A DNA stretch of 64,000 nt from an uncultured delta proteobacterium (lineage in GTDB: Bacteria; Desulfobacterota; Desulfobacteria; Desulfobacterales; JAHEIW01). Positions 1-64,000 of this stretch are shown here, piece by piece. Within the stretch, counting starts at the first letter, position 1. The number at the start of each line of letters is the position of its first letter. The position numbers and the translations under genes are program-made. The DNA lies in NCBI GenBank assembly GCA_963706575.1, contig CAVPNL010000005.1:320001-384000 (forward strand). The letters are read 5' to 3'. The notes beneath the pieces are model-generated. The model was not told the DNA's origin, did no database searches, and saw nothing but the letters and a program-made list of their open reading frames with translations.

Positions 1-180
1 ACCGAAAGTATTATGAAAGTCCATAAACTTTTACAACACTGGACGGCCGGCCAGCATGGCGTCGCCACCTGGCATGGCGCCGGGCCGGTTATGGCCAACA
101 AGATTATGCTGCAACGGGTGATTGACTACGAACGGGATAAAAAAATTGTAAGGCAAACATTAGATTTGAAAGAAATTTAG
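1..180 (+). CDS. 3' end of a 4-hydroxybutyryl-CoA dehydratase / HpaB-family flavoprotein (partial, runs off the window start)
   Basis: Frame 1 is open from 1 to TAG at 178-180: ...WHGAGPVMANKIMLQRVIDYERDKKIVRQTLDLKEI*. This resembles the family C-terminal motif HGAGS-x-AQRIM. Not in the ORF track. Confidence 0.55.
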   Translation, partial: TESIMKVHKLLQHWTAGQHGVATWHGAGPVMANKIMLQRVIDYERDKKIVRQTLDLKEI

Positions 181-327
181 CGTAATGAATATTGACTTCT
201 ACTTCGAGATGCTAATGTTTCCTGTATAATTGCCCAGCGAACCTGAATCTGGGCAAATTTTTCAACAGAATCATCGTCAACCCAAGTTTGAAACCATCAG
301 GATGCATCTCAATGAAGGGAGGCCGTC

Positions 328-531
328 ATGTCCGTCGCTAAAATTACCGAAATCTCAGCTACCTCAAAAGAAAGTTTTGATGATGCCTTGAACGCCGGCG
401 TTGCGCGGGCCAACAAAACATTAAAAAATGTTAAGAGCGTCTGGGTTAAAGATCAACAGGTCGATGTTGAAAACGGAAAGATCTCCGAGTACAAGGTGCT
501 TTTGAAAGTGACTTTTGTGCTCGAAGACTAG
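328..531 (+). CDS. Dodecin family flavin-binding protein
   Basis: 67 aa, MSVAKITEISATSKESFDDA...A.KTL...EYKV.LKVTFVLED is the typical dodecin pattern; GGAGG RBS. Confidence 0.9.
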   Translation: MSVAKITEISATSKESFDDALNAGVARANKTLKNVKSVWVKDQQVDVENGKISEYKVLLKVTFVLED

Positions 532-575
532 AAGCCGTCAATTTTTTAAGATCCGTCAAACTATCCAACAAAAAC

Positions 576-609
576 AAAAGGAATCCACCTCAAGGGGATT
601 CCTTTTTTT
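576..609 (+). terminator. Intrinsic terminator after dodecin
   Basis: AAAAGGAATCC-9 nt-GGATTCCTTTT stem followed by a T tract. Confidence 0.7.
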
Positions 610-807
610 ATTCTATACAGTGGCAATTGAAAAGCGGTGTGTCAAGTATGCTGAAGATGTATCATCCAGCCAAGGGTCTGACCCTGCTTATTTATAGATA
701 ATAGTGTATTTTAGATATTGTCAGAACCAATCAAAAACGGTACCAATATAAACACCCAAATCGCGCCGGCGCGCAATTTAACCATCTTGATCAGAAAGGA
801 AAACGAA

Positions 808-1833
808 TTGGCAATTCCTGGCAATTTATTGACAACCGCCATGGCGGTTATGCCCCATACCGATGTCGAGCGCGCACTTGAAATGGCGTTATCGCTGGAT
901 GTGCCTTTCTGGCCTCAGCTGCCCAACACCAGTTACTATGAAGATATGTATGTACAGGCGGCCGAGCATTTTCCGGGCATTTTGCTGGATATGGAAAAGC
1001 GGACCCTGAGGTTTTCGCTGGAAAAATTTATCGACGAATTTGAAGACACCATGGCCCATTTTGAAGAGCCGCAATACTTTGACATCAGTGAGACCTATTC
1101 GGTTGTCTATCACCGCTTTTTATCGATGGCGCTGGCGGATCGCCCGGCGATTCGGGGCCAGCTCGAAGGCCCGATCAGTTTCGGGTTCAATATTCTGGAT
1201 CAAGATGAACGCCCGATTCTGTTTGACGATACGGTGCGGCCCTTTATGCTGGAGTTTTTAGCCCGGCGGGTAAATGTCCAGCTGCAGCGCCTTAAAACCC
1301 TCAACGAAAATGCCTTTATGTTTATTGACGAACCCGGCCTGCAGTTTCTTTTTTCGGCCATGGCCGGCTATGGGGATGTGAAAGCCAAAACAGATCTGGA
1401 TCTGTTTTTTTCGATGGTCGACAGACCGCGCGGTATTCATCTCTGCGGTAATCCGGATTGGGATTTTCTGCTGGGGTTGGATCTGGATGTCCTGTCGATG
1501 GATATCTACACCAACGCTGAAATATTCTCCTCCTATGCTTCGTCAATTAAGCGTTTTATTGAAAGGGGCGGCGTGCTGGTCTGGGGAATTGTGCCGACCG
1601 GGACGGAATTTTTTGAAAAAGAAAACATCGACTCATTGATTGCCCAGATGGAGGGTGTCTGGCAAATCCTGGGCAAAAAAGGCATCGATATGGAGCACCT
1701 GCTGGCCCGCAGCCAGCTTTCTCCGGCCACTTGCTGTCTGGTCAATCCGGACAAGGAAAAAACGGTTGAAAAGGCATTTGCGTTAATTAATCATTTATCA
1801 CAGGTGTTGAAGGAAAAATATAATCTCATTTGA
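808..1833 (+). CDS. Core-MetE-like (single-barrel, folate-independent) methionine synthase family protein
   Basis: Motifs PFWPQLP, FIDEPGL, Zn-ligand-like GIHLCG and C-terminal SPATCC; no N-terminal folate barrel. TTG 808 follows AAGGA; the ORF track starts at 718. Confidence 0.6.
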   Translation: MAIPGNLLTTAMAVMPHTDVERALEMALSLDVPFWPQLPNTSYYEDMYVQAAEHFPGILLDMEKRTLRFSLEKFIDEFEDTMAHFEEPQYFDISETYSVVYHRFLSMALADRPAIRGQLEGPISFGFNILDQDERPILFDDTVRPFMLEFLARRVNVQLQRLKTLNENAFMFIDEPGLQFLFSAMAGYGDVKAKTDLDLFFSMVDRPRGIHLCGNPDWDFLLGLDLDVLSMDIYTNAEIFSSYASSIKRFIERGGVLVWGIVPTGTEFFEKENIDSLIAQMEGVWQILGKKGIDMEHLLARSQLSPATCCLVNPDKEKTVEKAFALINHLSQVLKEKYNLI

Positions 1834-1841
1834 AGTGGGTT

Positions 1842-2007
1842 TTATTGATGTGCCCTAAAAATAAGTTTAAAAATGACCGTCACTCCCGCGCAGGCGGGAG
1901 TCCAGTTCAAAGACCTCTGGATTCCCGCCTGCGCGGGAATGACAAATGGGTAGCACGCCTCAGTACTTATTAATATTTTAGACAATATTTCAGGGACACA
2001 AAACTAG
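1842..2007. repeat. REP/dRS3-like double palindrome inside an imperfect terminal inverted repeat (MITE-like)
   Basis: 1879-1905 GTCACTCCCGCGCAGGCGGGAGTCCAG pairs with 1917-1943 CTGGATTCCCGCCTGCGCGGGAATGAC. Outer arms are TGTGCCCTAAAAATA and TATTTCAGGGACACAAAACTAG. Confidence 0.7.
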
Positions 2008-2067
2008 TACATAGGAAGCATGGTAGAGAAAAAAGCAGATGATGCGCCGCCATTCAGGAGTAATACT

Positions 2068-3310
2068 ATGAAGGCCTTAACGCGTGAAGATTTTCAGAAA
2101 CTTGACCACGACGATCCTCTGGCTGGTTTCCGGGAGGAATTTTTTATCCCGCCAGATGTGATCTATATGGACGGCAACTCCTTGGGGGCCATGCCAAAGG
2201 CCGCCGCCCGGCGCGTGGGCCAGGTGACAGAACGGGAATGGGGGGTTGACCTTATCAAAAGTTGGAATACCGCCGACTGGTTTACTGCCCCGCAGCGCGT
2301 TGGGGACAAAATCGCCAAAATCATCGGTGCGGACTTGGGTGAAGTCGTCGCAACGGATTCAACGAGCATCAACCTTTTCAAAGTGCTGGCTGCTGCGCTG
2401 ATGATCAATTCTGATCGGTCCGTGATCGTCATGGAGGGCAGCAATTTTCCCACCGACAATTACATTGCCCAGGGCCTGATCGAATTTCTGGGGCGGCAGC
2501 ACCGGATCCGGTTTGTGGAAAAAGACGGCGTGATGGACGCGCTTGATGAACGGGTGGCGGTCGTATCTCTGACCGACGTACATTACAAAACCGGACACCG
2601 GCTGGATATGGATGCCATTACCGCCAGGGCTCATCAACATGGCGTACTGACCGTCTGGGACCTGTGCCATAGTGCCGGTGCCGTTCCCGTTGACCTGAAC
2701 GGTTCCGGTGCCGACTTCGCAGTGGGATGCGGCTATAAGTATCTTAACGGGGGTCCGGGGGCCCCGGCTTTTCTTTTTGTGGCCAGACGGCACCAGGACC
2801 AAGTGAGGCAGCCGCTGACGGGCTGGTGGAGCCACAGCGCGCCCTTTGGCTTCACCAGAGATTATGAAAGCACTGAAGGTATCAGCCGCATGCTGTGCGG
2901 CACGCAGCCGATTATCAGCCTCTGTGCGCTGGAGGTGGGGGTGGATATCATGGTAGAGCGCAGACCTTTACAAAATTAGAGAAAAGTCCAAAAAAATGGG
3001 CGACCTGTTCATCGCCCTGACTGAGCAGAAGTGCGCTGAATACGGCTTTGGCATCGCCAGCCCCCGCAAGGCAGACACGCGCGGCAGTCAGGTCTCCTTG
3101 GTGCACCCGAACGGTTATGCCATCATGCAGGCCCTGATCGAACGGGGTGTGATCGGTGATTTTCGCGCCCCGGATATCCTGCGCTTTGGTTTCACGCCGC
3201 TTTACCTCAGATATGTGGATGTGTGGGATGCCATGGATATTCTGGCGGATATCATGGCCAATGAGATCTGGCAGGATCCCAAATACCAGGTCCGGGCGGC
3301 AGTAACCTGA
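2068..3310 (+). CDS. kynU: Kynureninase (one frameshift near 2959)
   Basis: YMDGNSLG, WDLCHSAG, PLP-lysine motif CGYKYLNGGPG, RGSQVS, GDFRAPDILRFG. ORFs 2020-2979 and 2996-3310 join if one base near 2959 is removed. ATG 2068 follows AGGAG. Confidence 0.85.
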
Positions 3311-3434
3311 CCTGCAGGTAAGGATTATAATAAAGAGAGAAAAATTTGTGAAAGCGCCGGCCTGACGCCGGTCAAAGGGCCGCCTTCGCTTAATAACCGT
3401 TATGTTACCGAAGATATTCCATTAACTAAATCTT

Positions 3435-4295
3435 TCATACCCCGTGGCTGCGCGGATAGGCTGACGGCTCGGGGGGCACCCAATCCACGAGCGCCTTCGG
3501 GTCGGGGCGGTAAATCTCGACCTTCAACGGGTAACAGGCCGCCGCGTCGCTGGAATGCTCGCTGCTGCAATCACCGCCGGGGCAGGCCGACAGCGCAGCC
3601 AGCAGGTCGATCTCGGCAAAAAATTCGATATAATCGCCGGGGCGCGCCGGGCTTGCCTTCATGAAATACAGATGCGTGTCAAGGGTGAAACCCGTGCACA
3701 TGAAGACGTTGAGCACATCATGCACATGTGTTTCGGCCTCATGCGGCGGTAGCCCGGTTTCAGAGGCCAGGGCGCGGGTCAGGTTCGAATGGCAGCAATG
3801 GTGATAATCCTGCCCGCTCAGCAACCGGTTGGTATAGGGATCGCAGCGCGTGCCGATCACGTCATGCACCCCGCCGCCATAAGCATCGAAACCATACCAA
3901 TCGAGTGAGTCATAGGTGATCGTCGCCATCGGTCGCATATAAGGAAAACTGCTCCACATGCGGTCACCGGTACTCAGGTGGGTACCATGCATCGCACGGG
4001 TCTTACCGCTGTAGAAGCGTTCTGACAGGTCATCCGCCGACCAGAGATTTAAATCGCCCACCTGTGGGCCGTCAACGCTGACGATCCGGAAAAAATTTCC
4101 TGAAGGAACCCGAAAGGTTCTGGCATCACGCGGCGGCACGATCAGTTCATCCGTCAATTCCATCGTTTTGCGTGCGGCGGCATAGGTGGCCATGTCCGGT
4201 GCGGGCAGGGTATCGATTGTGTAGACGGTTACAGGCTTGATCGCCCTGCGGGCGTCGGCATCGGCTGGAGCTTGGCTTTGGGCAGTGCGTTTCAT
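3435..4295 (-). CDS. DUF1989 / urea carboxylase-associated family protein
   Basis: GPQVGDLNLW, HDVIGTRCDPY, CCHSNL, VHDVLNVFMCTG and ALSACPGGDC motifs; start trimmed to MKRTAQ. Confidence 0.8.
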   Translation of the reverse strand: MKRTAQSQAPADADARRAIKPVTVYTIDTLPAPDMATYAAARKTMELTDELIVPPRDARTFRVPSGNFFRIVSVDGPQVGDLNLWSADDLSERFYSGKTRAMHGTHLSTGDRMWSSFPYMRPMATITYDSLDWYGFDAYGGGVHDVIGTRCDPYTNRLLSGQDYHHCCHSNLTRALASETGLPPHEAETHVHDVLNVFMCTGFTLDTHLYFMKASPARPGDYIEFFAEIDLLAALSACPGGDCSSEHSSDAAACYPLKVEIYRPDPKALVDWVPPEPSAYPRSHGV

Positions 4296-4644
4296 GGGTG
4301 GTCTTTCAGTAAAGGTTCGTGTAACTATTTTAGGCAGATGCGGGCTTAGCCACCTGGATTGCATAGAGGCGCGGCCATGAAAAAGCTCCGAATATCCACC
4401 AAAGCATTTTACACAGCGGCCACGAGTTCCTTTATCACCGGCATATATAATGGTCAAGCAAGAATGACCACCCAGGTTAAGCTGTATTGGAGTTTTAATT
4501 TTATTGCATCCAAAATCTAAAATCATAAATCTACAAATTTTCTAAGAATTAACAATTTGACCGTAGCCTGCATGTTCGGGTATTAATATGATAATTATCA
4601 TACCGAGCGCATGAATATTCACTATGAATGTTGATGGTATATTC

Positions 4645-4793
4645 GAAGTGGTTTCAAAATTCCAGATCAGGTTTCCAGCGGCAAGACGCAGGCCGATTGG
4701 GACAGCGCAGCATACATGGGTATGTGAGCAATTACAGGAGGTCTGCAATCCCGGCCATTGGGCCGTGAGATGGGGTTTTGATACCACTTCTAG
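4645..4793. mobile_element. Non-autonomous miniature inverted-repeat element (~150 bp)
   Basis: TIR GAAGTGGTTTCAAAA (4645-4659) matches the reverse complement of TTTTGATACCACTTC (4776-4790) at 14/15. The right end is CTAG, with an internal CATACATGGGTATG hairpin and no transposase. Confidence 0.65.
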
Positions 4794-4818
4794 AATATAT
4801 ACCATGGAACGGAGGCTT

Positions 4819-6096
4819 ATGAGTGAAGAAAAGCTTGAAAAGGCATTGCGCTATCGATGGCTGATTTTCTGGATTCTTGCATTCAGCTATATACTGGTCT
4901 ACTTTCACCGCCTTTGCCCCGCTGTGGTGGCCGAAGACATGAGAAGGGATCTGGCTACTGGAGGCGGGCTTTTGGGTCTTTTAGGATCCGCCTATTTTTA
5001 TCCCTATGCCCTGATGCAGCTGCCTGCCGGCCTGCTTTCAGATTCCTGGGGGCCACGAAAGACGATTTCGCTTTTTTTCTGTGTGGCTTTTGCCGGTTCC
5101 GTAATCCTGGGTATGGCGCCAAATGTCTATACTGCCATTGTGGGTAGAACGCTTGTGGGTTTGGGAGTGGCCATGCTTTTTGCGCCGACCCTGAAAGTGC
5201 TGGCAGAGTGGTTTCGAGTGAAAGAATTTGCGATGATGACTGGAATCCTTATGGCGATGGGCGGGATCGGGTCTTACAGCGCAGCAACACCCCTTGCCTA
5301 TATCAGCAACTGGATCGGCTGGCGCCAGTCTTTTGTGTTGGTCGGAATTTTAACATTGGGATTGGCTGCACTGGTATGGGCCTTTGTGCGAGACCGGCCG
5401 GCTGACATGGGCTGGCCCTCTCCTTCAGACCCCTCAGGACCTGCCGGCGAGTCTGCCGGCCTGATGCAAGGGGTGAAAATGGTCCTTATTCACCCGCGTT
5501 TCTGGGCTCTCGCATGCTGGTTCTTTTTTTCCTATGCGATATTTTTCTCCTTCATCGGCCTTTGGGGCGGTCCATTTCTGATACAGATCTACGACCTTAG
5601 CAAAACCAAGGCAGGCCATGTCCTTTCCATGTCGGCCATTGGCATGATTGCGGGTAGTCCCATTCTGAGCTATCTTTCCAACAATATTTTCAAGGCCCGA
5701 AAACCGATTCTGATTCTATCGAGTATCTTAACGGTGATCATCACAGGCAGCCTCTATATTTTTACCCAGAATATTCCAATTCCGCTACTCTACTTGATTT
5801 GCTTAGGAATCGGTATTTTTTTAGGCGCTGTCACAACCATCGGATTTACCACGAATAAAGAGCTGTTTCCGGTTTCGATTGCCGGCACAGCCACAGGATT
5901 GATCAACATTTTCCCCTTTCTCGGCGGAGCCATATTTCAGATCATATTGGGCGCTGTATTGGACAGTCAGGGAATTACCCCATCGGGAGGGTTTACCCTT
6001 CAGGGATTCAGGTACGCATTTCTGGTACTCTTTCTCTGTGGATGGGTAGCTTGTATCTTCAGCTTCCTTATTCAAGAAACCCTGAAGACAAGATAA
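4819..6096 (+). CDS. MFS transporter
   Basis: About 12 hydrophobic segments and motif A-like GLLSDSWGPRK. ATG 4819 follows GGAGG; the longer ORF start at 4624 runs through the MITE. Confidence 0.9.
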   Translation: MSEEKLEKALRYRWLIFWILAFSYILVYFHRLCPAVVAEDMRRDLATGGGLLGLLGSAYFYPYALMQLPAGLLSDSWGPRKTISLFFCVAFAGSVILGMAPNVYTAIVGRTLVGLGVAMLFAPTLKVLAEWFRVKEFAMMTGILMAMGGIGSYSAATPLAYISNWIGWRQSFVLVGILTLGLAALVWAFVRDRPADMGWPSPSDPSGPAGESAGLMQGVKMVLIHPRFWALACWFFFSYAIFFSFIGLWGGPFLIQIYDLSKTKAGHVLSMSAIGMIAGSPILSYLSNNIFKARKPILILSSILTVIITGSLYIFTQNIPIPLLYLICLGIGIFLGAVTTIGFTTNKELFPVSIAGTATGLINIFPFLGGAIFQIILGAVLDSQGITPSGGFTLQGFRYAFLVLFLCGWVACIFSFLIQETLKTR

Positions 6097-6269
6097 GGGT
6101 TTTATCCTTAAGTTTAATCTGACAGGTCGAACAAGATCTAGGTGAATTGATTGACCTTACAACGCCTTTGCTTATCCAAATTTAAAAATCTTTTAACACA
6201 TCTATGAATTTTTGAACGATTCATCAGTGATCAGTATTCAAAATTATCAAACTTTTAATAAGATAAGCT

Positions 6270-6395
6270 TCAATGATCACAGACGTTAGCACGGGTCATC
6301 AGCGTTTTATTTAGATAGCTACTGACGCGCTCTTCCGGTTTCAGTGTGGGGGCTCAGGAGACCACCTTGATGCCCTTTTCACCCTAAAGGTCAAC
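6270..6395 (-). pseudogene. C-terminal remnant of a NifB/NifX (FeMo-cofactor-binding / ORP-like) family gene
   Basis: The minus frame reads VDL*GEKGIKVVS*APTLKPEERVSSYLNKTLMTRANVCDH*. This matches the family tail GI.VV.GAP...PE..V..YL...L..G.N.CDH but has two internal stops. Confidence 0.6.
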
Positions 6396-6540
6396 AGTTC
6401 CGGTGTTTGATAGTTTACATAAAGTGTTGCCTCAAACTCTATTTCTGATTATAAATAATTCAGAGAAAAGACATTCAGGTAATAATTAAGCGGTTGGATA
6501 TCGTAATGTATCGACCACAACAACCAATGAGGATTCAGTA

Positions 6541-8107
6541 ATGGCCACTTCTTCGCCTTGGAAAATCGTCCTGATTGATGACGAAAAAGATATCCGGGAA
6601 GTAATGGCCATTGCCCTTCAGGACGCCGGCTACACGGTTGATATTGCAGCTGACGGTGCCACAGGCCTTAAGCTCTGTGAAGACAGCTCCCCCCAGATCG
6701 TGATCACCGATATTCGTATGCCGGGCATGGACGGCCTCCAGGTGCTGGAAACCATTAAAAAGAAATATCCGGATATTGAAGTTATTGTCGCCACCGCTTT
6801 TGGTGAGATAGACCTTGCTATCCGTGCCCTCCAGCTAGACGCTTCAGACTTTATTACCAAACCGATCAGCGATGAGGCTCTGTATCTTGCTTTGAATCGA
6901 GCCAGGGAGCGATTTAATTCCAGAAAGCAACTCAAGGATTACACGGCCCTTTTGGAAAAGGAAAAAGCAGAAACCAGTCAGGAACTTCTAAAGAGCATTG
7001 CCTTTCAAAGAAATCTGATTGATAGCTCGATGGATGGTATCCTGGGCTGCGATGACAACGATACAGTGGTAACCTACAATCAGAGTATGGAACAGATACT
7101 GGGTTATGCAAAGACAGAAGTTCTTCATAAAATGACCATTAAGCAATTTTTCCCTGCAGGGAAACTGGCGCACTTTAAGGCAGAATTGTCCAGTGATACC
7201 TATGGTGGAGAAAACCGGTTGATTCTTTATGAAACGAGTCTACTGGAGAAATCCGGACATGAAATACCGGTTCAGGTTTCGGCCAACCTGCTGTTTGAGC
7301 AGGGGCGTGCAAAACGGACTGGTCTGCTTTTTCAGGGATCTGCGCAAAATTCGCAAACTCGAACGGGAAGTTTCGGATCAAGCCCGCATCCTTCACCAGG
7401 ACAAAATGATGTCTCTGGGAAGACTGGCCGCCAGCGTCGTCCATGAAATAAACAACCCGTTGTCCGGAATTCTAAATTATCTTCGCCTGATGAGCCGAAT
7501 TTTGGGTAAAGGTTCTTTGTCAGAGAATCATAAAGAAAAATTCCAACGCTACTTGGACTTGGTAGAGAATGAAACCCATCGCTGTTCCCAGATCGTTTCC
7601 GGCCTGCTCAGTTTTTCTCGCATGTCGCCACCGTCTTTTGGACAGGTCCAAATCGATGAACTTCTGCAACGATGTATCCTCTTAAGCCAGCATAAACTGG
7701 AATTGAGTAACATTCGACTCGAATCCAGTGTCCAATCGAATCTGCCGCCGGTTACTGGAGATTTCAATCAGCTTCAGCAGTGTGTGATTAACCTTATTTT
7801 TAATGCCATCGATGCCATGCCAGACGGTGGAACTCTTGAATTAAGTTGTCGCTACGATACAGATCGAGATGTGGTGATTGTCAGGGTAAAAGACTCGGGT
7901 TGCGGGATTCCCAGGGAGGATCTGGCGCACATCTTCGAGCCATTTTACACCACCAAAAAAGAAGGCTATGGGGTGGGACTCGGTCTTTCCACTGTTTACG
8001 GGATTATGGAGCAACACCATGGCAGCGTTAATGTTGAGAGCCGGTCAGGAGCGGGGACTGCAATTATGCTCGAATTGCCCGTTTGCGATTCGAATAAAGG
8101 CGGATGA
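6541..8107 (+). CDS. Hybrid REC-PAS-histidine kinase (frameshift at GGGG 7302-7305)
   Basis: N-terminal receiver (IDDE, TDIRMP, TKP), PAS, H-box VVHEINNPL, and N/G/F boxes in the second frame. Confidence 0.85.
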
Positions 8108-8195
8108 AAAAATTGCTTAATTATTTTGATAACCGATACAAAACCCGCTCGTTAAAAACGGTTATTTCTGAATTTTTAGACAACCATCAATAACA

Positions 8196-9935
8196 ATGGA
8201 AGCTACCATCAAACAATTCGGCGACAGCATCTCCTGCGAACATTGGCTGCAAATTCTGGATGAATTAAATATTGGTGCATTCACGGTCGATGAGAAACGA
8301 CATGTCTCAGCCATGAATTTCAGCGCCCAAGCTTTGATCGGGCAAAAAGACACTGAAGCAATTGGCAAGGACTGTCGGGAAGTATTTGTGGGGGTTCCGT
8401 GTTTTGCGAAATGCCCCTTTAAAACCCCTGAAGACCTGATTACCGATGAGCCCGTCATCCAGATCGAGGATGAAGATCAAACCACCCACTTCGTGACCCG
8501 GATGGCCGCGCCTGTTTTTGGATCCGATCACCAGGTCGTCGGATGTATGACGATCTTGCAGGATCATTCTCCGATTGCCGACCTCATTGACCGAATTCAT
8601 TATGAAGAACGCAGCTTAAAGATAATCCTTGATAACTTAGATGTCGGGATCTTCACTGTCGATAAGGGGGGACGCGTAACATTTTTTAACACAGCGGCTG
8701 AAAAGATCTCGGGTTTTAATCGGCGCAAAATATTGGGCGAATCGTGTTCAATCATTTTTGGAGAGGAAAAAGCCCAGGAAGTTTGTTCAATGCAAGATAC
8801 GATCGTCAATGGCCAACCGCGCAGCAGCCGACAGGGCAAAATAATAACACGTGACGGAGGGTCCATCCCCATTCGAGCCGACTACATGGCGCTTCGAAAT
8901 GAAAAAGGAATTATTGTCGGCGGGTTGACGACCTTTCATGATCTCACCCTGGTGCAGCAACTTAAACAGGCCATGCGGGACCGCTACACCTTCCATGATA
9001 TGATCGGCAAGAGCCCGGCAATGCAGAAAATTTTCGAGATGATCAATGTGGTGGCCACCACGGATGCCACCATTTTGATTGAAGGCGCGACCGGAACCGG
9101 AAAAGACCTGTTGGCGAAAGTGATACATTCCGCCAGTCGAAGATTTGAGCAGCCATTTGTCAAAGTGAACTGTGCCGCAATTCCGGACAACTTGCTCGAA
9201 TCGGAAATGTTTGGTTATGTGAAAGGCGCGTTTACCGGCGCCGAAAGAGACAAAACCGGGCGTTTTCAGGAGGCTGATGGCGGAACCATTTTTCTAGATG
9301 AAATCGGGGATCTGCCGCTTGGCTTGCAAGCCAAACTTCTGCGGGTTCTGGAAGATAAGGAATTCTATCGTTTGGGAAGTCGACACACGGTTAAAGTCAA
9401 CGTTCGTATTATCTCCGCATCGAATCGTAATTTAGAAAACCTCGTTGCAAAACGACTTTTCAGAGAGGATCTTTTTTATCGGTTGAATCTATTTCAAATT
9501 GAACTCCCAGAGCTCAAAGACCGCAAGGTGGACCTTCCTATTCTTATCGGGCATATTTTGAGACGCCTGAGCGCTGCCAGCGGCAGCCGGCTGCCGGAAG
9601 TCTCTGAAAAAGTGATGGAGATTTTGCTCAATTATGACTATCCGGGCAATGTCAGAGAACTCGAAAATATTCTCGAACATGCCCTGATTATCTGTCAGGA
9701 AGAGACCATCCAGACGCGACATCTGCCTGAATATCTGCGGGTCGGCCGCGCCATCCGCAAGCCCTCTGCCAGAAGAAGCATTAGACCGTTACAGGTCTCA
9801 GATGACGAGGAACGCGATAAAATTATTTCTGCGTTGCAACAACACAACGGGCATCGCGCCAAGACGGCCAGGGCTTTAGGCATGGACCGCACTACTCTAT
9901 GGCGTAAGATCAAAAACTATGGAATCAATCCGTGA
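8196..9935 (+). CDS. PAS-PAS sigma-54-dependent transcriptional activator (OrpR-like)
   Basis: Walker A GATGTGKD, GAFTGA, FLDEIG and Fis-type HTH. The first PAS carries C-x8-C-x3-C (8373-8414). Confidence 0.9.
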   Translation: MEATIKQFGDSISCEHWLQILDELNIGAFTVDEKRHVSAMNFSAQALIGQKDTEAIGKDCREVFVGVPCFAKCPFKTPEDLITDEPVIQIEDEDQTTHFVTRMAAPVFGSDHQVVGCMTILQDHSPIADLIDRIHYEERSLKIILDNLDVGIFTVDKGGRVTFFNTAAEKISGFNRRKILGESCSIIFGEEKAQEVCSMQDTIVNGQPRSSRQGKIITRDGGSIPIRADYMALRNEKGIIVGGLTTFHDLTLVQQLKQAMRDRYTFHDMIGKSPAMQKIFEMINVVATTDATILIEGATGTGKDLLAKVIHSASRRFEQPFVKVNCAAIPDNLLESEMFGYVKGAFTGAERDKTGRFQEADGGTIFLDEIGDLPLGLQAKLLRVLEDKEFYRLGSRHTVKVNVRIISASNRNLENLVAKRLFREDLFYRLNLFQIELPELKDRKVDLPILIGHILRRLSAASGSRLPEVSEKVMEILLNYDYPGNVRELENILEHALIICQEETIQTRHLPEYLRVGRAIRKPSARRSIRPLQVSDDEERDKIISALQQHNGHRAKTARALGMDRTTLWRKIKNYGINP

Positions 9936-9953
9936 TCTGAATGTTCTGGGAAC

Positions 9954-10083
9954 GTTGCACAATTGCTTGCAACATTGTTTTGCAACATAATCAAACTCAC
10001 CTCTGCACTCTTTATTCTAACCTATTATAATTTAATCATAATTCTGTAAAATTGGCTTTGAAATGTTGCATTATTCTGCAACA
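9954..10083. promoter_or_regulatory. Candidate enhancer sites for the adjacent sigma-54 activator
   Basis: Palindrome TGTTGCA-N6-TGCAACA at 10064-10083; further GTTGCA/TTGCAACA half-sites at 9954-9987. Confidence 0.6.
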
Positions 10084-10172
10084 GCATGATCTCTTCCGTA
10101 TGCCCAATGGATTCCCTCGATTTATCCCTAACTAATCTGTAATCATATATAAATTTTTAAATACCACCCTTC

Positions 10173-10188
10173 TGGCATATTCTATGCT
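10173..10188 (+). promoter_or_regulatory. Sigma-54 -24/-12 promoter of the Hdr cluster
   Basis: TGGCATATTCTATGCT (GG-N10-GC) upstream of 10213. Confidence 0.75.
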
Positions 10189-10212
10189 CTTTATCCAGAC
10201 AACAGGTGCAAC

Positions 10213-10701
10213 ATGTCGTTAAATTTGTCTGCTATCCCCCCTAACAATGCAGAGGTCTTCTTGGCTCCAGAGTTTCAAAGAAAAAAAATACTCATCGTTG
10301 ATGATGAATTGGATATGCGGATTTTCCTCTGCAATCTGCTGGGCAACTGCGGATATGAGCCCATTGAAGCAAATGATAGGACAGAGGGGATGCAAAAGGC
10401 GGAAAAAGAAAAGCCGGCGTTGATCATTTTGGATGTCATGATGCCCAAGGAAGACGGCATTCTAATGTATCGAGCGCTCAAGGCGCATGAAGAACTGAAG
10501 CATGTGCCGGTGATTATGGTGTCAACCATCGATCAGAAAATGTTTTCATTCTACCATAAATTGCAAATGTCCTCTCGGGATAAAGCCATTTCTGAATCGG
10601 GAGCTTATTTAGAGAAACCGTTGCAAACCGAAAAACTCATCCAACTGGTCCGGAGATTTACCGATGCAGATGAATTCGCGATTACACGAGATGAAAAATA
10701 A
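10213..10701 (+). CDS. Single-domain response regulator
   Basis: IVDDE, ILDVMMP and EKP motifs; start uncertain (possibly TTG 10261). Confidence 0.85.
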   Translation: MSLNLSAIPPNNAEVFLAPEFQRKKILIVDDELDMRIFLCNLLGNCGYEPIEANDRTEGMQKAEKEKPALIILDVMMPKEDGILMYRALKAHEELKHVPVIMVSTIDQKMFSFYHKLQMSSRDKAISESGAYLEKPLQTEKLIQLVRRFTDADEFAITRDEK

Positions 10702-10716
10702 AAGAAGGGGTCTGAA

Positions 10717-13007
10717 TTGATAACAGGTATTGATTCCGAACTTTATCGCGAGCTGGCTAAATTCGGAGCCAAGGATATGGAGATCTGCATGCAGTGCGGT
10801 ACCTGCAGTGCATCGTGTCCCCTGTCTAGCGGGATGCATGCGTTTCCACGTAAGATATATCGTTATCTTCAACTTGGCCTGAGGGACAAGCTGCTCAAAT
10901 CGTCTGTACCCTGGCTGTGCTATTACTGCGGTGACTGCAATACGGACTGTCCGCGGGGGGCCGAGCCGGCCGAGACGATGATGGCCACCCGCCGCTGGCT
11001 GACCGCCCAGTACGACTGGACCGGGCTCGCCAGGCGGTTCTATCTTTCCGAGGCCTGGGAAATCGGTGCGCTAATTACCGTTGCCCTGGGAATCATTGTG
11101 CTCTTCGCACTTTTTCACGGGCCGGTGGTCACCGATCGTGTTGCCGTTAATACCTTCGCACCGGTTATGTGGATTGAGATCGGCGATTTGGCAATGGCCG
11201 CCATCCTGTCAGCTTTCCTGCTGTCAAACGCATTTAGAATGTATCGCTTCATCATGAGCGACATAAAGGTGCCGTTTTGGCTTTATATTACAGAAGCCAG
11301 AGCCTTTGTCCTCAACTTTGTAACCCAGAAACGCTGGCGGAAATGCGGGGAAGACCGCAGTCGTTGGCTGAAGCACTTTATTCTGGTGAGCGGTTATCTG
11401 ACCATGATGTCGCTGGTCATTGTTTTTATCCGCTGGTTCCAGGTCGACGACAGCAGCTGGCATTTCACGAGTATTTTCGGTTATTACGCCACCGGTGTCC
11501 TGCTTGTCATTACGGTGGAGATGTTCCGCAGCCGGCTTAAGAAAGAGGAATCCATCCATCGCTATTCAGCGTTTTCCGACTGGCTTTTTTTGATTCTACT
11601 TTTCTTTACGACGCTAACCGGCATTATGATGCACGCCCTGCGCATTGCCGGGTGGCCGATGGGAACATATGTCATGTATGTCATCCATCTGGCAGTGGCC
11701 GTACCGATGCTGATCATCGAGGTCCCTTTTGGAAAATGGTCCCATCTTTTCTACAGGCCGCTGGCCATATTTTTGGCGAACGTCAGGGAGAAGGCCTCAA
11801 AAGACTCCGGGGTCGAGGTTGAGGATGTCATTGCCGAAGCCAGCGAAATTTTCATGAGCTGCCTACAATGCGGTACCTGCACGAGCGTATGCCCGTGGAA
11901 TGCGGTTATGTCCTACAGCCCGCGCCGGATTCTGCGGCAGCTCACTTTGGAAACCGGAACCGAACAGTCCATTGACCAAGCTGTCTGGAGCTGTGTGACG
12001 TGCAATGCGTGCGGTGTGAACTGTCCGCGCGGTATCGAGATCATCGATGTCATCAAAGCGGTGCGGGGGCTCAATGTCAGCGGCGGAAAAATACCGGCGT
12101 CCTTGGTGGCGCCGCTTGATAGCCTGAAGGCCAGCGGTAACCCCTGGGGCGGTGATCGCACAAAGCGGCTGGAATGGGCCGGAGACCGGAACCTGCCGGT
12201 GTTTACACCTGAGCACGAGTACTGCCTGTTTGCCTGTTGTACAACCGCTTATGACCCCGGCAACCGCAAAGCCGGCCAGGCGATCTTCCAACTGCTGGAA
12301 TATGCGGGCATTGCTTTTGGCACCCTCGGTGCTGAAGAAAGTTGCTGCGGCGATCCGGCTTACAGGCTGGGGGCGAATGAAATTTTCTCGGAGCTTGCCC
12401 TTAAAAATACCGATTTTTTCCTGCAGGCCGGCGTACAGAAGATACTGACCACCTCGCCCCACTGCCTGAACACATTTAAAAATAGCTATGACCGGCTTGA
12501 AAGATTCATGTTGCCAGTGAGCATTACACGGAGGTTCTCGACCGGCTGGTCATGCAGGGCTGCTTAAAACCGACCCTGGAAGTGCCCGCCACGGTCACCT
12601 ATCACGACCCCTGCTATCTGGGGCGTCACCAAGGCATCTACGAAGCGCCCCGCCGGGTTTTGATGAAAATTCCCGGGCTTACACTGGTCGAGATGGCAAG
12701 CACGAAAGAAAACAGTTTGTGCTGCGGGGGCGGCGGCGGCGGAGCCTGGGGCGATTATCCCCGCAATCAGCGCTTGGATGTGCTGCGTGTCAAAGAAGCG
12801 CTCAGCACCGGCGCTGAGGTGATTGCCACAGCCTGTCCCTATTGCCTCCGCATGCTGAACGATGCTGTCAGGGCACTGGGTGTCGGGGATCGAATTGTCG
12901 TCCGGGACCTGGCTGAGTTGCTATTGCAGTCGGTGATGATGAAAGATGAGGCCAAGATGACGGAACACGTTGATTTGGATGTTGATCGGGAGGTCTGCCA
13001 TGTCTGA
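10717..13007 (+). CDS. QmoC-like (2x4Fe-4S plus membrane domain) fused to HdrD-like (2x4Fe-4S plus two CCG domains); frameshift near 12490-12507
   Basis: CMQCGTCSASCP and CYYCGDCNTDCP, a TM region ending KWSHLFYRP, a second dicluster CLQCGTC/CVTCNAC, ESCCGDP...SPHC, then YHDPCYLGR and LCCGGGGG...TACPYC in the next frame. Confidence 0.75.
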
Positions 13008-16000
13008 ACGAATCGGTTTTTATATTTGCCACTGCGGCATCAATATCGCTTATCGGGTTCGGGTGCAGGAAGTCGCTGCGTACGTGGCGGCTTTGCCGAA
13101 TGTGGTCATTTCGCGGGATTACCTGTTCATGTGCTCCGATCCCGGGCAGGAACTTATTGAAAATGATATTCAAGACTACCAACTTACGCGTGTGGTTGTG
13201 GCCTCCTGTTCCCCGCGCATGCACGAAAAAACCTTTCGGGCGGCCTGCCAGCGGGCCGGTCTCAATCCCTATCGGGCGTTTCACATGGTGTGCGTGCGAG
13301 AGCATGTTTCGTGGGTCACCGAGGATGAAGACGAGGCCACCCAAAAGGCCAAGACCCTGGCGGTCGCAGGTATCTTACGGGTTGCCTACCAATATGATCT
13401 AACACCGGCCACGTTTCCGGTATGCACCAACACCCTGATCGTGGGCGGGGGCATCGCCGGCATGCAGGCCGCTCTTGATATTGCCAAGGCCGGGTTTAAA
13501 GCTTACCTGGTGGAAAGACAGCCCACCGTCGGCGGACACATGCTCCAATACGACAAAACCTTTCCTACCCTTGACTGCGCGGCCTGCATCGGTACGCCCA
13601 AGATGGTCTCCGTGGCCCAGGAAGCAAAGATCGAGCTGCTCTCATACAGCGAGGTGGAGGATGTCAGCGGCTTTATCGGCAACTTCAAGGTAAAAGTCCG
13701 CCGCAAATCGCGCTACATAGAGGATAGCTGTACCGGGTGCGGCGAGTGCGAAAAGGTTTGCCCGATCGAGTTTCCCAATGAATGGGACGTGGGCACAAAG
13801 ACCAGAAAGGCGATCTACCGGCCCTTCCCCCAGGCCGTACCCATCACCTACTGTATCGACAAGTACGACCGTGCCCCGTGTGTTCAGACTTGCCCGGCCG
13901 GCACCAATGTACAGGGCTACGTATCGCTGGTTAAATCGGGCAGGTACCGGGAAGCGGTCAATCTCATCATGCAGAAATTACCTCTGCCGGGAACCCTCGG
14001 ACGCATCTGCCCGGCCCCCTGTGAAAAAGAATGTCGCCGCGCCGAGGTGGACTCCGCCATAGCCATCCGTGATCTGAAACGGTTTGCAGCAGACCAGGTG
14101 GACCTTTCCGAGCTACCCCTGCCGGAGATCGAAGACCGGCCGGAGAAGATAGCGGTTATCGGTTCAGGGCCCGCCGGTCTGACTGTCGCATATTATATGC
14201 GATTAAAAGGTTACGCGGTCAGCATTTTCGAGGCGCTGGATCAAGCCGGCGGGATGCTGCGGGTAGGGATTCCAGACTACCGTCTGCCGCCGGAGATACT
14301 GGACAATGAAATCAATTTTATTCTCAAACACGGGATAGAAATCAGAACCGGCGTTCGATTCGGATCGGACCTGTCCCTGGAAGGTCTCCGCCAAGACGGC
14401 TTTGCCGCCATATTTTTGGGAATTGGCGCCCATGACGCCATCCGGATGAACATTCCGGGAGAAGAGCAGGCCGCAGGCGTCATCGATGCCCTCGCTTTTT
14501 TAAGAGAGGTAAACCTGGGCAAAGGAGAGGTTCCCGGCAAGCAGGTCATTGTCATCGGCGGCGGCAATGTGGCCATAGACGCCGCCCGGGTGGCAAAACG
14601 TCTGGGGGCCGAAAAGGTGACGGTGGTTTACCGCCGCTCCGAGCGGGAAATGCCGGCCTATCCTGAAGAATTACACGGCGCCAGGGAGGAAGGTATTGAA
14701 TTTTCATACCTGACTGCTCCGGTAAGTATCCATCGTCAGGGCGGAAAGGTGACCGGGTTTGAATGCATTCGCACCGAACTCGGCCCGCCGGATGCCAGCG
14801 GGCGAAGGCGACCGCTGCCGGTTGAGGGATCTGAATTCGTCATGGCGTGTGATGCGGTCATACCGGCCATCGGTCAGAAAATTGATGTAACCTGGAGCGC
14901 AGGGGAGCCCGATCTCAAACTGACTTCGCGAAACACTTTTACGGTAAATACCACCACTTTGCAAACCAGCCTTCCCGATGTATTTGCCGCCGGTGATGCC
15001 GTGACCGGCCCGGCGACGGTCATCGAAGCCGTGGCGGACGGGCACAAGGCGGTGGCGGCCATGCACCGCTTTATCAGCGGTGAGGATCTGGATCAGTACG
15101 CCGCCGAACGGGTTGCCGAAGAACCTCCGGGAACCAAATGGCAGGCAATTCCCGAAAAGATCAAAAATACTGCCCGGGTGGTATCCGAACATCTGGATCC
15201 CGCCCAACGGGCTAAAAATTTCGATGAGGTTGACCGCAATTTTTCCGAGGCGGCAGCCAGGCAAGAAGCCGCCCGCTGTGTGGATTGCGGAGGATGTTGC
15301 GAATGCAAGCTCTGCGTGGACGCCTGTGAAGCCAAAGCGATCAATCACGAAATGGCGGATAGGGTCGAAGAAATCGAGGTGGGCTCAATCATTGTCGCTA
15401 CCGGCTTCGATCCCCTCGACCCGACCCCGATGCAGCAATACGGATACGGCAGGTACGCCAATGTTTTCACCAATCTGGAGTTCGAGCGGCTTTCCAACGC
15501 CACCGGACCGACGGGCGGCAAGCTCCTTAAGCGGGATCCCAACGACCGCTTGAAATTCAGCGCGGCGCCGAAAAGCGTGGCGATCCTTCATTGCATCGGC
15601 AGCCGCGATATCAACTACCACGAGTATTGCTCGCGCACCTGCTGTATGTATGCGCTCAAGTATGCCCATCTTCTCAAAGACAAGTGTGGACACGACACGC
15701 AAGTTTACAATTTCTACATCGACATGCGTTGCTTTGGCAAAGGGTATGAGGAGTTTTACAAGCGCGTCCAGAGCGAGGGTGTGCGCATGGTTCGCGGCAA
15801 GGCTGCGCGGGTGGAAGAAAACGACGGTATCCTGACGGTAACCGCCGAAGATACACTTTCGGACCGAATTGTGAAAGTTCCGGTAGAGATGGTGATCCTG
15901 TGCACCGCCATGGAGGCCCGTTCGGACGCCAACACCGTGTCGCGTATCTTTGGGATCAGCCTTGGAAGTGACGGTTTCTTTCAAGAGGAACACCCTAAAC

Positions 16001-16380
16001 TTGAACCTGTGTCGACTCCTACCAGCGGTGTTTTTTTGGCCGGAGCCTGTCAGGGACCCAAGGATATTCCTGATACGGTGGCGCAGGCCAAGGGAGCCGC
16101 GGCCGAGGCGCTGGCCCTTAGCGCCTCCGGAGAGGTCGCGGTGGCCCCGATGATTTCATTCATCGACCCGGACATATGTATCGGCTGCCAGGCATGTATC
16201 GGACTGTGCGCCTACACGGCTATCGAATTCAATGAGCTCAAAGGGGTTAGCGAGGTAAACGAAGCCGTGTGTAAGGGTTGCGGTAGTTGTTCCGCCCACT
16301 GCCCCAGCGGGGCTGCCAAGGTTCGGCACTTCACCGACAAGCAGGTTTTTGCGGAAATCGATGGTTTATTAGCCGGTTAG
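13000..16380 (+). CDS. hdrA: HdrL-type large HdrA: heterodisulfide reductase subunit A with an inserted GltD/NfnB-like NAD(P)H-oxidoreductase domain
   Basis: CHCGINI, ASCSPRMH, GGGIAG, DKTFPTLDC, ferredoxin, inserted LGRICPAPCE...GSGPAG...GGGNVAID, LEFER, CIGSRD..YCSRTCCM, GACQGPKDIP and a C-terminal ferredoxin. Confidence 0.9.
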   Translation: MSERIGFYICHCGINIAYRVRVQEVAAYVAALPNVVISRDYLFMCSDPGQELIENDIQDYQLTRVVVASCSPRMHEKTFRAACQRAGLNPYRAFHMVCVREHVSWVTEDEDEATQKAKTLAVAGILRVAYQYDLTPATFPVCTNTLIVGGGIAGMQAALDIAKAGFKAYLVERQPTVGGHMLQYDKTFPTLDCAACIGTPKMVSVAQEAKIELLSYSEVEDVSGFIGNFKVKVRRKSRYIEDSCTGCGECEKVCPIEFPNEWDVGTKTRKAIYRPFPQAVPITYCIDKYDRAPCVQTCPAGTNVQGYVSLVKSGRYREAVNLIMQKLPLPGTLGRICPAPCEKECRRAEVDSAIAIRDLKRFAADQVDLSELPLPEIEDRPEKIAVIGSGPAGLTVAYYMRLKGYAVSIFEALDQAGGMLRVGIPDYRLPPEILDNEINFILKHGIEIRTGVRFGSDLSLEGLRQDGFAAIFLGIGAHDAIRMNIPGEEQAAGVIDALAFLREVNLGKGEVPGKQVIVIGGGNVAIDAARVAKRLGAEKVTVVYRRSEREMPAYPEELHGAREEGIEFSYLTAPVSIHRQGGKVTGFECIRTELGPPDASGRRRPLPVEGSEFVMACDAVIPAIGQKIDVTWSAGEPDLKLTSRNTFTVNTTTLQTSLPDVFAAGDAVTGPATVIEAVADGHKAVAAMHRFISGEDLDQYAAERVAEEPPGTKWQAIPEKIKNTARVVSEHLDPAQRAKNFDEVDRNFSEAAARQEAARCVDCGGCCECKLCVDACEAKAINHEMADRVEEIEVGSIIVATGFDPLDPTPMQQYGYGRYANVFTNLEFERLSNATGPTGGKLLKRDPNDRLKFSAAPKSVAILHCIGSRDINYHEYCSRTCCMYALKYAHLLKDKCGHDTQVYNFYIDMRCFGKGYEEFYKRVQSEGVRMVRGKAARVEENDGILTVTAEDTLSDRIVKVPVEMVILCTAMEARSDANTVSRIFGISLGSDGFFQEEHPKLEPVSTPTSGVFLAGACQGPKDIPDTVAQAKGAAAEALALSASGEVAVAPMISFIDPDICIGCQACIGLCAYTAIEFNELKGVSEVNEAVCKGCGSCSAHCPSGAAKVRHFTDKQVFAEIDGLLAG

Positions 16381-16394
16381 AAAGGAGTTATCAG

Positions 16395-16817
16395 ATGAGC
16401 GAATTTGAACCGACAATTGTAGCCTTTTTTTGCAACTGGTGCACCTATACGGCGGCGGATTTAGCGGGTACGTCGCGCCTGTCATATCCTCCCAATGTAA
16501 AAAGCATTCGGGTGATGTGCACCGGTATGGTGGATCCCCAATATGTGATCAAAGCCTTTCTGGAGGGGGCTGACGGGGTGTTGATCAGCGGGTGCCATCC
16601 GGGTGATTGCCATTATATCAACGGGAATTATAAAGCCCGCCGGCGGATAAAGCTGCTCAAGGAGATTCTGCCGAAATTCGGTTTTGATCAACAACGGTTG
16701 CGCTTAACCTGGATCGGTGCCAGTGACGGCATCCAGCTTGCCGAGGTCATGCGTGATTTGGTTGCTCAAATCAAGGCTTTGGGACCCAGCCAGGCCAAGT
16801 TGAAGATGGTGATTTGA
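16395..16817 (+). CDS. mvhD: MvhD-type [2Fe-2S] subunit
   Basis: FFCNWCTY.AAD.AG, RVMCTG, GADGV..GCHPGDCHY; ATG after AGGAG. Confidence 0.92.
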   Translation: MSEFEPTIVAFFCNWCTYTAADLAGTSRLSYPPNVKSIRVMCTGMVDPQYVIKAFLEGADGVLISGCHPGDCHYINGNYKARRRIKLLKEILPKFGFDQQRLRLTWIGASDGIQLAEVMRDLVAQIKALGPSQAKLKMVI

Positions 16818-16830
16818 GCCACGGGTTTTT

Positions 16831-16967
16831 CGATTGTGGATTGCAGATTTTGGATTTCGGATTGAAAAGACCTTGGGCAGCCGGAAACATAGGTATCTAT
16901 AATTGAGCTGCCCGTAAACCGTAACCAGGGACAAGAGGCAAGCTGCCAGTGACCAGAGGCCAGTGAC
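16831..16967. repeat. Two degenerate heptamer tandem-repeat tracts in the mvhD-fdhB-like spacer
   Basis: 5x NGATTNN (16831-16865) and an 8-unit 7-nt periodic tract CCGTAAA CCGTAAC CAGGGAC AAGAGGC AAGCTGC CAGTGAC CAGAGGC CAGTGAC (16912-16967). Confidence 0.6.
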
Positions 16968-16984
16968 AGGTAAAGGAGATAACA

Positions 16985-18127
16985 ATGGCGATTACGGCTA
17001 AAATTGATGTGAAAGATAAAGACATTTTAGGATCTCTGCAGGGTTTTTTTAAGAATATTCTTGAAACTGATGAAATCCAATCACTGCTGGTGCCCCAGCA
17101 TTTGCCGATGAAAAACATGGTTATGCCGACCCTGGTGACCGATCCGAATCATCTGAATGGGGTTGATCCGCTATCGCCGGCCTTTCCGATGAACGCCGCC
17201 AAGATTGTTTCACGGCTGACCCGCAAGCCGATGGGCGCGAAGGTCGCGGCGGTATTGCGACCGTGCGAGATTCGGGCCTTTGTTGAGCTCGTGAAACTTA
17301 AGCAAGGGCGCACCGAGGAAGTTATTCTGATTGGAGTGGATTGCCTGGGAGCCTTCCAAAACAAAGATTATTTTCAGCTGGTGGGACAGAACGCAGCCGA
17401 GTCGACGGTCGTGTTCCATGAAAACGTGTTGCGCGGCAAAAGCACCGAGATTGACGGTTTGGACCTGGCGCCCGCCTGCAAGGCCTGTGAATATCCGGTG
17501 GCAGACAATGCCGATATTCTCATCGGCCTATACGGTATGGATATCGACCAATTTCTGCTGGTCCAGTCGCAAACTGAGGCTGGAGATCAGATCCTAAAGC
17601 AGATGAATCTTTCGACTACAGAGGCGCCCCGCGCCCGCCAGGATGCCATCAATGCCCTAATTACCCAACGCACCAAGTACCGGGATGACATGTTTGCCAG
17701 GACGCGTGAGGCGACCGACAGTCTGGAAAAAATGTCGAGCTACTTTGCCACCTGCGTCAACTGCTATAACTGCCGGGTGGCCTGTCCGGTTTGTTACTGT
17801 AAGGAGTGCGTTTTTGTCACCGATGTATTTAACCATGATCCGTCTCAGTATTTGCAGTGGGCCAATCGCAAAGGGATTATTAAGATGCCGACCGATACAC
17901 TTTTCTACCACTTAACCCGATTGGCACATATGAGCACGGCCTGTGTGGGCTGCGGCCAGTGTTCCAATGCCTGCCCGAATGATATTGCGGTCATGGAGCT
18001 GTTTCGAACTATCGCCCACGACACTCAGAAAGCTTTTGACTATGAGGCAGGCAAAAGTATTGAGCAAGAACCACCACTTTCGGTATTTCGTGAGGACGAA
18101 TTTGCCGAGGTTGTGGGCATAAATTAA
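16985..18127 (+). CDS. FdhB/FrhB-like 4Fe-4S protein
   Basis: LRPCE.RA, GVDCLG, ACKACEYP, CVNCYNCRVACPVCYCKEC, CVGCGQCSNACP. Confidence 0.8.
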   Translation: MAITAKIDVKDKDILGSLQGFFKNILETDEIQSLLVPQHLPMKNMVMPTLVTDPNHLNGVDPLSPAFPMNAAKIVSRLTRKPMGAKVAAVLRPCEIRAFVELVKLKQGRTEEVILIGVDCLGAFQNKDYFQLVGQNAAESTVVFHENVLRGKSTEIDGLDLAPACKACEYPVADNADILIGLYGMDIDQFLLVQSQTEAGDQILKQMNLSTTEAPRARQDAINALITQRTKYRDDMFARTREATDSLEKMSSYFATCVNCYNCRVACPVCYCKECVFVTDVFNHDPSQYLQWANRKGIIKMPTDTLFYHLTRLAHMSTACVGCGQCSNACPNDIAVMELFRTIAHDTQKAFDYEAGKSIEQEPPLSVFREDEFAEVVGIN

Positions 18128-18170
18128 GGGGTCATTGCGCGAAACGAACCAACGAAAAGGTGAGGGTTAT

Positions 18171-21100
18171 ATGACCAAAAAAATTGGTAAAGCCCTGGTT
18201 GTCGGAGCCGGCATCAGCGGTATCCGCTCGGCATTGGACCTGGCTGAATATGGTTACGGCGTTACCCTGATAGACCGGTCCTGCCATATCGGCGGCATTT
18301 TGAGTCAACTCGACTATCAGTTTCCCACAGACAGGTGCGGTATGTGCAAAATGCTTCCTTTAGTCGATCGAGATGCAAGCTCGCAATATTGCCTTCGCAA
18401 GGGGCTTTTTCATGAAAATATCGACATTCTGCTTGGCACCGAGCTGGTTTCAATCGACGGTGAGCCCGGCCGTTTCCAGGTCCAGCTGAAGGAGCATCCC
18501 AATTGGGTCAATTCCGATCTGTGCACCGGTTGTGGAGAGTGTACCCAGGTTTGCCCCGTGGAGGTCCCCGACGAATTCAATGCCGGGCTGGCAAAGCGCA
18601 AAGCAATATACCTTCCGGTCCCCCATGCCATTCCCAACACCTATATTATTGATGTTACTTCCTGTAACGACTGCAGGGCCTGTATCGAGGCTTGCCCAAC
18701 AGATGCCATTCACCTGCCCGAGCAGAAACGCGAGGGATTTCGCATTCTTGTGGTCGATGATGAACTCATCGTGCGCGATTCCCTCAAGGAATGGTTGCAA
18801 GAGGAAGGCTTTGCGGTGGACATGGCCGCCTCCGGTTCGGAAGCTTTAGATCAACTGACAAAACAGGAATATCAATTAATGCTGCTGGATATCAAGATGC
18901 CGGGCATGGACGGTGTCGAGGTCCTGCAAAAGGCCAGAGAAAGCTTCGCGGATATCAATGTGATTATGATGACCGCTTATGCAACCGTTGAAACCGCTGT
19001 TGAAGCCATGAAAATAGGGGCTCTGGATTATCTGATAAAACCATTTGATCCCGAAACCCTGATCCCCATGGTCCTGAGAATATACCAGGATATGACGGCG
19101 GCTGAAGGCCGACAGTTAGAAGTTGGGGCCATCGTACTTAGCGGTGGCACGGCCTTTTTCGACCCGGCCGGCGGGAAAAACACGTTTGGCTACGGGATGT
19201 ATCCGAACGTTGTCACCAGCCTTGAGTTTGAACGCATATTAAGTGGTACCGGCCCCTTTGAGGGACGGCCGCTGCGGCCGCTGGACGGAAAACCGGTTCA
19301 TAAAGTCGCCTGGATTCAATGCGTAGGCTCGCGCGATTTGCAAACGGATGCAGACTTTTGTTCAAATATCTGTTGCATGGTGGCCATTAAAGAAGCTGTC
19401 CTGGCCAAAGAAAAAATCGACGCGGATTTGGAAACAACCCTTTTTTATATGGATATGCGTACGTTTGGCAAAAGCTTTCAACGCTACCGGGAGCAGGCTG
19501 AAAGCCTTCATGGTGTGCGATTCGAAAGGGGTCGGGTCCACTCTGTCATACAGGATGAAGAAAGCGGAGATATGATTATCCGCAGTGTGGCCATTTCCGG
19601 AAAATCCACTGAATCACATTTTGACATGGTGGTGCTCACCGTCGGCCAGCGTCCGGCCGGTGGCACCTCTGAATTGGGCGAAATGCTGGGGCTGGAGCTG
19701 AATCCATGGGGCTTTGGAAACACTATCCCTTTTTCCCTGACGCGAACCAACCGCAGCGGGATTTTGCTGGGCGGTTCATTCGCGGGTCTCAAAGACATCG
19801 GTGACTCGGTGACCCAGGCCTCGGCGGCTGCCTTATCGGCATCCCAGGTGATTCATTCCAGTGGGGGTAGCCTATCGTTGGAGTCGCCGCCAGCCCTGCC
19901 CATAGCTGCTCTGGCGCGTGAAATCCCCAGAATTATGGCGGTCGTCTGTACCTGCGGGGGCAAACTTTCAGGATTTAATGACCCGGCAGAAATTGTTCAA
20001 CACCTTAAAACCAACCCTGTGGTGAAACAGGTTGAATTTCTGGAACACATCTGCACGGCCGACGGCTGGGCACAGCTGGCGGAAATGGTGGAAACGAACA
20101 AACCGAACCGGCTTTTGATTGGCACTTGCATGCCCTATGTCTATCAACGCAAACTCCAGGAGTTCGGCCGGCAGGTGGGTATAGATCCTGCCCTGATGGA
20201 AGTGGTTGATGTAAATACGGAATTAAAGGACAAACGGCTACTTTTGCGCAATATGCTTTCTGCTTTAGAGATGGGGATTTCCAAGCTCAAATGGGTGGAC
20301 CCATCTTCAACCGTTACAATTCCAGTCGCTCAACGTGCTTTGGTCATCGGTGGCGGTATTGCCGGCATGACGGCTGCTCTGGCAATTGCCGATCATGGAT
20401 TTCAGGTGGATCTTGTGGAACAGGCAGAACAGTTGGGAGGAAATCTGAACTGGCTGCAGCGCACCCTGGAGGGGTATTCGATAGAGACATTGCTGGGGGA
20501 CACCCGTCTCCTGGTTGAAAGGCATCCCAAGATTGGCGTTCATATCCAGTCCCAGGTTATTAGTTCTGTTGGCCAGGTAGGGAGTTTTTTGACTACCTTG
20601 GAAGGCCCGCAAAATTCGGTCCAAGCCTTGGAGCATGGTGTGACTATTTTAGCCACCGGCGGGGCGGAAGCCGTAACCGTTTCTTATGGATATGGTACAA
20701 ATCCGTCGATTATCACCCAGAAAGAATTAGAGCAAAAGCTATCTGCCGGCAAGATCGAACCCGAGCAGCTCGATTCGGTAGTGATGATTCAATGTGTGGA
20801 CTCGCGCGAGGAACCGCGCAATTATTGCAGTCGGGTGTGTTGTGCCAATTCGCTCAAGCAAGCCCTGGATCTCAAGGAAAAAAACCCTGAACTTTCAGTA
20901 TACATTCTTTATCGGGACATGATGGCCTACGGATTTGCCGAGGCTTATTACACCCGGGCCCGCAAAGCCGGTGTGATCTTCATCCAGTATCAGATTGATG
21001 AAAAACCCCGGGTCCAATGCGACCCGGCAAGCCTGGAGGTGGCCGTTTTTGAGCCCATCCTCGGTCGGCCGCTTCAAATTCAGACGGATCTTGTGGTTTT

Positions 21101-21575
21101 AGCCACCGGCGTTGTTCCAAATCTTCCTCAGGGCTTGGTGGAAATTTTTGGCGTAACACTTGATCAGGACGGCTTTTTCCAGGAGGCCGAATCCAAGTGG
21201 CGCCCGGTTGACGCCCTGAAAGAGGGCGTTTTTGCCTGCGGTCTGGCCCACTCCCCTCGAAACATACCGGAAGCAATTACCACTGCCGAGGCCGCCGCCG
21301 CAAGAGCCTTGAGAATACTTGCCCGTGAGCGCTTGCGGTCGGGAAAAGTAGTGGCCACTGTCCGTCACAGTCTGTGCAGTCTGTGTGAACAATGCATTGA
21401 TGCATGTCCATACGGTGCTCGCGTGCTGGATCTTGATCATGAAAAGGTACTGGTAAATCCGGCAATGTGCCAGGGGTGTGGGTCCTGTGCGGCAGTCTGC
21501 CCCAACAGCGCATCCGTTTTGGAGGGTTTTCAGGAACAGCAAATGTTTGAGGTAATTGATGCCGCCATTGGATGA
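18171..21575 (+). CDS. hdrA: Tandem (two-FAD-domain) HdrA with an embedded response-regulator receiver domain
   Basis: GAGISG, ferredoxin, REC (~18738-19088), LEFER, QCVGSRD..FCSNICCM; second half GGGIAG, QCVDSR..YCSRVCC, CGLAHSP and ferredoxin. The reading frame is uninterrupted. Confidence 0.9.
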   Translation: MTKKIGKALVVGAGISGIRSALDLAEYGYGVTLIDRSCHIGGILSQLDYQFPTDRCGMCKMLPLVDRDASSQYCLRKGLFHENIDILLGTELVSIDGEPGRFQVQLKEHPNWVNSDLCTGCGECTQVCPVEVPDEFNAGLAKRKAIYLPVPHAIPNTYIIDVTSCNDCRACIEACPTDAIHLPEQKREGFRILVVDDELIVRDSLKEWLQEEGFAVDMAASGSEALDQLTKQEYQLMLLDIKMPGMDGVEVLQKARESFADINVIMMTAYATVETAVEAMKIGALDYLIKPFDPETLIPMVLRIYQDMTAAEGRQLEVGAIVLSGGTAFFDPAGGKNTFGYGMYPNVVTSLEFERILSGTGPFEGRPLRPLDGKPVHKVAWIQCVGSRDLQTDADFCSNICCMVAIKEAVLAKEKIDADLETTLFYMDMRTFGKSFQRYREQAESLHGVRFERGRVHSVIQDEESGDMIIRSVAISGKSTESHFDMVVLTVGQRPAGGTSELGEMLGLELNPWGFGNTIPFSLTRTNRSGILLGGSFAGLKDIGDSVTQASAAALSASQVIHSSGGSLSLESPPALPIAALAREIPRIMAVVCTCGGKLSGFNDPAEIVQHLKTNPVVKQVEFLEHICTADGWAQLAEMVETNKPNRLLIGTCMPYVYQRKLQEFGRQVGIDPALMEVVDVNTELKDKRLLLRNMLSALEMGISKLKWVDPSSTVTIPVAQRALVIGGGIAGMTAALAIADHGFQVDLVEQAEQLGGNLNWLQRTLEGYSIETLLGDTRLLVERHPKIGVHIQSQVISSVGQVGSFLTTLEGPQNSVQALEHGVTILATGGAEAVTVSYGYGTNPSIITQKELEQKLSAGKIEPEQLDSVVMIQCVDSREEPRNYCSRVCCANSLKQALDLKEKNPELSVYILYRDMMAYGFAEAYYTRARKAGVIFIQYQIDEKPRVQCDPASLEVAVFEPILGRPLQIQTDLVVLATGVVPNLPQGLVEIFGVTLDQDGFFQEAESKWRPVDALKEGVFACGLAHSPRNIPEAITTAEAAAARALRILARERLRSGKVVATVRHSLCSLCEQCIDACPYGARVLDLDHEKVLVNPAMCQGCGSCAAVCPNSASVLEGFQEQQMFEVIDAAIG

Positions 21576-21596
21576 ACGGCTTAAAAAAAATTAAAA

Positions 21597-23900
21597 ATGT
21601 TCAAGTTTATCAAAAATATCCGGCGTCGGTTGGCGACCAAGCTCATTTTAACAGTCGGCCTGACCCTGCTCATTACGATTTCTACCTGGGCTTACTTTAA
21701 TATCAATTATCAGGAAAAAAAGCTCATGGAGAATATTGTAGAAGGAACCGATCGGTTAACCAATACCATCAAACTCGGCACGCACTATGCCATGATGCTA
21801 AACTCGCGGGATGATATCAACCAGATCATTAATAATATCGGTAGGCAGAAAGAGATCGAAACCATTCGTATTTATAATAAGGGCGGGAAAATCAAATATT
21901 CCAACCAGCCGACGGAAATTGATACCGCCACCAATATAAAAGATGAAGCTTGTTATATCTGTCACCGGACGGAACCACCGCTGTTTGAACTCAGCCTGGA
22001 AGAAAGAACACGTATCTTTACCTCTGCCAAAGGCTATCGTTTACTTGGAATTATTAGCCCTATTTGTAATGAGCCTGGGTGTGCGACCGATGCCTGTCAT
22101 ATACATCCGAAAGGCAAAAAAATTCTTGGAGCGCTAGATGTGGTGGTCTCTCTGGAAGATGCGGATAAAGAAATCTTCATGACCCAAAAAGAAGCGTTTG
22201 GTTTGGCGGGTGCTATTTTCCTGGTGACATCCACCATTATTTTTCTTTTCCAGTTGCGGTTTGTCAATCAACCGATCCGGAAATTAATCGATGGAACCCG
22301 TACCATCGCAGAGGGGATTCATCCCAGCAGAGTCGACATTGACCAGGACGATGAGATGGGAAAACTTGCGGTTGCCATCAATCAGATGAGTAAAAAAATT
22401 GCCGAAAAACAGGCCGAACTGAATGAACAAAGAGACGAATACCAGACCCTCTTTGAAAGGGCACCCTGCCTGATTACGGTTCAGGATCGAAATTATAAGT
22501 TGCTAAGATATAATCGCGAATTCGCAAAACAGTTTGATCCTCAGCCCGGCGAACATTGCTATCATTCATATAAAGGGCAAGATCAGAAATGTGAAAATTG
22601 CCCGGTTGAACACACATTTGAAGATGGTCAAACCCATTATGGTGAGGAGACCGGGCTTAACAAAGACGGTACCCCGGTTCATTGGATTCTGCGAGCATCT
22701 CCGATTAAAAATGCGAAGGGTGAAATTGTTGCCGCCATCGAGATGAGCCTAGACATTACACAGCGCAAACAGCTTGAGGACAAACTGGAAAAGTCTGAGA
22801 AGAAATATCACGAAATTTTCAACAATATGCCAAACCCCGTTTTTGTATTGGACCTGGCGTCATTGAAGATACTCGACTGCAATGAGAGTGTAAAACCAGT
22901 ATACGGATTTGATAAAGATGAAGTCATTAACAGATCCTTTTTGGATCTCTTCATCGGAAAAGACCGTGATGAATATGCGTCAAAGCTAAAAAACGTTTCC
23001 GTGATCAACCAGGCAAAACAGCAGAACAAAAATGGCAAGACACTTTTTGTGACCATCAGAATTTCGCCTTCGGATTATTCGGGCAATAAGGTGCTTCTCG
23101 TGAGCACCAGCGATATCACCAAACGGCTCGAAACCGAGCAGCAGTTAATCCAGGCCAGCAAGATGGCAACCTTGGGAGAGATGGCCACCGGAGTTGCCCA
23201 CGAGCTCAATCAGCCGCTTTCGGTGATAAAAACCGCCAGCAGTTTTTCCATAAAAAAAATAAATAAAAACGAGCCGATCGAAGCGGAAATCTTGTTCAAA
23301 ATTCTGGCAAAGATAGACAGTAATGTGGATCGAGCGACAAAAATAATTAACCATATGCGGCAATTTGCGCGTAAATCTGAGATGGATTTGGAGAAAGTCC
23401 AGATCAACGACATTCTCGAAAGGGCTTTTGAGATTTTCAGCCAACAGCTTAAGTTAAGAGGGATTGAAGTCATCTGGTCCATCGACAAGAAATTACCGAA
23501 GATCAATGCGGATCCCGGTCGCATGGAGCAGGTGTTTATCAACCTTTTATTGAATGCCAGAGACGCAATTGAGGATAGATGGGGTAATCAAGAGCCGCAA
23601 TCAAGTGAAAAAAAGATTATTCTAAAAACAGTCTGTGATGGGCACAACGTCATCTGCGAGGTCTGTGATACCGGCATAGGGATTTCGGAATCTATTTCAG
23701 ATAAAATATTTGAACCTTTTTTCACGACGAAGGAAGTCGGCATGGGCACGGGGCTGGGGTTATCCATCAGTTATGGGATCGTGAAAGATTGCGGTGGTAG
23801 TATACAGGTCGTTCCCAACAAGCCAGAGGGCGCCTGTTTTGTTTTAAAATTTCCGCTGCAGGATATAAACGATGCAAAAGAAATTACTACTCGTCGATGA
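21597..23900 (+). CDS. Membrane sensor histidine kinase (periplasmic heme-c motifs, HAMP, 2 PAS)
   Basis: Two TMs flank CYICH (21951-21965) and CATDACH (22080-22100); HAMP; PAS with C-x10-C-x2-CP; VAHELNQPL and HATPase boxes. Confidence 0.9.
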   Translation: MFKFIKNIRRRLATKLILTVGLTLLITISTWAYFNINYQEKKLMENIVEGTDRLTNTIKLGTHYAMMLNSRDDINQIINNIGRQKEIETIRIYNKGGKIKYSNQPTEIDTATNIKDEACYICHRTEPPLFELSLEERTRIFTSAKGYRLLGIISPICNEPGCATDACHIHPKGKKILGALDVVVSLEDADKEIFMTQKEAFGLAGAIFLVTSTIIFLFQLRFVNQPIRKLIDGTRTIAEGIHPSRVDIDQDDEMGKLAVAINQMSKKIAEKQAELNEQRDEYQTLFERAPCLITVQDRNYKLLRYNREFAKQFDPQPGEHCYHSYKGQDQKCENCPVEHTFEDGQTHYGEETGLNKDGTPVHWILRASPIKNAKGEIVAAIEMSLDITQRKQLEDKLEKSEKKYHEIFNNMPNPVFVLDLASLKILDCNESVKPVYGFDKDEVINRSFLDLFIGKDRDEYASKLKNVSVINQAKQQNKNGKTLFVTIRISPSDYSGNKVLLVSTSDITKRLETEQQLIQASKMATLGEMATGVAHELNQPLSVIKTASSFSIKKINKNEPIEAEILFKILAKIDSNVDRATKIINHMRQFARKSEMDLEKVQINDILERAFEIFSQQLKLRGIEVIWSIDKKLPKINADPGRMEQVFINLLLNARDAIEDRWGNQEPQSSEKKIILKTVCDGHNVICEVCDTGIGISESISDKIFEPFFTTKEVGMGTGLGLSISYGIVKDCGGSIQVVPNKPEGACFVLKFPLQDINDAKEITTRR

Positions 23901-24993
23901 TGAAAAGGATGTCCGCGAGGTTCTGCTCTTACCCTTGTCGGATTTCGGATACCATATTTTCGAAGCCGAAAATGGAGAGGAAGCTTTGCGCCTTTTTAAG
24001 GAAGTCCAGCCGCCGATCGTTATGACTGATATTAAAATGCCGGGCATTGATGGTATCGAGCTGCTGCGAAAGATAAAACATGAAAATCCGGAGACCGAAG
24101 TCATTATGATCACCGGGCATGGGGATATGGATCTGGCAATTAAAAGTCTTAAATATGAAGCCACAGATTTTATCACGAAACCAATTAACGTCGATGCTCT
24201 GGAAATCGCACTCCAAAGGGCTATGGATCGAATTATTACCCGACAAAAACTACGCGAGTATACCGAAAACCTCGAGCAGCTTATACGCGAGAAAACCGAG
24301 TTGCAGAGCCATTTATCTTCGCTAGGTTTGATGATTGGATCCATATCTCATGGAATAAAAGGCCTGTTGACCGGATTAGATGGCGGTATGTATCTGCTGA
24401 ACTCAGGTTTTTCGAAAAAAAACAAAGACCAGACTGAAGAGGGGTGGGAAATCGTAAAGTCGATGGTCGAACGAATCCGCAAGATGATTATGGATATCCT
24501 TTTTTATGCCAAGGAAAGAGATCTCAAATTGGAGCGCATCGATATCCGAAATTTTGTCGAAGAGGTGGTCAAAGAACTTGAACCAAAAATGAAAAGTCAA
24601 AACATTAAATTCATAAAGAATTTCGATACTGATCTAGGAGAGCTCGAAGTTGACGCAACCTATGTCCATTCTGCCCTGATTAATATCATTGAAAATGCAA
24701 TAGAAGCCTGCAGCCAAGACCAAACAAAAAACTCGCCTGAAATTGTTTTCAGCGTCAAAGCGCACAAAAAAAGCGTCATCTTTGAAATTGCTGATAATGG
24801 CATTGGTATGAATCGTGAAACTCAGGAAAGAATTTTTACACCATTTTTTTCGTCCAAAGGGAGCAAAGGAACCGGACTAGGGCTTTTTGTCTCCAACACC
24901 ATCATCCAGCAGCATGGTGGTGTAATCAATGTGAAATCCACCTCCGGTCAAGGTGCTGTTTTTCAGGTAAAAATTCCGAAACAGGAGGGATAA
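23872..24993 (+). CDS. Hybrid REC-histidine kinase
   Basis: VDDE/TDIKMP/TKP receiver, H-box SISHGIKG, NAIEA, DNGIG, FTPFFSSKG, GTGLGL. Confidence 0.9.
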   Translation: MQKKLLLVDDEKDVREVLLLPLSDFGYHIFEAENGEEALRLFKEVQPPIVMTDIKMPGIDGIELLRKIKHENPETEVIMITGHGDMDLAIKSLKYEATDFITKPINVDALEIALQRAMDRIITRQKLREYTENLEQLIREKTELQSHLSSLGLMIGSISHGIKGLLTGLDGGMYLLNSGFSKKNKDQTEEGWEIVKSMVERIRKMIMDILFYAKERDLKLERIDIRNFVEEVVKELEPKMKSQNIKFIKNFDTDLGELEVDATYVHSALINIIENAIEACSQDQTKNSPEIVFSVKAHKKSVIFEIADNGIGMNRETQERIFTPFFSSKGSKGTGLGLFVSNTIIQQHGGVINVKSTSGQGAVFQVKIPKQEG

Positions 24994-26124
24994 TGAGAAC
25001 TTTCGACGATTTAATTAAAGAAGTGCAAAACCCCGGACTTTGTCATCGTTGTGGTGCTTGTGTCGCCTTTTGTGCAGCCATTAACTACGGGGCTTTAGAG
25101 TTAGATTCAGAAGGGCAACCAAGATATGCGGATAAAGATAGATGTATCAAGGGTGGGCTGTGCTATGTAATCTGCCCGGCGATCGATGAGTTAAAAGAAG
25201 AAACAAAAAGAAAGGTGGATTGGGCCGCGCCCATGGGGCGGGTATCCGATATCCGTATTGCGCGTGCGAAAGACCCGGCTATCCGCAACGCAGCTACGGA
25301 TGGGGGCGTTGTCACCGCGTTACTGGTTTATTTATTTCAAAAGCGTCAGATAGATGCCGCTGTCGTGACAAAGCCTGTCGGGCCATTCAAGCGTGAATCG
25401 TTTTTAGCCGCAACTGAGGAGGATATTCGCAGTTCAGCCGGATCTTTCTTTGATATCTCATATGGCATGAAAAGCTTAAGCGACCATTACTCGACTTATT
25501 CCCAGATAGGCGCATTTCATTCTAATATCAAAAATGGATTTCAACGTGTTGCCTTCGTCGGGACTCCCTGCCAGATACAGGCCATTCGCAAAATGCAAGC
25601 GATCAATATCTTCCCGTCGGATGCCGTCAAGTTATGTTTGGGACTGTTATGTTCGGGAAACTTCATTTTTGGAGAAAAACAACGGCGCCAGGTTGCCCAA
25701 ATTGGCAATTTTCAATGGGAGCGTGTCAAGAAAATTAATATCAAAGAAAAGCTGATGGTGCATTTAAAAGGCGGTGAAGTGAAAACAATTAAGCTAAACG
25801 ATCTTAACTTCATGAAGCGGTTTCCTTGTAATTTCTGTGATGACTTTTCGGCCGAGTATGCCGACATTTCATTTGGCGGGCTGGGTGCAGATGAAGGGTG
25901 GACCACCGTTATTATACGCTCCCCGATAGGAAGGAAATATTTTTCATGGGCTAAGTCCAAAGCAATTGAAGAAAACGAGGAGGGTCGCCATCTGCATCAT
26001 ACCTAGTAAGGCACTCAACAGGGTCAGACATTGGTCGCAGAAGAAGAAAACATTGGCCCTTGAAAGTCGAAAAACGCTGAGTAGTAAATTTCCAGACCTA
26101 AAGCTGGAAGATTGTTCTTTATAA
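24993..26124 (+). CDS. FrhB/FdhB-family (F420 hydrogenase/dehydrogenase beta-like) protein; probable frameshift near 25985
   Basis: CHRCGACVAFC, TDGGVVTALL, FVGTPCQ, GLLCS, CNFCDDFSAEYADISFG. The ORF stops at 26006, but an adjacent frame continues KALNRVRHWSQKKK... to TAA 26124, just before the next RBS. Confidence 0.75.
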
Positions 26125-26131
26125 AGGGAGA

Positions 26132-26410
26132 ATGAAAATGGCGAAGATGCAAAAATACATGGTGGTTCACAGCGATACCACTATTCCGTGGGAAAAAGTT
26201 GAAGAAAATTGGGCAAAACTCACCAATGTCGGAAATGCAATATGGGTGCGAACCTATTTTAATAAAGAAAAAGGCGTGCGATATTGCTTGTGGATAGCTC
26301 CAGACGAAACCGTGTTGAAAACAATCTTTTCTAATCTGGATATTTCCTGGGAGTCTCTGATAGAGGTCGAAAAAACAGATCCAGATCTCTGGGATCAGAA
26401 GAAAGGGTAG
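26132..26410 (+). CDS. Small DUF4242-like protein, paralog 1
   Basis: YMVVH...WVRTYFN..KG.RYCLW.APDE pattern; clearly homologous to 26690-27004. Confidence 0.6.
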   Translation: MKMAKMQKYMVVHSDTTIPWEKVEENWAKLTNVGNAIWVRTYFNKEKGVRYCLWIAPDETVLKTIFSNLDISWESLIEVEKTDPDLWDQKKG

Positions 26411-26689
26411 GAACATTTAGAAGCAGAAGGGTCTGACAACTGTAAAGTCACGTTTTGTTCAGGACACTTTAACTTAATATTTAGGCAGAGATTCAATGAA
26501 GAAACCTCTCAAAATGTGCATATCTTGCTCCTGACAGGAGATAAATCGTTCAGTCTGGAGCCTCTATGCACGTTCAGTATTCGTTGGCCTTACTTTCCTA
26601 TTTCCTCTTGTCAGGAGACACTTTGGTTGTTTCAGGCACGGTGAGATATTGAGATTATTTATTAACATCTCACTTGAGGAGGATCTGTC

Positions 26690-27004
26690 ATGGAAAAAAT
26701 GTTAACATACATGATCGTCCACAATGATCCCAACATTTCATGGGAAAAGGTGGAGGAAAACTGGGGAAAACTCGCAAATGTCGAAACGTGTACATGGGTG
26801 CGGACTTGTTTTAATAAAGATAAGGGGCTGCGCTATTGTGTATGGTTGGCTCCCGATGAGCGTACATTAAAATCGATTTTTACTGATCTTAATATCTCTT
26901 ATGAATCGATAATAGAAGTTGAAGAAACGGTTCCAGATCTGTGGGGCAAGAGATGGGAAGAGCACCTCGCTGCAGAAGAAACGGCTAGCACACGGGGATT
27001 TTAA
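26690..27004 (+). CDS. Small DUF4242-like protein, paralog 2
   Basis: Same pattern as 26132; strong GAGGAGG RBS. Confidence 0.65.
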   Translation: MEKMLTYMIVHNDPNISWEKVEENWGKLANVETCTWVRTCFNKDKGLRYCVWLAPDERTLKSIFTDLNISYESIIEVEETVPDLWGKRWEEHLAAEETASTRGF

Positions 27005-27056
27005 TAAAAATTCCCTAATTTGAATGTTAATTTACATCCTATGTGGTGAGTACTGA

Positions 27057-27090
27057 AGGCAGGGTCAGCAATGGCCCTGCCTATTTTATC
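27057..27090 (+). terminator. Intrinsic terminator ending the Hdr cluster
   Basis: AGGCAGGGTCA-GCAA-TGGCCCTGCCT followed by ATTTT. Confidence 0.75.
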
Positions 27091-27236
27091 TTTAACTTTT
27101 GAGTTGCCATTTATCTGCATAAAAGTAGTCTTTATGAATTGCGGATTATGCCAGCATATCAAAGGTCTGCAGGTCGTCATCCCTTTCCTTCATTTACAAA
27201 AATGCTTGACAACCCATTCGTAAACGCTCAGGGTTA

Positions 27237-27256
27237 TTATGAGCATATGCTTATAA
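27237..27256. promoter_or_regulatory. Palindromic operator, copy 1
   Basis: TTATGAGCATATGCTTATAA, downstream of TTGACA (27206-27211). Confidence 0.7.
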
Positions 27257-27353
27257 TCTAAGAGCCACTATCTCCGCAAATATTGATAATATTAGATACT
27301 TACTCGTGCAAAATTCAGGTAACAACAAATGATCGAGTTTTTGGAGGGATCGC

Positions 27354-27611
27354 ATGCCTTTGTTTGATTATCTCTGTGAGAAATGTGGAAGCGTTAATGA
27401 ACTACTGATGACAGCAACGTCTGATCGACCGCAATGTCATTTCTGTGGCAGTCAAGAACTTAAAAAACTCATTTCGGCCCATTCTTCTGCATCCGGAGGA
27501 TCTCAAATTCGTTTGCCGGCAGCGGGTGACACGGGTTGCTGCGGGTCGCAACCACACCAGGTCGACTGCGAAGGGCCAGGAAGCTGCTGCGGAAAAGTTG
27601 CTAAGCGTTAA
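27354..27611 (+). CDS. FmdB-family zinc-ribbon protein
   Basis: MPLFDYLCEKCG...CHFCGS..LKKLIS plus a Cys-rich tail (GCCG, CEGPGSCCG). Confidence 0.85.
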   Translation: MPLFDYLCEKCGSVNELLMTATSDRPQCHFCGSQELKKLISAHSSASGGSQIRLPAAGDTGCCGSQPHQVDCEGPGSCCGKVAKR

Positions 27612-27644
27612 AAGGCGGGCTATTTTTTATTGTCAGACATATAA

Positions 27645-28070
27645 ATGGAACAGAAAAAATTTGATTTTTGGCAGGATTATTCCCTGCGTTATCTGGAAAT
27701 GGCCTTTCGTACTGACCGCCGAGGAATTGTTAAACATTCGGATGGTTACGGAAAGAGAACCGGTGTCTGCGGTGATAGCGTTGCAATGTATTTGACGATT
27801 CGTGGCGGTCGCATCCAATCGGTGTCATATGAAACCAATGGATGCCTGAGTACCAACGCCTGTGCCAACACGGTTGCTGAATTGATCGAAGGTAAGGATA
27901 TGGGATCGGCCTGGGAGCTAACACCCGAAGATGTGATGAAATACCTGGAAACATTACCCTCGGAAAATGCCCATTGTGCCGAACTTGCGACCGGGGGCCT
28001 TTATCTGGCGCTACAAAATTTTCGGGAATTCAAGCATGATCCGAGAAAGAAGCTGTATGGGGGAAGTTGA
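27645..28070 (+). CDS. IscU/NifU-N-like Fe-S scaffold protein
   Basis: GVCGDSV, GCLSTNAC, HCAELA. Confidence 0.85.
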   Translation: MEQKKFDFWQDYSLRYLEMAFRTDRRGIVKHSDGYGKRTGVCGDSVAMYLTIRGGRIQSVSYETNGCLSTNACANTVAELIEGKDMGSAWELTPEDVMKYLETLPSENAHCAELATGGLYLALQNFREFKHDPRKKLYGGS

Positions 28071-28144
28071 CCGTTTTGCATGTTTGAGTGGGGTGCAAAA
28101 ATTTAGGTGATCGAGGACCATACACGCAAGGTGTCGAATTTAAC

Positions 28145-28180
28145 AAAATAAGGGGTGGTAAATTAGCCACCCCTTATTTT
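28145..28180. terminator. Bidirectional intrinsic terminator
   Basis: AAAATAAGGGGTGG-8 nt-CCACCCCTTATTTT between convergent genes. Confidence 0.85.
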
Positions 28181-28217
28181 CTGGTGTATTCAATCGCTTC
28201 TTACCCCGGCCACCCAC

Positions 28218-28583
28218 TTAAGATTCTTCAGCAGATTTATTTTCCAGGGCATCGATGCGCGCGTTGATTGCATCGAATGACTTTTTTAAGTAATCCGCCT
28301 CGGCTTTCAACATGTCCATTTCATCGGCTGCGTTCGCCGGATACACCGGACCCGCCACGGGTGGGTACCATTCCCATCCGTAACCCCTGCCATAACCGCG
28401 CCGCAGGCCGGCACCGGTATTAAATCCGCCTCTGAAACCGCGTCTCAACCCCAAACCGCGGCCATACCCGTAGCCTCTGGCGTAAGTGGGAATGGTTTCA
28501 GCTCTTGCCGGGTTGCAGCGCCCTTTGGTTCCGCCGGTCATGGGGCCAGCACCCATAGGACCTGTTCGATCAAAACCTGGCAT
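28218..28583 (-). CDS. DUF5320-family Gly/Arg-rich protein
   Basis: MPGFDRTGP.G.GPMTG..GRC, an RG-rich middle and a C-terminal coiled coil; AGGAGG RBS. Confidence 0.8.
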   Translation of the reverse strand: MPGFDRTGPMGAGPMTGGTKGRCNPARAETIPTYARGYGYGRGLGLRRGFRGGFNTGAGLRRGYGRGYGWEWYPPVAGPVYPANAADEMDMLKAEADYLKKSFDAINARIDALENKSAEES

Positions 28584-28739
28584 AGGATCACCTCCTTTCG
28601 CTATCATTATAGCGGTTTTCAAAAAAACGTTCCACTATTCAAACGTTTGTTTCTACAACCACTTATGCCGCATTTCCGCAATTCGGAACATTATTATGAA
28701 AAGCGGTATAATTCGTAAAAGGTTTGATTTATAGATTAT

Positions 28740-28940
28740 TTAAGACCGCTTGCCGCGGCCCTGTCCAGCACTGCTGCCTTCGCCCTGACTTCGGCCGGCA
28801 CCTCTGCCTGATCTCCGGCCGCGGCCTCTGCCGCCCTGTTCCTGCGGTTTGGAAGTTCCGCCATTTCGGCCACATTTCCCCTGGCCTTTTCCCGTTTTAG
28901 GACCCTGGCCCTGCGGACCGGTTCGATCTCCTTGTGGCAT
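28740..28940 (-). CDS. Short DUF5320-like Gly/Arg-rich protein
   Basis: MPQGDRTGPQGQGPKTG.G.GKC; GAGGAGG RBS. Confidence 0.7.
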   Translation of the reverse strand: MPQGDRTGPQGQGPKTGKGQGKCGRNGGTSKPQEQGGRGRGRRSGRGAGRSQGEGSSAGQGRGKRS

Positions 28941-29047
28941 AATTCTAACCTCCTCTTTGAGTAAAGTCATGGATTAATTGTTATTCATTATTTGGTTTAG
29001 CCGATGCTGCATAAGACACAACGGGCTGCAAATTCTTGCCGGCCAGC

Positions 29048-29383
29048 TTATGCGCCGCGCCGCCGCCGTCCTCTTCCGCGGCGCCTGCGGCTTCTAACGC
29101 GGAATTCATATGTTCCGCCCTCGATTTTCAGGGCTTTGCCGGTAACCAGGGCGTCAGCCACGATACTGCGGGCACTGGCGAGAATTCGGCCGTATGTGTG
29201 GCGCGACACCTCCATCATATTGGCGGCTGTTTCCTGATCCAGGTGCTCAAAATCACTCAGCCGGATGGCTTCCAGTTCCTCCACGGACATAAACACCTCT
29301 CCGCTGATGTTCAAGCCATGGGGGACAAAAGCAGCGATGGCGGGATATCCGGATACGAATCTGAGCTTTTTGGGTCGGGGCAT
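29048..29383 (-). CDS. DUF134-family putative DNA-binding protein
   Basis: MPRPKK.R.V, EELEAIRL.D.E.L.QE.AA..M.VSR.T..RIL.SAR..VADALV.GKAL.IEGG. Confidence 0.9.
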   Translation of the reverse strand: MPRPKKLRFVSGYPAIAAFVPHGLNISGEVFMSVEELEAIRLSDFEHLDQETAANMMEVSRHTYGRILASARSIVADALVTGKALKIEGGTYEFRVRSRRRRGRGRRRRGA

Positions 29384-29417
29384 TGGGGCTAATCTCCTAT
29401 TACGCTCATTTGAGCAT

Positions 29418-29446
29418 AATATAATACCTTAAAAAATTAAAGTCAA
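29418..29446 (-). promoter_or_regulatory. Sigma-70 promoter of the DUF134-DUF5320 unit
   Basis: Minus strand TTGACT-17 nt-TATATT. Confidence 0.7.
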
Positions 29447-29448
29447 GA

Positions 29449-29464
29449 GAGAATATGCTCATAA
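29449..29464. promoter_or_regulatory. Palindromic operator, copy 2
   Basis: GAGAATATGCTCATAA, directly upstream of the -35 box. Confidence 0.65.
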
Positions 29465-29683
29465 GAGCAAAATATTTTATCCAGGACCGCTGTGTATTGA
29501 TTGACCTGCTGTACGGGGCGAGGCCTTTGATTTCTAACTTGAATTGATAAACGAGTCAGGCTGTGAAAATGCCGGCATTGCCCCTTTACCGCATATTCAA
29601 AAAATCGATCAATCAAGCCGGAATTATTGAAAATTTCGATTTGACCTATCACCGAATATCGATTATTAAGTCCTAGTGAGGAT

Positions 29684-29699
29684 ATGAGAATATGCTCAT
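29684..29699. promoter_or_regulatory. Palindromic operator, copy 3 (selD leader)
   Basis: ATGAGAATATGCTCAT, downstream of TTGACC (29641-29646). Confidence 0.7.
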
Positions 29700-29774
29700 T
29701 TTAAATTTTTACGGTGATGTGGAGCACCGGCCTTGGAAGAGGCTATCGAATACGTATTGATAAAGGAGAAAATA

Positions 29775-30824
29775 ATGATCGATTTGAAAAAGCCGCGCTT
29801 GACCGAAACCGTGGCCGGTTCCGGGTGAGCTTCCAAGCTGCCGCCAGGGGACCTGGAGCAAGCATTGTGCGGGTTGGAGATTCCAACCAACGAGCGTGTG
29901 ATTGTCGGCATGGACAGTCTGGACGATGCCGGCGTATATAAAATTTCCGATGATCTGGCCATTATCCAGACCGTGGATTTTTTTACACCGATTGTAGACG
30001 ACCCGTACTGGTTCGGCCAAATCGCTGCCGCCAATGCGCTGAGCGATATCTACGCCATGGGCGGGACTCCCAAAACAGCCATGAATCTGGTGGGCTTTCC
30101 GCTGAAGCAAATGGATATCTCAATTTTGCGGCAGATCCTTCAGGGCGGTCTGGATAAAATGAAGGAGGCCGGTGTCATGCTGGTGGGGGGGCACAGCGTG
30201 GAAGACAGCGAGCTGAAATACGGCCTTTCAGTGACCGGATTCGTCCATCCGGACCGCATTCTGACAAAGAAGAATTTAAACGCCGGTGATCGTCTTGTGC
30301 TAACCAAGCCACTCGGCACCGGTGTTATCAATACGGCCATTAAAGGCGGCGTGGCTTCAGTCAAAGTAATTGATAAGATAACTCGATTGATGGCAACGCT
30401 TAACCGGAATGCGGCTGAGATAATGAAACAATATTCGGTGCACGCCTGCACGGATATTACCGGTTTCGGCTTGCTGGGGCATCTGGCAGAGATGGTGGAC
30501 GGTACCGGGCTGGGTGCCGTCCTGGATTCTAAAAGAATTCCCATCTTGTCTGAGGCTGTGGATTACGCGGCCATGGGGATGCTGCCGGCGGGTGCAAATA
30601 AAAACAAGATCTTTCGGGAGTCGATGGTTGAATTTTATTCTTCCGTGAACCCGCTGATACGGGATCTTTTATTTGATCCCCAGACATCCGGTGGTTTGCT
30701 GATCTGCATCGATAGGGATGACTCCGATGAACTGGTTGAGGAGCTTATTCAAAAAGGCAGTGACTCATCGGCCGTTATTGGAGAGGTGGTTTCAGCACCG
30801 CAAGAGAAAATTGTGGTCAATTAG
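29775..30824 (+). CDS. selD: Selenide,water dikinase, selenocysteine-containing (UGA 29826-29828)
   Basis: MIDLKKPRLTETVAGSG-U-ASKL is in frame with DDAGVY, QTVDFFTP, ANALSDIYAMG, TDITGFGLLGH and DPQTSGGLL; AAGGAG RBS. Confidence 0.93.
29829..29863 (+). promoter_or_regulatory. Candidate bacterial SECIS element
   Basis: Hairpin CCAGG-GGA-CCTGG (29844-29856) with a G-rich loop about 20 nt after the UGA. Confidence 0.65.
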
Positions 30825-30899
30825 TAAGCGGAGTAAAATATTCCATTCATCTCGATACACCTCCCCGCTGACGATACAGCAATAGAAAAGGAGATTGAA

Positions 30900-31496
30900 G
30901 TGAAGGAGATCGATGCCAGAGGATTATCCTGCCCTGCGCCGGTGGTGCAAACCAGAATTGCCATTGAAGAAGGATACTTGAAAGCCATCAGGGTGGTCGT
31001 GGACAACGAAGCTGCCCAGCAAAATGTCAAACGTTTCCTTGAATCTCAGGGTTTTGACGTCGCTCTGGAAAAAGTTGATGATCATTATTCCGTGACGGGC
31101 CAATGCGATAAAGTAACTGCCAAACAACCATCGGAAGCCTCTGAAGCGGAAGCCCGGCAGACGAAAATCATGATCATGATCGCTACGGATCGGATCGGAT
31201 ATGGGGATGACGAACTGGGATTGAAGCTGATGGTCAGCTTCATCCGCACTTTAAAAGAGATGGGTCCGGATCTGTGGCGGCTGGTTTTTGTCAACAACGG
31301 TGTAAATCTGGCCATTCAGAGCTCAGAAGTCCTTGTCGATCTCAAAGAACTGGAAGACAGTGGGCTTCAGATTCTGGTTTGCGGAACCTGCCTCACCCAT
31401 TTCCATCTTCTCGAGCAAAAGCGGGTCGGTGAAACTACGAATATGTTGGATATTGTTACCGCCATGCAGCTTGCCGATAAAGTAATTAATATTTAA
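30900..31496 (+). CDS. yedF: Selenium metabolism protein YedF (TusA/SirA plus DsrE-like)
   Basis: IDARGLSCPAPV, GDDELG.KLM, CGTCL.HF, VGETTNMLDIV; adjacent to selD. Confidence 0.9.
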   Translation: MKEIDARGLSCPAPVVQTRIAIEEGYLKAIRVVVDNEAAQQNVKRFLESQGFDVALEKVDDHYSVTGQCDKVTAKQPSEASEAEARQTKIMIMIATDRIGYGDDELGLKLMVSFIRTLKEMGPDLWRLVFVNNGVNLAIQSSEVLVDLKELEDSGLQILVCGTCLTHFHLLEQKRVGETTNMLDIVTAMQLADKVINI

Positions 31497-31607
31497 CTAT
31501 TTCAGATGGCGTGCTTTCCACAGCTAATTTAAGAATTTTGTTAACCGACCTAATTTGTGAAAGCGACTCAAATTCCATTCCGGCCAGACACATATCCGCA
31601 ATATCCC

Positions 31608-32102
31608 CTAATTTTTTTCTTCTTTGTCTATTTCTTTCAGCCGGCGCAATATTTCTCTGGGGGAACCGGACAAAGAAATCTTCAGCAATTCATCCATCTT
31701 TTTTTCCTCTATTTTTTTCTTATTCATGACTTTCTTTTTGTACGCATTTTTAAGCGCTTCTAGAAGCTGGTCGAGGTCGCAGGGTTTTTGCAAATAGGAA
31801 TAGGCACCGCTTCGGGTGCACTCCACCGCCGAATCGATTGTTCCGTGACCGGTAAGAATAACAACTTCCATCCATTTATGTTCGCTTTTTAGCGTCTTCA
31901 GCGTTTCTTCGCCGTTTATTCCCGGCATTTTCAAATCCACAAGAGCGACGTCAATGGAAGCCGTTCGCGCTGCTTCTATTGCTTTTTCCCCCCGGTTTAC
32001 GGCGACAACATTAAAATCCCGCACTTCCAGGCTTTTGCTGATTGACTCCAAAAATTGGTCTTCATCATCTACGATTAAAAGATTAATTTTATCTTTTTCC
32101 AT
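31608..32102 (-). CDS. Response regulator (receiver plus short charged tail)
   Basis: IVDDE, LVDLKMP, LTGHG, QKPC. Confidence 0.9.
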   Translation of the reverse strand: MEKDKINLLIVDDEDQFLESISKSLEVRDFNVVAVNRGEKAIEAARTASIDVALVDLKMPGINGEETLKTLKSEHKWMEVVILTGHGTIDSAVECTRSGAYSYLQKPCDLDQLLEALKNAYKKKVMNKKKIEEKKMDELLKISLSGSPREILRRLKEIDKEEKN

Positions 32103-32166
32103 GACCGGTGCTCCTTTTCCTGCATTTTTCTGCGGGTCATATATGACAGACCCTGCCAAATATTGT

Positions 32167-34233
32167 TTAAACAGCTAACCATCTCCAATATCCGAAAAAT
32201 ACCCAGAGCCACAAAACCGCCAGACTTAAAATAAAAATTGCAAACCCGTGGATAAAAAAATCTTTCATTGTAACTAACTGCCCGCCGGTTTCAGGGTCTT
32301 GGGCCATACTGAAAACGATTGCGTTGTTTGGCGTGCCAATGATCAGCATATGCGCAAATGAAGACGCAAAAGCGGTAGCCAGCCCGACCATCAGTGGGGA
32401 TGTCCCGGAGAGCGTGGCCATTGGAACCGTTATCGGTCCCACGGCAGCTACGGTAGCGCCGTCGCTCATAAAGTTGGTTAAAATGCCGGTGATAAAGCTG
32501 CTGGATATGCAAAGACCTGTTCCGCTTTTTAAAAATTCAGGAAGTATAGACACAAAACTGCTGGCGAGCCAGAGAGCGGCTCCGGTACTGGCCAGTCCAT
32601 ATCCCATAGCACTGGCTGCCGCATACAGGGCCACAACATCCCAGTGAATGCTGTTTATGTCCTTCCAGCGCAGGATGCCCAGAATATTCAAAAGAACCAG
32701 GCACAATAGCACCGGCCCGCCCATACCCACCCGGCTGGACAGGGTCGTCCATAATACAATCACAAGTATCAGAACCCCTGCGGCTTTATATTCATCTCCC
32801 GTCATTTTGCCAATTTTTTTCGATTCCCGTTTTACTTCTTCCGCAACATTGACCGACTTGACTTCAATCCGGTTTCTAAAAACCAGTAAAAAATAGGCGG
32901 CAATAACCAATGCCATAACCGGCACAAAGGGCAATCCCATTTTGATCCACTGTCCGAATGAAATCTGGACTCCGTAGTCTGAAAAAATACCCAGCATAAC
33001 CGCGTTACGCCCGCCTGCCGCGGGTGATCCTGGACCACCGACATTGGCACAGAAGGTCAACGTGAGAAGGAGCATGACCGCCATGCCTTTATCCCTTTTT
33101 ATGCCTGCGGATTTAATCGCTCCCATGTAGACGAGCATCAAGATGGGCGCTATAAAAGCGACCAGCGCATGTTCCGAAAGAAACGATGCGGTCACGGCAA
33201 GAAGGGGCCCGAAGATAAGCGCAAACCGGCGAAGGGATGTGCTGGTGCCCAGCAGCACAATACCAATTCTGCGATCCAGGCCTGTTTTGCTGATGGCAGC
33301 AGCAAGGGCAAGGACACCGAAAATGAATGCAACCGAATCCTTTGCATAGGCCTTTATGACCTCGTTCGGCGGAAGAACTCCGAAAAAATACATGAGAACG
33401 CCCACCAAAAGCGCGGTGACGCCTATTGGAATTGCTCCGGTAGCCCAGAAAAGAGCGGCCACAACCAGTACACCGACCATGACTTTTGCTCGAAAGGCGA
33501 CCGGGTTGGTTTCTAAAACCGCTTTTTCTGCTTTCCCCTCAGGAGGCGCTGTTTTATTTACCAATTTCGCCTTTCTGGCATAATAATCCGAGATGCTCTG
33601 GCCATTTTCCATCCGACGATATTCTGAATATCCGGCAATGGTTTCTCCTATTTCTCCGGTTTTTTTTGAAACCAAAAAAGTTTCAAGCTGCTGGGGGGTA
33701 GGCATGAGCGTAATGCTTACAAAAAGTATAATACCGAACAGAATTACACCCGGCCGGGCGTTATGCGCGCCAATCAACCAATCTTTCAGACCGCTTCTTT
33801 TTATTTCCGGTATCTCGTGCCGAGCAAGGGCATGAACCCGCTCTTGCAAAGCAGCATTGATGACGTTGATCAATTCGTCCAAAGCACACGGCTTTTCAAG
33901 GTAGAAAAATACGTCATGTTTTCCGGTTATCCTGGCTGACTCCATACAGCCGTGACCCGTATGCATGATCACCTGAACCTCGGGCCGTATCTTTTTTATC
34001 TCTTTTAAGGTCTGGATACCATCCATCCCCGGCATCCGCTGATCAAGAACCACCACCTCAGGATTCATATGCCGGACTATTTTTATGGCGTCTTCTCCGC
34101 TACTCGTGTCTAAAACCATGAAACCTCTGACTTCGAGTTGCTGGGCCAGAGCCTGCCGGAATCTGTCCTCATCATCAATTAGCAATATCGTCGCTTTTGA
34201 ATTCTTTCCGTTGACCTTTAAGCTGGCATCCAT
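32167..34233 (-). CDS. Receiver domain fused to an SLC13/DASS-family anion transporter
   Basis: N-terminal REC (IDDE, VLDQRMP, HTGHG, EKPC), then a DASS-like TM domain (SFLSEHA, GSPAAGGRN, TNFMSDGAT, IGTPNNAI). Confidence 0.85.
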   Translation of the reverse strand: MDASLKVNGKNSKATILLIDDEDRFRQALAQQLEVRGFMVLDTSSGEDAIKIVRHMNPEVVVLDQRMPGMDGIQTLKEIKKIRPEVQVIMHTGHGCMESARITGKHDVFFYLEKPCALDELINVINAALQERVHALARHEIPEIKRSGLKDWLIGAHNARPGVILFGIILFVSITLMPTPQQLETFLVSKKTGEIGETIAGYSEYRRMENGQSISDYYARKAKLVNKTAPPEGKAEKAVLETNPVAFRAKVMVGVLVVAALFWATGAIPIGVTALLVGVLMYFFGVLPPNEVIKAYAKDSVAFIFGVLALAAAISKTGLDRRIGIVLLGTSTSLRRFALIFGPLLAVTASFLSEHALVAFIAPILMLVYMGAIKSAGIKRDKGMAVMLLLTLTFCANVGGPGSPAAGGRNAVMLGIFSDYGVQISFGQWIKMGLPFVPVMALVIAAYFLLVFRNRIEVKSVNVAEEVKRESKKIGKMTGDEYKAAGVLILVIVLWTTLSSRVGMGGPVLLCLVLLNILGILRWKDINSIHWDVVALYAAASAMGYGLASTGAALWLASSFVSILPEFLKSGTGLCISSSFITGILTNFMSDGATVAAVGPITVPMATLSGTSPLMVGLATAFASSFAHMLIIGTPNNAIVFSMAQDPETGGQLVTMKDFFIHGFAIFILSLAVLWLWVFFGYWRWLAV

Positions 34234-35956
34234 TCTCTGCTCCTCTTGTCATTTGAATTGGTAACAAAACCGTGAAAGTACTACCGGCACCGGGCATACT
34301 TTGAACATCAATTGATCCGCCCATTGACTTGACAATGCTTAACGAAACACTCAGACCAAGGCCGGTTCCCTTGCCCGTTTCCTTGGTGGTATGAAAGGGG
34401 TCAAAAATTTTTTGAATCTGATCATAGTTCATGCCATGACCGTTATCGGTTACGGCAATTCGAATATTTTTTGCATCCCGGGATGTGGATAGGGTGATCG
34501 TTCCGGATCCGCTAATCGCATCGCCCGCGTTATTGATCAGATTCAGGAAAACCTGTCTGATTTGATCTGGATCTACCAGAATTTCCGGAAGTTTAGGGTC
34601 ATAATGACGATCGATTTTAATATTGGCGACCGCAAACTCACGTTCCTTGAAACCGTGCATGACCTCGTCGAGAATTTTGTTAATATTACAGGGGACAGGC
34701 CTCGGGATGTTTTTGCGCCCGTAATTGAGCAATTGATGCGTGATGCTGCGTGCCCGGAAGGTTGCGGATTTAATATTTTCCAGCTCTTTGATGATATTTT
34801 CGGGTCTGGCATCCAATTCAAATTCAGGGTTTAGCATATCCTTGATAACCCCGCTTGATGCCAGAATAATGGCTAACGGATTATTGATTTCATGCGCCAC
34901 GCCGGTTGCAAGCTCTCCGACGGAGGCCAGTTTTGAGGCATGTAAAAGTTGAAAGTGAAGCTCTTCACGTTTTTCAGCGTTTTCTTGGGCTTTGTTTAAT
35001 AAGGTGTTGGTTGTCAGCCAGATCGCCGTGGCGATGATAAGGATAATGAGCGCAGTGCCGGTTATCATCACTCGCCGTGCGCGGTACATCTGAGCATGGA
35101 CAATGCTCAGGGGCTCTCTGACGATCAGGGCCCAAGGCGTTTCCTTTAACCAGGAGTAGGCAATCAGAATTGAATCGCCATTTTTCTTGATTTCCTGGAC
35201 CCCGGACGACTTTGGTTCAGGAGGCATGAAATCACTTAAGCCGAACAATTCCCCTTTACCCGGATCAACAATCTGATAGGTGCCCGCATTATTTATCAGC
35301 GCGGATTCAACCCCCTTGCCGGAACTGATCGTGCGCAAAAACATATAGAATTTGTCCGGATCAAGCGTTGAACGCATTGCATACAATTGGCCGTCAAGCA
35401 TCTGCCTGACGGCGATGGTGAAATGCGGTTTATTTCTGAAGCCAAGGTAAATGTCACTGATATAATAATCGCGGTTCTGTTGCATCAGAGATATAAACCA
35501 ATCTTCCTCGCCATAGACCTTGTTCTGTAAATGCGGAAAAGGACCGGCATAGCCAATCTGCAAGCCGCTTGCATTTAAAAAGCCGACATCGATAAATGCA
35601 TCGCTAACCCGCCTTAAATTTTGCAGGTAGTTGTTCATTGTTTGCTGGGTCGGTGCAATGCTAAACTCTTTGCTGTGGTATAAACTGAAAATATTAACGA
35701 CCCTTTCCTGCAGAAACAGATCGATCGTATTTCTCTGGCTTTCAGATATGGTGATCAGGTTCATTTTTGCCGTCGCTTTTAACGTGATCTGAAACTGGAA
35801 ATGAAAATAGACTGATAAAGCCGCGAGCGGCACGATAAAGGCGCCCAGAAGGCCGATCCTCAAGCGCAATCTGAGTTGCCTGAAGTATGCCTTTATGTCT
35901 GGATGATGATCTTGAGAATCATTTGTGTCCGGAGGGGAGCTTAATTTTCGTTTCAT
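34175..35956 (-). CDS. Cache-domain sensor histidine kinase
   Basis: TM-Cache (YISDIYLGFRNKPHF)-TM, VAHEINNPL, NAGDA, GKGTGLGL. Confidence 0.9.
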   Translation of the reverse strand: MKRKLSSPPDTNDSQDHHPDIKAYFRQLRLRLRIGLLGAFIVPLAALSVYFHFQFQITLKATAKMNLITISESQRNTIDLFLQERVVNIFSLYHSKEFSIAPTQQTMNNYLQNLRRVSDAFIDVGFLNASGLQIGYAGPFPHLQNKVYGEEDWFISLMQQNRDYYISDIYLGFRNKPHFTIAVRQMLDGQLYAMRSTLDPDKFYMFLRTISSGKGVESALINNAGTYQIVDPGKGELFGLSDFMPPEPKSSGVQEIKKNGDSILIAYSWLKETPWALIVREPLSIVHAQMYRARRVMITGTALIILIIATAIWLTTNTLLNKAQENAEKREELHFQLLHASKLASVGELATGVAHEINNPLAIILASSGVIKDMLNPEFELDARPENIIKELENIKSATFRARSITHQLLNYGRKNIPRPVPCNINKILDEVMHGFKEREFAVANIKIDRHYDPKLPEILVDPDQIRQVFLNLINNAGDAISGSGTITLSTSRDAKNIRIAVTDNGHGMNYDQIQKIFDPFHTTKETGKGTGLGLSVSLSIVKSMGGSIDVQSMPGAGSTFTVLLPIQMTRGAENGCQLKGQRKEFKSDDIAN

Positions 35957-36074
35957 GGGGTGAACGACTTTTTGCACATTATGTTTGATCTTCGAATAAT
36001 GAATAAAATCTTTTTCAAAAAAAAATCTGCAGTGAAGACTGAAGATAATGCAGATTGTTGGTCAAATATACCAA

Positions 36075-36090
36075 AGCATGGAGCATGCCA
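36075..36090 (-). promoter_or_regulatory. Sigma-54 promoter of the kinase / REC-SLC13 / RR unit
   Basis: Minus strand TGGCATGCTCCATGCT (GG-N10-GC). Confidence 0.75.
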
Positions 36091-36173
36091 GGAGCGCTCA
36101 TTTAGAAAAAGTTATTTTATATTGGGAAGTTATGTTTTTTTAAATTGATGGGCAGGATTGAACTGACTTAAAA

Positions 36174-36211
36174 TTTAGGAAAATTTCGAAATTTTCATCG
36201 TAAAATTTCGA
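36174..36211 (-). promoter_or_regulatory. 38-bp enhancer, copy 1
   Basis: Minus strand TCGAAATTTTACGATGAAAATTTCGAAATTTTCCTAAA, 83 nt from its promoter. Confidence 0.75.
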
Positions 36212-36311
36212 AATTTTATGTTATGGTAAACTCAAAATTCGGCTTAATAGACGTATCCTGCGATTTTCCGGGGATATTTCGAAATCTGTGCATTCTCGAG
36301 ACAGGGTTGAT

Positions 36312-39004
36312 ATGACCATTCGCAAAAAAATGATCCTGATTCTATTGGCAGCTACGATTATCCCTTTATGCCTTGTCGGTTTACTGGGATATTTTAATGC
36401 CCGCAGGATATTGGAGACAGTACGAATGGAAAACTTGAAAAGTATTGCCGATCTAAAGGCCAAACGGATCGAAGACTTTTTTGCCGAAATCAAAAACACA
36501 TCGCTATCGCGCAACAACGTCCGACCCTCAAAAAAAATGCCTGCGATGCTAGCCGGGTTTTCCGGCGACTGAGTCCAGCCCGATTTATGAGGCCATCAGA
36601 GACGAACTGGACCAAGCCTTAAAGATATACCAACCGGTTTATAATTTTATAAACGTCATTTTGGTCAATCCGGAAGGGAGAATCGTTTATGTTTTGAATC
36701 CGTCTTCCGCCGCCCGAACTCCTCGGCCATTCCTTACCGGAATCTCTGGGGAAGATCATTTAATGACAGAAACGAGATGGAATTCAATTTTCAGATATAT
36801 TTTGAAATAATTTGAAGCCAATACATTCTCCATGTTCGCTACGGCGCCCATCCATTCTTTTGAGGATCGGTATGGTGGGGTTGGTCGTTTTTGAAATCGA
36901 CATGGCACCGATTTACGAACTTATCCAGGATACAACCGGACTGGGTGATGACCGGTGAGACCTTAATCGCTAAAAAAGCTGGAAATCAAGCACTGTTTCT
37001 CAACCCACTTCGTCATGATCAAGATGCGGCCTTAAAAAGAAAGGTTGTTTTCGGAGAGAAGACAAGACCTTCCCGTTCAAGAAGCTCTCAAAGGCAACAA
37101 TGGATCTGGTTTGTCCGATGGACTATCGCGGGCAGAAGGTTATCGCAGCCTGGCGATACATTCCTTCACTGGACTGGGGGATGGTGGCCAAGATAGACCT
37201 CGCTGAAGCATTTGAACCTGTTACCACGTCTAAGAGATTTTGTCCTCGTGCTCGTAATTGCTGTTATTGTGCTCAGTATATTTGTCGCTTTTATCGTTGC
37301 AAAATCCATTTCTGATCCGATTCAAATTTTGCAAGCGGGGGCGGAGGAAATTGGGAAGGGCAATTTAGACTATAAAGTTGCTACCGATGCGAAAGATGAA
37401 ATCGGACAGCTTGGGCGGGCATTCGATCAAATGACGGAACAGCTAAAGGCCGTGACGGCTTCAAGGGATGAACTGGATAAAGAGATAAAAGAACGCAGAA
37501 GGGTTGAGAAAGAGTTACAAAAAAGTATGAATGAGGTGGGTGAGCGGATCAAAGAGCTTAACTGCCTTTTTGAGATATCACGTCTGATGGAAAGACGGGG
37601 GCTCACTTTAAAGGAGATACTCCAGGCAATCGTTGAACTCATTCCGCCTGCCTTGCAGTATCCAGAGATCACGTGTGCCAAGATTATTACAGAAGGTCAG
37701 GAATTCAGCACAGGAAACTTTGAAGAAACCAAATGGGCGCTTACCCAAAAAATTATTGTCAATGATAAGGCAGTTGGCGCTTTAGCTGTTTGTTATCTCG
37801 AAGAACTACCGGAAAGCGATGAGGGGCCTTTTTTGAAAGAAGAAAGAGCTCTGATCAATACTATCGCTGAGCGAATTGGAAGAATCATAGAGCGCAATAA
37901 AGCACAAACGGCTTTAGTCGAAAGCGAAAAACGCTTTCGGGATTTAGTGGAGCATTCATTAACGGGTATATCCATCATTCAGCAAGGCCAGGTCGTTTAT
38001 CAGAATCCGGAGCAGGAAAGGTTGCTGGGTCCATTACCTCGTCCGATTAAATTTACAGACACCAATTCTATCCACCCGGATGATGTTGAAAAAGTAAACG
38101 CATTTTATCAAAGCATCAGGGCAGGCAAATTGCCGATTGGAGCGATAGAATTTCAGATTTTATCCGCCGGGTGAAAAAGTCAACCGGAACAATATGAAAT
38201 GGGTCCACTGCCAGGCCAGCCAAATAGAATATCAGGGCAAAGATGCCGTAATGGTGAATATGATGGATATGACCAAGACCAAAGAGCTCGAGCATCTTTT
38301 GATCATCCAGGATAAGATGGCCTCTCTGGGTCGTGTGGCAGCCGGTATTGCACATGAAATACGCAACCCCCTTTCGGGGATCAATATATATTTAAATACC
38401 CTCAAAAAGCTTCACCATCAGGCCGGGAGCGAAGAAAAGGTTGAACAGATATTGCGACATCTCCAGTCCGCATCTATCAAAATCGAATCCGTTATCCGCA
38501 GGGTCATGGATTTCGCAAAACCTAGCGAACCGAAGCTGACTTTAATCGATATTAATGAACCCATCACAGATGCGATTAACCTTACTGCGGTGACGATGCG
38601 AAAAAGTGGTGTAAATATTGAGACATTTTTAAGCAACTGATTTGCCCCGATCATATGCGGATAAAAATTTGATTGAAGAGATAGTTTTAAACCTGTTGAA
38701 TAACGCTGCCGAAGCCATGAAAACCATGGAAGCCGGTAAAAAAATTGTCGTTGCATCGTTTGTTGAGGACGACCAAATTGTTATCCGGGTCTCTGATTCG
38801 GGCCCGGGCGTTCCCCTGGAAATTAGAGATAATATACTCGACCCGTATTTTACCACCAAACACGAGGGTACCGGTATCGGCTTGAGTTTATGCCACCGAA
38901 TCATCACCGATCATGGTGGATCATTGACTGTATCGGACAGTGAATTCGGAGGGGCGGAATTTCAGATAAAAATTCCAATTAATGTAAAGAAATTTTCCAG
39001 GTAA
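36312..39004 (+). CDS. Sensor histidine kinase (Cache-HAMP-PAS-HisKA-HATPase), broken by many indels
   Basis: Consecutive fragments in shifting frames: TM, Cache (TGET, DYRG..V.AAWR), HAMP (DEIGQLG.AFDQM), PAS, IAHEIRNPL, DSGPG, GTGIGL. Sequencing error or pseudogene. Confidence 0.7.
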
Positions 39005-39031
39005 CCCGTATCCGGAAACCAGGAGTGAATC

Positions 39032-40423
39032 ATGATTACCTTTTCCATATACGTCATAGATGACGAACAAACCATACGAGATGGGATCACGATGACCCTT
39101 GAGTCTGACTATCGGGTTACGGTCATTTTCAAGCGCCGAGCCGGCCATTGATGCTTTGGAAGAGGATCCTCCGGATTTAATTTTGCTTGATGTCGGTTTG
39201 CCGGGAATCAATGGAATTGAAGCCCTTCGTCAAATCAAATCCTTAAATCCGGATATTCTGGTCATCATGATCACCGCCTATGAAGATGTCGATACGGTGA
39301 TCTCTGCCATGAAACTGGGTGCCTACGATTATGTGATCAAGCCGCTTCACATGGACGGATTGGAGGTCACCATACGCAATGCCCTGGATTCCATACGGCT
39401 GAAAAAGGAAATTCAAGCAGCTCCAGGAAACGTATCTGAAGGAGAACATTCCGTGTTTTATTAGCGAAAGCAATGCCATTCAGGATGTGATGGACTTTGT
39501 CCAGATGGTGGCCAAAAGCCCGGACACACCCAGTGCTCATCATGGGTGAAACCGGGACCGGCAAAGAACTAATCGCCAGCGCCATTCACTATAACAGCCC
39601 GAATTTCAAAGCGCCTTTCGCCACCGTGAATTGCGCTGCCATTCCCAAAGATCTTATCGAAAGCGAGCTTTTCGGTTATGAAAAAGGCGCTTTCAGCGGT
39701 GCCGGTGCTTCCGGCAAAAAGGGCTTAATCGAAGAGTCGGCCAACGGTACCCTTTTTTTGGATGAGGTTGGCGACCTGAGCCTGGAAGCCCAGGCCAAGC
39801 TGCTGCGGTTTCTTGAGCTCGGCGAATTTTACAGAGTCGGGGGTACAAAAAAATGCATAATTAAGACCCGGGTCATTTCTGCCACCAATAAAGATCTAAA
39901 TAAAATGATCGAAGACGGTTTATTTAGAAAAGACCTGTATTTTCGGCTGGGGGTGATTAAAGTTCAGGTACCGTCTTTAAACGAGCGACCGGATGATATT
40001 GTGCCTCTGGCAAAATATTTTCTCCAAGAATTCAGCGATAAGTTTGGTAAGAAATTCACAGCAATTTCTTCAGAAGCCGAGACTGCCTTACTGGCCCACA
40101 ACTGGACCGGCAATGTGCGGGAGTTAAAAAACCTTATCGAAGGAGCGGTGCTGATCGGCAAAGGACCGGAGCTGACCGAAAAAGAGCTGGGATTAGATGA
40201 ACCCGTCTTAAGGGAGGAATCAACGAAAATCGATATCAGAGAACAGTTGCCGCCTTTTCCCGCTGAAGGGATGAATCTATCCGAACAACTCCAATCATTT
40301 GAAACGTATTATATTAAGACGGCTTTAAAGATTGCAAAGGGTAACGAAAGTCAGGCTGCCAGGCTGTTGCAAATGAATCACCACACCTTCCGCTACCGCA
40401 AAAAAAAATTGATAGGAGACTAG
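39032..40423 (+). CDS. NtrC-type sigma-54 response regulator (three apparent +1 indels near 39122, 39420, 39530)
   Basis: [39 protein letters not shown] and C-terminal HTH; AGGAG RBS. Confidence 0.8.
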
Positions 40424-40544
40424 CTCCTTATCTTTGACACATCACTTACTAACCGACCAGATCATGTGATTTATTCTCCAGTTGCTTCTTTAATCTCATC
40501 ATAAATAAACCTCCGACTCAATTCTCGAGACTCAAGCCTTCATA

Positions 40545-40582
40545 TTGAAATTTTGCGAAAACAATTTCGAAATTTTTCTAAT
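40545..40582 (+). promoter_or_regulatory. 38-bp enhancer, copy 2
   Basis: TTGAAATTTTGCGAAAACAATTTCGAAATTTTTCTAAT, 84 nt from its promoter. Confidence 0.8.
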
Positions 40583-40666
40583 TCAAGAATCAATTGAACG
40601 TGTCACCTAAAAAAACAATTCCAATAAGCATTTGGTTTTATATAATTTATCATCAACAACACAACT

Positions 40667-40682
40667 TGGCACGCAATATGCT
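40667..40682 (+). promoter_or_regulatory. Sigma-54 promoter
   Basis: TGGCACGCAATATGCT. Confidence 0.8.
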
Positions 40683-40748
40683 CAAAGACTTGATGAACAA
40701 ACATTCAGCTAGTTGGATGTCCATCAAAAATTTCCAAGGAGCCAAACC

Positions 40749-41267
40749 ATGATTCCAAAAATTCGAAGAATTCTTTATGCCACCGATCTTTCCCCCAATT
40801 CTGCTTACGCATTCCAATATGCCATCAATTCTGCGATCAAGCATGACGCCGTCATCATCATCCTGCATGTTTTTGAACCGCTGTCCACTGCTGTTCGCGC
40901 CCAAATGGGACTCTATCTTGATGATGAGCGCAGAAAAAAAATCTTCGACGATCAGGTCAGCTACACCATCGATCGGATAAAAAAACGGTTAAGCACCTTT
41001 TCAGACAAAGAATTAAAAGATTATCCCAAAGCTGAAGATCGTATTGAATCGATTCAAGTCTTTGAGGGCTTTCCAGCTGACGCTATTCTGGAAAAGGCCA
41101 ATGAATTGGAATGTGATGCGATCGTTATGGGAACCCATGGAAAAGGGATTCTTGCAAATACATTTTTGGGAAGTGTCGCCAAACGGGTTCTGCGTCGAAG
41201 CCGCCTACCCGTTTTTATTATACCCCTGCCCAGAGGCGAGACAGACCTAACAGTGCATGATGATTAA
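40749..41267 (+). CDS. Universal stress protein
   Basis: RILYATDLS, IVMGTHGKG....FLGSVAKRVLR. Confidence 0.92.
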   Translation: MIPKIRRILYATDLSPNSAYAFQYAINSAIKHDAVIIILHVFEPLSTAVRAQMGLYLDDERRKKIFDDQVSYTIDRIKKRLSTFSDKELKDYPKAEDRIESIQVFEGFPADAILEKANELECDAIVMGTHGKGILANTFLGSVAKRVLRRSRLPVFIIPLPRGETDLTVHDD

Positions 41268-41306
41268 GTCTTTATTCAATCTCGGGGAAATTTATTGGAG
41301 GTTTAG

Positions 41307-41702
41307 ATGAAGATAGTGGTGGGATATGATGGATCCAATGCTTCCCAAAAAGCACTGATCTTGGCCAAACAACACGCTGCTACCTGGCAAGGAAAAATAG
41401 AAGTCGTCCAGGCAATTGCCCGCAAAGCCCCCCTTTCCTATGACCAGATTGAGAAAGCCGAAAAGCAGTTAGCGCAGCAGATGAAAAGCATATTGGCCGG
41501 CAACAGGATAAGGTTTGAGACAACGCTGCTGGTCGGGGCAAAGGAGCCGGGAGAACAGATCGTCAATTTTGCGGAAAGCATTCATGCTGACGAGATCATC
41601 ATCGGTTCCAGAAAGAGATCTAAAATTGGCAAATTCGTCCTGGGTTCAACAACCCAGGTCGTTGTTCTCAATGCACCCTGCCCGGTTATCTTGGTGAAAT
41701 GA
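41307..41702 (+). CDS. Universal stress protein
   Basis: KIVVGYDGS, IIIGSRKRS....VLGSTTQ.VV..APCPV. Confidence 0.92.
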   Translation: MKIVVGYDGSNASQKALILAKQHAATWQGKIEVVQAIARKAPLSYDQIEKAEKQLAQQMKSILAGNRIRFETTLLVGAKEPGEQIVNFAESIHADEIIIGSRKRSKIGKFVLGSTTQVVVLNAPCPVILVK

Positions 41703-41772
41703 GTACAGACCCGGGGAAAGGTAACCTTGCGGATAGGGTCAACTAAGCTTGCATAGGAGGTAACGCTTTAAA

Positions 41773-42174
41773 ATGAATGTGTTTAGCGCACTAAAGTACA
41801 AGAAAATCCTGCTCATAGATGATGATGAGTGGATAAGAGAGGCCATGCGCATATTTTTCGAGACCGAAAACTGCAAGATAACAGCGCTTGAAACAGCCGA
41901 AGAGGCACTCAAAATGCTTCATCAACAGGATTATGACATTGTCATTTGCGATTATAAATTGCCGGGCCTGAGCGGGTTGACTTTTCTAAAAGAAGTGCGG
42001 CAGACGCAGTCGGATGCGTTAACCATACTGATAACTGCTTACAAAACGAACGATCTGGTGTCAGAGGCCAAAAAGATCGGTATTCATGGGTTCATTGCTA
42101 AACCCTTCACCTCAGAAACAATTGAAGCCGCTTTAAGTCATCTAATTGCCAGGCAGAAATATGGCAACCAATGA
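41773..42174 (+). CDS. Single-domain response regulator
   Basis: LIDDD, ICDYKLP, ITAY, AKPF. Confidence 0.9.
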   Translation: MNVFSALKYKKILLIDDDEWIREAMRIFFETENCKITALETAEEALKMLHQQDYDIVICDYKLPGLSGLTFLKEVRQTQSDALTILITAYKTNDLVSEAKKIGIHGFIAKPFTSETIEAALSHLIARQKYGNQ

Positions 42175-42273
42175 AATGAAGGCGCATTAATATCGCAGTT
42201 CAGATTGCCGGGAGCAAAATTTTACAAATCGAATTCGATTCATCTATCCACCGCAACCATTAAGGGTGTAAAA

Positions 42274-42519
42274 ATGAATGAAAAACAATCGATATGGATT
42301 TGCACAAACTGCGGATATTCCTCCTCGAAACCGTTTGAGGCGCATATTTGCCCGAAGTGCCATTTCACCTTCTGGAAATGTATGTATTGTGCTTACGCGC
42401 TTATTTCGGCAAGCCCTCCTGAAACCTGCCCGGAATGTAACACACAGGTAAAATTTCAAAACATTACCTGTTACATACCGGATTGGGATGACCACGAGTA
42501 CGTGAACAGCGAAAGTTAG
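42274..42519 (+). CDS. Small protein with two rubredoxin-like/zinc-ribbon repeats
   Basis: WICTNCGY...CPKC and WKCMYCAY...PPETCPEC...TCYIP. Confidence 0.7.
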   Translation: MNEKQSIWICTNCGYSSSKPFEAHICPKCHFTFWKCMYCAYALISASPPETCPECNTQVKFQNITCYIPDWDDHEYVNSES

Positions 42520-42585
42520 ACGGTTACCAGGAATCCATTTTTTTTGTAATGCGCATTTTTGATACTTATTAGAAGGGCTGTAATT

Positions 42586-42942
42586 ATGACAGTCAAACAA
42601 AATGACACAATGATGATGCATCATACCAAAAGAATCTGTGATCGTTTCGATTGCTGTTTTTCGGTATGTGTTGCGCGTTTCAACGACACGCAATATTTTC
42701 AAGGCAAGATGGCGAACTACAGTCAGAATGGACTGTATTTTGAATCCGAATCAGCGTTTCAGCCGGGAACAAGTATTTTAATCCGAGTCCAAAATAACCT
42801 AAAGGTGGATCGTGCGTTTAGATTCGAAGAAGGATTCAGATCGATGTCCCTCGGAGAAGTAAAATGGTGTAAAAAATTCATCTCAGAAGGTTCCACCTAT
42901 TATGCTGTCGGTGTCCAATATTATGAGCCTGATTATGGGTGA
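42586..42942 (+). CDS. PilZ domain protein
   Basis: RxxxR (RICDR) and NxSxxG (NYSQNG), GEVKWC. Confidence 0.75.
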   Translation: MTVKQNDTMMMHHTKRICDRFDCCFSVCVARFNDTQYFQGKMANYSQNGLYFESESAFQPGTSILIRVQNNLKVDRAFRFEEGFRSMSLGEVKWCKKFISEGSTYYAVGVQYYEPDYG

Positions 42943-42987
42943 AACTGCCCAGCGCTTATTGGTTTCACCTATCGAAAGGGGTCTGTC

Positions 42988-43938
42988 ATGTCCAGATCTT
43001 CAGCCCATCCCCGCATTCTTTTCGTAACGCCGGAAAATATTTTTTCCCCTGCTGGTTCCGAAAAGAATACGGATTATATGCCCTCACAATCAAATGGCTT
43101 TGCCGAATTCCTGGCGGATCTGATCGGCGATCTGTTTGAACGGGGTGCTGATGTGCACATAACGCAGCCCGATTATCGCAGCGTTTTTGCAGACATCTTC
43201 GACATCAACCCCATAATGGGCGCTCGAAAGATTCCGCAGACCCGGGTACATCTGACTGAAGACCGGACGTTTTATTACACCAATTGTCCGGAATCCAATC
43301 GCCAGTGGGAAAATATCAGAATTTCTCTGGCCTTCCAGCGCGAAGTCATCAATCGCATCCTGCCCCTGGTACAGCCGAATTTAATCCACTGCCACGGTTG
43401 GATGACCGGCTTGATTCCAGCGATGGCCAGGAGGCTGGAGATTCCCTGTATTTTTACCTTTCAGAACCTTGAAACCTGCAAAATCCCTTTATCAGAAATC
43501 GAAGACCGAGGAATTGATGCCGCCTCTTTTTGGCACCACCTGTTTTATTATCGCTTTCCGGCAAATTACGAGGAAACCCGGGAGACCAATCCGGCCGATT
43601 TTCTTTTAAGCGGAATCTTTGCGGCTGATTACACCAGCGTCGCCGGTCCTGTTCTTCTGGTAAAAATCGGCGAAAGCCTCATTCGGTTTCCCGAGGCACC
43701 GTTGGGAAGGCTGCTGTCTGAAAAATTGGCATTCGGCTGCAGTGCGGGCGCAGATTATCATGCGGTCAGAATACAATATATTGACCTGTATGAAAGGCTG
43801 CTCAAAAAGCCGGTCATTGAAACGCGGATAAAGAAATCAAGATTAATCGATGCATCGATGCATGCTGGTATCATGTCAAATAAAGCGGACAGCAATTATA
43901 ATTCTGACACCCATCATGCGGTAAGAATGGCCGGTTAA
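42988..43938 (+). CDS. Glycogen/starch-synthase N-terminal-domain protein, degenerate and lacking the C-terminal GT-B domain
   Basis: RILFVTPE, GADVH..PDYR, AFQREVIN, IHCHGWMTGLIP, GIFAAD; only 316 aa. Confidence 0.7.
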   Translation: MSRSSAHPRILFVTPENIFSPAGSEKNTDYMPSQSNGFAEFLADLIGDLFERGADVHITQPDYRSVFADIFDINPIMGARKIPQTRVHLTEDRTFYYTNCPESNRQWENIRISLAFQREVINRILPLVQPNLIHCHGWMTGLIPAMARRLEIPCIFTFQNLETCKIPLSEIEDRGIDAASFWHHLFYYRFPANYEETRETNPADFLLSGIFAADYTSVAGPVLLVKIGESLIRFPEAPLGRLLSEKLAFGCSAGADYHAVRIQYIDLYERLLKKPVIETRIKKSRLIDASMHAGIMSNKADSNYNSDTHHAVRMAG

Positions 43939-44020
43939 TCTGATTTCAATTATCGGTGGTGTTCTGCAAATTCAAAAAATGAACTCCCTCTATTCTGCTC
44001 TTATTCTACCGCTTGTTTTT

Positions 44021-44059
44021 TCTCAATTTTCCGAAATTGTTTTTTGAAATTTCTCTAAA
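44021..44059 (+). promoter_or_regulatory. Enhancer, copy 3 (degenerate)
   Basis: TCTCAATTTTCCGAAATTGTTTTTTGAAATTTCTCTAAA, 85 nt from its promoter. Confidence 0.6.
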
Positions 44060-44144
44060 TCCAGCGGATCATAATAATTTTCTGTTTAAGCCCCGTTAAG
44101 GCTAAGTTACTGAATTTAAATTGATTATTATATCTACTATAAAA

Positions 44145-44160
44145 TGGCATATTTCCTGCT
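44145..44160 (+). promoter_or_regulatory. Sigma-54 promoter
   Basis: TGGCATATTTCCTGCT. Confidence 0.75.
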
Positions 44161-44270
44161 ACCTGTTTAATTAAACACGAACCATATCCGCAAAAAGGAT
44201 TCTTTTTGATTTAAGTGCCCACAGTCGGTTGCGGTGCCAACAATGACTAGTGTTTGAAAGGAGGTCAACC

Positions 44271-44579
44271 ATGAAAGAAACACATTTGGATATTCTCATG
44301 CAGAAAAAAATACCCAGAGTCGGGCAAACCGTCCGTAGCAAAACGCACGCAACCCTGTGGCGGGTAATCGAGAAAAAGGAAGTCTGGCAAAATACTTCAG
44401 ATGATCCGAAGACTGGAGCGCCGCGTTTAATACCTGCTATTCAACTGACGTATTGGAAGATTAGAAAAGGCGGTCAGCAAGGAATCGGTAAAATGTTGGG
44501 CTATGCCTATACCCTTCATGATAATACGTTTGAAGCCAATTGGGATATCGTTGAAGACGAAAAAGGAGGTGAGCGATGA
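44271..44579 (+). CDS. Hypothetical protein
   Basis: AGGAGG RBS; overlaps the next start (ATGA); no family recognised. Confidence 0.7.
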   Translation: MKETHLDILMQKKIPRVGQTVRSKTHATLWRVIEKKEVWQNTSDDPKTGAPRLIPAIQLTYWKIRKGGQQGIGKMLGYAYTLHDNTFEANWDIVEDEKGGER

Positions 44580-45358
44580 CAATCGACAGGAAAAAGATAA
44601 AATACGTACCCGGAACTTATGCGCGTCAAAGGCCGGATGTAGCCCAACTGGCCGAAGAGCATATTCGAAGCTGGGTAAAAAAGCAGCTGAAAGGTATGCC
44701 GACCCAGATTGAGGTCGCGCAAATTCGACCGGCCATTTGTTTTTCCCGCAAAATCGGAGTCGGCGCTCTGCAGATTGCCGATCTGCTGGCAGAAAAACTC
44801 GATTATCGTGTCGCAGACAGAGTACTGCTCGATTATATGGCCAAAAATAAAAAGTTAAGCAAACAGACCATTGAGTTCTTCGATGAACGTTACCCGGGTA
44901 AAATGTCGGAGCTGGCATCGATGCTTTTTGGCGAAAGGTCATTTATCTTGAGCGATTATATTCAAAATTTTATCAGTGCCACCTACGCATTCGCCGACAT
45001 GGGTTCGATCGTTTTTGTTGGAAGGGGCATCCATCTCTTTTTACCAAGAGACAGGGTGCTGGCCGTGCGCATCATTTGCTCTGATCTTAAGCGGATCAGC
45101 CGTCTGCGCAAAATTTTAGATGTTCAAGAAAAAGAAGCCAAAAGCATCATCCGCCAGGTCGATAAAGAGCAACGGGAATTTTTTAAAAAAGCATATGGTA
45201 AAAATGAGGCTTCACCTTCCGAGTTCGACATGGTGATTAATCGCGATTTTATCGATAATCCGCCAAGCGTGGCGGAAATCGTTGCCAGGGCCTATTTCGA
45301 GAAATTTGCGACGGAGTTGGTTGAAAAAAAAAGTCGTTCATATGCCGGAGGCGGATAA
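44576..45358 (+). CDS. Cytidylate-kinase-like family protein
   Basis: ICFSRKIGVG, VFVGRG, VRII, D..QR.F...AYG......FDMVIN. Confidence 0.85.
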   Translation: MTIDRKKIKYVPGTYARQRPDVAQLAEEHIRSWVKKQLKGMPTQIEVAQIRPAICFSRKIGVGALQIADLLAEKLDYRVADRVLLDYMAKNKKLSKQTIEFFDERYPGKMSELASMLFGERSFILSDYIQNFISATYAFADMGSIVFVGRGIHLFLPRDRVLAVRIICSDLKRISRLRKILDVQEKEAKSIIRQVDKEQREFFKKAYGKNEASPSEFDMVINRDFIDNPPSVAEIVARAYFEKFATELVEKKSRSYAGGG

Positions 45359-45465
45359 GAAAAATCAGCGAAGTCTTTGCCGAGGCATTTTTGATCGGCG
45401 AAGGAGTGATGACTAAATGGATATGACGGTGCCCGGTAAGCGCAGGGATTTATCGTAAATACCTG

Positions 45466-46275
45466 TTGGCTCTTTTATGCCTGCTGGCGGCTGTTCTTAT
45501 CGGTTTGATTCGCTTTCTTACCGGGCCGGAATTTGCCCTATCGCTTTTCTATATCTTGCCGATAGCGCTGGCGACCTGGTATGCCGGCAGATGGTCCGGC
45601 ATTACGGTTTCGCTGGCAAGTGCGATTTCCTGGCTGATTGCCGATTTGAACATGGTGACAACCTTTTCAAGCGCTTTGGTTCCGTATTTGAACGAAACCT
45701 TTCGGCTCACCGTATTTTTAATCATCACGTTTATCCTCGCAAAGTTAAAAACGGCCATTGATAACCATAAAGCTCTCGCCAGAACCGATCCGCTGACCGC
45801 AATACCCAACAGGCGCGCTTTTTACGATCTGGCAGAAATGGAGCTGAATAAAGCCCGTCGCTACCAAAAATCGCTATCGGTTTTATATCTGGACGTTGAC
45901 GATTTCAAACAGATCAACGACCGTCTGGGGCATCATATCGGCGACGCACTTTTGTGTTCTGCAGCCAAAATGATAAAAAGAAATATCCGTGCAATTGACA
46001 TCATTGCGCGATTCGGGGGCGATGAATTCGTTATTTTACTGGCAGAGACCGGCACCGAGTCTGTCGCCCTGGTGGCCCGGAAACTAAAAGACAAACTTTT
46101 AAACCTGATGCAAAATAATAACTGGCCGGTAACTTTCAGTATCGGTGCGGTCACATTTGAAAACCCGCCTGAAAGCGTCGAGCAGGTGATAAATGCCGCT
46201 GACCTGCAAATGTATAAAGCCAAAAAGAATGGAAAAAACAGGATTCATTATAAAGTAATCGAAACCAGGCGATAG
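45466..46275 (+). CDS. Membrane-bound diguanylate cyclase
   Basis: N-terminal TMs, D.LT..PNRR, DDFKQINDRLGH..GD, I-site RAID, RFGGDEF; start uncertain. Confidence 0.9.
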   Translation: MALLCLLAAVLIGLIRFLTGPEFALSLFYILPIALATWYAGRWSGITVSLASAISWLIADLNMVTTFSSALVPYLNETFRLTVFLIITFILAKLKTAIDNHKALARTDPLTAIPNRRAFYDLAEMELNKARRYQKSLSVLYLDVDDFKQINDRLGHHIGDALLCSAAKMIKRNIRAIDIIARFGGDEFVILLAETGTESVALVARKLKDKLLNLMQNNNWPVTFSIGAVTFENPPESVEQVINAADLQMYKAKKNGKNRIHYKVIETRR

Positions 46276-46498
46276 CTCTGACCCTTTTGCCCGCAGACAT
46301 CAAGACTGCAGGCATATAAGCCCTTAACACTTAACACCTTGAGGGGCCGGCCCTTGCCGTGCCTGTCTCCTGAAGCAGCCATTGTTTTGTGGACCTGCCT
46401 TGTAATCTGCTGCAGTTATTTTAATCCTTACATCGCCTTGTGCCGTGCTCAAAAGCGATATACTTCTTGGCGCTGCCATATTTTTCTTCAGTTTTTTT

Positions 46499-46536
46499 TC
46501 GAATATTTGCGAAAAGAATTTCGAATTTTTTCTAAA
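46499..46536 (+). promoter_or_regulatory. 38-bp enhancer, copy 4
   Basis: TCGAATATTTGCGAAAAGAATTTCGAATTTTTTCTAAA, 83 nt from its promoter. Confidence 0.8.
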
Positions 46537-46619
46537 ACCGCGGATCGCGTCGATCGGACGGCTGATCGCGTATGTGGTAACTATCAGGATTAATATGAAA
46601 AGTCTGAGATGAGACCGTC

Positions 46620-46635
46620 TGGCATACTAACTGCT
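46620..46635 (+). promoter_or_regulatory. Sigma-54 promoter of the usp-ech operon
   Basis: TGGCATACTAACTGCT. Confidence 0.75.
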
Positions 46636-46690
46636 ATAGGGATAGGGGCTAATACGGTTCAATTTTAAAACACCAAATTGAGGTTAGCAG

Positions 46691-47626
46691 ATGCAAAAAA
46701 AAGCGAAAATTTTGTTGGCTGTAGATGGGTCTGATGCATCTCTAAATGCCGTGCGCCATGTCGGTAAGGTATTTTCTAAACAGCGGAAAATTGTACTCTT
46801 GCATGTGTTGTCTGATGTTCCGGAAGCATTTAAAGATTTAAAGGCGGAGCGATCCTTAGATGCGAAAGAATTTCCGCTCGAGACGTGGCAGGCGCATCAA
46901 GGGACAATGATAACCGACTTCATGGAAAAAGCGCGCGCGGTTCTCATCGATGCCGGCTTTGAGCCCAAGGCGGTTGAAGTCAGAGTACAAGACCTGAAAT
47001 CCGGTATTGCCAGAGATATTCACACCGAATCGCTGCGCGATTACGCCGCTCTGGTGGTCGGGCGCACCGGAGTTAGCAAAATTGATGACATCATGATGGG
47101 AAGTGTGGCCGCCAAACTCGTCGAAGTCAGCGCGCGCATTCCGATGATTGTCGTGGGGGCGTATTCGGATTCAAAAAAAATCCTGGTTGCACTGGATGGC
47201 TCCAAAGGATCGATGCAGGCCGTGCGATTTGTCGCTGCGGTCGTCGAACCCGGCACCTGTGAGCTGATGCTGTGCCACGTGGTCAGACCCCTGGATATTC
47301 AAAAATTAAGCTCAAAAGAGCGCTTTGTTGCAAAACATGAAAAACAATGGATTGCTGCCAATCAACGGAAAATCGTGCCGGTCTTTATTGAAGCCAAAAA
47401 ACAATTGATGCAAACGGGGGTTTCTGCGGAGAATTTAGCGACCGAAATTCTGACCTATGAAAAGAGCAGGGCAGCGGCCATTGTAAAGGCTGCCGCCGAC
47501 GGCGGTTATGATACGATTGCGATGGGCAGAAGAGGATTAACGTCAGTTGAGGCGTTTAAGATCGGACGGGTATGCAGAAAAATTTTACATTTCTCATTTC
47601 GTCCTGCTTTGTGGATTGTAAGCTAA
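46691..47626 (+). CDS. Tandem-domain universal stress protein
   Basis: Two repeats: ILLAVDGS...VVGRTG..MGSVA and ILVALDGS...MGRRG. Confidence 0.9.
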   Translation: MQKKAKILLAVDGSDASLNAVRHVGKVFSKQRKIVLLHVLSDVPEAFKDLKAERSLDAKEFPLETWQAHQGTMITDFMEKARAVLIDAGFEPKAVEVRVQDLKSGIARDIHTESLRDYAALVVGRTGVSKIDDIMMGSVAAKLVEVSARIPMIVVGAYSDSKKILVALDGSKGSMQAVRFVAAVVEPGTCELMLCHVVRPLDIQKLSSKERFVAKHEKQWIAANQRKIVPVFIEAKKQLMQTGVSAENLATEILTYEKSRAAAIVKAAADGGYDTIAMGRRGLTSVEAFKIGRVCRKILHFSFRPALWIVS

Positions 47627-47714
47627 GAATCCCATTTGGATCGATTCGAAAATTCCATATCTCTGTTGAACGTGAACCCTATTTGAGTAAGCTGAATTTA
47701 CTATAGCCGTCCAA

Positions 47715-49643
47715 ATGATAGAAAACATTCTTTCAGCAAAAAATCTTTCCGTGCTGCTCATCGTCCTGCCTTTTTGCGGTGCCTGGATGTGTTACTGCAT
47801 CCGCTTCAGCAAAATTCGCATGATTATTATTTTATTAACCGGTTGCCTGCTGATCGCCGCTGCATTTGTCCTCATGGGCCTGTCACCGTTTCATTTTTCA
47901 TTGAAGCCAATTTTCGGTGTGCATTTAAACTTCATGGTCGAGGCTTTGGATTTTCTCCTGCTGGCGGTCATTTTGTATCTGGGGTTCAAGCATCGCAGCT
48001 GGATCGTAAAAGCGCTGGCGCTTTTTCAAATCATTTTTTTGGCCTATTTTGAGTTTTTTCTGGTGAAGGATCGGGTATCTTCCACTGCCTTTTTTTGCGA
48101 CCATTTATCGATTCTGATGATTTTAATCATCTGCCTGGTCGGCGCATTCATCTGTTTTCAGGCGATCGCCTATATGAAAAATCACGAAAATCATTTACAG
48201 CTGACAACCTCGAAACAACACCGGTTTTTTGGTGTTATGATGCTGTTTTTAGGTGCGATGAACGGCCTGGTACTTTCCAATGATATGCGCCTTTTTTACT
48301 TTTTCTTCGAACTGACGACACTTTGCTCCTTTTTTCTTATTGCGCACGATGGAACCGAATTGGCAAAAAACAGTGCCGTGCGGGCGTTATGGATGAACAG
48401 CCTGGGGGGTGCCGCTTTTATCATCGGGCTGATCTTCGTTTATGCGGATACGGGCATGCTGGAGTTGCAACCCATTTTGACTTCCGGAAAACTGGGCAGC
48501 GGTTTGTATTTGTTAGGGGTTGCGCTTCTTTGTTTTGCAGCGTTCACCAAATCCGCTCAGTTTCCGTTTCAGAGCTGGCTGCTGGGTGCGATGGTTGCGC
48601 CCACCCCGGTATCCGCACTATTGCACTCAAGCACCATGGTCAAGGTCGGCGTCTATCTGGTGTTGCGTCTGGCTCCGGCAATGAACGGCACCTTTTTGAG
48701 CCAATGCGTTGCCGTTTTCGGCGGGTTTACATTTCTTTGTGCCGCGGCCTTAGCGGTCGGCCAAAGCAACGGTAAAAAGGTTCTGGCCTATTCGACCATC
48801 AGCAATTTAGGGCTCATTTTTGCCTGCGCCGGCTTGAATACATCGCAAGCCATAATCGCCGGAATGCTTCTAATCGGTTTCCATGCCGTCATCAAAGCGC
48901 TTCTATTTCTCTGTGTGGGTGCGATCGAGCAGCACATTGCCAGCCGCGATATCGAAGACATGCGGGGGCTTTATGCCGATATGCCCTTAACGGCGCTGAT
49001 GACCGTTATGGGTGTCATTATGATGATTATGCCGCCCTTTGGCATACTGCTAAGCAAGTGGATGGCCATGGAGGCTGCCGCCAGCAATCTCTACGTCATT
49101 ATTATGATCGCTCTGGGAAGTGCCCTGACGGTAATGTATTGGGCGCGATGGGCGGGCACTTTGATGAGTGATCCGTTCGCCGGCAGGTTCAAGCCGGAGC
49201 GGCAGCCGTTTTTCACATGGTTAGCCTTGGGCGCGCTGTGCGGGGGAGCAGGCTTGCTGAGCACGACGGCCCCCTGGCTTTATGAGCAGATTGTTCCTGC
49301 TTTAAGCCGGGGTTATGCGCCACCCTACACCTCACATAACGGTATTTTAGAGAATTCCTACGGTGTATTTGCTGTCTTTCCGTTATGTCTCGTCGCCGCC
49401 TTGGGTTTTGTCGTTGCCATTCTGGCGGTAAAGAGAGCTGCCAGGGCTCGAGTGGTCAAGCCCTATCTCAGTGGCGTGCAAACGGCAGAATCCGGGCTGT
49501 TCATCGGTCCCATGAACCAGCTGGTAAAAGCGGAGGCCAAAAACTACTATCTTTCCTCCATATTCGGCGAGAAGAAACTGACGACATGGATAAACCTCGC
49601 TGCCGGAGTGCTGCTCACCCTTATGGCGGGAGGTACCTTATGA
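47715..49643 (+). CDS. echA: Ech hydrogenase antiporter-like subunit A
   Basis: NuoL-like; FELTTLCSF, KSAQFPF..WL..AM.APTPVSALLHSSTMV, LAYSTISNLG. Confidence 0.9.
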   Translation: MIENILSAKNLSVLLIVLPFCGAWMCYCIRFSKIRMIIILLTGCLLIAAAFVLMGLSPFHFSLKPIFGVHLNFMVEALDFLLLAVILYLGFKHRSWIVKALALFQIIFLAYFEFFLVKDRVSSTAFFCDHLSILMILIICLVGAFICFQAIAYMKNHENHLQLTTSKQHRFFGVMMLFLGAMNGLVLSNDMRLFYFFFELTTLCSFFLIAHDGTELAKNSAVRALWMNSLGGAAFIIGLIFVYADTGMLELQPILTSGKLGSGLYLLGVALLCFAAFTKSAQFPFQSWLLGAMVAPTPVSALLHSSTMVKVGVYLVLRLAPAMNGTFLSQCVAVFGGFTFLCAAALAVGQSNGKKVLAYSTISNLGLIFACAGLNTSQAIIAGMLLIGFHAVIKALLFLCVGAIEQHIASRDIEDMRGLYADMPLTALMTVMGVIMMIMPPFGILLSKWMAMEAAASNLYVIIMIALGSALTVMYWARWAGTLMSDPFAGRFKPERQPFFTWLALGALCGGAGLLSTTAPWLYEQIVPALSRGYAPPYTSHNGILENSYGVFAVFPLCLVAALGFVVAILAVKRAARARVVKPYLSGVQTAESGLFIGPMNQLVKAEAKNYYLSSIFGEKKLTTWINLAAGVLLTLMAGGTL

Positions 49644-50491
49644 TCGACACCGCTGTCCTCATCCTGATCGGTCTCGCCATCGGTCCTTTGCTGGGGGGGC
49701 TTGTTAGCGGTCTGGACCGAATATTGACCGCTCGGCTCCAGTCTAGAATCGGTCCGCCACTGTGGCAGCCGTTTTTCGATGTGGTCAAACTCTGGGGCAA
49801 AGAACAAACGGTGGTCAACGTTTGGCAGGCATTTTGCGCCTACTGTTATGTGGCGGCCACCTCCATCGCACTGGTCCTTTTTATCCTGCGGTCGGACCTT
49901 TTACTGATCTTATTCATCCAGGCCGTAGGAGCGGTCTTTCTGGTCGTTGGCGCCTTGTCATCCACATCGCCGTTTAGCCAGGTGGGTGCCCATCGCGAGC
50001 TTTTACAGATGCTATCCTACGAGCCCCTTCTGATTCTTGTGACCGTAGGCGTTTTTCTTGAAACCGGCAGCTTTAAAATCGAAAGAATCTACAGCTGGAA
50101 TGAACCGCTGCTCATGAAGCTGCCGTTTCTATTCGTGGTTCTCGGATACGCACTGACCGTCAAACTACGCAAATCACCGTTTGACCTGTCCACTTCGCAT
50201 CACGCCCACCAGGAGCTGGTTAAGGGGCTGCTCACCGATTATTCCGGACCGATACTGGCCCTTAGCGAGATCGGCCACTGGTATGAGGTGGTGCTTCTGC
50301 TGGGCCTTTGTTCCCTGTTTTGGGCAACCAGCTGGATCGGAATGCTCGTCATTGTGGTCGTGACATATTTCCTTGAAGTCTTGATCGATAATGTTTCGGC
50401 TCGCCTGAACTGGCGCTGGATGCTGGGATATGTATGGGCCATGGGTCTGACCCTGTCTTTGGTGAATCTTATCTGGTTGTATGTTGGCTAA
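49640..50491 (+). CDS. echB: Ech hydrogenase membrane subunit B
   Basis: NuoH-like; DR..TARLQSR.GPP..QPFFDV.KL, KSPFDLSTSHHAHQELVKG. Confidence 0.9.
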   Translation: MIDTAVLILIGLAIGPLLGGLVSGLDRILTARLQSRIGPPLWQPFFDVVKLWGKEQTVVNVWQAFCAYCYVAATSIALVLFILRSDLLLILFIQAVGAVFLVVGALSSTSPFSQVGAHRELLQMLSYEPLLILVTVGVFLETGSFKIERIYSWNEPLLMKLPFLFVVLGYALTVKLRKSPFDLSTSHHAHQELVKGLLTDYSGPILALSEIGHWYEVVLLLGLCSLFWATSWIGMLVIVVVTYFLEVLIDNVSARLNWRWMLGYVWAMGLTLSLVNLIWLYVG

Positions 50492-50502
50492 GAGGCGCGG
50501 GC

Positions 50503-50958
50503 ATGCTTAAAAATCTCATCCAAAAGGCGCGAGTCAAGTCACCCTGGCTGCTGCATTATGACTGCAGCAGCTGCAACGGCTGCGATATCGAAGTTCTGGC
50601 GTGTCTGACACCGGTTTATGATATTGAACGCTTCGGCATCATCAATGTCGGCAATCCCATGCATGCCGATATCCTGCTGGTAACCGGCACGGTTAATCAC
50701 CGCAACCGCAAGGTGTTGCTGAATTTGTTCGACCAGATGCCGGATCCCAAGGTGGTTGTGGCCATCGGATCCTGTGCACTGTCGGGCGGCATTTTTCGCG
50801 AAGCCTATAATGTGGTCGGCGGCGTCGACAGGGTCATACCGGTAAATGTTTATGTTCCCGGTTGCCCGGCCAAACCCGAGGCCATCATCGACGGTGTGGT
50901 CATGGGTCTGGAAACGCTGGGGCAAAAAAAGAAGGAGGGAAAAACCGATGCTGCATGA
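50503..50958 (+). CDS. echC: Ech hydrogenase small subunit C
   Basis: SCNGCDIE, AIGSCA.SGG, YVPGCPAKPEAI. Confidence 0.92.
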   Translation: MLKNLIQKARVKSPWLLHYDCSSCNGCDIEVLACLTPVYDIERFGIINVGNPMHADILLVTGTVNHRNRKVLLNLFDQMPDPKVVVAIGSCALSGGIFREAYNVVGGVDRVIPVNVYVPGCPAKPEAIIDGVVMGLETLGQKKKEGKTDAA

Positions 50959-51322
50959 TGTGGCCTGCGCCAGCCTGGAAACACTGGTGGGCGAAGTCGC
51001 CAAACTAAAAGTGCTGGGCTACCGCTTGGTGACCCTGTCCTGTGTGGAACGGGATGAAGATACCTTTGATATTTTCTATCATTTCGACAAGAACCTCACC
51101 CTCAAGCATTTTAAACTCAACGTCTCCAAAGGTGTCCCGGTTCCGAGTATCACCCCGGTATATTTCGCTGCCTTTTTGGTCGAAAATGAAATCCAGGATC
51201 TGTTCGGCATTGCCTTCGAAGGACTGGCGCTTGATTACGAGCGTACCTTGTATTTAGACGAAGAAGTCAGGGCGACACCATTTTGCAGGTTTACCGTGGC
51301 AAAGGCCGCTCGAAATGAATAG
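50948..51322 (+). CDS. echD: Ech hydrogenase subunit D
   Basis: NuoC-like; YHFD, VPSIT.VY.AAFLVENEIQDLFGI.F. Confidence 0.88.
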   Translation: MLHDVACASLETLVGEVAKLKVLGYRLVTLSCVERDEDTFDIFYHFDKNLTLKHFKLNVSKGVPVPSITPVYFAAFLVENEIQDLFGIAFEGLALDYERTLYLDEEVRATPFCRFTVAKAARNE

Positions 51323-51370
51323 ACGACATATCCGGTGCCGGGTGAATCATAAAGCGGCAGGAGAAGCCAA

Positions 51371-52447
51371 ATGCTGAAAACCATCATACCGTTCGGTCCG
51401 CAACATCCGGTTTTGCCCGAACCGCTGCATTTGAAACTGACGGTGGAAGACGAAATTATTACGGAAGTATTTCCAGCCCTGGGCTTTGTCCACCGGGGGC
51501 TGGAGAATCTTGTAAACCTGCGGGATTTTCAGCAGATGATCCAGGTAATTGAACGGGTCTGCGGGATCTGTTCGATGATCCATGCGATGTGCTTCTGCCA
51601 GGGCATCGAAGAGATGATGGAAGTTGAAGGGCCGCCGCGAGCCAAGTTCCTGCGTATCATCTGGTCTGAATTGCACCGGATGCAAAGTCATCTATTATGG
51701 CTGGGACTGTTTGCCGACAGCTTTGGCTTCGAGAGCCTATTTATGCAATTCTGGAAAATTCGCGAAAAGGTCCTGGACATCAACGAGGCCACCACGGGAA
51801 ACCGGGTTATTATTTCGGTGAATGTCATCGGGGGCGTGCGCAGGGATTTGAGCAGTGAACAGCTAAGATGGATTCTTTGCGATCTTTCTTGGATTGAAAA
51901 CGAGATGGGTCTTTTGGAAACCACTTTGCTGTCAGACTATACGGTTAAAAAACGAACCGTCGGCAAGGGGGTTTTATCAACGGAAAAGGCCTTTGAGTTG
52001 GGCGCTGTCGGACCGACCGCACGTGCCAGCGGAATTGCGCAAGACATGCGCCTGCTGGGATATTCCGCGCTCGGCCAGCTTGACTTTGAGCCGGTGGTGG
52101 AAACCGCCGGCGACTGCTATGCCCGCGGCAAGGTGCGCTTTCAGGAAGTCCACCAGAGTATCAATCTCGTCCGGCAGGCGATTGGCAAGATACCCGCGGG
52201 AGAAATCCGTGTCAAGGTCAAGGGCAGACCCCAAGGCGAAACGTTCACCCGGGTCGAGCAACCCCGGGGCGAACTGTTTTATTATATCAAAGCCAACGGC
52301 TCCAAGAACCTGGAGCGACTGCGAATTAGAACGCCGACCTTTGCAAACATACCGGCCTTGCTGAATATATTGCCCGGCATGTGGCTTTCTGATGTGCCGG
52401 TGGTCGTTTTGTCCATCGATCCGTGCATCAGCTGTACAGAACGGTGA
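51371..52447 (+). CDS. echE: Ech hydrogenase [NiFe] large subunit E (group 4e)
   Basis: GPQHP, L1 ERVCGICS, L2 DPCISCTER at the C-terminus with no cleavable tail. Confidence 0.93.
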   Translation: MLKTIIPFGPQHPVLPEPLHLKLTVEDEIITEVFPALGFVHRGLENLVNLRDFQQMIQVIERVCGICSMIHAMCFCQGIEEMMEVEGPPRAKFLRIIWSELHRMQSHLLWLGLFADSFGFESLFMQFWKIREKVLDINEATTGNRVIISVNVIGGVRRDLSSEQLRWILCDLSWIENEMGLLETTLLSDYTVKKRTVGKGVLSTEKAFELGAVGPTARASGIAQDMRLLGYSALGQLDFEPVVETAGDCYARGKVRFQEVHQSINLVRQAIGKIPAGEIRVKVKGRPQGETFTRVEQPRGELFYYIKANGSKNLERLRIRTPTFANIPALLNILPGMWLSDVPVVVLSIDPCISCTER

Positions 52448-52461
52448 GGGGAGTTACGCCC

Positions 52462-52857
52462 ATGTTCAAAATGACGCCGAATGTCATCCGCAACCTGTTT
52501 CACAAAAAAGCCACGCGACGGTATCCCCGCGTGATCCGGCCGGCATTTGAAAATGTCCGCGGCGCGTTGTTCAATGATGTTGCAAAATGCACTTTTTGCG
52601 GTGCCTGCGCAATCAAATGCCCCTCGCAATGCATCACGGTGGATAAAAAAGCCGGCATCTGGATCTATGATCCGTTTGCCTGTGTTTTTTGCGGGATTTG
52701 TGCAGATATCTGCCCCGCGGAATCGCTTCACCAGCAAAGCGAATATCGTCTTCCGCTTGCCGGACGCGAAACCATTACGCTGAAAGGGGAGCCGAAGCCA
52801 AAGATTGAGAAAACAACCAAGATCCCAGAGGAGAGAAACGATGATTCCAAAGATTAA
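52462..52857 (+). CDS. echF: Ech hydrogenase 2x[4Fe-4S] subunit F
   Basis: ATRRYP, CTFCGACAIKCP, CVFCGICADICP. Confidence 0.9.
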   Translation: MFKMTPNVIRNLFHKKATRRYPRVIRPAFENVRGALFNDVAKCTFCGACAIKCPSQCITVDKKAGIWIYDPFACVFCGICADICPAESLHQQSEYRLPLAGRETITLKGEPKPKIEKTTKIPEERNDDSKD

Positions 52858-53365
52858 CAGAATACTTTATGCGACCGACCTTTCGCCGAATTCTGACTAC
52901 GCATTTCGCTATGCCATCAATTCGGCGATCCAGCATGACGCCAGGATCATCATCCTGCATGTTATTGAATCCATGCCCTCGGCCTTCCATCTCGAAATGG
53001 GATTCATTATGGGCGACGAACAAGCCAAAGAGATTTTCGAAAAGAGCGTCAGTGTTGCACTGGACCGTGTTAAAAAGCGGCTAAAGGTCTTCAGCGAAAA
53101 GGAATTGGCGGACGATCCCAAAGGGGCAAATCGCGTGCAGCGCATTGAAATCTGCCAGGGATTTCCAGCAGAAGAAATTCTCGAGAAGGCAAACGAATTG
53201 GATTGCGACGCGATTGTTATGGGAACCCACAGCAAGGGTTTTCTGGCAAATACCTTTGTCGGCAGCGTTGCAAAAAGAGTGCTTCGTCGAACACGCAAAC
53301 CGGTATTTATTGTTCCACTGCCGACAGGACAGACGGATATCACTTTTAGCGATGATGAAACCTAA
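52841..53365 (+). CDS. Universal stress protein (close paralog of 40749-41267)
   Basis: MIPKI.RILYATDLSPNS...ILEKANEL.CDAIVMGTH.KG, shared with 40749. Confidence 0.92.
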   Translation: MIPKINRILYATDLSPNSDYAFRYAINSAIQHDARIIILHVIESMPSAFHLEMGFIMGDEQAKEIFEKSVSVALDRVKKRLKVFSEKELADDPKGANRVQRIEICQGFPAEEILEKANELDCDAIVMGTHSKGFLANTFVGSVAKRVLRRTRKPVFIVPLPTGQTDITFSDDET

Positions 53366-54461
53366 ACAATCGAGGCCACAATTGAAAGACAGCCGGCATT
53401 CAATCAAAAAAAAGATTCTGAGCGTAAAAGGCGACAGCTCGGCAAATGCATCCTGGCAAAACCATGAGTGGTGGGGGCCGTCCCCTGAAGAATCGCGTCA
53501 TACAGCGGTCAACAAATTTAAAGCGCTGGTGGATAAGCGGGTAAGCTTAAAACAGGCGGTAGAAAAATATATCAAAAATGGCGTCAATATCGGCATCGGG
53601 GGATTCGTCAACACCCGGATCCCGGTGGCGATTATCCATGAAATCATCCGCAAGGGGGCAAAAGAACTGACGCTTTCGTTTCAATCGACCTCAATCTGTG
53701 CTGAATTGTTAGCCGGTGCCATGCTGCTGAATCCCGACCACCTGTCCATTAAACGTGTCGAGCTGGCCTGGTGGGGTTACGAGGTGATCGGTATTGCGCC
53801 ACTGTTGAGGCATCTGGCCGCAAAAGGCATGATTCAGTTTGACGATTATACCAACTATGGCATGTCCGCCAGATTCAAAGCGGCTGCCATGGGCCTCGAG
53901 TTTCTTCCGGTAATGGATCATGGCGGGTCAGACATGGAGCGATTCAATCGCGGAACGATGATCAGAAGCCCTTTTAGCGGTAAGAACACATACCTGGTGC
54001 CAGCCTGTTACCCGGATGTGGCCATTATCCATGCCTCGGCCGCAGATGTTTATGGTAATTGCCGCATATTCGGCCCGCTGTGTACCTGTGCTGAAATTGC
54101 GATGGCGGCGACCTATACCGTTGTCACCACCGAACAGATCATATCAAATCAAAGCATCAGGGCCTATCCCAATTTGACCGAAATTCCATACCTGGTGGTT
54201 GATGCGTTAATTGAACAACCATTCGGTGCCTATCCCGGGCTTTGTTATGGGCACTACTGGTTTGACATGGCGCACATCCGGCTGTTTCGAAGCGCGTCGG
54301 CTGAGTTTCAAAGATCGGGAAATTTAGATCCTTTAAAAAAATACTACACTGACTATATCTTCGGATGTGAAAGCTTTGATGATTTTCTTAAAAAAATTCC
54401 GCCGGAAACTTTGGAAAAAGTAAAGCGCATGGACGGCGCTCAGCCGATTATCGTCGGCTGA
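53352..54461 (+). CDS. Family I (glutaconate-type) CoA-transferase subunit A
   Basis: IGIGGF..R.P, RFKAAAMGL.FLP, PDVAIIH...AD.YGN, PFGAYP; start uncertain. Confidence 0.8.
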   Translation: MMKPKQSRPQLKDSRHSIKKKILSVKGDSSANASWQNHEWWGPSPEESRHTAVNKFKALVDKRVSLKQAVEKYIKNGVNIGIGGFVNTRIPVAIIHEIIRKGAKELTLSFQSTSICAELLAGAMLLNPDHLSIKRVELAWWGYEVIGIAPLLRHLAAKGMIQFDDYTNYGMSARFKAAAMGLEFLPVMDHGGSDMERFNRGTMIRSPFSGKNTYLVPACYPDVAIIHASAADVYGNCRIFGPLCTCAEIAMAATYTVVTTEQIISNQSIRAYPNLTEIPYLVVDALIEQPFGAYPGLCYGHYWFDMAHIRLFRSASAEFQRSGNLDPLKKYYTDYIFGCESFDDFLKKIPPETLEKVKRMDGAQPIIVG

Positions 54462-54495
54462 GGCGACCACGATTTAATTTAACGGGGCTTGAAAA

Positions 54496-55278
54496 ATGAC
54501 GAACTATTCAGCGGTTGAAATGATTGCTTTTACAGGTTCCCGAATGCTGGAAGACAATAAAATTGTCTTTGTCGGAACCGGTCTGCCGATGATTGCCGCC
54601 ATGCACGCGCAGCTGACCCATGCTCCCGGGCTGGGCATGATTTTTGAAGCCGGAGCGCTGTCTCCGGTTCTGGATCTCGGGATCCCGCTGTCGGTCGGCG
54701 ATACCCGGGCCTGCCGGCAGGCCTGCTATTTAAAAGGCTTATGTGCTGTTTTCGAATTGACGCAAAGGGGTTATGCGGATTATGCCTTTATCGGCGGCGC
54801 TCAAATTGATCAGTACGGCAATGTCAACTCCACTTTTGAAGGCGGCTCATATGAAAAGCCCCGAACGCGGTTTCCCGGAAGCGGCGGTGCCGGCGCAATG
54901 GCGGCCAACTGCCAAAAAACGATTATTATCATGGCCCTTGAAAAAAGAAGGTTTGTTAAAAAATTGGATTTCCTTACCAGCATCGGCTTTGGTGACGGGT
55001 CAGCAGCGTTTCGTAAAAAATCCGGCGTGGCGGGATCCGGCCCCTTTCGCGTGATCACGCATGAAGCCCTTTTTGGTTTTGACGAACAAAGCCGCAAGAT
55101 GGTGCTGCTCGAGGTGGCGCCGGGTAAATCCGCTCAACACATTCAAGAGAAAGTGGGCTTTAAATTGCATCTTTCGCCGAATCTTGACGCCATGCCGGAA
55201 CCGACCGAAAAGGATTTAAAGCTTCTCAGAGAAGTATGTGACCCTGAAGGCTATTTTCTGGCAAGAAAAGTTAAATAG
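54496..55278 (+). CDS. Family I (glutaconate-type) CoA-transferase subunit B
   Basis: VFVGTGLP, IFEAG (candidate catalytic Glu), GGAQIDQYGNVNS, RFPGSGGA. Confidence 0.85.
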   Translation: MTNYSAVEMIAFTGSRMLEDNKIVFVGTGLPMIAAMHAQLTHAPGLGMIFEAGALSPVLDLGIPLSVGDTRACRQACYLKGLCAVFELTQRGYADYAFIGGAQIDQYGNVNSTFEGGSYEKPRTRFPGSGGAGAMAANCQKTIIIMALEKRRFVKKLDFLTSIGFGDGSAAFRKKSGVAGSGPFRVITHEALFGFDEQSRKMVLLEVAPGKSAQHIQEKVGFKLHLSPNLDAMPEPTEKDLKLLREVCDPEGYFLARKVK

Positions 55279-55844
55279 CACCGGCGGTCAGCGAAAATAA
55301 TTTCTTTATCTGAAAATCTGAAAATGTCTTCGATGACCATTGGGATCACCCGGGCAGCGGCTTTCCTTACCGGTGGCGTTAGCTCAAAGCCAAAATCGAA
55401 ACAAAACCCCTCTATGCCATAAAGGATAAACCGGCGTGGCAGCCGGTCCAGCGCACGCGCTAACTTCATCGCCCTGGCAAGCCCCAATCGATGCGTGGAC
55501 GGGCTCAAAAAACAATCGGGGATGCGTTGGCCGCTGTCATTGAATCGATGGATTTTTCCGGGGGATGTGCATCTGCCGGAGTTTACGGCATCTATCAAAA
55601 TAACGGCGTCGGTTGCCGCCCAGGATGCAACCAATGCGGCTGCATCGCCGGTTTCCAATTCGATCCGGGCTCCCGGAAGGTTGGCCGCTTTCAGCCGGCG
55701 CGCAATCCACAGACCCACGCCGTCATCACTTCTGGTTTCGTTGCCGATGCCGATAACCCGGATTGGCGCTTGGGACCTGAGTTGCAGCGAATCACAGCTG
55801 CCGCAATTGCCAACCATTTGCACTCCAGTGGCTGATGGGTTCAC
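55251..55844 (-). CDS. Hydrogenase maturation protease
   Basis: VIGIGN..RSDDGVG, ILIDAV, STH; start uncertain. Confidence 0.85.
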   Translation of the reverse strand: MNPSATGVQMVGNCGSCDSLQLRSQAPIRVIGIGNETRSDDGVGLWIARRLKAANLPGARIELETGDAAALVASWAATDAVILIDAVNSGRCTSPGKIHRFNDSGQRIPDCFLSPSTHRLGLARAMKLARALDRLPRRFILYGIEGFCFDFGFELTPPVRKAAARVIPMVIEDIFRFSDKEIIFADRRCYLTFLARK

Positions 55845-57133
55845 TCACGCTGGATTTCGACCTGCAAGAAATGACACGAGCATGAAATGCAGGGGTCGTA
55901 ATTGCGGACGACCTGCTCGCACATCCAGGTTAGTTTTTCATCGGGAAGATCGGCATTTTTGCGGGCAAAATCGAGCAGATCTTTTTCGATGATTTTTTGG
56001 TTCTGGGAAGTCGGAGGGACAATCCTGGCATCCAGAATGATGCCGTTTTCATCCACCCGATAGCGATGCCAGCAAATTCCCCGCGGCGCTTCCGTGCAGC
56101 CGTAGGCGGTGGTGGCGACCGGCTTAAGCGCGATGGACGATTGCGCAGGGGTCTCATAATTTTCGATAAGACGCAACGCTTCGTCGCAGGCATAAACTGT
56201 TTCAATACTTCTAATGATGATGCTCTTGAAGGGGTTGGCGCACGTTGGCGCCATTTTGACTTCACGGGCCGCTTGCTGTGCAACCGGAGATAATTGATCG
56301 AAGTTTAGATTGAATCTTGCCATGGGACCGACCATATAAGCGCCCCGCCCTTTAATTGCGGCGTGCAGTGAGGTGGAATGTTCCACCTGTTCCTCCTGGA
56401 TATAGTGTTCGAAATCACTGATCGGAATTTCAAGCCCTTTATTGGAAATCAGATTTCCATCCATAATTGCATATTCCTGCGGATGGTGCAGGGCGATAAA
56501 TTCATAGTCTTGCTCGAAGTCGGGAAAAGGCAGCTCGGCTGCCCAGCAGACCGTCCTGTAGGCGGCGTCGCGCGCCCATTGGATTCGATCCTTGAGCGAA
56601 AAGAGCTCATCCTTTGCCGGGGCCCGGTAAAATCCGCCGGCTTTGAGGTTTATTGGGTGAATCTCCCGACCGCCGATAAGGGCAACAATCTCGTTTCCGA
56701 GTTTCTTCAGTTGCAGACCCTGTTGGACAATATCCGGATGATCTTTGGCGAGTTCGACGGCATCCGGGTAGCCCAAAAAATCGGGCGCATGCAGCAGATA
56801 AATGTGCAAGGCATGGCTTTCGATCCACTCACCGCAGAAAATCAGTCGACGCAGCGCTCGCAATTGTCCGTCAATCTTCGCAGCGAAGCCGGTTTCCATG
56901 GCCTGGCTGGCACTCACTAAATAAGCGATCGGACATATTCCACAAATACGGGCGGTGATATCAGGAGCCTCCGAGAATTTTCGTCCGCGCAGAAATGCTT
57001 CGAAAAAGCGGGGCGGTTCAAAAATATTGAATTTGGCATCCGATACCATACCGTTTTTAAACTTGATGACTAATCCGCCTTCGCCTTCCACCCGGGCCAG
57101 GTAATCGACTTTAAGATTCTTTCTAGACTTCAT
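55841..57133 (-). CDS. hydA: Group 3b [NiFe] hydrogenase large (alpha) subunit
   Basis: [16 protein letters not shown]1 RICGICP, L2 DPCISCSCH plus a cleavable tail. Confidence 0.92.
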
Positions 57134-57905
57134 GCGCCTCACTCTCCTTGCGAAAAATTTCGGCACAGGCATTGAACCCTCTGAAGGCCAGCAGCAGATC
57201 CTTTTCCTCCATTTCGAGCCGGTCGCCCAACCAGCGGCTTAATGCGTGCGTATTCGCTGATTCTTTCGGGCCGAAGCAGGCATAGCAGCCTCGATGATAA
57301 GCCGGACAGAGGGCACCGCAGCCGGCTTGAGTTACCGGTCCAAGGCAGGGTATGCCTTGAGCGATCATCACGCAGACGTTTCCTTTCATTTTACACTCGA
57401 TACATACGCTGTACGAAGGAATGAGCGGCTTGCGACCCATCAGCAGCGCACTGAGTACCTCAAGCAGCTGATACTTGTTGATCGGGCAACCACGCAGCTC
57501 GTAGTCCACTCGAATATGATCTGAAACCGGTGTGGATTTGCCGAGGGCTTCGATGTATTGGGGTTTGGCATAGACAATCCGGATAAACTCATTGATGTCC
57601 ATAAAATTGCGTAGCGCCTGAATCCCACCGGCGGTTGCACAGGCGCCGATGGTGATAATGGTGTCGGATGTGCGGCGAATTTTGTGGATTCGTTCCGCAT
57701 CATGGGGCGTGGTAATGGAGCCCTCGACCAGAGAGACATCATATGGCCCTCTGATGACGTTGCGGAAGCCCTCGGGAAAATGCGCGATCGTCACCTCACG
57801 GGCAACGGATAATAATTCATCTTCACAATCGAGCAAGCTCAGCTGGCAGCCATCACAGGAGGCAAATTTCCACACGGCAATTTTGGGTTTTCGCTTTGAT
57901 TGCAT
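57123..57905 (-). CDS. hydD: Group 3b hydrogenase small (delta) subunit
   Basis: [45 protein letters not shown]...GCYACFGP. Confidence 0.9.
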
Positions 57906-57906
57906 G

Positions 57907-58746
57907 TCAGATCTCCTGTTTGCGAAACAGATGTTCAACCTGGCTATATAGGAAAACGGGCCCATCTTTGCAGACAAATTTCGGTCCCATCTGGCAATGC
58001 CCGCAAAAGCCGACCCCGCATTTCATATTGCGTTCCATTGAAATATAGATATGGTTGTCCGCCAGACCACGATTTTTAAGTTCCTTGATCGTATAGTACA
58101 TCATGATTTCCGGGCCGCACAGCATGGCGAAAGTATTGGCAGGGTCACATTGCAATCTGGATATCAGGGTGGTGACGACCCCGACGTTGCCGTGCCATCC
58201 TTCCCTGGCGCTGTCCACGGTTACATTGATTTCCAGATCAAATCGGCCGCGCCATTTCTCTATTTGGTCGCGGTATATCAGATCGCCGGGAGTTCGTTCG
58301 CCATAAATCAAGATGACCTGGCCGTATTTTTCTCGATGCGACAGGATATAATAGAGTACCGGTCTGAGCGGCGCAACGCCGATGCCGCCGGCACAGAGCA
58401 AAATGTCATGCCCGCTGAGTGTTTCGATCGGCCACCCCCTGCCGAAAGGACCTCTAAGGCCAAGACGGGCTCCTTTTTTCAAAGTCATCATGCGGCTGGT
58501 TACCGATCCGTAGGCGCGCACCGTATGAACGATTTTAGCGGCATTTGAGGGATCGCCGCTGATGGAAATCGGCACCTCACCGATACCATACAGGTAAAGC
58601 ATGTTAAACTGGCCGGGCCGGAAGTGAAATCCAGCATTTTTGTTTTGGGGCCGAAATTCCAAAGTGAACGTGTCATGGGTCTCGGGAATAAAGCGCTCAA
58701 CGGGATGAAATACAGACAGCATTGGCTCTTTGTTAACTGCTTTCAT
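57907..58746 (-). CDS. hydG: Group 3b hydrogenase FAD/NAD(P)-binding (gamma) subunit
   Basis: [48 protein letters not shown]...VCKDGPVF. Confidence 0.9.
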
Positions 58747-58759
58747 TAGCCCCTTCCTT

Positions 58760-59221
58760 TCAAGCGTATTTTCCGTAGACATCCAACAACTGGAGCCTTG
58801 TCGCCTGAAGGCGCTCAACCACAATTTTTGAGAACCGCTTGAGCAATTCATAGCCCAGGCGATGATTTGCTTCAGCTTCCTGCCTTAAAAAGATCCCGTC
58901 CCATGCAAAGGCGGCCGTATCCTGAATGGCCCTGGCATCGAAGCGGCGCCGGTAAGGCGGGAAAAGCCATGACCATCCTAAAATTTCCCCGGCGCCGACG
59001 GTTTGAATAACCAGGACCCCGCGCTCCGCCGAAAATAATTCAACAGCGACTTTTCCCTGCCGGATGAGAAGAAACTGGTCGGCTTCATTCCCCTCGCGAT
59101 AAATCATTTGTTTAGCATTGAAACTCGCATGGGCAGCCGAAGCGCTAAAAATTTTCAGCAGGTCGGAGTCGAGATTCTCAAAAAAAGGGTGCCCGGCCAG
59201 CTCGCTTTCTGATATCTTCAT
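58760..59221 (-). CDS. Cyclic-nucleotide-binding (Crp-like, no HTH) protein
   Basis: IYREG..AD.F.LI..GKV, GEILGWSWL, RLQATRLQLLDVY. Confidence 0.85.
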   Translation of the reverse strand: MKISESELAGHPFFENLDSDLLKIFSASAAHASFNAKQMIYREGNEADQFLLIRQGKVAVELFSAERGVLVIQTVGAGEILGWSWLFPPYRRRFDARAIQDTAAFAWDGIFLRQEAEANHRLGYELLKRFSKIVVERLQATRLQLLDVYGKYA

Positions 59222-59236
59222 CGATATTCTCCTTTT

Positions 59237-60388
59237 TTATGCATTAAGCCCCGGCGGCATTCTCTCCTGCAGAATTGCACTTGCTTCCTGGCTGATGTCA
59301 ATTCCTACCGGGCACCACGTTATGCAGCGCCCGCATCCCACACATCCGATCTTACCGAATTGATCAGCCCATGTGGCCAGTTTATGGCCGAGCCACTGTC
59401 GATAGCGGGATGCGACCGAAGCGCGTATCGTTCCGCCATGCATGTACGAGAAATCCTGCGTGAAACAGGAATCCCATCTGCGCCAGCGCTCGGCCCTGTC
59501 GCCGCTGAGAGAATTTGAATCTTCAACGCTGTGGCAAAAGCAGGTCGGGCAAACCATGGTGCAATTGCCGCAGGCCAGACATTTTTTGGCCGTTTGATTC
59601 CACCGGTGATGCTCAAATTTTTCGAAAAAAATGGACCTCAGATTCGATGTGTCCAAAGACTTGCCCACTTGCGATCGGGCCCGCTCGAGCACCCTTTGCT
59701 CAAGGGTTATCTCCTTTTCAGCGGCCTTGCGGCCGTCCACTTTACTGAGCATTTTTTCCCCGCCGCGACTGCCAGCTTCTGCGACAAAGAAGTGGCTGCC
59801 TTTGGCCTTTACTTCGGTTAAAACGATATCAAAGCCGGATGTCGCTGCGGGACCGGTATCCATTGAAACACAAAAGCAGGTCTGTGCGGGTCGCGAACAA
59901 TTTACCGCCACCAGAAACGCCTGCTTGCGTCTGAGTGTGTACGTCGGATCAAAAAAATCACCGGTATTAAAAACGTTGTCCAGGATAGCCATGGCACTCA
60001 GTTCGCACGGTCGAACGCCGATGAATGCGTATTTCGGAGCTTTTTGCGCTTGCTCGACGCTTTCGAAACCGGTATCGCTTCGTCTGGCCTGCCACAGCCG
60101 CTCTCGCGGGGGATGAAGATACTTTTTCCAGGAGTGCGGGCCCAAAGCGTATCCAAAAAAAGTGTCATTCTTACTTCTTTCCAGGCGATAAGTCCCGGCC
60201 TCCTGAAAATCCGTCCAGCCGATCGGCAGTTCTGATATGGACCGCAACTCACTGAGAATAACGGCTTTATCTCGAACGGTAGGCCCGATGGTTTGATAGC
60301 CCTTGACTTGCAGCAGGTTCAATATTTGTTCAAGACCTTTTTTCTCGATGACGCGCTTATCTCCAACAGGTAAAATAATTTTGGACAT
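59237..60388 (-). CDS. hydB: Group 3b hydrogenase Fe-S (beta) subunit
   Basis: GVRPCE, CFCVSM.TGP, CLACGNCTMVCPTCFC, RRWDSCF, CVGCGRCITWCP. Confidence 0.9.
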   Translation of the reverse strand: MSKIILPVGDKRVIEKKGLEQILNLLQVKGYQTIGPTVRDKAVILSELRSISELPIGWTDFQEAGTYRLERSKNDTFFGYALGPHSWKKYLHPPRERLWQARRSDTGFESVEQAQKAPKYAFIGVRPCELSAMAILDNVFNTGDFFDPTYTLRRKQAFLVAVNCSRPAQTCFCVSMDTGPAATSGFDIVLTEVKAKGSHFFVAEAGSRGGEKMLSKVDGRKAAEKEITLEQRVLERARSQVGKSLDTSNLRSIFFEKFEHHRWNQTAKKCLACGNCTMVCPTCFCHSVEDSNSLSGDRAERWRRWDSCFTQDFSYMHGGTIRASVASRYRQWLGHKLATWADQFGKIGCVGCGRCITWCPVGIDISQEASAILQERMPPGLNA

Positions 60389-60448
60389 GCCGGTTTTCCT
60401 CCGAAAAGAGCGGTGCCGATCGTTGAGATATCTTTAATACCCGGCGAT

Positions 60449-60464
60449 TGCACCAATTGTGCCA
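60449..60464 (-). promoter_or_regulatory. Sigma-54 promoter of the group 3b hydrogenase operon
   Basis: Minus strand TGGCACAATTGGTGCA. Confidence 0.75.
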
Positions 60465-60559
60465 ATCCCTGCAGAAGGTGTTTATTGCAAATATATCCGA
60501 AGATTAACAAAATGCTTCCCGGAATTTATTTTAGTGAGACAAAAAAATAATTAAGAAAG

Positions 60560-60597
60560 TTGAAATTTTGCGAAAAAAATTTCGAAACTTTTCGAAA
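60560..60597 (+). promoter_or_regulatory. 38-bp enhancer, copy 5 (between two divergent sigma-54 promoters)
   Basis: TTGAAATTTTGCGAAAAAAATTTCGAAACTTTTCGAAA; 84 nt to the + strand promoter and 95 nt to the - strand promoter. Confidence 0.8.
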
Positions 60598-60681
60598 ACC
60601 CGGGAGACCGGGCGATACGCTTTGCGGGTGAGCCGTGCTAATAAACCAAAATTATTGTATTATATTAATTCTGAAATCTGC

Positions 60682-60697
60682 TGGCATGGTTTCTGCT
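60682..60697 (+). promoter_or_regulatory. Sigma-54 promoter of the FNT channel
   Basis: TGGCATGGTTTCTGCT. Confidence 0.75.
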
Positions 60698-60733
60698 TTC
60701 ATACGGTCTAACAATGAGCTGATAACCCCAATA

Positions 60734-61537
60734 ATGGCCTATAAACCCCCATATGAGATCGTCAGATCAGTGAATCAAGCCGGACTGGTTAAAGCGCGCA
60801 TGGGTTTAGCCAAAACGCTGATTATGGGATTTTTGGCGGGCGCTTTCATCGCCTTCGGGGGGTTGCTGGCGATTATGGTCGGCGGCGGCATACCCGCAAT
60901 CAAATCCGCCAATCCCGGCTTGCAGAAGTTTATCTTTGGAGCGGTTTTCCCGGTGGGGCTCATGCTGGTGGTTATCGCCGGCGCTGAACTTTTCACCGGC
61001 AATACGGCCGTTAGCATTCCCGGTGTTCTGTCCGCAAGAATTCGCTGGTTTGGATGGCTCAAAAACCTGATTCTTTCTTATTCGGGAAATCTGGCGGGCT
61101 CTCTTTTCGTGGCCTACTTTCTGGCCTATCAAACCCATCTGGTGGACAGCCAGCCCTGGTTGAGCTTTGCTATCAATATTTCCCAAGAAAAGGTTTCCCA
61201 TCATTTTTGGGTGCTGCTGCTCAGGGGGGTCGGCTGCAACTGGCTGGTCTGTCTGGCCATCTGGCTGGCAATTGCCTCGGATGATGTTGCCGGTAAAATT
61301 CTGGGTATTTGGTTTCCCATCATGGCGTTTGTGGCCCTGGGATTTGAGCATTCCATCGCCAACATGTTTTTTATCCCTTTGGGTATTTATTGCGGCGCGC
61401 AGGTGAGCTGGTATCAGTTTTTCATTGTCAATCTCATTCCCGTAACCCTTGGTAACATTCTAGGAGGAAGTTTTTTTGTAGGTGTGATATACTGGTATAT
61501 CTATGAGCATAAAGTTAAATCGGATCAACCCCTTTAA
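60734..61537 (+). CDS. Formate/nitrite transporter (FNT) family channel
   Basis: LAGAFIA.G, FPVGL, GAELFTGN, GNL.G, CNWLVCLA.W, GFEHSIANM, VTLGNI.GG. Start moved to ATG 60734, downstream of the promoter. Confidence 0.92.
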   Translation: MAYKPPYEIVRSVNQAGLVKARMGLAKTLIMGFLAGAFIAFGGLLAIMVGGGIPAIKSANPGLQKFIFGAVFPVGLMLVVIAGAELFTGNTAVSIPGVLSARIRWFGWLKNLILSYSGNLAGSLFVAYFLAYQTHLVDSQPWLSFAINISQEKVSHHFWVLLLRGVGCNWLVCLAIWLAIASDDVAGKILGIWFPIMAFVALGFEHSIANMFFIPLGIYCGAQVSWYQFFIVNLIPVTLGNILGGSFFVGVIYWYIYEHKVKSDQPL

Positions 61538-61633
61538 AGCACGCTGTAATTTTTAAAATATCGCCGGAATTGATCCACATCGATACCGTATGCCGGTATT
61601 ACCGATTCGCAAGAATGAATTGGGGGTTTTAAA

Positions 61634-61963
61634 ATGGAAGATCGAACGGAAAAGAGATCCTGTGAGCGCCATTATCAGGAAGTTCCGATCACAGTGGCCT
61701 ATTTTAATACCAACAGGTATCACAGTGCCAAGATGCTGAACTACAGTGAAGGGGGGATTTATTTTGAATCGGATTTCGCATTTCAGCCCGGGGCAAGCAT
61801 ATATTTCAGAATTGAAAAAAAAATGACGGACCTGCCTGCCAGAAAGATCCATAATGGCTTCCGATCCGTGACACTTGGCGAAGTAAAGTGGTGCAAACAA
61901 ATAAATAAAGGGGAATCCAGCCTATCTGGAATGGGTGTCAAGTATTACGAACTTGAATACTAG
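61634..61963 (+). CDS. PilZ domain protein (paralog of 42586)
   Basis: RSCER, NYSEGG, FQPG.SI, GFRS..LGEVKWC. Confidence 0.8.
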   Translation: MEDRTEKRSCERHYQEVPITVAYFNTNRYHSAKMLNYSEGGIYFESDFAFQPGASIYFRIEKKMTDLPARKIHNGFRSVTLGEVKWCKQINKGESSLSGMGVKYYELEY

Positions 61964-62155
61964 TGTTGTGTCCCGCAAGTAATTTACAACTTACGGGTCA
62001 AGTTTATTAAGGTTAATTCGCTTTATTTTAGGTGTCAGAAATAACTAGGTGTCAGTGTTCAGGTGTCAGGATCACGAACCCGAAGACGGCTAGAATCATC
62101 AGATTCCGCAATTTGCCAGCCGTTTTCTGACTCCTGAGCACAGACACCTGACACC
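61960..62155. repeat. MITE-like remnant with GGTGTCA heptamer inverted arms
   Basis: Starts CTAGTGTTGTGTCCC; AGGTGTCAG occurs three times (62030-62069); 62048-62070 pairs with 62126-62148 (19/23). Confidence 0.55.
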
Positions 62156-62341
62156 ATAGACCCTGTGTCGTTTAAAGAATTCAACTGAACGAAAATATAC
62201 CACGCGATTTTCGTAACATCCTACCGTCAATCTTTCTGAATCACCGCCAGTCCCGCTCCCGAGAGCCCGTTTAGCGTATTTTTCATTCGCCTTCACCTGC
62301 GGGGACACCGTCTCGTCTTAACGGGAAAGTGGGGAGCTTCC

Positions 62342-62381
62342 TTTTGAAATATTGCGAAAAAAATTTCGCAATATTTCAAAA
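62342..62381. promoter_or_regulatory. Enhancer, copy 6 (perfect palindrome)
   Basis: TTTTGAAATATTGCGAAA-AAAA-TTTCGCAATATTTCAAAA, 83 nt from its promoter. Confidence 0.85.
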
Positions 62382-62464
62382 ATTCAGCGTAACAGCCAAT
62401 ATGCCGGTCCGGGTTTAAATCAAAACATACTGAATTTAATAACTTTTTTAAAACAGCTGTGATT

Positions 62465-62480
62465 TGGCATACCTTGTGCT
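62465..62480 (+). promoter_or_regulatory. Sigma-54 promoter
   Basis: TGGCATACCTTGTGCT. Confidence 0.75.
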
Positions 62481-62547
62481 TTGAATTAGGACGGAAATCA
62501 ATGGTCTAAAGGCATTTCAAATTTTTAGGAATAAAAGGAGGATTAAA

Positions 62548-63297
62548 ATGTTAGTCAAAAATTGGATGTGTAAAAACGTTGTCACTATAGATGTGAACGA
62601 TTCGATGCAGGACGCCATGAAGCAGTTAAAAGAACATAGCATTCGCATGTTGCCGGTTATGAAAAATGGTAAACTCGTCGGCATCGTAACGGATCGAGAT
62701 CTTAAAAAGGCATCTGCATCCGATGCCACCACGTTGGAGATTCATGAACTCCTGTTCCTTCTTACAAAGATTAAAGTCAAAGACATCATGACCAAAAATC
62801 CGATTACCGTGCCGCCGGACTACACCGCAGAAGAAACCGCTCAGGTGCTTCTAGAGAGCAAAATATCCGGTGCTCCTGTGGTCGATGATGGCGGACAAGT
62901 TGTCGGTACCATTACCCAAACAGATTTATTTCGGGTTCTTATTTCACTCACAGGTGTAGGAAAAGGTGGCATCCAGTTTGGCTTTCAAATTGAAGACAGA
63001 CCTGGCTCGATTAAGGAAGTTGAAAATATTATCCGGCAATATGGCGGTAGAATGGTCAGTATTCTGACATCCTATGACGCTGTTCCAATGGGGTATCGCA
63101 AGGTTTACATCCGTATGCACAGCATCGAGCGATCCAAGCTAAAAAGACTCAAAGAAAAACTCAGCGAAATAGCTGCATTTCTCTACATGATCGATCAGCG
63201 GGAAAATAGTCGAGAAATTTTGCTCAGAGAAGATGAATTAGAAAGGAGAATCCGCGATGAAAAAGAAACCACAGCGCAAACTATTAGTCCCTGTTGA
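62548..63297 (+). CDS. CBS-pair plus ACT domain protein (AcuB-like)
   Basis: MLVKNWM, LPV...KLVGIVTDRDLK.AS.S.ATTL.IHEL, EDRPGSIKEV. Confidence 0.88.
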   Translation: MLVKNWMCKNVVTIDVNDSMQDAMKQLKEHSIRMLPVMKNGKLVGIVTDRDLKKASASDATTLEIHELLFLLTKIKVKDIMTKNPITVPPDYTAEETAQVLLESKISGAPVVDDGGQVVGTITQTDLFRVLISLTGVGKGGIQFGFQIEDRPGSIKEVENIIRQYGGRMVSILTSYDAVPMGYRKVYIRMHSIERSKLKRLKEKLSEIAAFLYMIDQRENSREILLREDELERRIRDEKETTAQTISPC

Positions 63298-64000
63298 CGG
63301 ATCGGATCGTTCGATTAATACGGTCAAGTACATCTCAAAGTTCGAACCTTTTCGTCGCATGCGGGTTATTTTATTTCATGTGTTCAGTAAGGTACCCGAG
63401 GGATTTTGGGACCTAGAAACTGATCCCAGAAGCACCTCGACCGTCAAGGAGGTTCGCGCATGGGAGGTTCAGCAAAAAAGAAATATCAACCAATATATGG
63501 AAATAGCGCGTCAGTTCTTAATAAAAACCGGCTTTCCTTCCAATTCCATAGAGGTAAAAATTCAGAATAGAAAAGAAGGTTTTGCCAGAGATATCATTCG
63601 AGAAGCGCGAAATGGCTATTATGCAGTTGTCACGCGACGGCGCGGAATGACCGGATTGAGAGGAATCGTGCTGGGCAGTGTGGCCACCAAGCTGGTCGAA
63701 AAACTTTCCTTTTTACCGCTTATATTGGTCGGCAGAAAGCCGCCCGGCAACAAGATACTGCTGGGTTTTGACGGATCCGAAGGGTCGCTGCGCGCCGTTG
63801 ATTTTGTCGGCAGTACCATGGGTGGATTCGGTTTCAAGGCAAAATTAATTTACGTCATCCGAGGAAAAGAAAACGACGACCCGCACACTCAGCTATTATA
63901 TTCCCCTGCGAAATATACAGATACGGCCCGAAAACAGATGACCACCGACTTGGCTTTGGCAGGGGAAAAACTGGCCGATCTGGGTTTTAAGCCGCATCAG
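63257..64000 (+). CDS. Tandem-domain universal stress protein (partial, runs off the window end)
   Basis: Open frame MKKKPQRKLLVPVDGS...GFARDII...RRG...VLGSVATKL...ILLGFDGS to the window end. Paralog of 46691; absent from the ORF track. Confidence 0.88.
   Translation, partial: MKKKPQRKLLVPVDGSDRSINTVKYISKFEPFRRMRVILFHVFSKVPEGFWDLETDPRSTSTVKEVRAWEVQQKRNINQYMEIARQFLIKTGFPSNSIEVKIQNRKEGFARDIIREARNGYYAVVTRRRGMTGLRGIVLGSVATKLVEKLSFLPLILVGRKPPGNKILLGFDGSEGSLRAVDFVGSTMGGFGFKAKLIYVIRGKENDDPHTQLLYSPAKYTDTARKQMTTDLALAGEKLADLGFKPHQ

Follow-up and report, generated by a model that had tools for sequence, protein, structure and literature searches.

A putative sigma-54 redox operon with a candidate phosphorylation-controlled HdrA in an uncultured delta proteobacterium

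Several gene clusters that combine HdrA-type proteins with MvhD and FdhB have been described in bacteria and archaea. The whole HdrABC/HdrL set of Syntrophobacter fumaroxidans (Sfum_0819-0824) was detected with sulfate (PMC5947623), the HdrF proteins of Desulfobacterium autotrophicum HRM2 join HdrC-type and HdrB-type domains to membrane helices (PMC2702500), and archaeal clusters that unite type II HdrA, FdhB, MvhD and HdrD have been proposed to bifurcate twice (PMC12054007). The locus described here lies in a 64,000-nucleotide stretch of DNA (the window) from an uncultured delta proteobacterium (GCA_963706575.1 CAVPNL010000005.1:320001-384000). It shares with the S. fumaroxidans set an hdrL with an NAD(P)-binding insert, mvhD, a gene for an FdhB-like iron-sulfur protein and hdrA, all together, and likewise has no catalytic hydrogenase. 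However, the S. fumaroxidans set has hdrB and hdrC (PMC5947623), in place of which a membrane QmoC-HdrD fusion stands here, and the redox core is thus a variant of the known but uncharacterised HdrABC/HdrL cluster of the Sfum_0819-0824 type rather than a strict member.

All genes named in a preliminary description of this DNA are present on the plus strand and in the order given there. None of the three histidine kinases and four receivers of the cluster is fused to a DNA-binding domain, and a catalytic subunit of a hydrogenase or formate dehydrogenase is absent; a terminator-like hairpin (27057-27082) follows the last gene, as had been claimed. Three genes are frameshifted in the assembly, those for a REC-PAS-histidine kinase (HK1, near 7308), the QmoC-HdrD fusion (near 12495-12508) and an FrhB-like flavoprotein (near 26002). 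The first and last of these look like assembly errors; contigs from related populations carry one base fewer at 7308 and at 26002, and HK1 is a single open reading frame in locus L186. The second is probably an error as well; intact relatives have two bases fewer near 12500, a site not among the indels listed for the related-population contigs. A pseudogene reading was ruled out because the indels are absent in relatives. Contigs from RNA runs cover at most a 0.15 share of the stretch and are silent on expression or operon length.

Synteny bears out the core of this arrangement, which is present in 59 of 60 loci, with the HdrA-receiver gene (HdrA::REC) directly downstream in 56. The right end had also been counted as part of the cluster, a view we rejected: the FrhB-like gene (24993-26125) recurs in 0/60 loci, and the two SCO4226-like small paralogues (26132-27004; 64% identical to each other) have a counterpart in 1/60. 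Of the 401 genomes sampled from this order, 202, or roughly one in two, have a marker for the cluster (E 1e-60), and a phylum survey with a junction query, in which 7 candidates were scored per genome, gives a lower bound of at least 7 of 301. Two genomes (G671 and G432) have hdrA::REC at a site remote from hdrL-mvhD-fdhB.

The QmoC-HdrD fusion (10717-13007; about 762 amino acids in relatives) consists of a dicluster domain, a membrane domain, a second dicluster domain and two CCG domains. It scores 221 bits against the QmoC equivalog NF038018, below the cut-off of 300, which rules out canonical Qmo identity; a separate QmoC-like hit lies on another contig (C6). Six histidines of the membrane domain (H220, H249, H281, H306, H324 and H343) are kept in 17/17 sequences, consistent with a haem b-type protein. 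Among 72 loci, 17 carry the fusion (F-type), 51 carry hdrCB (CB-type), none carries both and 4 carry neither. The absence of hdrB and hdrC, correctly noted for this locus, is therefore the mark of a swappable variant and not a rule. This variation follows HdrL (13000-16380), a type III HdrA whose inserted-ferredoxin domain holds a GltD/NfnB-like NADP-type insert and whose scaffold falls in the F-type clade. The F/CB difference requires one change on the HdrL-scaffold tree versus 10 on the HdrA::REC tree, and fixed differences between the two types occupy 27 of 599 scaffold positions versus 0 of 1117 in HdrA::REC. Because the fusion co-segregates with the HdrL scaffold, it probably docks on HdrL. 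The GltD insert follows the fusion less tightly (3 changes, 41-91% identity). Physical linkage could account for part of the co-segregation of fusion and hdrL, but the looser fit of the insert speaks otherwise. Downstream lie mvhD (16395-16817; PF02662) and the gene for the FdhB/ElpB-like protein (16985-18127), which is possibly flavin-free, given that the N-terminal glycine-rich stretch of solved FdhB chains is not conserved in it.

The hdrA gene encodes a type II (double) HdrA (18168-21575) with a class I receiver (18738-19085) placed directly after its inserted-ferredoxin domain. This receiver has the complete set of residues expected of a phosphorylatable domain: an acidic pair (D197, D198), a phospho-acceptor (D241), Thr/Ser (T269), an aromatic switch (Y288) and a lysine (K291), all numbered from 18168. 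D241 is invariant in 120/120 homologues and also in a set of 61/61, and so are the T/Y residues (120/120) that serve as the switch for allosteric output. Column identity is 0.83 in the receiver versus 0.61-0.86 in the catalytic domains. Equivalents of E356 and K409 of electron-bifurcating HdrA are both found in 61/61 sequences in module 1 and in 55/61 (E) and 60/61 (K) in module 2; they are also present in the HdrL consensus. The predicted structure of HdrA::REC (pLDDT 85) matches plain HdrA folds only, and 5ODC, 8RVU and 7BKB are solved HdrA structures for comparison. Complex predictions that paired the ferredoxin-receiver arm of HdrA with the FdhB-like protein gave 0.38, 0.00 and 0.02 and were counted neither way.

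A receiver in HdrA and the QmoC-HdrD fusion variant did not come up in any paper of our literature search, although field reviews could mention the fusion; nor did any account of an Hdr-type enzyme under phospho-control. Neither feature occurs in the available portions of PMC4641369 (0 hits) and of the main text of PMC11887813. In the main text of PMC5947623, neither 'receiver' nor 'response regulator' occurs (0 hits), the accessible part of PMC12054007 reports no receiver and has 0 hits for 'response regulator', and that of PMC2702500 describes no signalling role for the HRM2 hdrL/hdrA locus VIII or for HdrF. Sfum_0821 is already automatically annotated as receiver-modulated.

Which kinase might serve the HdrA receiver? 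Judged by specificity residues, the three kinases and four receivers of the cluster fall into three classes. HK1 (6541-8107) joins a class II receiver to a class I DHp helix (Pfam and specificity positions), the membrane sensor haem kinase HK2 (21597-23900; periplasmic domain, HAMP and two PAS domains) has a class II DHp, and the REC-histidine kinase HK3 (23872-24993) joins a class II receiver to a class III DHp. A single-domain DivK/DVU0259-like receiver (10213-10701) is class III. By these residues HK2 matches the receivers of both hybrid kinases, HK3 matches the DivK-like receiver, and the HdrA receiver has HK1 as its predicted partner.

The last pairing draws on loci elsewhere. When 63 loci were retrieved solely by the likeness of a free receiver to the HdrA stretch, 59 had an adjacent kinase, and 58 of these kinases match HK1 best. 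We built a class I profile from the DHp specificity positions of such kinases; its receivers and kinases are phylogenetically clustered and the genomes are not independent. Among 47 kinases that a pattern found in the genome, probably an incomplete set, HK1 ranks first at 15.4 bits, the next reaches 1.9, and HK3 scores -14.6. All 31 HK1 orthologues score 13-18, and all 58 orthologues of HK2 and 37 of HK3 are negative. Kinase-receiver scoring, suggested beforehand as a check, thus favours a kinase of the cluster itself. Where a genome has a strong cluster marker, it usually has an HK1 orthologue as well (156 of 175, versus 35 of 225 without the marker), the exceptions being the 19 marker-positive genomes that have no HK1 hit and those 35. 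Class I comprises just two kinases and two receivers in this genome. The second pair sits side by side on contig C4, where an NtrC-type activator carries a class I-like receiver (50% identical), so that cross-talk from HK1 to this DNA-binding regulator is possible. The activator's own kinase scores only 1.9, and the profile is therefore imperfect.

Of the five class II kinases, the four examined lie directly before a class II receiver. The class III pairing rests on specificity residues and gene maps, as a pattern search for DivK-like proteins gave no match. The DivK-like protein of the cluster scores 89 bits against its best NCBIfam hit, NF045717 (DVU0259/DivK family; cut-off 160). A Pfam search gave no HPt hit on any cluster protein; the multi-step relay proposed earlier is therefore better described as a multikinase cascade than as a strict His-Asp-His-Asp phosphorelay. 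In the periplasmic domain of HK2, CxxCH, Cx4CH, M66 and H170 are invariant in 55/55 sequences. This domain has no sequence relative in the PDB, its single-sequence fold (pLDDT 39) was discarded, and Atlas gave only Mcp40H-20-like leads, present in 15-24% of cluster members.

Control of transcription appears to form a separate layer. The PAS-PAS sigma-54 activator (8196-9935) lacks a receiver and contains a C60-x8-C69-x3-C73 triad of the OrpR type, with E62; the triad was found at OrpR spacing in every orthologue (22-23 of 22-23). The activator could therefore work without the relay, and transcription probably needs no phosphorylation. The OrpR operator is absent upstream of the target and a different repeat is enriched there, so we call the protein OrpR-like rather than OrpR. 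The -24/-12 box claimed earlier lies at 10173-10188. Across 39 upstream regions (the window, a tmc paralogue and 37 relatives) such a box occurs in 32 versus 2.2% of shuffles, and TGTTGC/GCAACA half-sites average 4.05 per region versus 0.45 in shuffles; here they form two putative enhancer sites with variable spacing (9955-10090). No single operator consensus is proposed, because a fixed-spacing palindrome matched only 4/39 regions. Nor is the relay wholly the cluster's own, as had been supposed. Counterparts of HK2, HK3, the activator and the DivK-like receiver form a paralogous cassette ahead of tmcDCBA, an operon just upstream of the present cluster; that cassette has no class I kinase, class I receiver or HdrA branch. 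Cassettes of a similar kind are found beside several of the genome's redox operons (L081, L082 and L083). By this comparison, only the branch from HK1 to the HdrA receiver is Hdr-specific.

Taken together, these observations favor, at a probability of roughly 0.6, a sigma-54 operon whose products form an HdrL-MvhD-FdhB-HdrA::REC complex and which is under two layers of control, one on transcription and one on protein activity. In the first layer, the OrpR-like activator would sense cytoplasmic redox state directly through an Fe-S cluster suggested by its motif. In the second, HK2, with its predicted periplasmic dihaem sensor, would phosphorylate the N-terminal receivers of both hybrid kinases, after which HK1 would phosphorylate D241 in HdrA and HK3 the DivK-like protein; these pairings are proposed because the specificity residues match. 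Phosphorylation of D241 would most likely gate low-potential electron exchange or assembly, since the receiver directly follows the inserted-ferredoxin domain, which in methanogen HdrA is the arm that reduces ferredoxin. NADP(H) would react at the GltD insert of HdrL, and the high-potential branch would exit via HdrL. In most genomes it would pass from there to soluble HdrCB, and here to the QmoC-HdrD fusion, which may have access to menaquinone and to a thiol/disulfide, for example DsrC. A fuller version, which we offer tentatively and at less than even odds, is that the dihaem sensor, through a branched two-tier cascade, sets the phosphorylation of a receiver inside an enzyme of the electron-bifurcating type and so turns its ferredoxin arm on and off in a matter of seconds, with the outlet as an interchangeable cartridge (HdrCB, or QmoC-HdrD with a matched HdrL) swapped repeatedly among Desulfobacterales. 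The whole would then form a phospho-gated junction of NADPH, ferredoxin, menaquinone and DsrC.

The same pairing might run in the opposite direction, such that the redox state of HdrA tunes receiver phosphate and the enzyme is a sink for HK1, or phosphate might control assembly or turnover only. We consider this unlikely. The receiver is attached to the Fe-S arm, and its class is a portable module also inserted in tandem USP proteins beside HK1-type kinases (L017 and L232), both of which would suit a redox-reporting sink. Such a sink, however, needs a second class I receiver that bears an output, whereas the genome's one remaining class I receiver already has a kinase next to it; the invariant allosteric switch residues also speak for output from the receiver itself.

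Less probable still is a mainly transcriptional output, either by an effect of the DivK-like receiver on the sigma-54 activator or by cross-phosphorylation of the C4 activator by HK1, with the HdrA receiver secondary. The tmc cassette has the same promoter elements, and its cascade must act through something other than HdrA. Yet the phospho-Asp of the DivK-like receiver is kept in 31 of 43 orthologues and replaced in 12, whereas that of HdrA never is, the activator has a sensor motif of its own, and what the hdr locus alone adds is HK1 together with the HdrA receiver. The earlier proposal of a post-translational output is probable for the HdrA branch, and the target of the DivK-like receiver could be transcriptional.

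Direct donation from HK2 to the HdrA receiver is very improbable and was set aside on its class I score (-11.1, rank 10 of 47), despite the 21-bp gap between HK2 and hdrA::REC and the presence of a haem kinase within the 20 kb in 41/60 loci; moreover, class II kinases precede class II receivers, and the first 13 residues from the phospho-accepting His are identical in the tmc paralogue, a kinase with no HdrA receiver to serve. That the receiver is a tolerated, non-functional insertion amid generic redox-operon cassettes, of which the genome has several, is scarcely credible given an invariant active site and conserved recognition helix across 68 loci and the co-occurrence of the receiver with HK1.

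If the two-layer reading is correct, signalling would directly control an enzyme of energy metabolism, in a cluster whose marker roughly half of the order's sampled genomes carry and whose S. fumaroxidans homologue is tied to sulfate respiration. Given the swappable outlet, relatives may drain one and the same complex, some into a soluble disulfide and others into the quinone pool. The kinase, residue and docking partner are now named as predictions, making cheap experiments possible.

Known systems share individual parts of this arrangement. HRM2 locus VIII has tandem hdrL/hdrA with mvhD and fdhB, and also hdrCB; HRM2 HdrF genes cluster with glpAB or etfAB, whereas the fusion here sits with hdrL and has an extra N-terminal QmoC-type dicluster (PMC2702500). 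Type II and III HdrA of methane-metabolising archaea share the double thioredoxin-reductase form, the GltD insertion and K409/E356, but the insert here reads GxGxxA (NADP-type) rather than the archaeal GxGxxG (PMC12054007). Tmc/Hmc-associated regulator clusters likewise place several kinases, receivers and a USP beside a membrane redox operon (PMC5109826); the tmc-locus paralogues (L081) are 47-63% identical to the cassette here, and that locus differs in having neither class I kinase nor enzyme-borne receiver. Finally, OrpR of Desulfovibrio vulgaris is also a PAS sigma-54 activator with C-x8-C-x3-C and an acidic residue two positions after the first Cys, whereas the activator described here has two PAS domains, TGTTGC/GCAACA operator half-sites and different target operons (PMC8359166).

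The main new result of this analysis is a wiring of three kinases to four receivers, predicted from sequence, in which the redox enzyme would come under the direct control of HK1, the REC-PAS-histidine kinase at 6541..8107, a reading to which we assign a probability of roughly 0.6. All genes named in the preliminary description are present on the + strand in the order it gave (ORF listing and family scans), with intergenic spacings of -29 to 167 bp from the DivK-like single-domain receiver (10213..10701) through the REC-kinase (REC-HK, 23872..24993), a sigma-54 box at 10173 and a terminator-like hairpin at 27057. Three genes of the window are frameshifted, near 7308, 12500 and 26002. Contigs of related populations have one base fewer at 7308 and at 26002, and HK1 is a single ORF in a related locus (L186); we read these two frameshifts as probable assembly errors. 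Near 12500, intact relatives have two bases fewer and their QmoC-HdrD protein is about 762 aa, and by comparison with relatives only we read this frameshift, too, as an apparent assembly error. What we take to be a kynureninase-like gene is split over two ORFs (2020-3310), probably by another.

The receiver in HdrA (18738..19085, within hdrA::REC at 18168..21575) lies between the inserted ferredoxin, which is the ferredoxin-reducing site of type I HdrA (PMC12054007), and the second half of the first thioredoxin-reductase domain. An AlphaFold model predicts that it folds normally within the HdrA pseudo-dimer, and both HdrA modules retain equivalents of E356 and K409. We suggest that its phosphorylation would gate the ferredoxin arm; the direction of electron flow, DsrC as the thiol and the identity of the quinone are speculative. 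That the receiver acts as a sink, or in an assembly role, seems unlikely to us, though it is the strongest competing explanation. Receivers also occur in other settings. Next to an HK1-type kinase, a USP pair is interrupted by a class I receiver that shares 66-67% identity with that of HdrA (L017:10766-12097, minus strand; L232:15723-17045). A second case of a receiver on a non-DNA-binding effector lies at 31608-35977 (-), where a sodium:sulfate symporter-family permease carries one, accompanied by a kinase and a single receiver.

A mainly transcriptional output of the cascade is less probable again. The sigma-54 box occurs in 32 of 39 upstream regions versus 2.2% of shuffles, TGTTGY/RCAACA half-sites are nine-fold enriched in these regions, and 12 of 43 orthologues of the DivK-like receiver have another residue in place of the Asp. 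The activator (8196..9935) carries the motif C60-x8-C69-x3-C73 with E62, spaced as in OrpR, in which C52, C61, C65 and D/E54 hold a redox-sensing Fe-S cluster (PMC8359166); by analogy, the activator may carry an Fe-S cofactor and could switch transcription without phosphorylation. Nor is the relay the cluster's own, as had been claimed, for a paralogous cassette also precedes tmcDCBA at C5:303-318 kb, directly upstream of the window. There (L081:3479-18052), paralogues of the haem kinase (63% relative to the window), REC-HK (47%) and activator (55%), a sigma-54 promoter with the same elements as that of the hdr cluster, a USP gene and DivK-like receivers (one of them a paralogue at 47%) surround tmcDCBA, which pass NCBIfam cut-offs; a multihaem cytochrome gene precedes the cassette. 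Regulator clusters near tmc/hmc are already in print (PMC5109826). Because no class I kinase or receiver was found at the tmc locus, HK1 with the HdrA receiver is the branch that the hdr cluster alone adds to a cassette common to both loci.

The evidence for direct control by HK1 comes from kinase-receiver specificity. When loci were retrieved by the HdrA stretch, with a free receiver as the match and no kinase as a criterion, a kinase ended just upstream in 59 of 63, and 58 of these 59 resemble HK1 more than the haem kinase (21597..23900) or REC-HK. Kinase-receiver scoring, proposed in the preliminary description, likewise ranked a kinase inside the cluster first for the HdrA receiver: a profile of eight positions in the DHp helix domain from 48 distinct kinases, scored on 47 genome kinases found by pattern, gave HK1 15.4 bits, the next kinase 1.9, the haem kinase -11.1 and REC-HK -14.6, and the scores of HK1 orthologues do not overlap with those of haem-kinase or REC-HK orthologues. 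Direct donation from the haem kinase to the HdrA receiver thus seems very improbable. Two kinases (among those found by pattern) and two receivers in the genome bear the class I signature, and because the other pair is adjacent on contig C4, HK1 is left to the HdrA receiver. HK1 orthologues occur in 156 of 175 genomes with a strong cluster marker versus 35 of 225 without, these genomes, like the kinases of the profile, being related rather than independent. The C4 pair, a kinase and an NtrC-type activator divergent from a 1416-aa HdrL-HdrA fusion and mvhD (L084:3511-11896), may be where the HdrA receiver came from, and HK1 could cross-phosphorylate its activator.

A second receiver class comprises the receivers of HK1 and REC-HK, which are 50% identical and retain the phospho-Asp in 30/30 and 56/56 orthologues, respectively; of five kinases with the haem kinase's DHp type, the four that were examined each lie directly before a receiver of this class. 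REC-HK-type kinases adjoin DivK-like receivers at C15:290, C15:250 and the tmc locus. The haem kinase would phosphorylate the receivers of both hybrid kinases, HK1 that of HdrA and REC-HK the DivK-like receiver, routes that would account for all seven modules. In the sensor kinase, two motifs for haem c and two residues that could serve as distal ligands are invariant in 55/55, suggesting haem cofactors; orthologues at L191:4339-5844 and L195:14292-15782 lack the periplasmic haem domain and keep the kinase core.

The receiver-HdrA fusion is a large family: the receiver is present, with D241, T269, Y288 and K291 (counted from 18168), in all 120 homologues listed, and matches the catalytic parts in conservation, so that a dead insert is hardly credible. 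The FdhB-like marker reaches E 1e-60 in 202 of the order's 401 sampled genomes, and E 1e-100 in 175 of the 201 marker genomes other than the window's own. Synteny held among 60 loci drawn from 150 listed of 214 matches, a sample favouring long contigs and many families, with hdrL-mvhD-fdhB in 59 and hdrA::REC directly downstream in 56. Within 20-kb windows, in which flanking-gene counts are lower bounds, the haem sensor was present in at least 41, the DivK-like receiver in at least 38, REC-HK in at least 33, HK1 in at least 29 and the activator in at least 18, with the FrhB-like gene in 0/60 and the small paralogue in 1/60. G671 and G432 carry hdrA::REC at another place in the genome, and in G610 (84% complete) neither it nor HK1 was found. 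An optional insert of 1.4 kb, which encodes a split dicluster/CCG (TmcB/HdrD-like) pair, separates fdhB from hdrA::REC in nine of the 60 loci and at L008:8318-9646 and L094:5665-6981.

Related genes lie elsewhere in the same genome. On C15 (L082:3521-12574), a class III REC-kinase and DivK-like receiver accompany a dicluster protein, an HdrB-like protein, a double HdrA and an FrhB-like gene 64% identical to the window's; on C3 (L086:3723-13512), a GAF kinase and single receiver are inserted between the redox genes of an hdrL/hdrD/hdrA cluster. Zinc-ribbon and NifU-like genes (Pfam) followed by ORFs that are presumably selD and yedF, at 27354-31496, resemble orp-type neighbours. Genes that we take to encode an Ech-type membrane hydrogenase (+) and a sulfhydrogenase (-) at 47715-60388, 20-30 kb away, are possible trans partners.

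The missing hdrBC appears to reflect an exchange of outlets. In 72 loci (the window, the 60 above and 11 others, with probably a few near-duplicates among them), the QmoC-HdrD fusion (10717..13007) occurs in 17, hdrCB in 51, both in 0 and neither in 4; the fusion is found in 44 of 401 genomes, both types occur within the window's genus, and six membrane-region His and the CCG cysteines are retained in 17/17 fusions. The three scaffold parts of HdrL (13000..16380), whose GltD insert is NADP-type, are 77-94% identical to the window's in fusion loci versus at most 73% in hdrCB loci, without overlap; the remaining parts give no such separation. On FastTree trees, each omitting rows under coverage or identity thresholds, the outlet label changes once for the HdrL scaffold (66 rows), 10 times for HdrA::REC (67 rows; at least nine forced by well-supported branches), 5 for FdhB+MvhD, 3 for the GltD insert and 12 for the haem kinase; fixed differences number 27/599 columns in HdrL and 0/1117 in HdrA::REC. 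These patterns are most simply explained by several exchanges in which the fusion travelled with a matched HdrL, linkage alone being a partial alternative for their co-segregation, and we infer that HdrL is the docking site of the HdrC-like acceptor, although hdrCB adjoin hdrA::REC.

In the literature covered by our searches, no discussion of the HdrA receiver, kinase wiring or membrane variant was found. The redox core itself is an HdrABC/HdrL cluster and already known, as is the annotation of the receiver fusion; the names HdrL and HdrF were introduced in PMC2702500, and PMC12054007 named HdrA types II and III. In S. fumaroxidans, Sfum_0819-0824 comprise hdrB, hdrC, hdrA, an FdhB-like gene, mvhD and hdrL, include no catalytic hydrogenase and were jointly detected in the presence of sulfate; in the supplement, Sfum_0821 bears the annotation 'Response regulator receiver modulated' (PMC5947623).

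What the first reader, a model, noticed from the sequence alone, without database searches (positions are those of the whole stretch)
18171..21575. HdrA flavoenzyme with an intact phospho-receiver domain inserted beside its ferredoxin domain
Seen: in one uninterrupted frame, a complete CheY-like receiver (~18738-19088) lies between the 2x[4Fe-4S] insert and the rest of the first FAD domain. It keeps VVDDE, the phosphoacceptor Asp in LLDIKMP (codon 18888), MMTAY and IKPF. HdrA motifs LEFER and CVGSRD-CSNICCM-xxxK are retained, and a second HdrA half follows. Known: HdrA carries the flavin used for electron bifurcation, and receivers normally gate DNA-binding or signalling outputs. The neighbouring HdrL carries its NAD(P)H domain in the same ferredoxin region, so this loop tolerates modules. 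Inference: phosphorylation by the adjacent kinases switches electron flow through HdrA, or HdrA redox state feeds into the phosphorelay. I know of no characterised example but cannot check the literature.
Basis: partly seen in the sequence, partly recalled or inferred. Interest (0 to 1): 0.9.

Follow-up and report, generated by a model that had tools for sequence, protein, structure and literature searches.

The report
Phospho-receiver domain nested inside HdrA flavoenzyme
A sulfate-reducer-type redox enzyme subunit (HdrA) carries an intact two-component "receiver" switch spliced into its ferredoxin-side port and sits beside its own sensor kinases, which suggests that a core electron-routing enzyme is controlled directly by phosphorylation, although nobody has tested this.

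Summary
ORF 18171-21575 (1134 aa) is one frame. It encodes a fused double HdrA with a full Response_reg domain (aa 192-300, E 2.4e-32) placed exactly between HdrA residues 312 and 318 of the solved enzyme 5ODC, where the inserted ferredoxin domain rejoins the flavin fold.

It is not a chimera. The junction query matches 194 of 401 sampled genomes of the same order, but only 6 from other orders in a 401-genome phylum sample. Independent metagenome contigs bridge both junctions.

In 137 family members the acidic pair, phospho-acceptor Asp240, Thr268 and Lys290 are kept in 135-137.

The gene lies in a conserved module: HdrL, MvhD, FdhB-like, REC-HdrA, HdrC/B, a HAMP-PAS kinase with periplasmic CxxCH motifs, and a REC-kinase. 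The first kinase is nearby in 29 of 34 assessable loci.

Best reading (0.55): phosphorylation of Asp240 gates the only low-potential port of the enzyme. This is inferred, not shown.

Eight full-text searches found no paper describing it. A 2009 supplementary figure key lists a receiver domain among Hdr domains.

Verdict: a new variant of a known kind (response regulator with an enzymatic output). Interest 0.68.

The parts
18171..21575 (+). REC-HdrA gene: a fused double HdrA-like flavo-iron-sulfur protein, 1134 aa, with a nested receiver domain
18171..18728 (+). Unit 1, first part (aa 1-186): FAD-binding start of the thioredoxin-reductase fold (G12, G14, G17), the Cys56/Cys59 pair (equivalent to Cys194/Cys197 of 5ODC), and the inserted 2x[4Fe-4S] ferredoxin domain (Cys118/121/124/128 and Cys165/168/171/175)
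18729..19100 (+). Receiver (REC) domain, aa 187-310, a canonical (beta-alpha)5 fold. Helix alpha5 (aa 294-309) runs straight into strand 311-318 of the flavin fold
   Evidence: Pfam hit; secondary structure of the AF2 model
18888..18890 (+). Codon of the phospho-acceptor Asp240
   Evidence: 137 of 137 family members keep Asp
19101..19910 (+). Unit 1, rest of the thioredoxin-reductase fold (aa 311-580), with LEFER and the 4-Cys cluster C384/C397/C401/C402
19920..20330 (+). HdrA N-terminal-type iron-sulfur domain of unit 2 (aa 584-720; C593, C595, C628, C653)
20331..21575 (+). Unit 2: second FAD fold without an inserted ferredoxin domain and without the Cys197-type pair, followed by the C-terminal 2x[4Fe-4S] ferredoxin domain
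21597..23900 (+). HK1: TM, periplasmic loop with CxxCH (aa 119) and Cx4CH (aa 162), TM, HAMP, PAS, PAS, HisKA, HATPase. The likely sensor kinase of the module
   Evidence: synteny
23872..24993 (+). REC-HisKA-HATPase hybrid kinase (receiver residues D10, D11, D53, T81, K103 present)
   Evidence: synteny
16985..18127 (+). FdhB/FrhB-like flavo-iron-sulfur subunit. It matches over its full length the FdhB-type chains of solved Hdr complexes (8RVU_E, 7BKB_E, 9T1S_M)
   Evidence: directly upstream in 33 of 35 assessable loci
16287..16817 (+). MvhD (FlpD) electron-transfer subunit
12970..16380 (+). HdrL-type HdrA with a GltD/NfnB-like NAD(P)H module inserted in the same loop
10717..13007 (+). HdrC/HdrB-like genes: a 616-aa Fer4+CCG protein and a 151-aa CCG protein. 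In most other loci separate HdrC and HdrB genes follow REC-HdrA instead
10213..10701 (+). Stand-alone receiver protein REC1 (162 aa) with an intact acidic pocket
8196..9935 (+). Sigma-54 activator with PAS-PAS in place of a receiver (PAS, PAS, AAA+, HTH)
24993..26006 (+). FrhB/FpoF-like flavoprotein at the end of the cluster. In the other loci it was seen only in L001, on the opposite strand

Best explanation
The gene encodes a genuine, conserved response-regulator/enzyme fusion.

The enzyme part is a fused double HdrA that probably acts as its own heterodimer:
- Unit 1 has the flavin fold, the Cys197-type pair and the only inserted ferredoxin domain.
- Unit 2 has the N-terminal cluster domain and the only C-terminal ferredoxin domain.

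An NtrC/AtoC-class receiver with every phosphorylation residue intact is spliced in where the inserted ferredoxin domain returns to the flavin fold. In methanogen Hdr that domain is the exit of the low-potential (ferredoxin) branch.

The protein belongs to a conserved module: HdrL, MvhD, FdhB-like, REC-HdrA, HdrC/B, a membrane kinase with periplasmic c-heme-type motifs, and a REC-kinase. No DNA-binding response regulator lies within it.

The most likely mechanism is as follows. The module's kinases phosphorylate Asp240. The resulting change on the alpha4-beta5-alpha5 side passes through helix alpha5, which continues directly into a strand of the flavin fold. This repositions or blocks the ferredoxin domain or its docking partner. 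Electron flow through the low-potential branch is thus gated after translation, in step with the periplasmic or cellular redox signal.

Shown here: the architecture, residue conservation, synteny and distribution.

Inferred: which kinase phosphorylates the receiver, that phosphorylation happens at all, and its effect on activity.
For: Architecture:
- Response_reg at E 2.4e-32, nested between HdrA residues 312 and 318 of 5ODC.
- The full-length AF2 model has mean pLDDT 88 and pTM 0.87. It shows a canonical (beta-alpha)5 receiver whose alpha5 (294-309) abuts strand 311-318.
- Foldseek's top hits are HdrA chains: 8RVY_A at E 2e-47, and 5ODC_A.

Enzyme kept intact:
- The FAD glycines and the cluster cysteines are invariant or nearly so (90% or more) in an alignment of 64 receiver-bearing and 25 receiver-less double HdrAs.

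Receiver kept functional (137 nested family members):
- D196 137, D197 135, D240 137, T268 135, K290 136.

Distribution:
- 194 of 401 genomes of the order match the junction query at E <= 1e-36 (92 of 174 genera). By my count about 180 have best E <= 1e-50.
- 10 of 401 match in the phylum sample, 6 of them outside the order.

Synteny in 38 loci (18, 20):
- FdhB-like gene directly upstream: 33 of 35 assessable.
- HK1: 29 of 34.
- REC-kinase: 24 of 34.
- HdrC/B genes downstream, or the HdrD-like/CCG pair upstream: all 20 loci (L081 shows HdrC only).

Other points:
- HK1 orthologues keep CxxCH plus Cx3-4CH in the periplasmic loop in 11 of 12. The twelfth is cut at its N-terminus.
- NCBIfam's best matches are AtoS for both kinases and AtoC for the receiver.
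- Two other proteins, P0135 and P0182, lie in a distant branch of a quick tree and carry N-terminal receivers. The association of REC with HdrA therefore arose more than once.

Literature (passages only):
- Fused HdrAs are proposed to be their own heterodimers, and a 500-aa NfnB-like module is tolerated in the same ferredoxin domain (PMC9012536).
Against: Nothing here shows phosphotransfer or any change in activity.

I had no model coordinates or PAE, so the contacts of the receiver with the rest of the protein are unknown.

Three of the 20 loci (L081, L082, L088) and two of the 14 assessable loci (L008, L013) lack HK1 nearby. Two loci (L081, L082) lack the whole upstream HdrL-MvhD-FdhB set. 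The receiver therefore does not strictly need this kinase next to it.

A sigma-54 activator and a stand-alone receiver are also conserved in the module. Signalling outputs other than the enzyme are therefore possible.

Most of the 137 sequences are more than 65% identical to the query, so the residue conservation is partly shared ancestry.

The protein scores below the NCBIfam cut-offs for true CoB-CoM HdrA (692 against 1100). Its substrate, and whether it bifurcates electrons, are unknown.
Confidence: 0.55

Rival explanations
1. The signal flows the other way. The HdrA flavin and iron-sulfur body is the sensor, and its redox state changes how fast the nested receiver gains or loses phosphate. 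REC-HdrA then acts as a redox-dependent phosphate sink or relay element. It would tune the HK1 / REC-kinase / REC1 network, and through it gene expression, rather than being its target.
For: - The module holds two kinases and three receivers (REC1, REC-kinase, REC-HdrA) but no DNA-binding response regulator. That is typical of branched relays with sinks.
- REC1 is conserved upstream in 14 of 20 loci, and a PAS sigma-54 activator lies within the region in 10 of 20.
Against: - No Hpt domain or other acceptor downstream of the receiver was found in the module.
- The sigma-54 activator has PAS-PAS and no receiver, so it cannot take phosphate from the relay.
- All catalytic cofactor sites and a full set of partner subunits (MvhD, FdhB-like, HdrC/B, HdrL) are conserved. 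That fits a working enzyme better than a dedicated sensor.
Confidence: 0.2
2. The receiver is mainly a structural or assembly module. It could act as a dimerisation or docking domain that builds a higher-order Hdr complex, with phosphorylation absent or incidental.
For: - Receiver domains often dimerise through the alpha4-beta5-alpha5 face (general knowledge, recalled).
- Methanogen Hdr complexes are dimers and super-assemblies (PMC13518236 and PMC9012536, passages).
- Helix alpha4 (aa 273-282) is almost invariant.
Against: - Pseudo-receivers usually lose the acidic pocket. Here D196, D197, D240, T268 and K290 are kept in 135-137 of 137, including clusters down to about 41-47% identity.
- Dedicated kinases co-occur in most loci.
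Confidence: 0.1
3. Assembly or annotation artefact: a response-regulator gene was wrongly joined to hdrA pieces.
For: The genome is a 25-contig assembly with 6.4% estimated contamination.
Against: - The same nested order appears in open frames of about 1140-1200 aa in hundreds of genomes, including single-contig ones.
- A DNA contig of another sample (X2, record 18, 18556-18796) bridges the ferredoxin-to-REC junction.
- Contigs of an RNA library (X16, records 11 and 12, 18986-19355 and 18989-19235) bridge the REC-to-flavin-fold junction.
Confidence: 0.01

Closest known systems
HdrA of methanogen HdrABC complexes (solved: 5ODC Mvh-Hdr, 7BKB Fdh-Hdr-Fmd, 8RVU/8RVY Elp-Hdr)
   Same: - Same thioredoxin-reductase-type FAD fold.
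- Same 4-Cys cluster, inserted and C-terminal 2x[4Fe-4S] ferredoxin domains, and N-terminal cluster domain.
- The same kinds of partners are encoded beside it: MvhD, an FdhB-type subunit homologous to 8RVU_E and 7BKB_E, and HdrC/HdrB-like CCG proteins.
   Different: - Two HdrA units are fused in one chain, with complementary domain loss.
- A 120-aa receiver is inserted after the ferredoxin insert.
- Scores fall below the NCBIfam equivalog cut-offs (692 against 1100).
- It is bacterial, so CoM-S-S-CoB is not the expected substrate (inference).
Fused or tandem 'self-heterodimeric' HdrA and HdrA with an NfnB-like insertion (ANME archaea, PMC9012536; HdrL of Desulfobacterium autotrophicum, PMC2702500)
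   Same: - The N-terminal domain and the Cys197-type cysteine are complementary between the two units.
- A whole foreign domain is tolerated in the inserted ferredoxin region.
- HdrL encoded in the same operon.
   Different: - The inserted module is a signalling receiver, not a second redox (NAD(P)H/FAD) module.
- The unit order is reversed compared with the ANME HdrA 3/4 described there. Here the unit without an N-terminal domain comes first.
Response regulators with enzymatic output domains (CheB methylesterase, PleD/WspR diguanylate cyclases, RpfG; recalled from general knowledge)
   Same: A canonical receiver with the full D-D-D-T-K set is fused to an enzyme and encoded beside histidine kinases.
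   Different: - The output is a multi-cofactor redox enzyme subunit of the electron-bifurcating type.
- The receiver is nested inside the output fold rather than N-terminal to it.
- I found no such output described in eight full-text searches.
Geobacter-type periplasmic c-heme sensor domains of chemoreceptors (Pfam PF21563 Mcp40H-20_sensor). The link of this Pfam family to heme-c sensors is recalled, not shown by a call
   Same: The periplasmic loop of HK1 has a conserved CxxCH and gives a weak match to PF21563: 26.8 bits for aa 1-221 scanned alone and 23.8 bits for the whole protein, against a cut-off of 27.
   Different: - The match is below the Pfam cut-off.
- The second motif is Cx3-4CH.
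- The output is a histidine kinase, not a chemoreceptor.
- Heme binding is not shown.

Membership tests
Response regulator receiver domain (CheY-like, PF00072) | Profile match above the curated cut-off over the whole domain | tested here: met
   111.8 bits against a cut-off of 30.2, profile positions 1-109 of 111, aa 192-300
Response regulator receiver domain (CheY-like, PF00072) | (beta-alpha)5 fold | tested here: met
   The AF2 model shows E187-195, H199-211, E214-219, H223-231, E236-240, H247-258, E263-268, H273-282, E286-289, H294-309. pLDDT of the 10-residue blocks is 66-89. This is a prediction, not a solved structure
Response regulator receiver domain (CheY-like, PF00072) | Acidic pair, phospho-acceptor Asp, and conserved Thr/Ser and Lys | tested here: met
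   D196, D197, D240, T268 and K290 are present. They are kept in 137, 135, 137, 135 and 136 of 137 nested homologues
Response regulator receiver domain (CheY-like, PF00072) | Phosphorylation at the Asp by a cognate kinase | not testable with these tools
   Only co-location with kinases is shown: HK1 in 29 of 34 loci, REC-kinase in 24 of 34
HdrA (FAD/iron-sulfur subunit of heterodisulfide reductase) | Thioredoxin-reductase-type FAD fold with a GxGxxG motif | tested here: met
   G12/G14/G17 and G727-G732 are invariant or nearly so. Foldseek gives 8RVY_A at E 2e-47 with TM-score 0.75 normalised to the target
HdrA (FAD/iron-sulfur subunit of heterodisulfide reductase) | Cysteine ligands of the flavin-fold cluster, the inserted ferredoxin, the N-terminal domain and the C-terminal ferredoxin | tested here: met
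   The cysteine ligands (C118/121/124/128, C165-175, C384/397/401/402, C593/595/628/653, C1069-1110) are invariant or nearly invariant (90% or more) in A1. The domains are split between the two fused units
HdrA (FAD/iron-sulfur subunit of heterodisulfide reductase) | Score above the NCBIfam cut-off for CoB-CoM HdrA / HdrA2 | tested here: not met
   HdrA2 692 bits against a cut-off of 1100; HdrA 542 against 1400. It is therefore HdrA-like and not filed as the methanogen enzyme
HdrA (FAD/iron-sulfur subunit of heterodisulfide reductase) | Flavin-based electron bifurcation / disulfide reduction with HdrBC | not testable with these tools
   HdrC/B-like CCG genes are present in the module. Activity is unknown
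Fused 'self-heterodimeric' HdrA (as described for ANME, PMC9012536) | [quoted passage not shown] | tested here: met
   Unit 1 has C56/C59, aligned to C194/C197 of 5ODC, and no N-terminal domain. Unit 2 has the N-terminal domain (aa 584-720). In the 5ODC alignment its flavin fold does not align between HdrA residues 181 and 476, and no Cys pair stands in the corresponding stretch after aa 758. The unit order is reversed compared with the paper's examples
HdrL (HdrA with a GltD/NfnB-type NAD(P)H module) | An NAD(P)H-binding GltD-like domain inserted in the ferredoxin region | tested here: not met
   No GltD/Fer4_20 match in P0001. The neighbour at 12970-16380 has it. HdrL is relevant only as a precedent for the insertion site

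The most novel reading that the evidence does not exclude
This would be two-component control exerted directly on an electron-bifurcating-type enzyme.

A membrane kinase reads the periplasmic redox state through c-type heme. Together with a REC-kinase it phosphorylates a receiver built into the sole ferredoxin-side port of a HdrL-MvhD-FdhB-HdrA-HdrCB complex. That opens or closes the low-potential branch within seconds, or switches the complex between bifurcating and confurcating directions.

About half of the sampled Desulfobacterales genomes match the junction.

The receiver may have been captured from the NtrC-type regulator of a sister hdr locus. It is 50% identical to such a regulator's receiver in the same genome. 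The local sigma-54 activator carries PAS domains instead of a receiver.
Probability: 0.35. Interest if true: 0.85.

Novelty: new variant of a known kind. Interest (0 to 1): 0.68.

Why it matters
Flavin-based electron bifurcation sets the energy budget of anaerobes. So far its control has been discussed in terms of gene expression and intrinsic conformational gating.

A phosphorylatable switch built into the ferredoxin port of an HdrA would be a direct, fast regulatory input to such an enzyme. Its dedicated sensor kinase appears to look at the periplasm.

The junction query matches roughly half of the sampled genomes of a globally important order of marine sulfate reducers. This makes the idea testable in cultivable strains. 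It could explain how these bacteria balance NAD(P)H, ferredoxin and thiol/disulfide pools when electron donors change.

It also offers a natural handle (D240 mutants, BeF3-) for trapping conformational states of an Hdr-type complex.

Tried and rejected
- **Interface test.** I sent the receiver (aa 188-310) as partner against aa 1-187 and 311-580. The verdict was 'no answer' (score 0.00, mark 0.32). It counts neither for nor against.
- **Model coordinates.** They were not available in the script box. I could not measure the receiver's contacts or the distance from Asp240 to the clusters.
- **Sigma-54 promoter scan.** The TGGCAC-N5-TTGC pattern with one mismatch gave 9 matches against 5.3 expected, none in a useful place. 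The sigma-70 promoter and terminator scan did not differ from shuffles. No operon boundaries are claimed.
- **Careful maximum-likelihood tree.** It did not finish in 300 s. Only the quick tree (SH-aLRT support) is used, and only for coarse statements.
- **The search for related loci.** This understated the distribution, which one search corrected.
- **Depth peak at 18855-18968.** It comes from the generic DIKMPGxDG receiver motif shared with unrelated regulators (many loose ends at 18880 and 18913). It is not a finding.
- **RNA-library contigs (X16).** They cover parts of the gene, but contigs in an RNA library do not prove transcription.
- **Chimera and pseudo-receiver readings.** Both were considered and rejected (see rivals).


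Full report
**Observation**

The window has a single open frame from 18135 (TTG) or 18171 (ATG) to 21575 on the + strand. Translated from the ATG it gives 1134 residues without a stop. Homologues start at the same Met (consensus of alignment A1).

Pfam finds a complete Response_reg domain at aa 192-300: E 2.4e-32, 111.8 bits against a cut-off of 30.2, covering profile positions 1-109 of 111. It is flanked by 4Fe-4S motifs and pyridine-nucleotide-disulfide-oxidoreductase stretches. A second FAD start lies at aa 720, and a C-terminal dicluster domain at aa 1062-1113. NCBIfam's best families are HdrA2, HdrA and hdrA_Methbact (692, 542 and 519 bits, each in four stretches and each below its cut-off), followed by AtoC, FixJ, ZraR and NtrC receivers.

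**Where the receiver sits**

I compared the protein with solved structures by phmmer. Against HdrA of Methanothermococcus thermolithotrophicus (5ODC_A):

- aa 15-184 align with residues 153-312. This is the start of the thioredoxin-reductase fold plus the inserted ferredoxin domain.
- aa 315-512 align with residues 318-514.
- aa 584-758 align with residues 2-181. This is the N-terminal cluster domain and the start of a second flavin fold.
- aa 962-1130 align with residues 476-647. This is the end of the fold plus the C-terminal ferredoxin domain.

The receiver (aa 187-310) therefore replaces a loop of about six residues. That loop is where the inserted ferredoxin domain rejoins the flavin fold.

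The protein is a fusion of two HdrA units with complementary parts:

- Unit 1 has Cys56/Cys59, aligned with Cys194/Cys197 of 5ODC, and the only inserted ferredoxin domain. It has no N-terminal domain and no C-terminal ferredoxin domain.
- Unit 2 has the N-terminal domain and the only C-terminal ferredoxin domain. It has no ferredoxin insert. I saw no Cys pair at the corresponding place.

This pattern is what Chadwick et al. proposed for fused HdrAs of ANME archaea, which they read as acting as their own heterodimer. They also describe a 500-aa NfnB-like insertion in the same ferredoxin domain (PMC9012536; I read passages only).

An AlphaFold2 model of the whole chain, built on an 89-row alignment, has mean pLDDT 88 and pTM 0.87. 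It shows a canonical (beta-alpha)5 receiver whose last helix (aa 294-309) is followed after one residue by strand 311-318 of the flavin fold. Foldseek returns HdrA chains first: 8RVY_A at E 2e-47, then 5ODC_A and 7BKB_A. No coordinates were available to me. The receiver's contacts are therefore unknown.

**Not an artefact, and not rare**

- All 120 listed hits of a word-indexed search with aa 100-420 are 70-96% identical. All carry PF00072 together with the HdrA-type domains, and most are about 1140 aa long. Where sources name them, they are called 'response regulator', 'FAD-dependent oxidoreductase' or 'heterodisulfide reductase subunit A'.
- Among the best 150 representatives of 50%-identity clusters, 15 show the complete order (N part, REC, C part). 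A further 14 are fragments with the receiver joined to one side. Identity goes down to about 41%.
- In a sample of 401 genomes of the window's order, 194 match a 157-aa junction query at E <= 1e-36. That is 92 of 174 genera, and 143 of 278 high-quality genomes. By my count from the table about 180 have best E <= 1e-50. Of the 150 listed match rows, all but one cover residues 1/2 to 154-157, mostly in open frames of about 1140-1200 aa.
- In the window's own genus, 5 of 10 other genomes match.
- In a phylum-wide sample, 10 of 401 match at E <= 1e-45. These are the window's genome, 3 of the same order and 6 of other orders.
- Record titles of the 18 family loci found in species-representative genomes name Desulfobacterales lineages: Desulfobacteraceae, Desulfosarcinaceae, Desulfococcaceae, Desulfobacula, Desulfosalsimonas and Desulfotignum.
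- The window's own genome has one copy only. Its other long double-HdrA and HdrL-type paralogues align to query aa 2-176/188 and then from about aa 310 on, so they lack the receiver. Some carry an in-frame TGA.
- A DNA contig from another sample bridges the ferredoxin-to-REC junction (X2, record 18, 18556-18796, 4 differences). Two contigs of an RNA library bridge the REC-to-flavin-fold junction (X16, records 11 and 12). The refutation test 'reads do not span the junctions' fails.

**Is the receiver functional?**

I took 137 proteins in which the receiver lies within 30 residues of both HdrA flanks. This set includes the query, and most members are more than 65% identical to it. Conservation is as follows:

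| Residue | Kept in |
|---|---|
| D196 | 137 of 137 |
| D197 | 135 of 137 |
| D240 | 137 of 137 |
| T268 | 135 of 137 |
| K290 | 136 of 137 |

Helices alpha1 and alpha4 are almost invariant. The enzyme part is conserved as well. The FAD glycines are invariant or nearly invariant. So are the cysteines of the flavin-fold cluster, both ferredoxin domains and the N-terminal domain. This holds in an alignment of 64 receiver-bearing and 25 receiver-less double HdrAs.

**Evolution**

I built a quick IQ-TREE tree of the concatenated N and C parts of unit 1. It has 82 rows: the query, 14 hand-picked close relatives, and those cluster representatives that cover both parts. All others were dropped. All 27 receiver-bearing rows fall in one clade with SH-aLRT 97, together with 4 receiver-less rows. 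A single origin is not excluded, and the careful search did not finish.

Two proteins in a distant branch carry receivers at the N-terminus instead: P0135 with three receivers, and P0182 with a receiver and a GCV_H-like domain. Receivers have therefore been joined to HdrA more than once.

HdrL-type proteins carry their insert of about 490 aa at the same site, with the N part ending at query aa 176-178.

The closest receiver in the window's own genome is 50% identical over 116 residues. It belongs to a classical REC-AAA-HTH sigma-54 activator. That activator is encoded with a PAS kinase, divergently from a selenocysteine-containing HdrL-type paralogue.

**The surrounding module**

In the window, all on the + strand:

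| Coordinates | Gene product |
|---|---|
| 8196-9935 | PAS-PAS sigma-54 activator |
| 10213-10701 | Stand-alone receiver REC1 |
| 10717-13007 | HdrC/B-like Fer4+CCG and CCG proteins |
| 12970-16380 | HdrL |
| 16287-16817 | MvhD |
| 16985-18127 | FdhB/FrhB-like protein |
| 18171-21575 | REC-HdrA |
| 21597-23900 | HAMP-PAS-PAS histidine kinase (HK1) |
| 23872-24993 | REC-HisKA-HATPase kinase |
| 24993-26006 | FrhB/FpoF-like protein |

The FdhB-like protein matches, over nearly its whole length, the FdhB-type chains of solved Hdr complexes: 9T1S_M at 1e-31, 8RVU_E at 1e-29 and 7BKB_E at 3e-25.

I checked synteny by tblastn in 18 family loci. I then checked 20 more regions taken from 20 different families of the order:

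| Neighbour | | |
|---|---|---|
| FdhB-like gene directly upstream | 15 of 15 assessable | 18 of 20 |
| MvhD | 13 loci | 18 of 20 |
| HdrL | 11 loci | 18 of 20 |
| HK1 downstream | 12 of 14 assessable | 17 of 20 |
| REC-kinase | 10 of 14 | 14 of 20 |
| REC1 | - | 14 of 20 |
| Sigma-54 activator | - | 10 of 20 |

In most loci separate HdrC-like and HdrB-like genes lie between REC-HdrA and HK1. In the window and three other loci, an HdrD-like/CCG pair stands upstream instead.

Exceptions:
- L081 and L082 have only REC-HdrA with HdrC (and in L082 HdrB) within the 20 kb.
- L088, L008 and L013 lack HK1 nearby.

HK1 has two hydrophobic segments flanking a loop that contains CYICH (aa 119) and CATDACH (aa 162). 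The CxxCH and a Cx3-4CH motif are kept in 11 of 12 orthologues; the twelfth is cut at its N-terminus. The loop matches PF21563 weakly (26.8 bits against a cut-off of 27). This points to a periplasmic c-heme sensor, but heme binding is not shown.

The receivers of the REC-kinase and of REC1 have intact acidic pockets, and both kinases have an H-box.

**Mechanism**

What is shown:
- An intact, strongly conserved receiver sits at the root of the only inserted ferredoxin domain of a cofactor-complete double HdrA.
- The protein lies within a conserved enzyme-plus-kinase module.
- That module has no DNA-binding response regulator of its own.

What the literature says (passages only):
- Electron transfer there is gated by domain movements (PMC13518236).

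What I infer:
- Phosphorylation of Asp240 by HK1 and/or the REC-kinase acts through helix alpha5, which is continuous with the flavin fold.
- This moves or masks the ferredoxin domain or its partner site. It thereby gates the low-potential branch in response to a periplasmic or cellular redox signal.

I give this reading 0.55. The reverse direction, in which the redox state of HdrA tunes a phosphate sink, gets 0.2. A mainly structural receiver gets 0.1. An artefact gets 0.01. The remainder is unassigned.

**Comparison with what is known**

The protein works like a response regulator with an enzymatic output. It looks like HdrA, but it does not meet the NCBIfam cut-offs for the methanogen enzyme. 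I therefore file it as HdrA-like.

Eight full-text searches found no paper that describes or discusses a receiver in HdrA. Their terms were:
- HdrA + receiver domain
- HdrA + response regulator + HdrL
- HdrA + CheY
- heterodisulfide reductase + response regulator receiver
- HdrA + inserted ferredoxin domain
- response regulator + output domain + electron bifurcation
- heterodisulfide + REC domain
- HdrA + histidine kinase + sulfate-reducing

A 2024 preprint surveying 11 domain architectures in 501 HdrA homologues does not contain the words response, receiver or regulator (term search only).

There is one trace in print. The colour key of Fig. S3a/b of the Desulfobacterium autotrophicum HRM2 genome paper (PMC2702500) lists 'Histidinkinase response regulator receiver domaine' among the domains of Hdr proteins (I read the text of the supplement). 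The legend of its Fig. 4 names a response regulator and a histidine kinase among the genes at hdr loci. Its locus VIII (hdrL/hdrA4 tandem, fdhB, hdrCB) resembles this module (passages). I could not see the graphic, so which protein was drawn with the domain is not known. The main text does not discuss it.

The library holds only open-access papers and preprints. Subscription papers on Desulfobacterales genomes could not be searched.

**Verdict**

The finding is real, widespread and uncharacterised. Its functional reading is plausible and testable but unproven. It is a new variant of a known kind. Interest 0.68.

Noticed in passing
window 21597-23900 (motifs at about 21951-21965 and 22080-22100): The HAMP-PAS-PAS kinase has a periplasmic loop between two hydrophobic segments. 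The loop carries CYICH and CATDACH. The CxxCH plus Cx3-4CH pair is kept in 11 of 12 orthologues, and the loop matches PF21563 weakly. It looks like a c-heme sensor kinase.
   Followed up: partly
G000:C4:4071-8501 (-), C4:340612-343621 (+), C15:254213-257194 (+); locus L101: The other long HdrA/HdrL paralogues of the same genome have an in-frame TGA in the N part, presumably selenocysteine. REC-HdrA uses Cys there (C56/C59). The paralogue at C4:4071-8501 has a divergent PAS kinase and a classical REC-AAA-HTH sigma-54 activator. That activator's receiver is the closest relative (50% identity) of the nested one.
   Followed up: partly
proteins P0135 and P0182: Other receiver-HdrA fusions exist with a different topology. 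One has three N-terminal receivers plus HdrA. The other has a receiver, a glycine-cleavage-H-like domain and HdrA. Both lie in a distant branch of the quick tree.
   Followed up: partly
window 6541-7446 and 7229-8107 (+): A REC-PAS ORF and a HisKA-HATPase ORF overlap by about 218 nt in different frames. In other loci (for example L006, L084) the two parts lie head to tail. This may be one REC-PAS kinase gene with a frameshift, or an over-extended upstream start of the second ORF.
   Followed up: no
window 8196-9935 (+): The sigma-54 activator of the cluster has two PAS domains where NtrC-type activators have a receiver. It is found in 10 of the 20 regions, on either side of the module.
   Followed up: partly
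loci L081 (G389) and L082 (G146): In two large single-contig genomes REC-HdrA stands with HdrC (and in L082 HdrB) only. No HdrL, MvhD, FdhB-like gene or HK1 lies within 8-9 kb. This is a reduced or relocated form of the module.
   Followed up: no
window 26690-31496 (+): Downstream genes are: a SCO4226-like nickel-responsive protein, a NifU-like protein, an AIR-synthase-related protein (SelD/HypE/ThiL-type, not resolved), and a TusA-DsrE fusion. The SCO4226-like gene also follows the module in L002.
   Followed up: no
window 18855-18968: Metagenome contig depth rises 5- to 20-fold here, with many loose ends at 18880 and 18913. This is the generic DIKMPGxDG receiver motif shared with unrelated regulators, not a feature of this gene.
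   Followed up: yes
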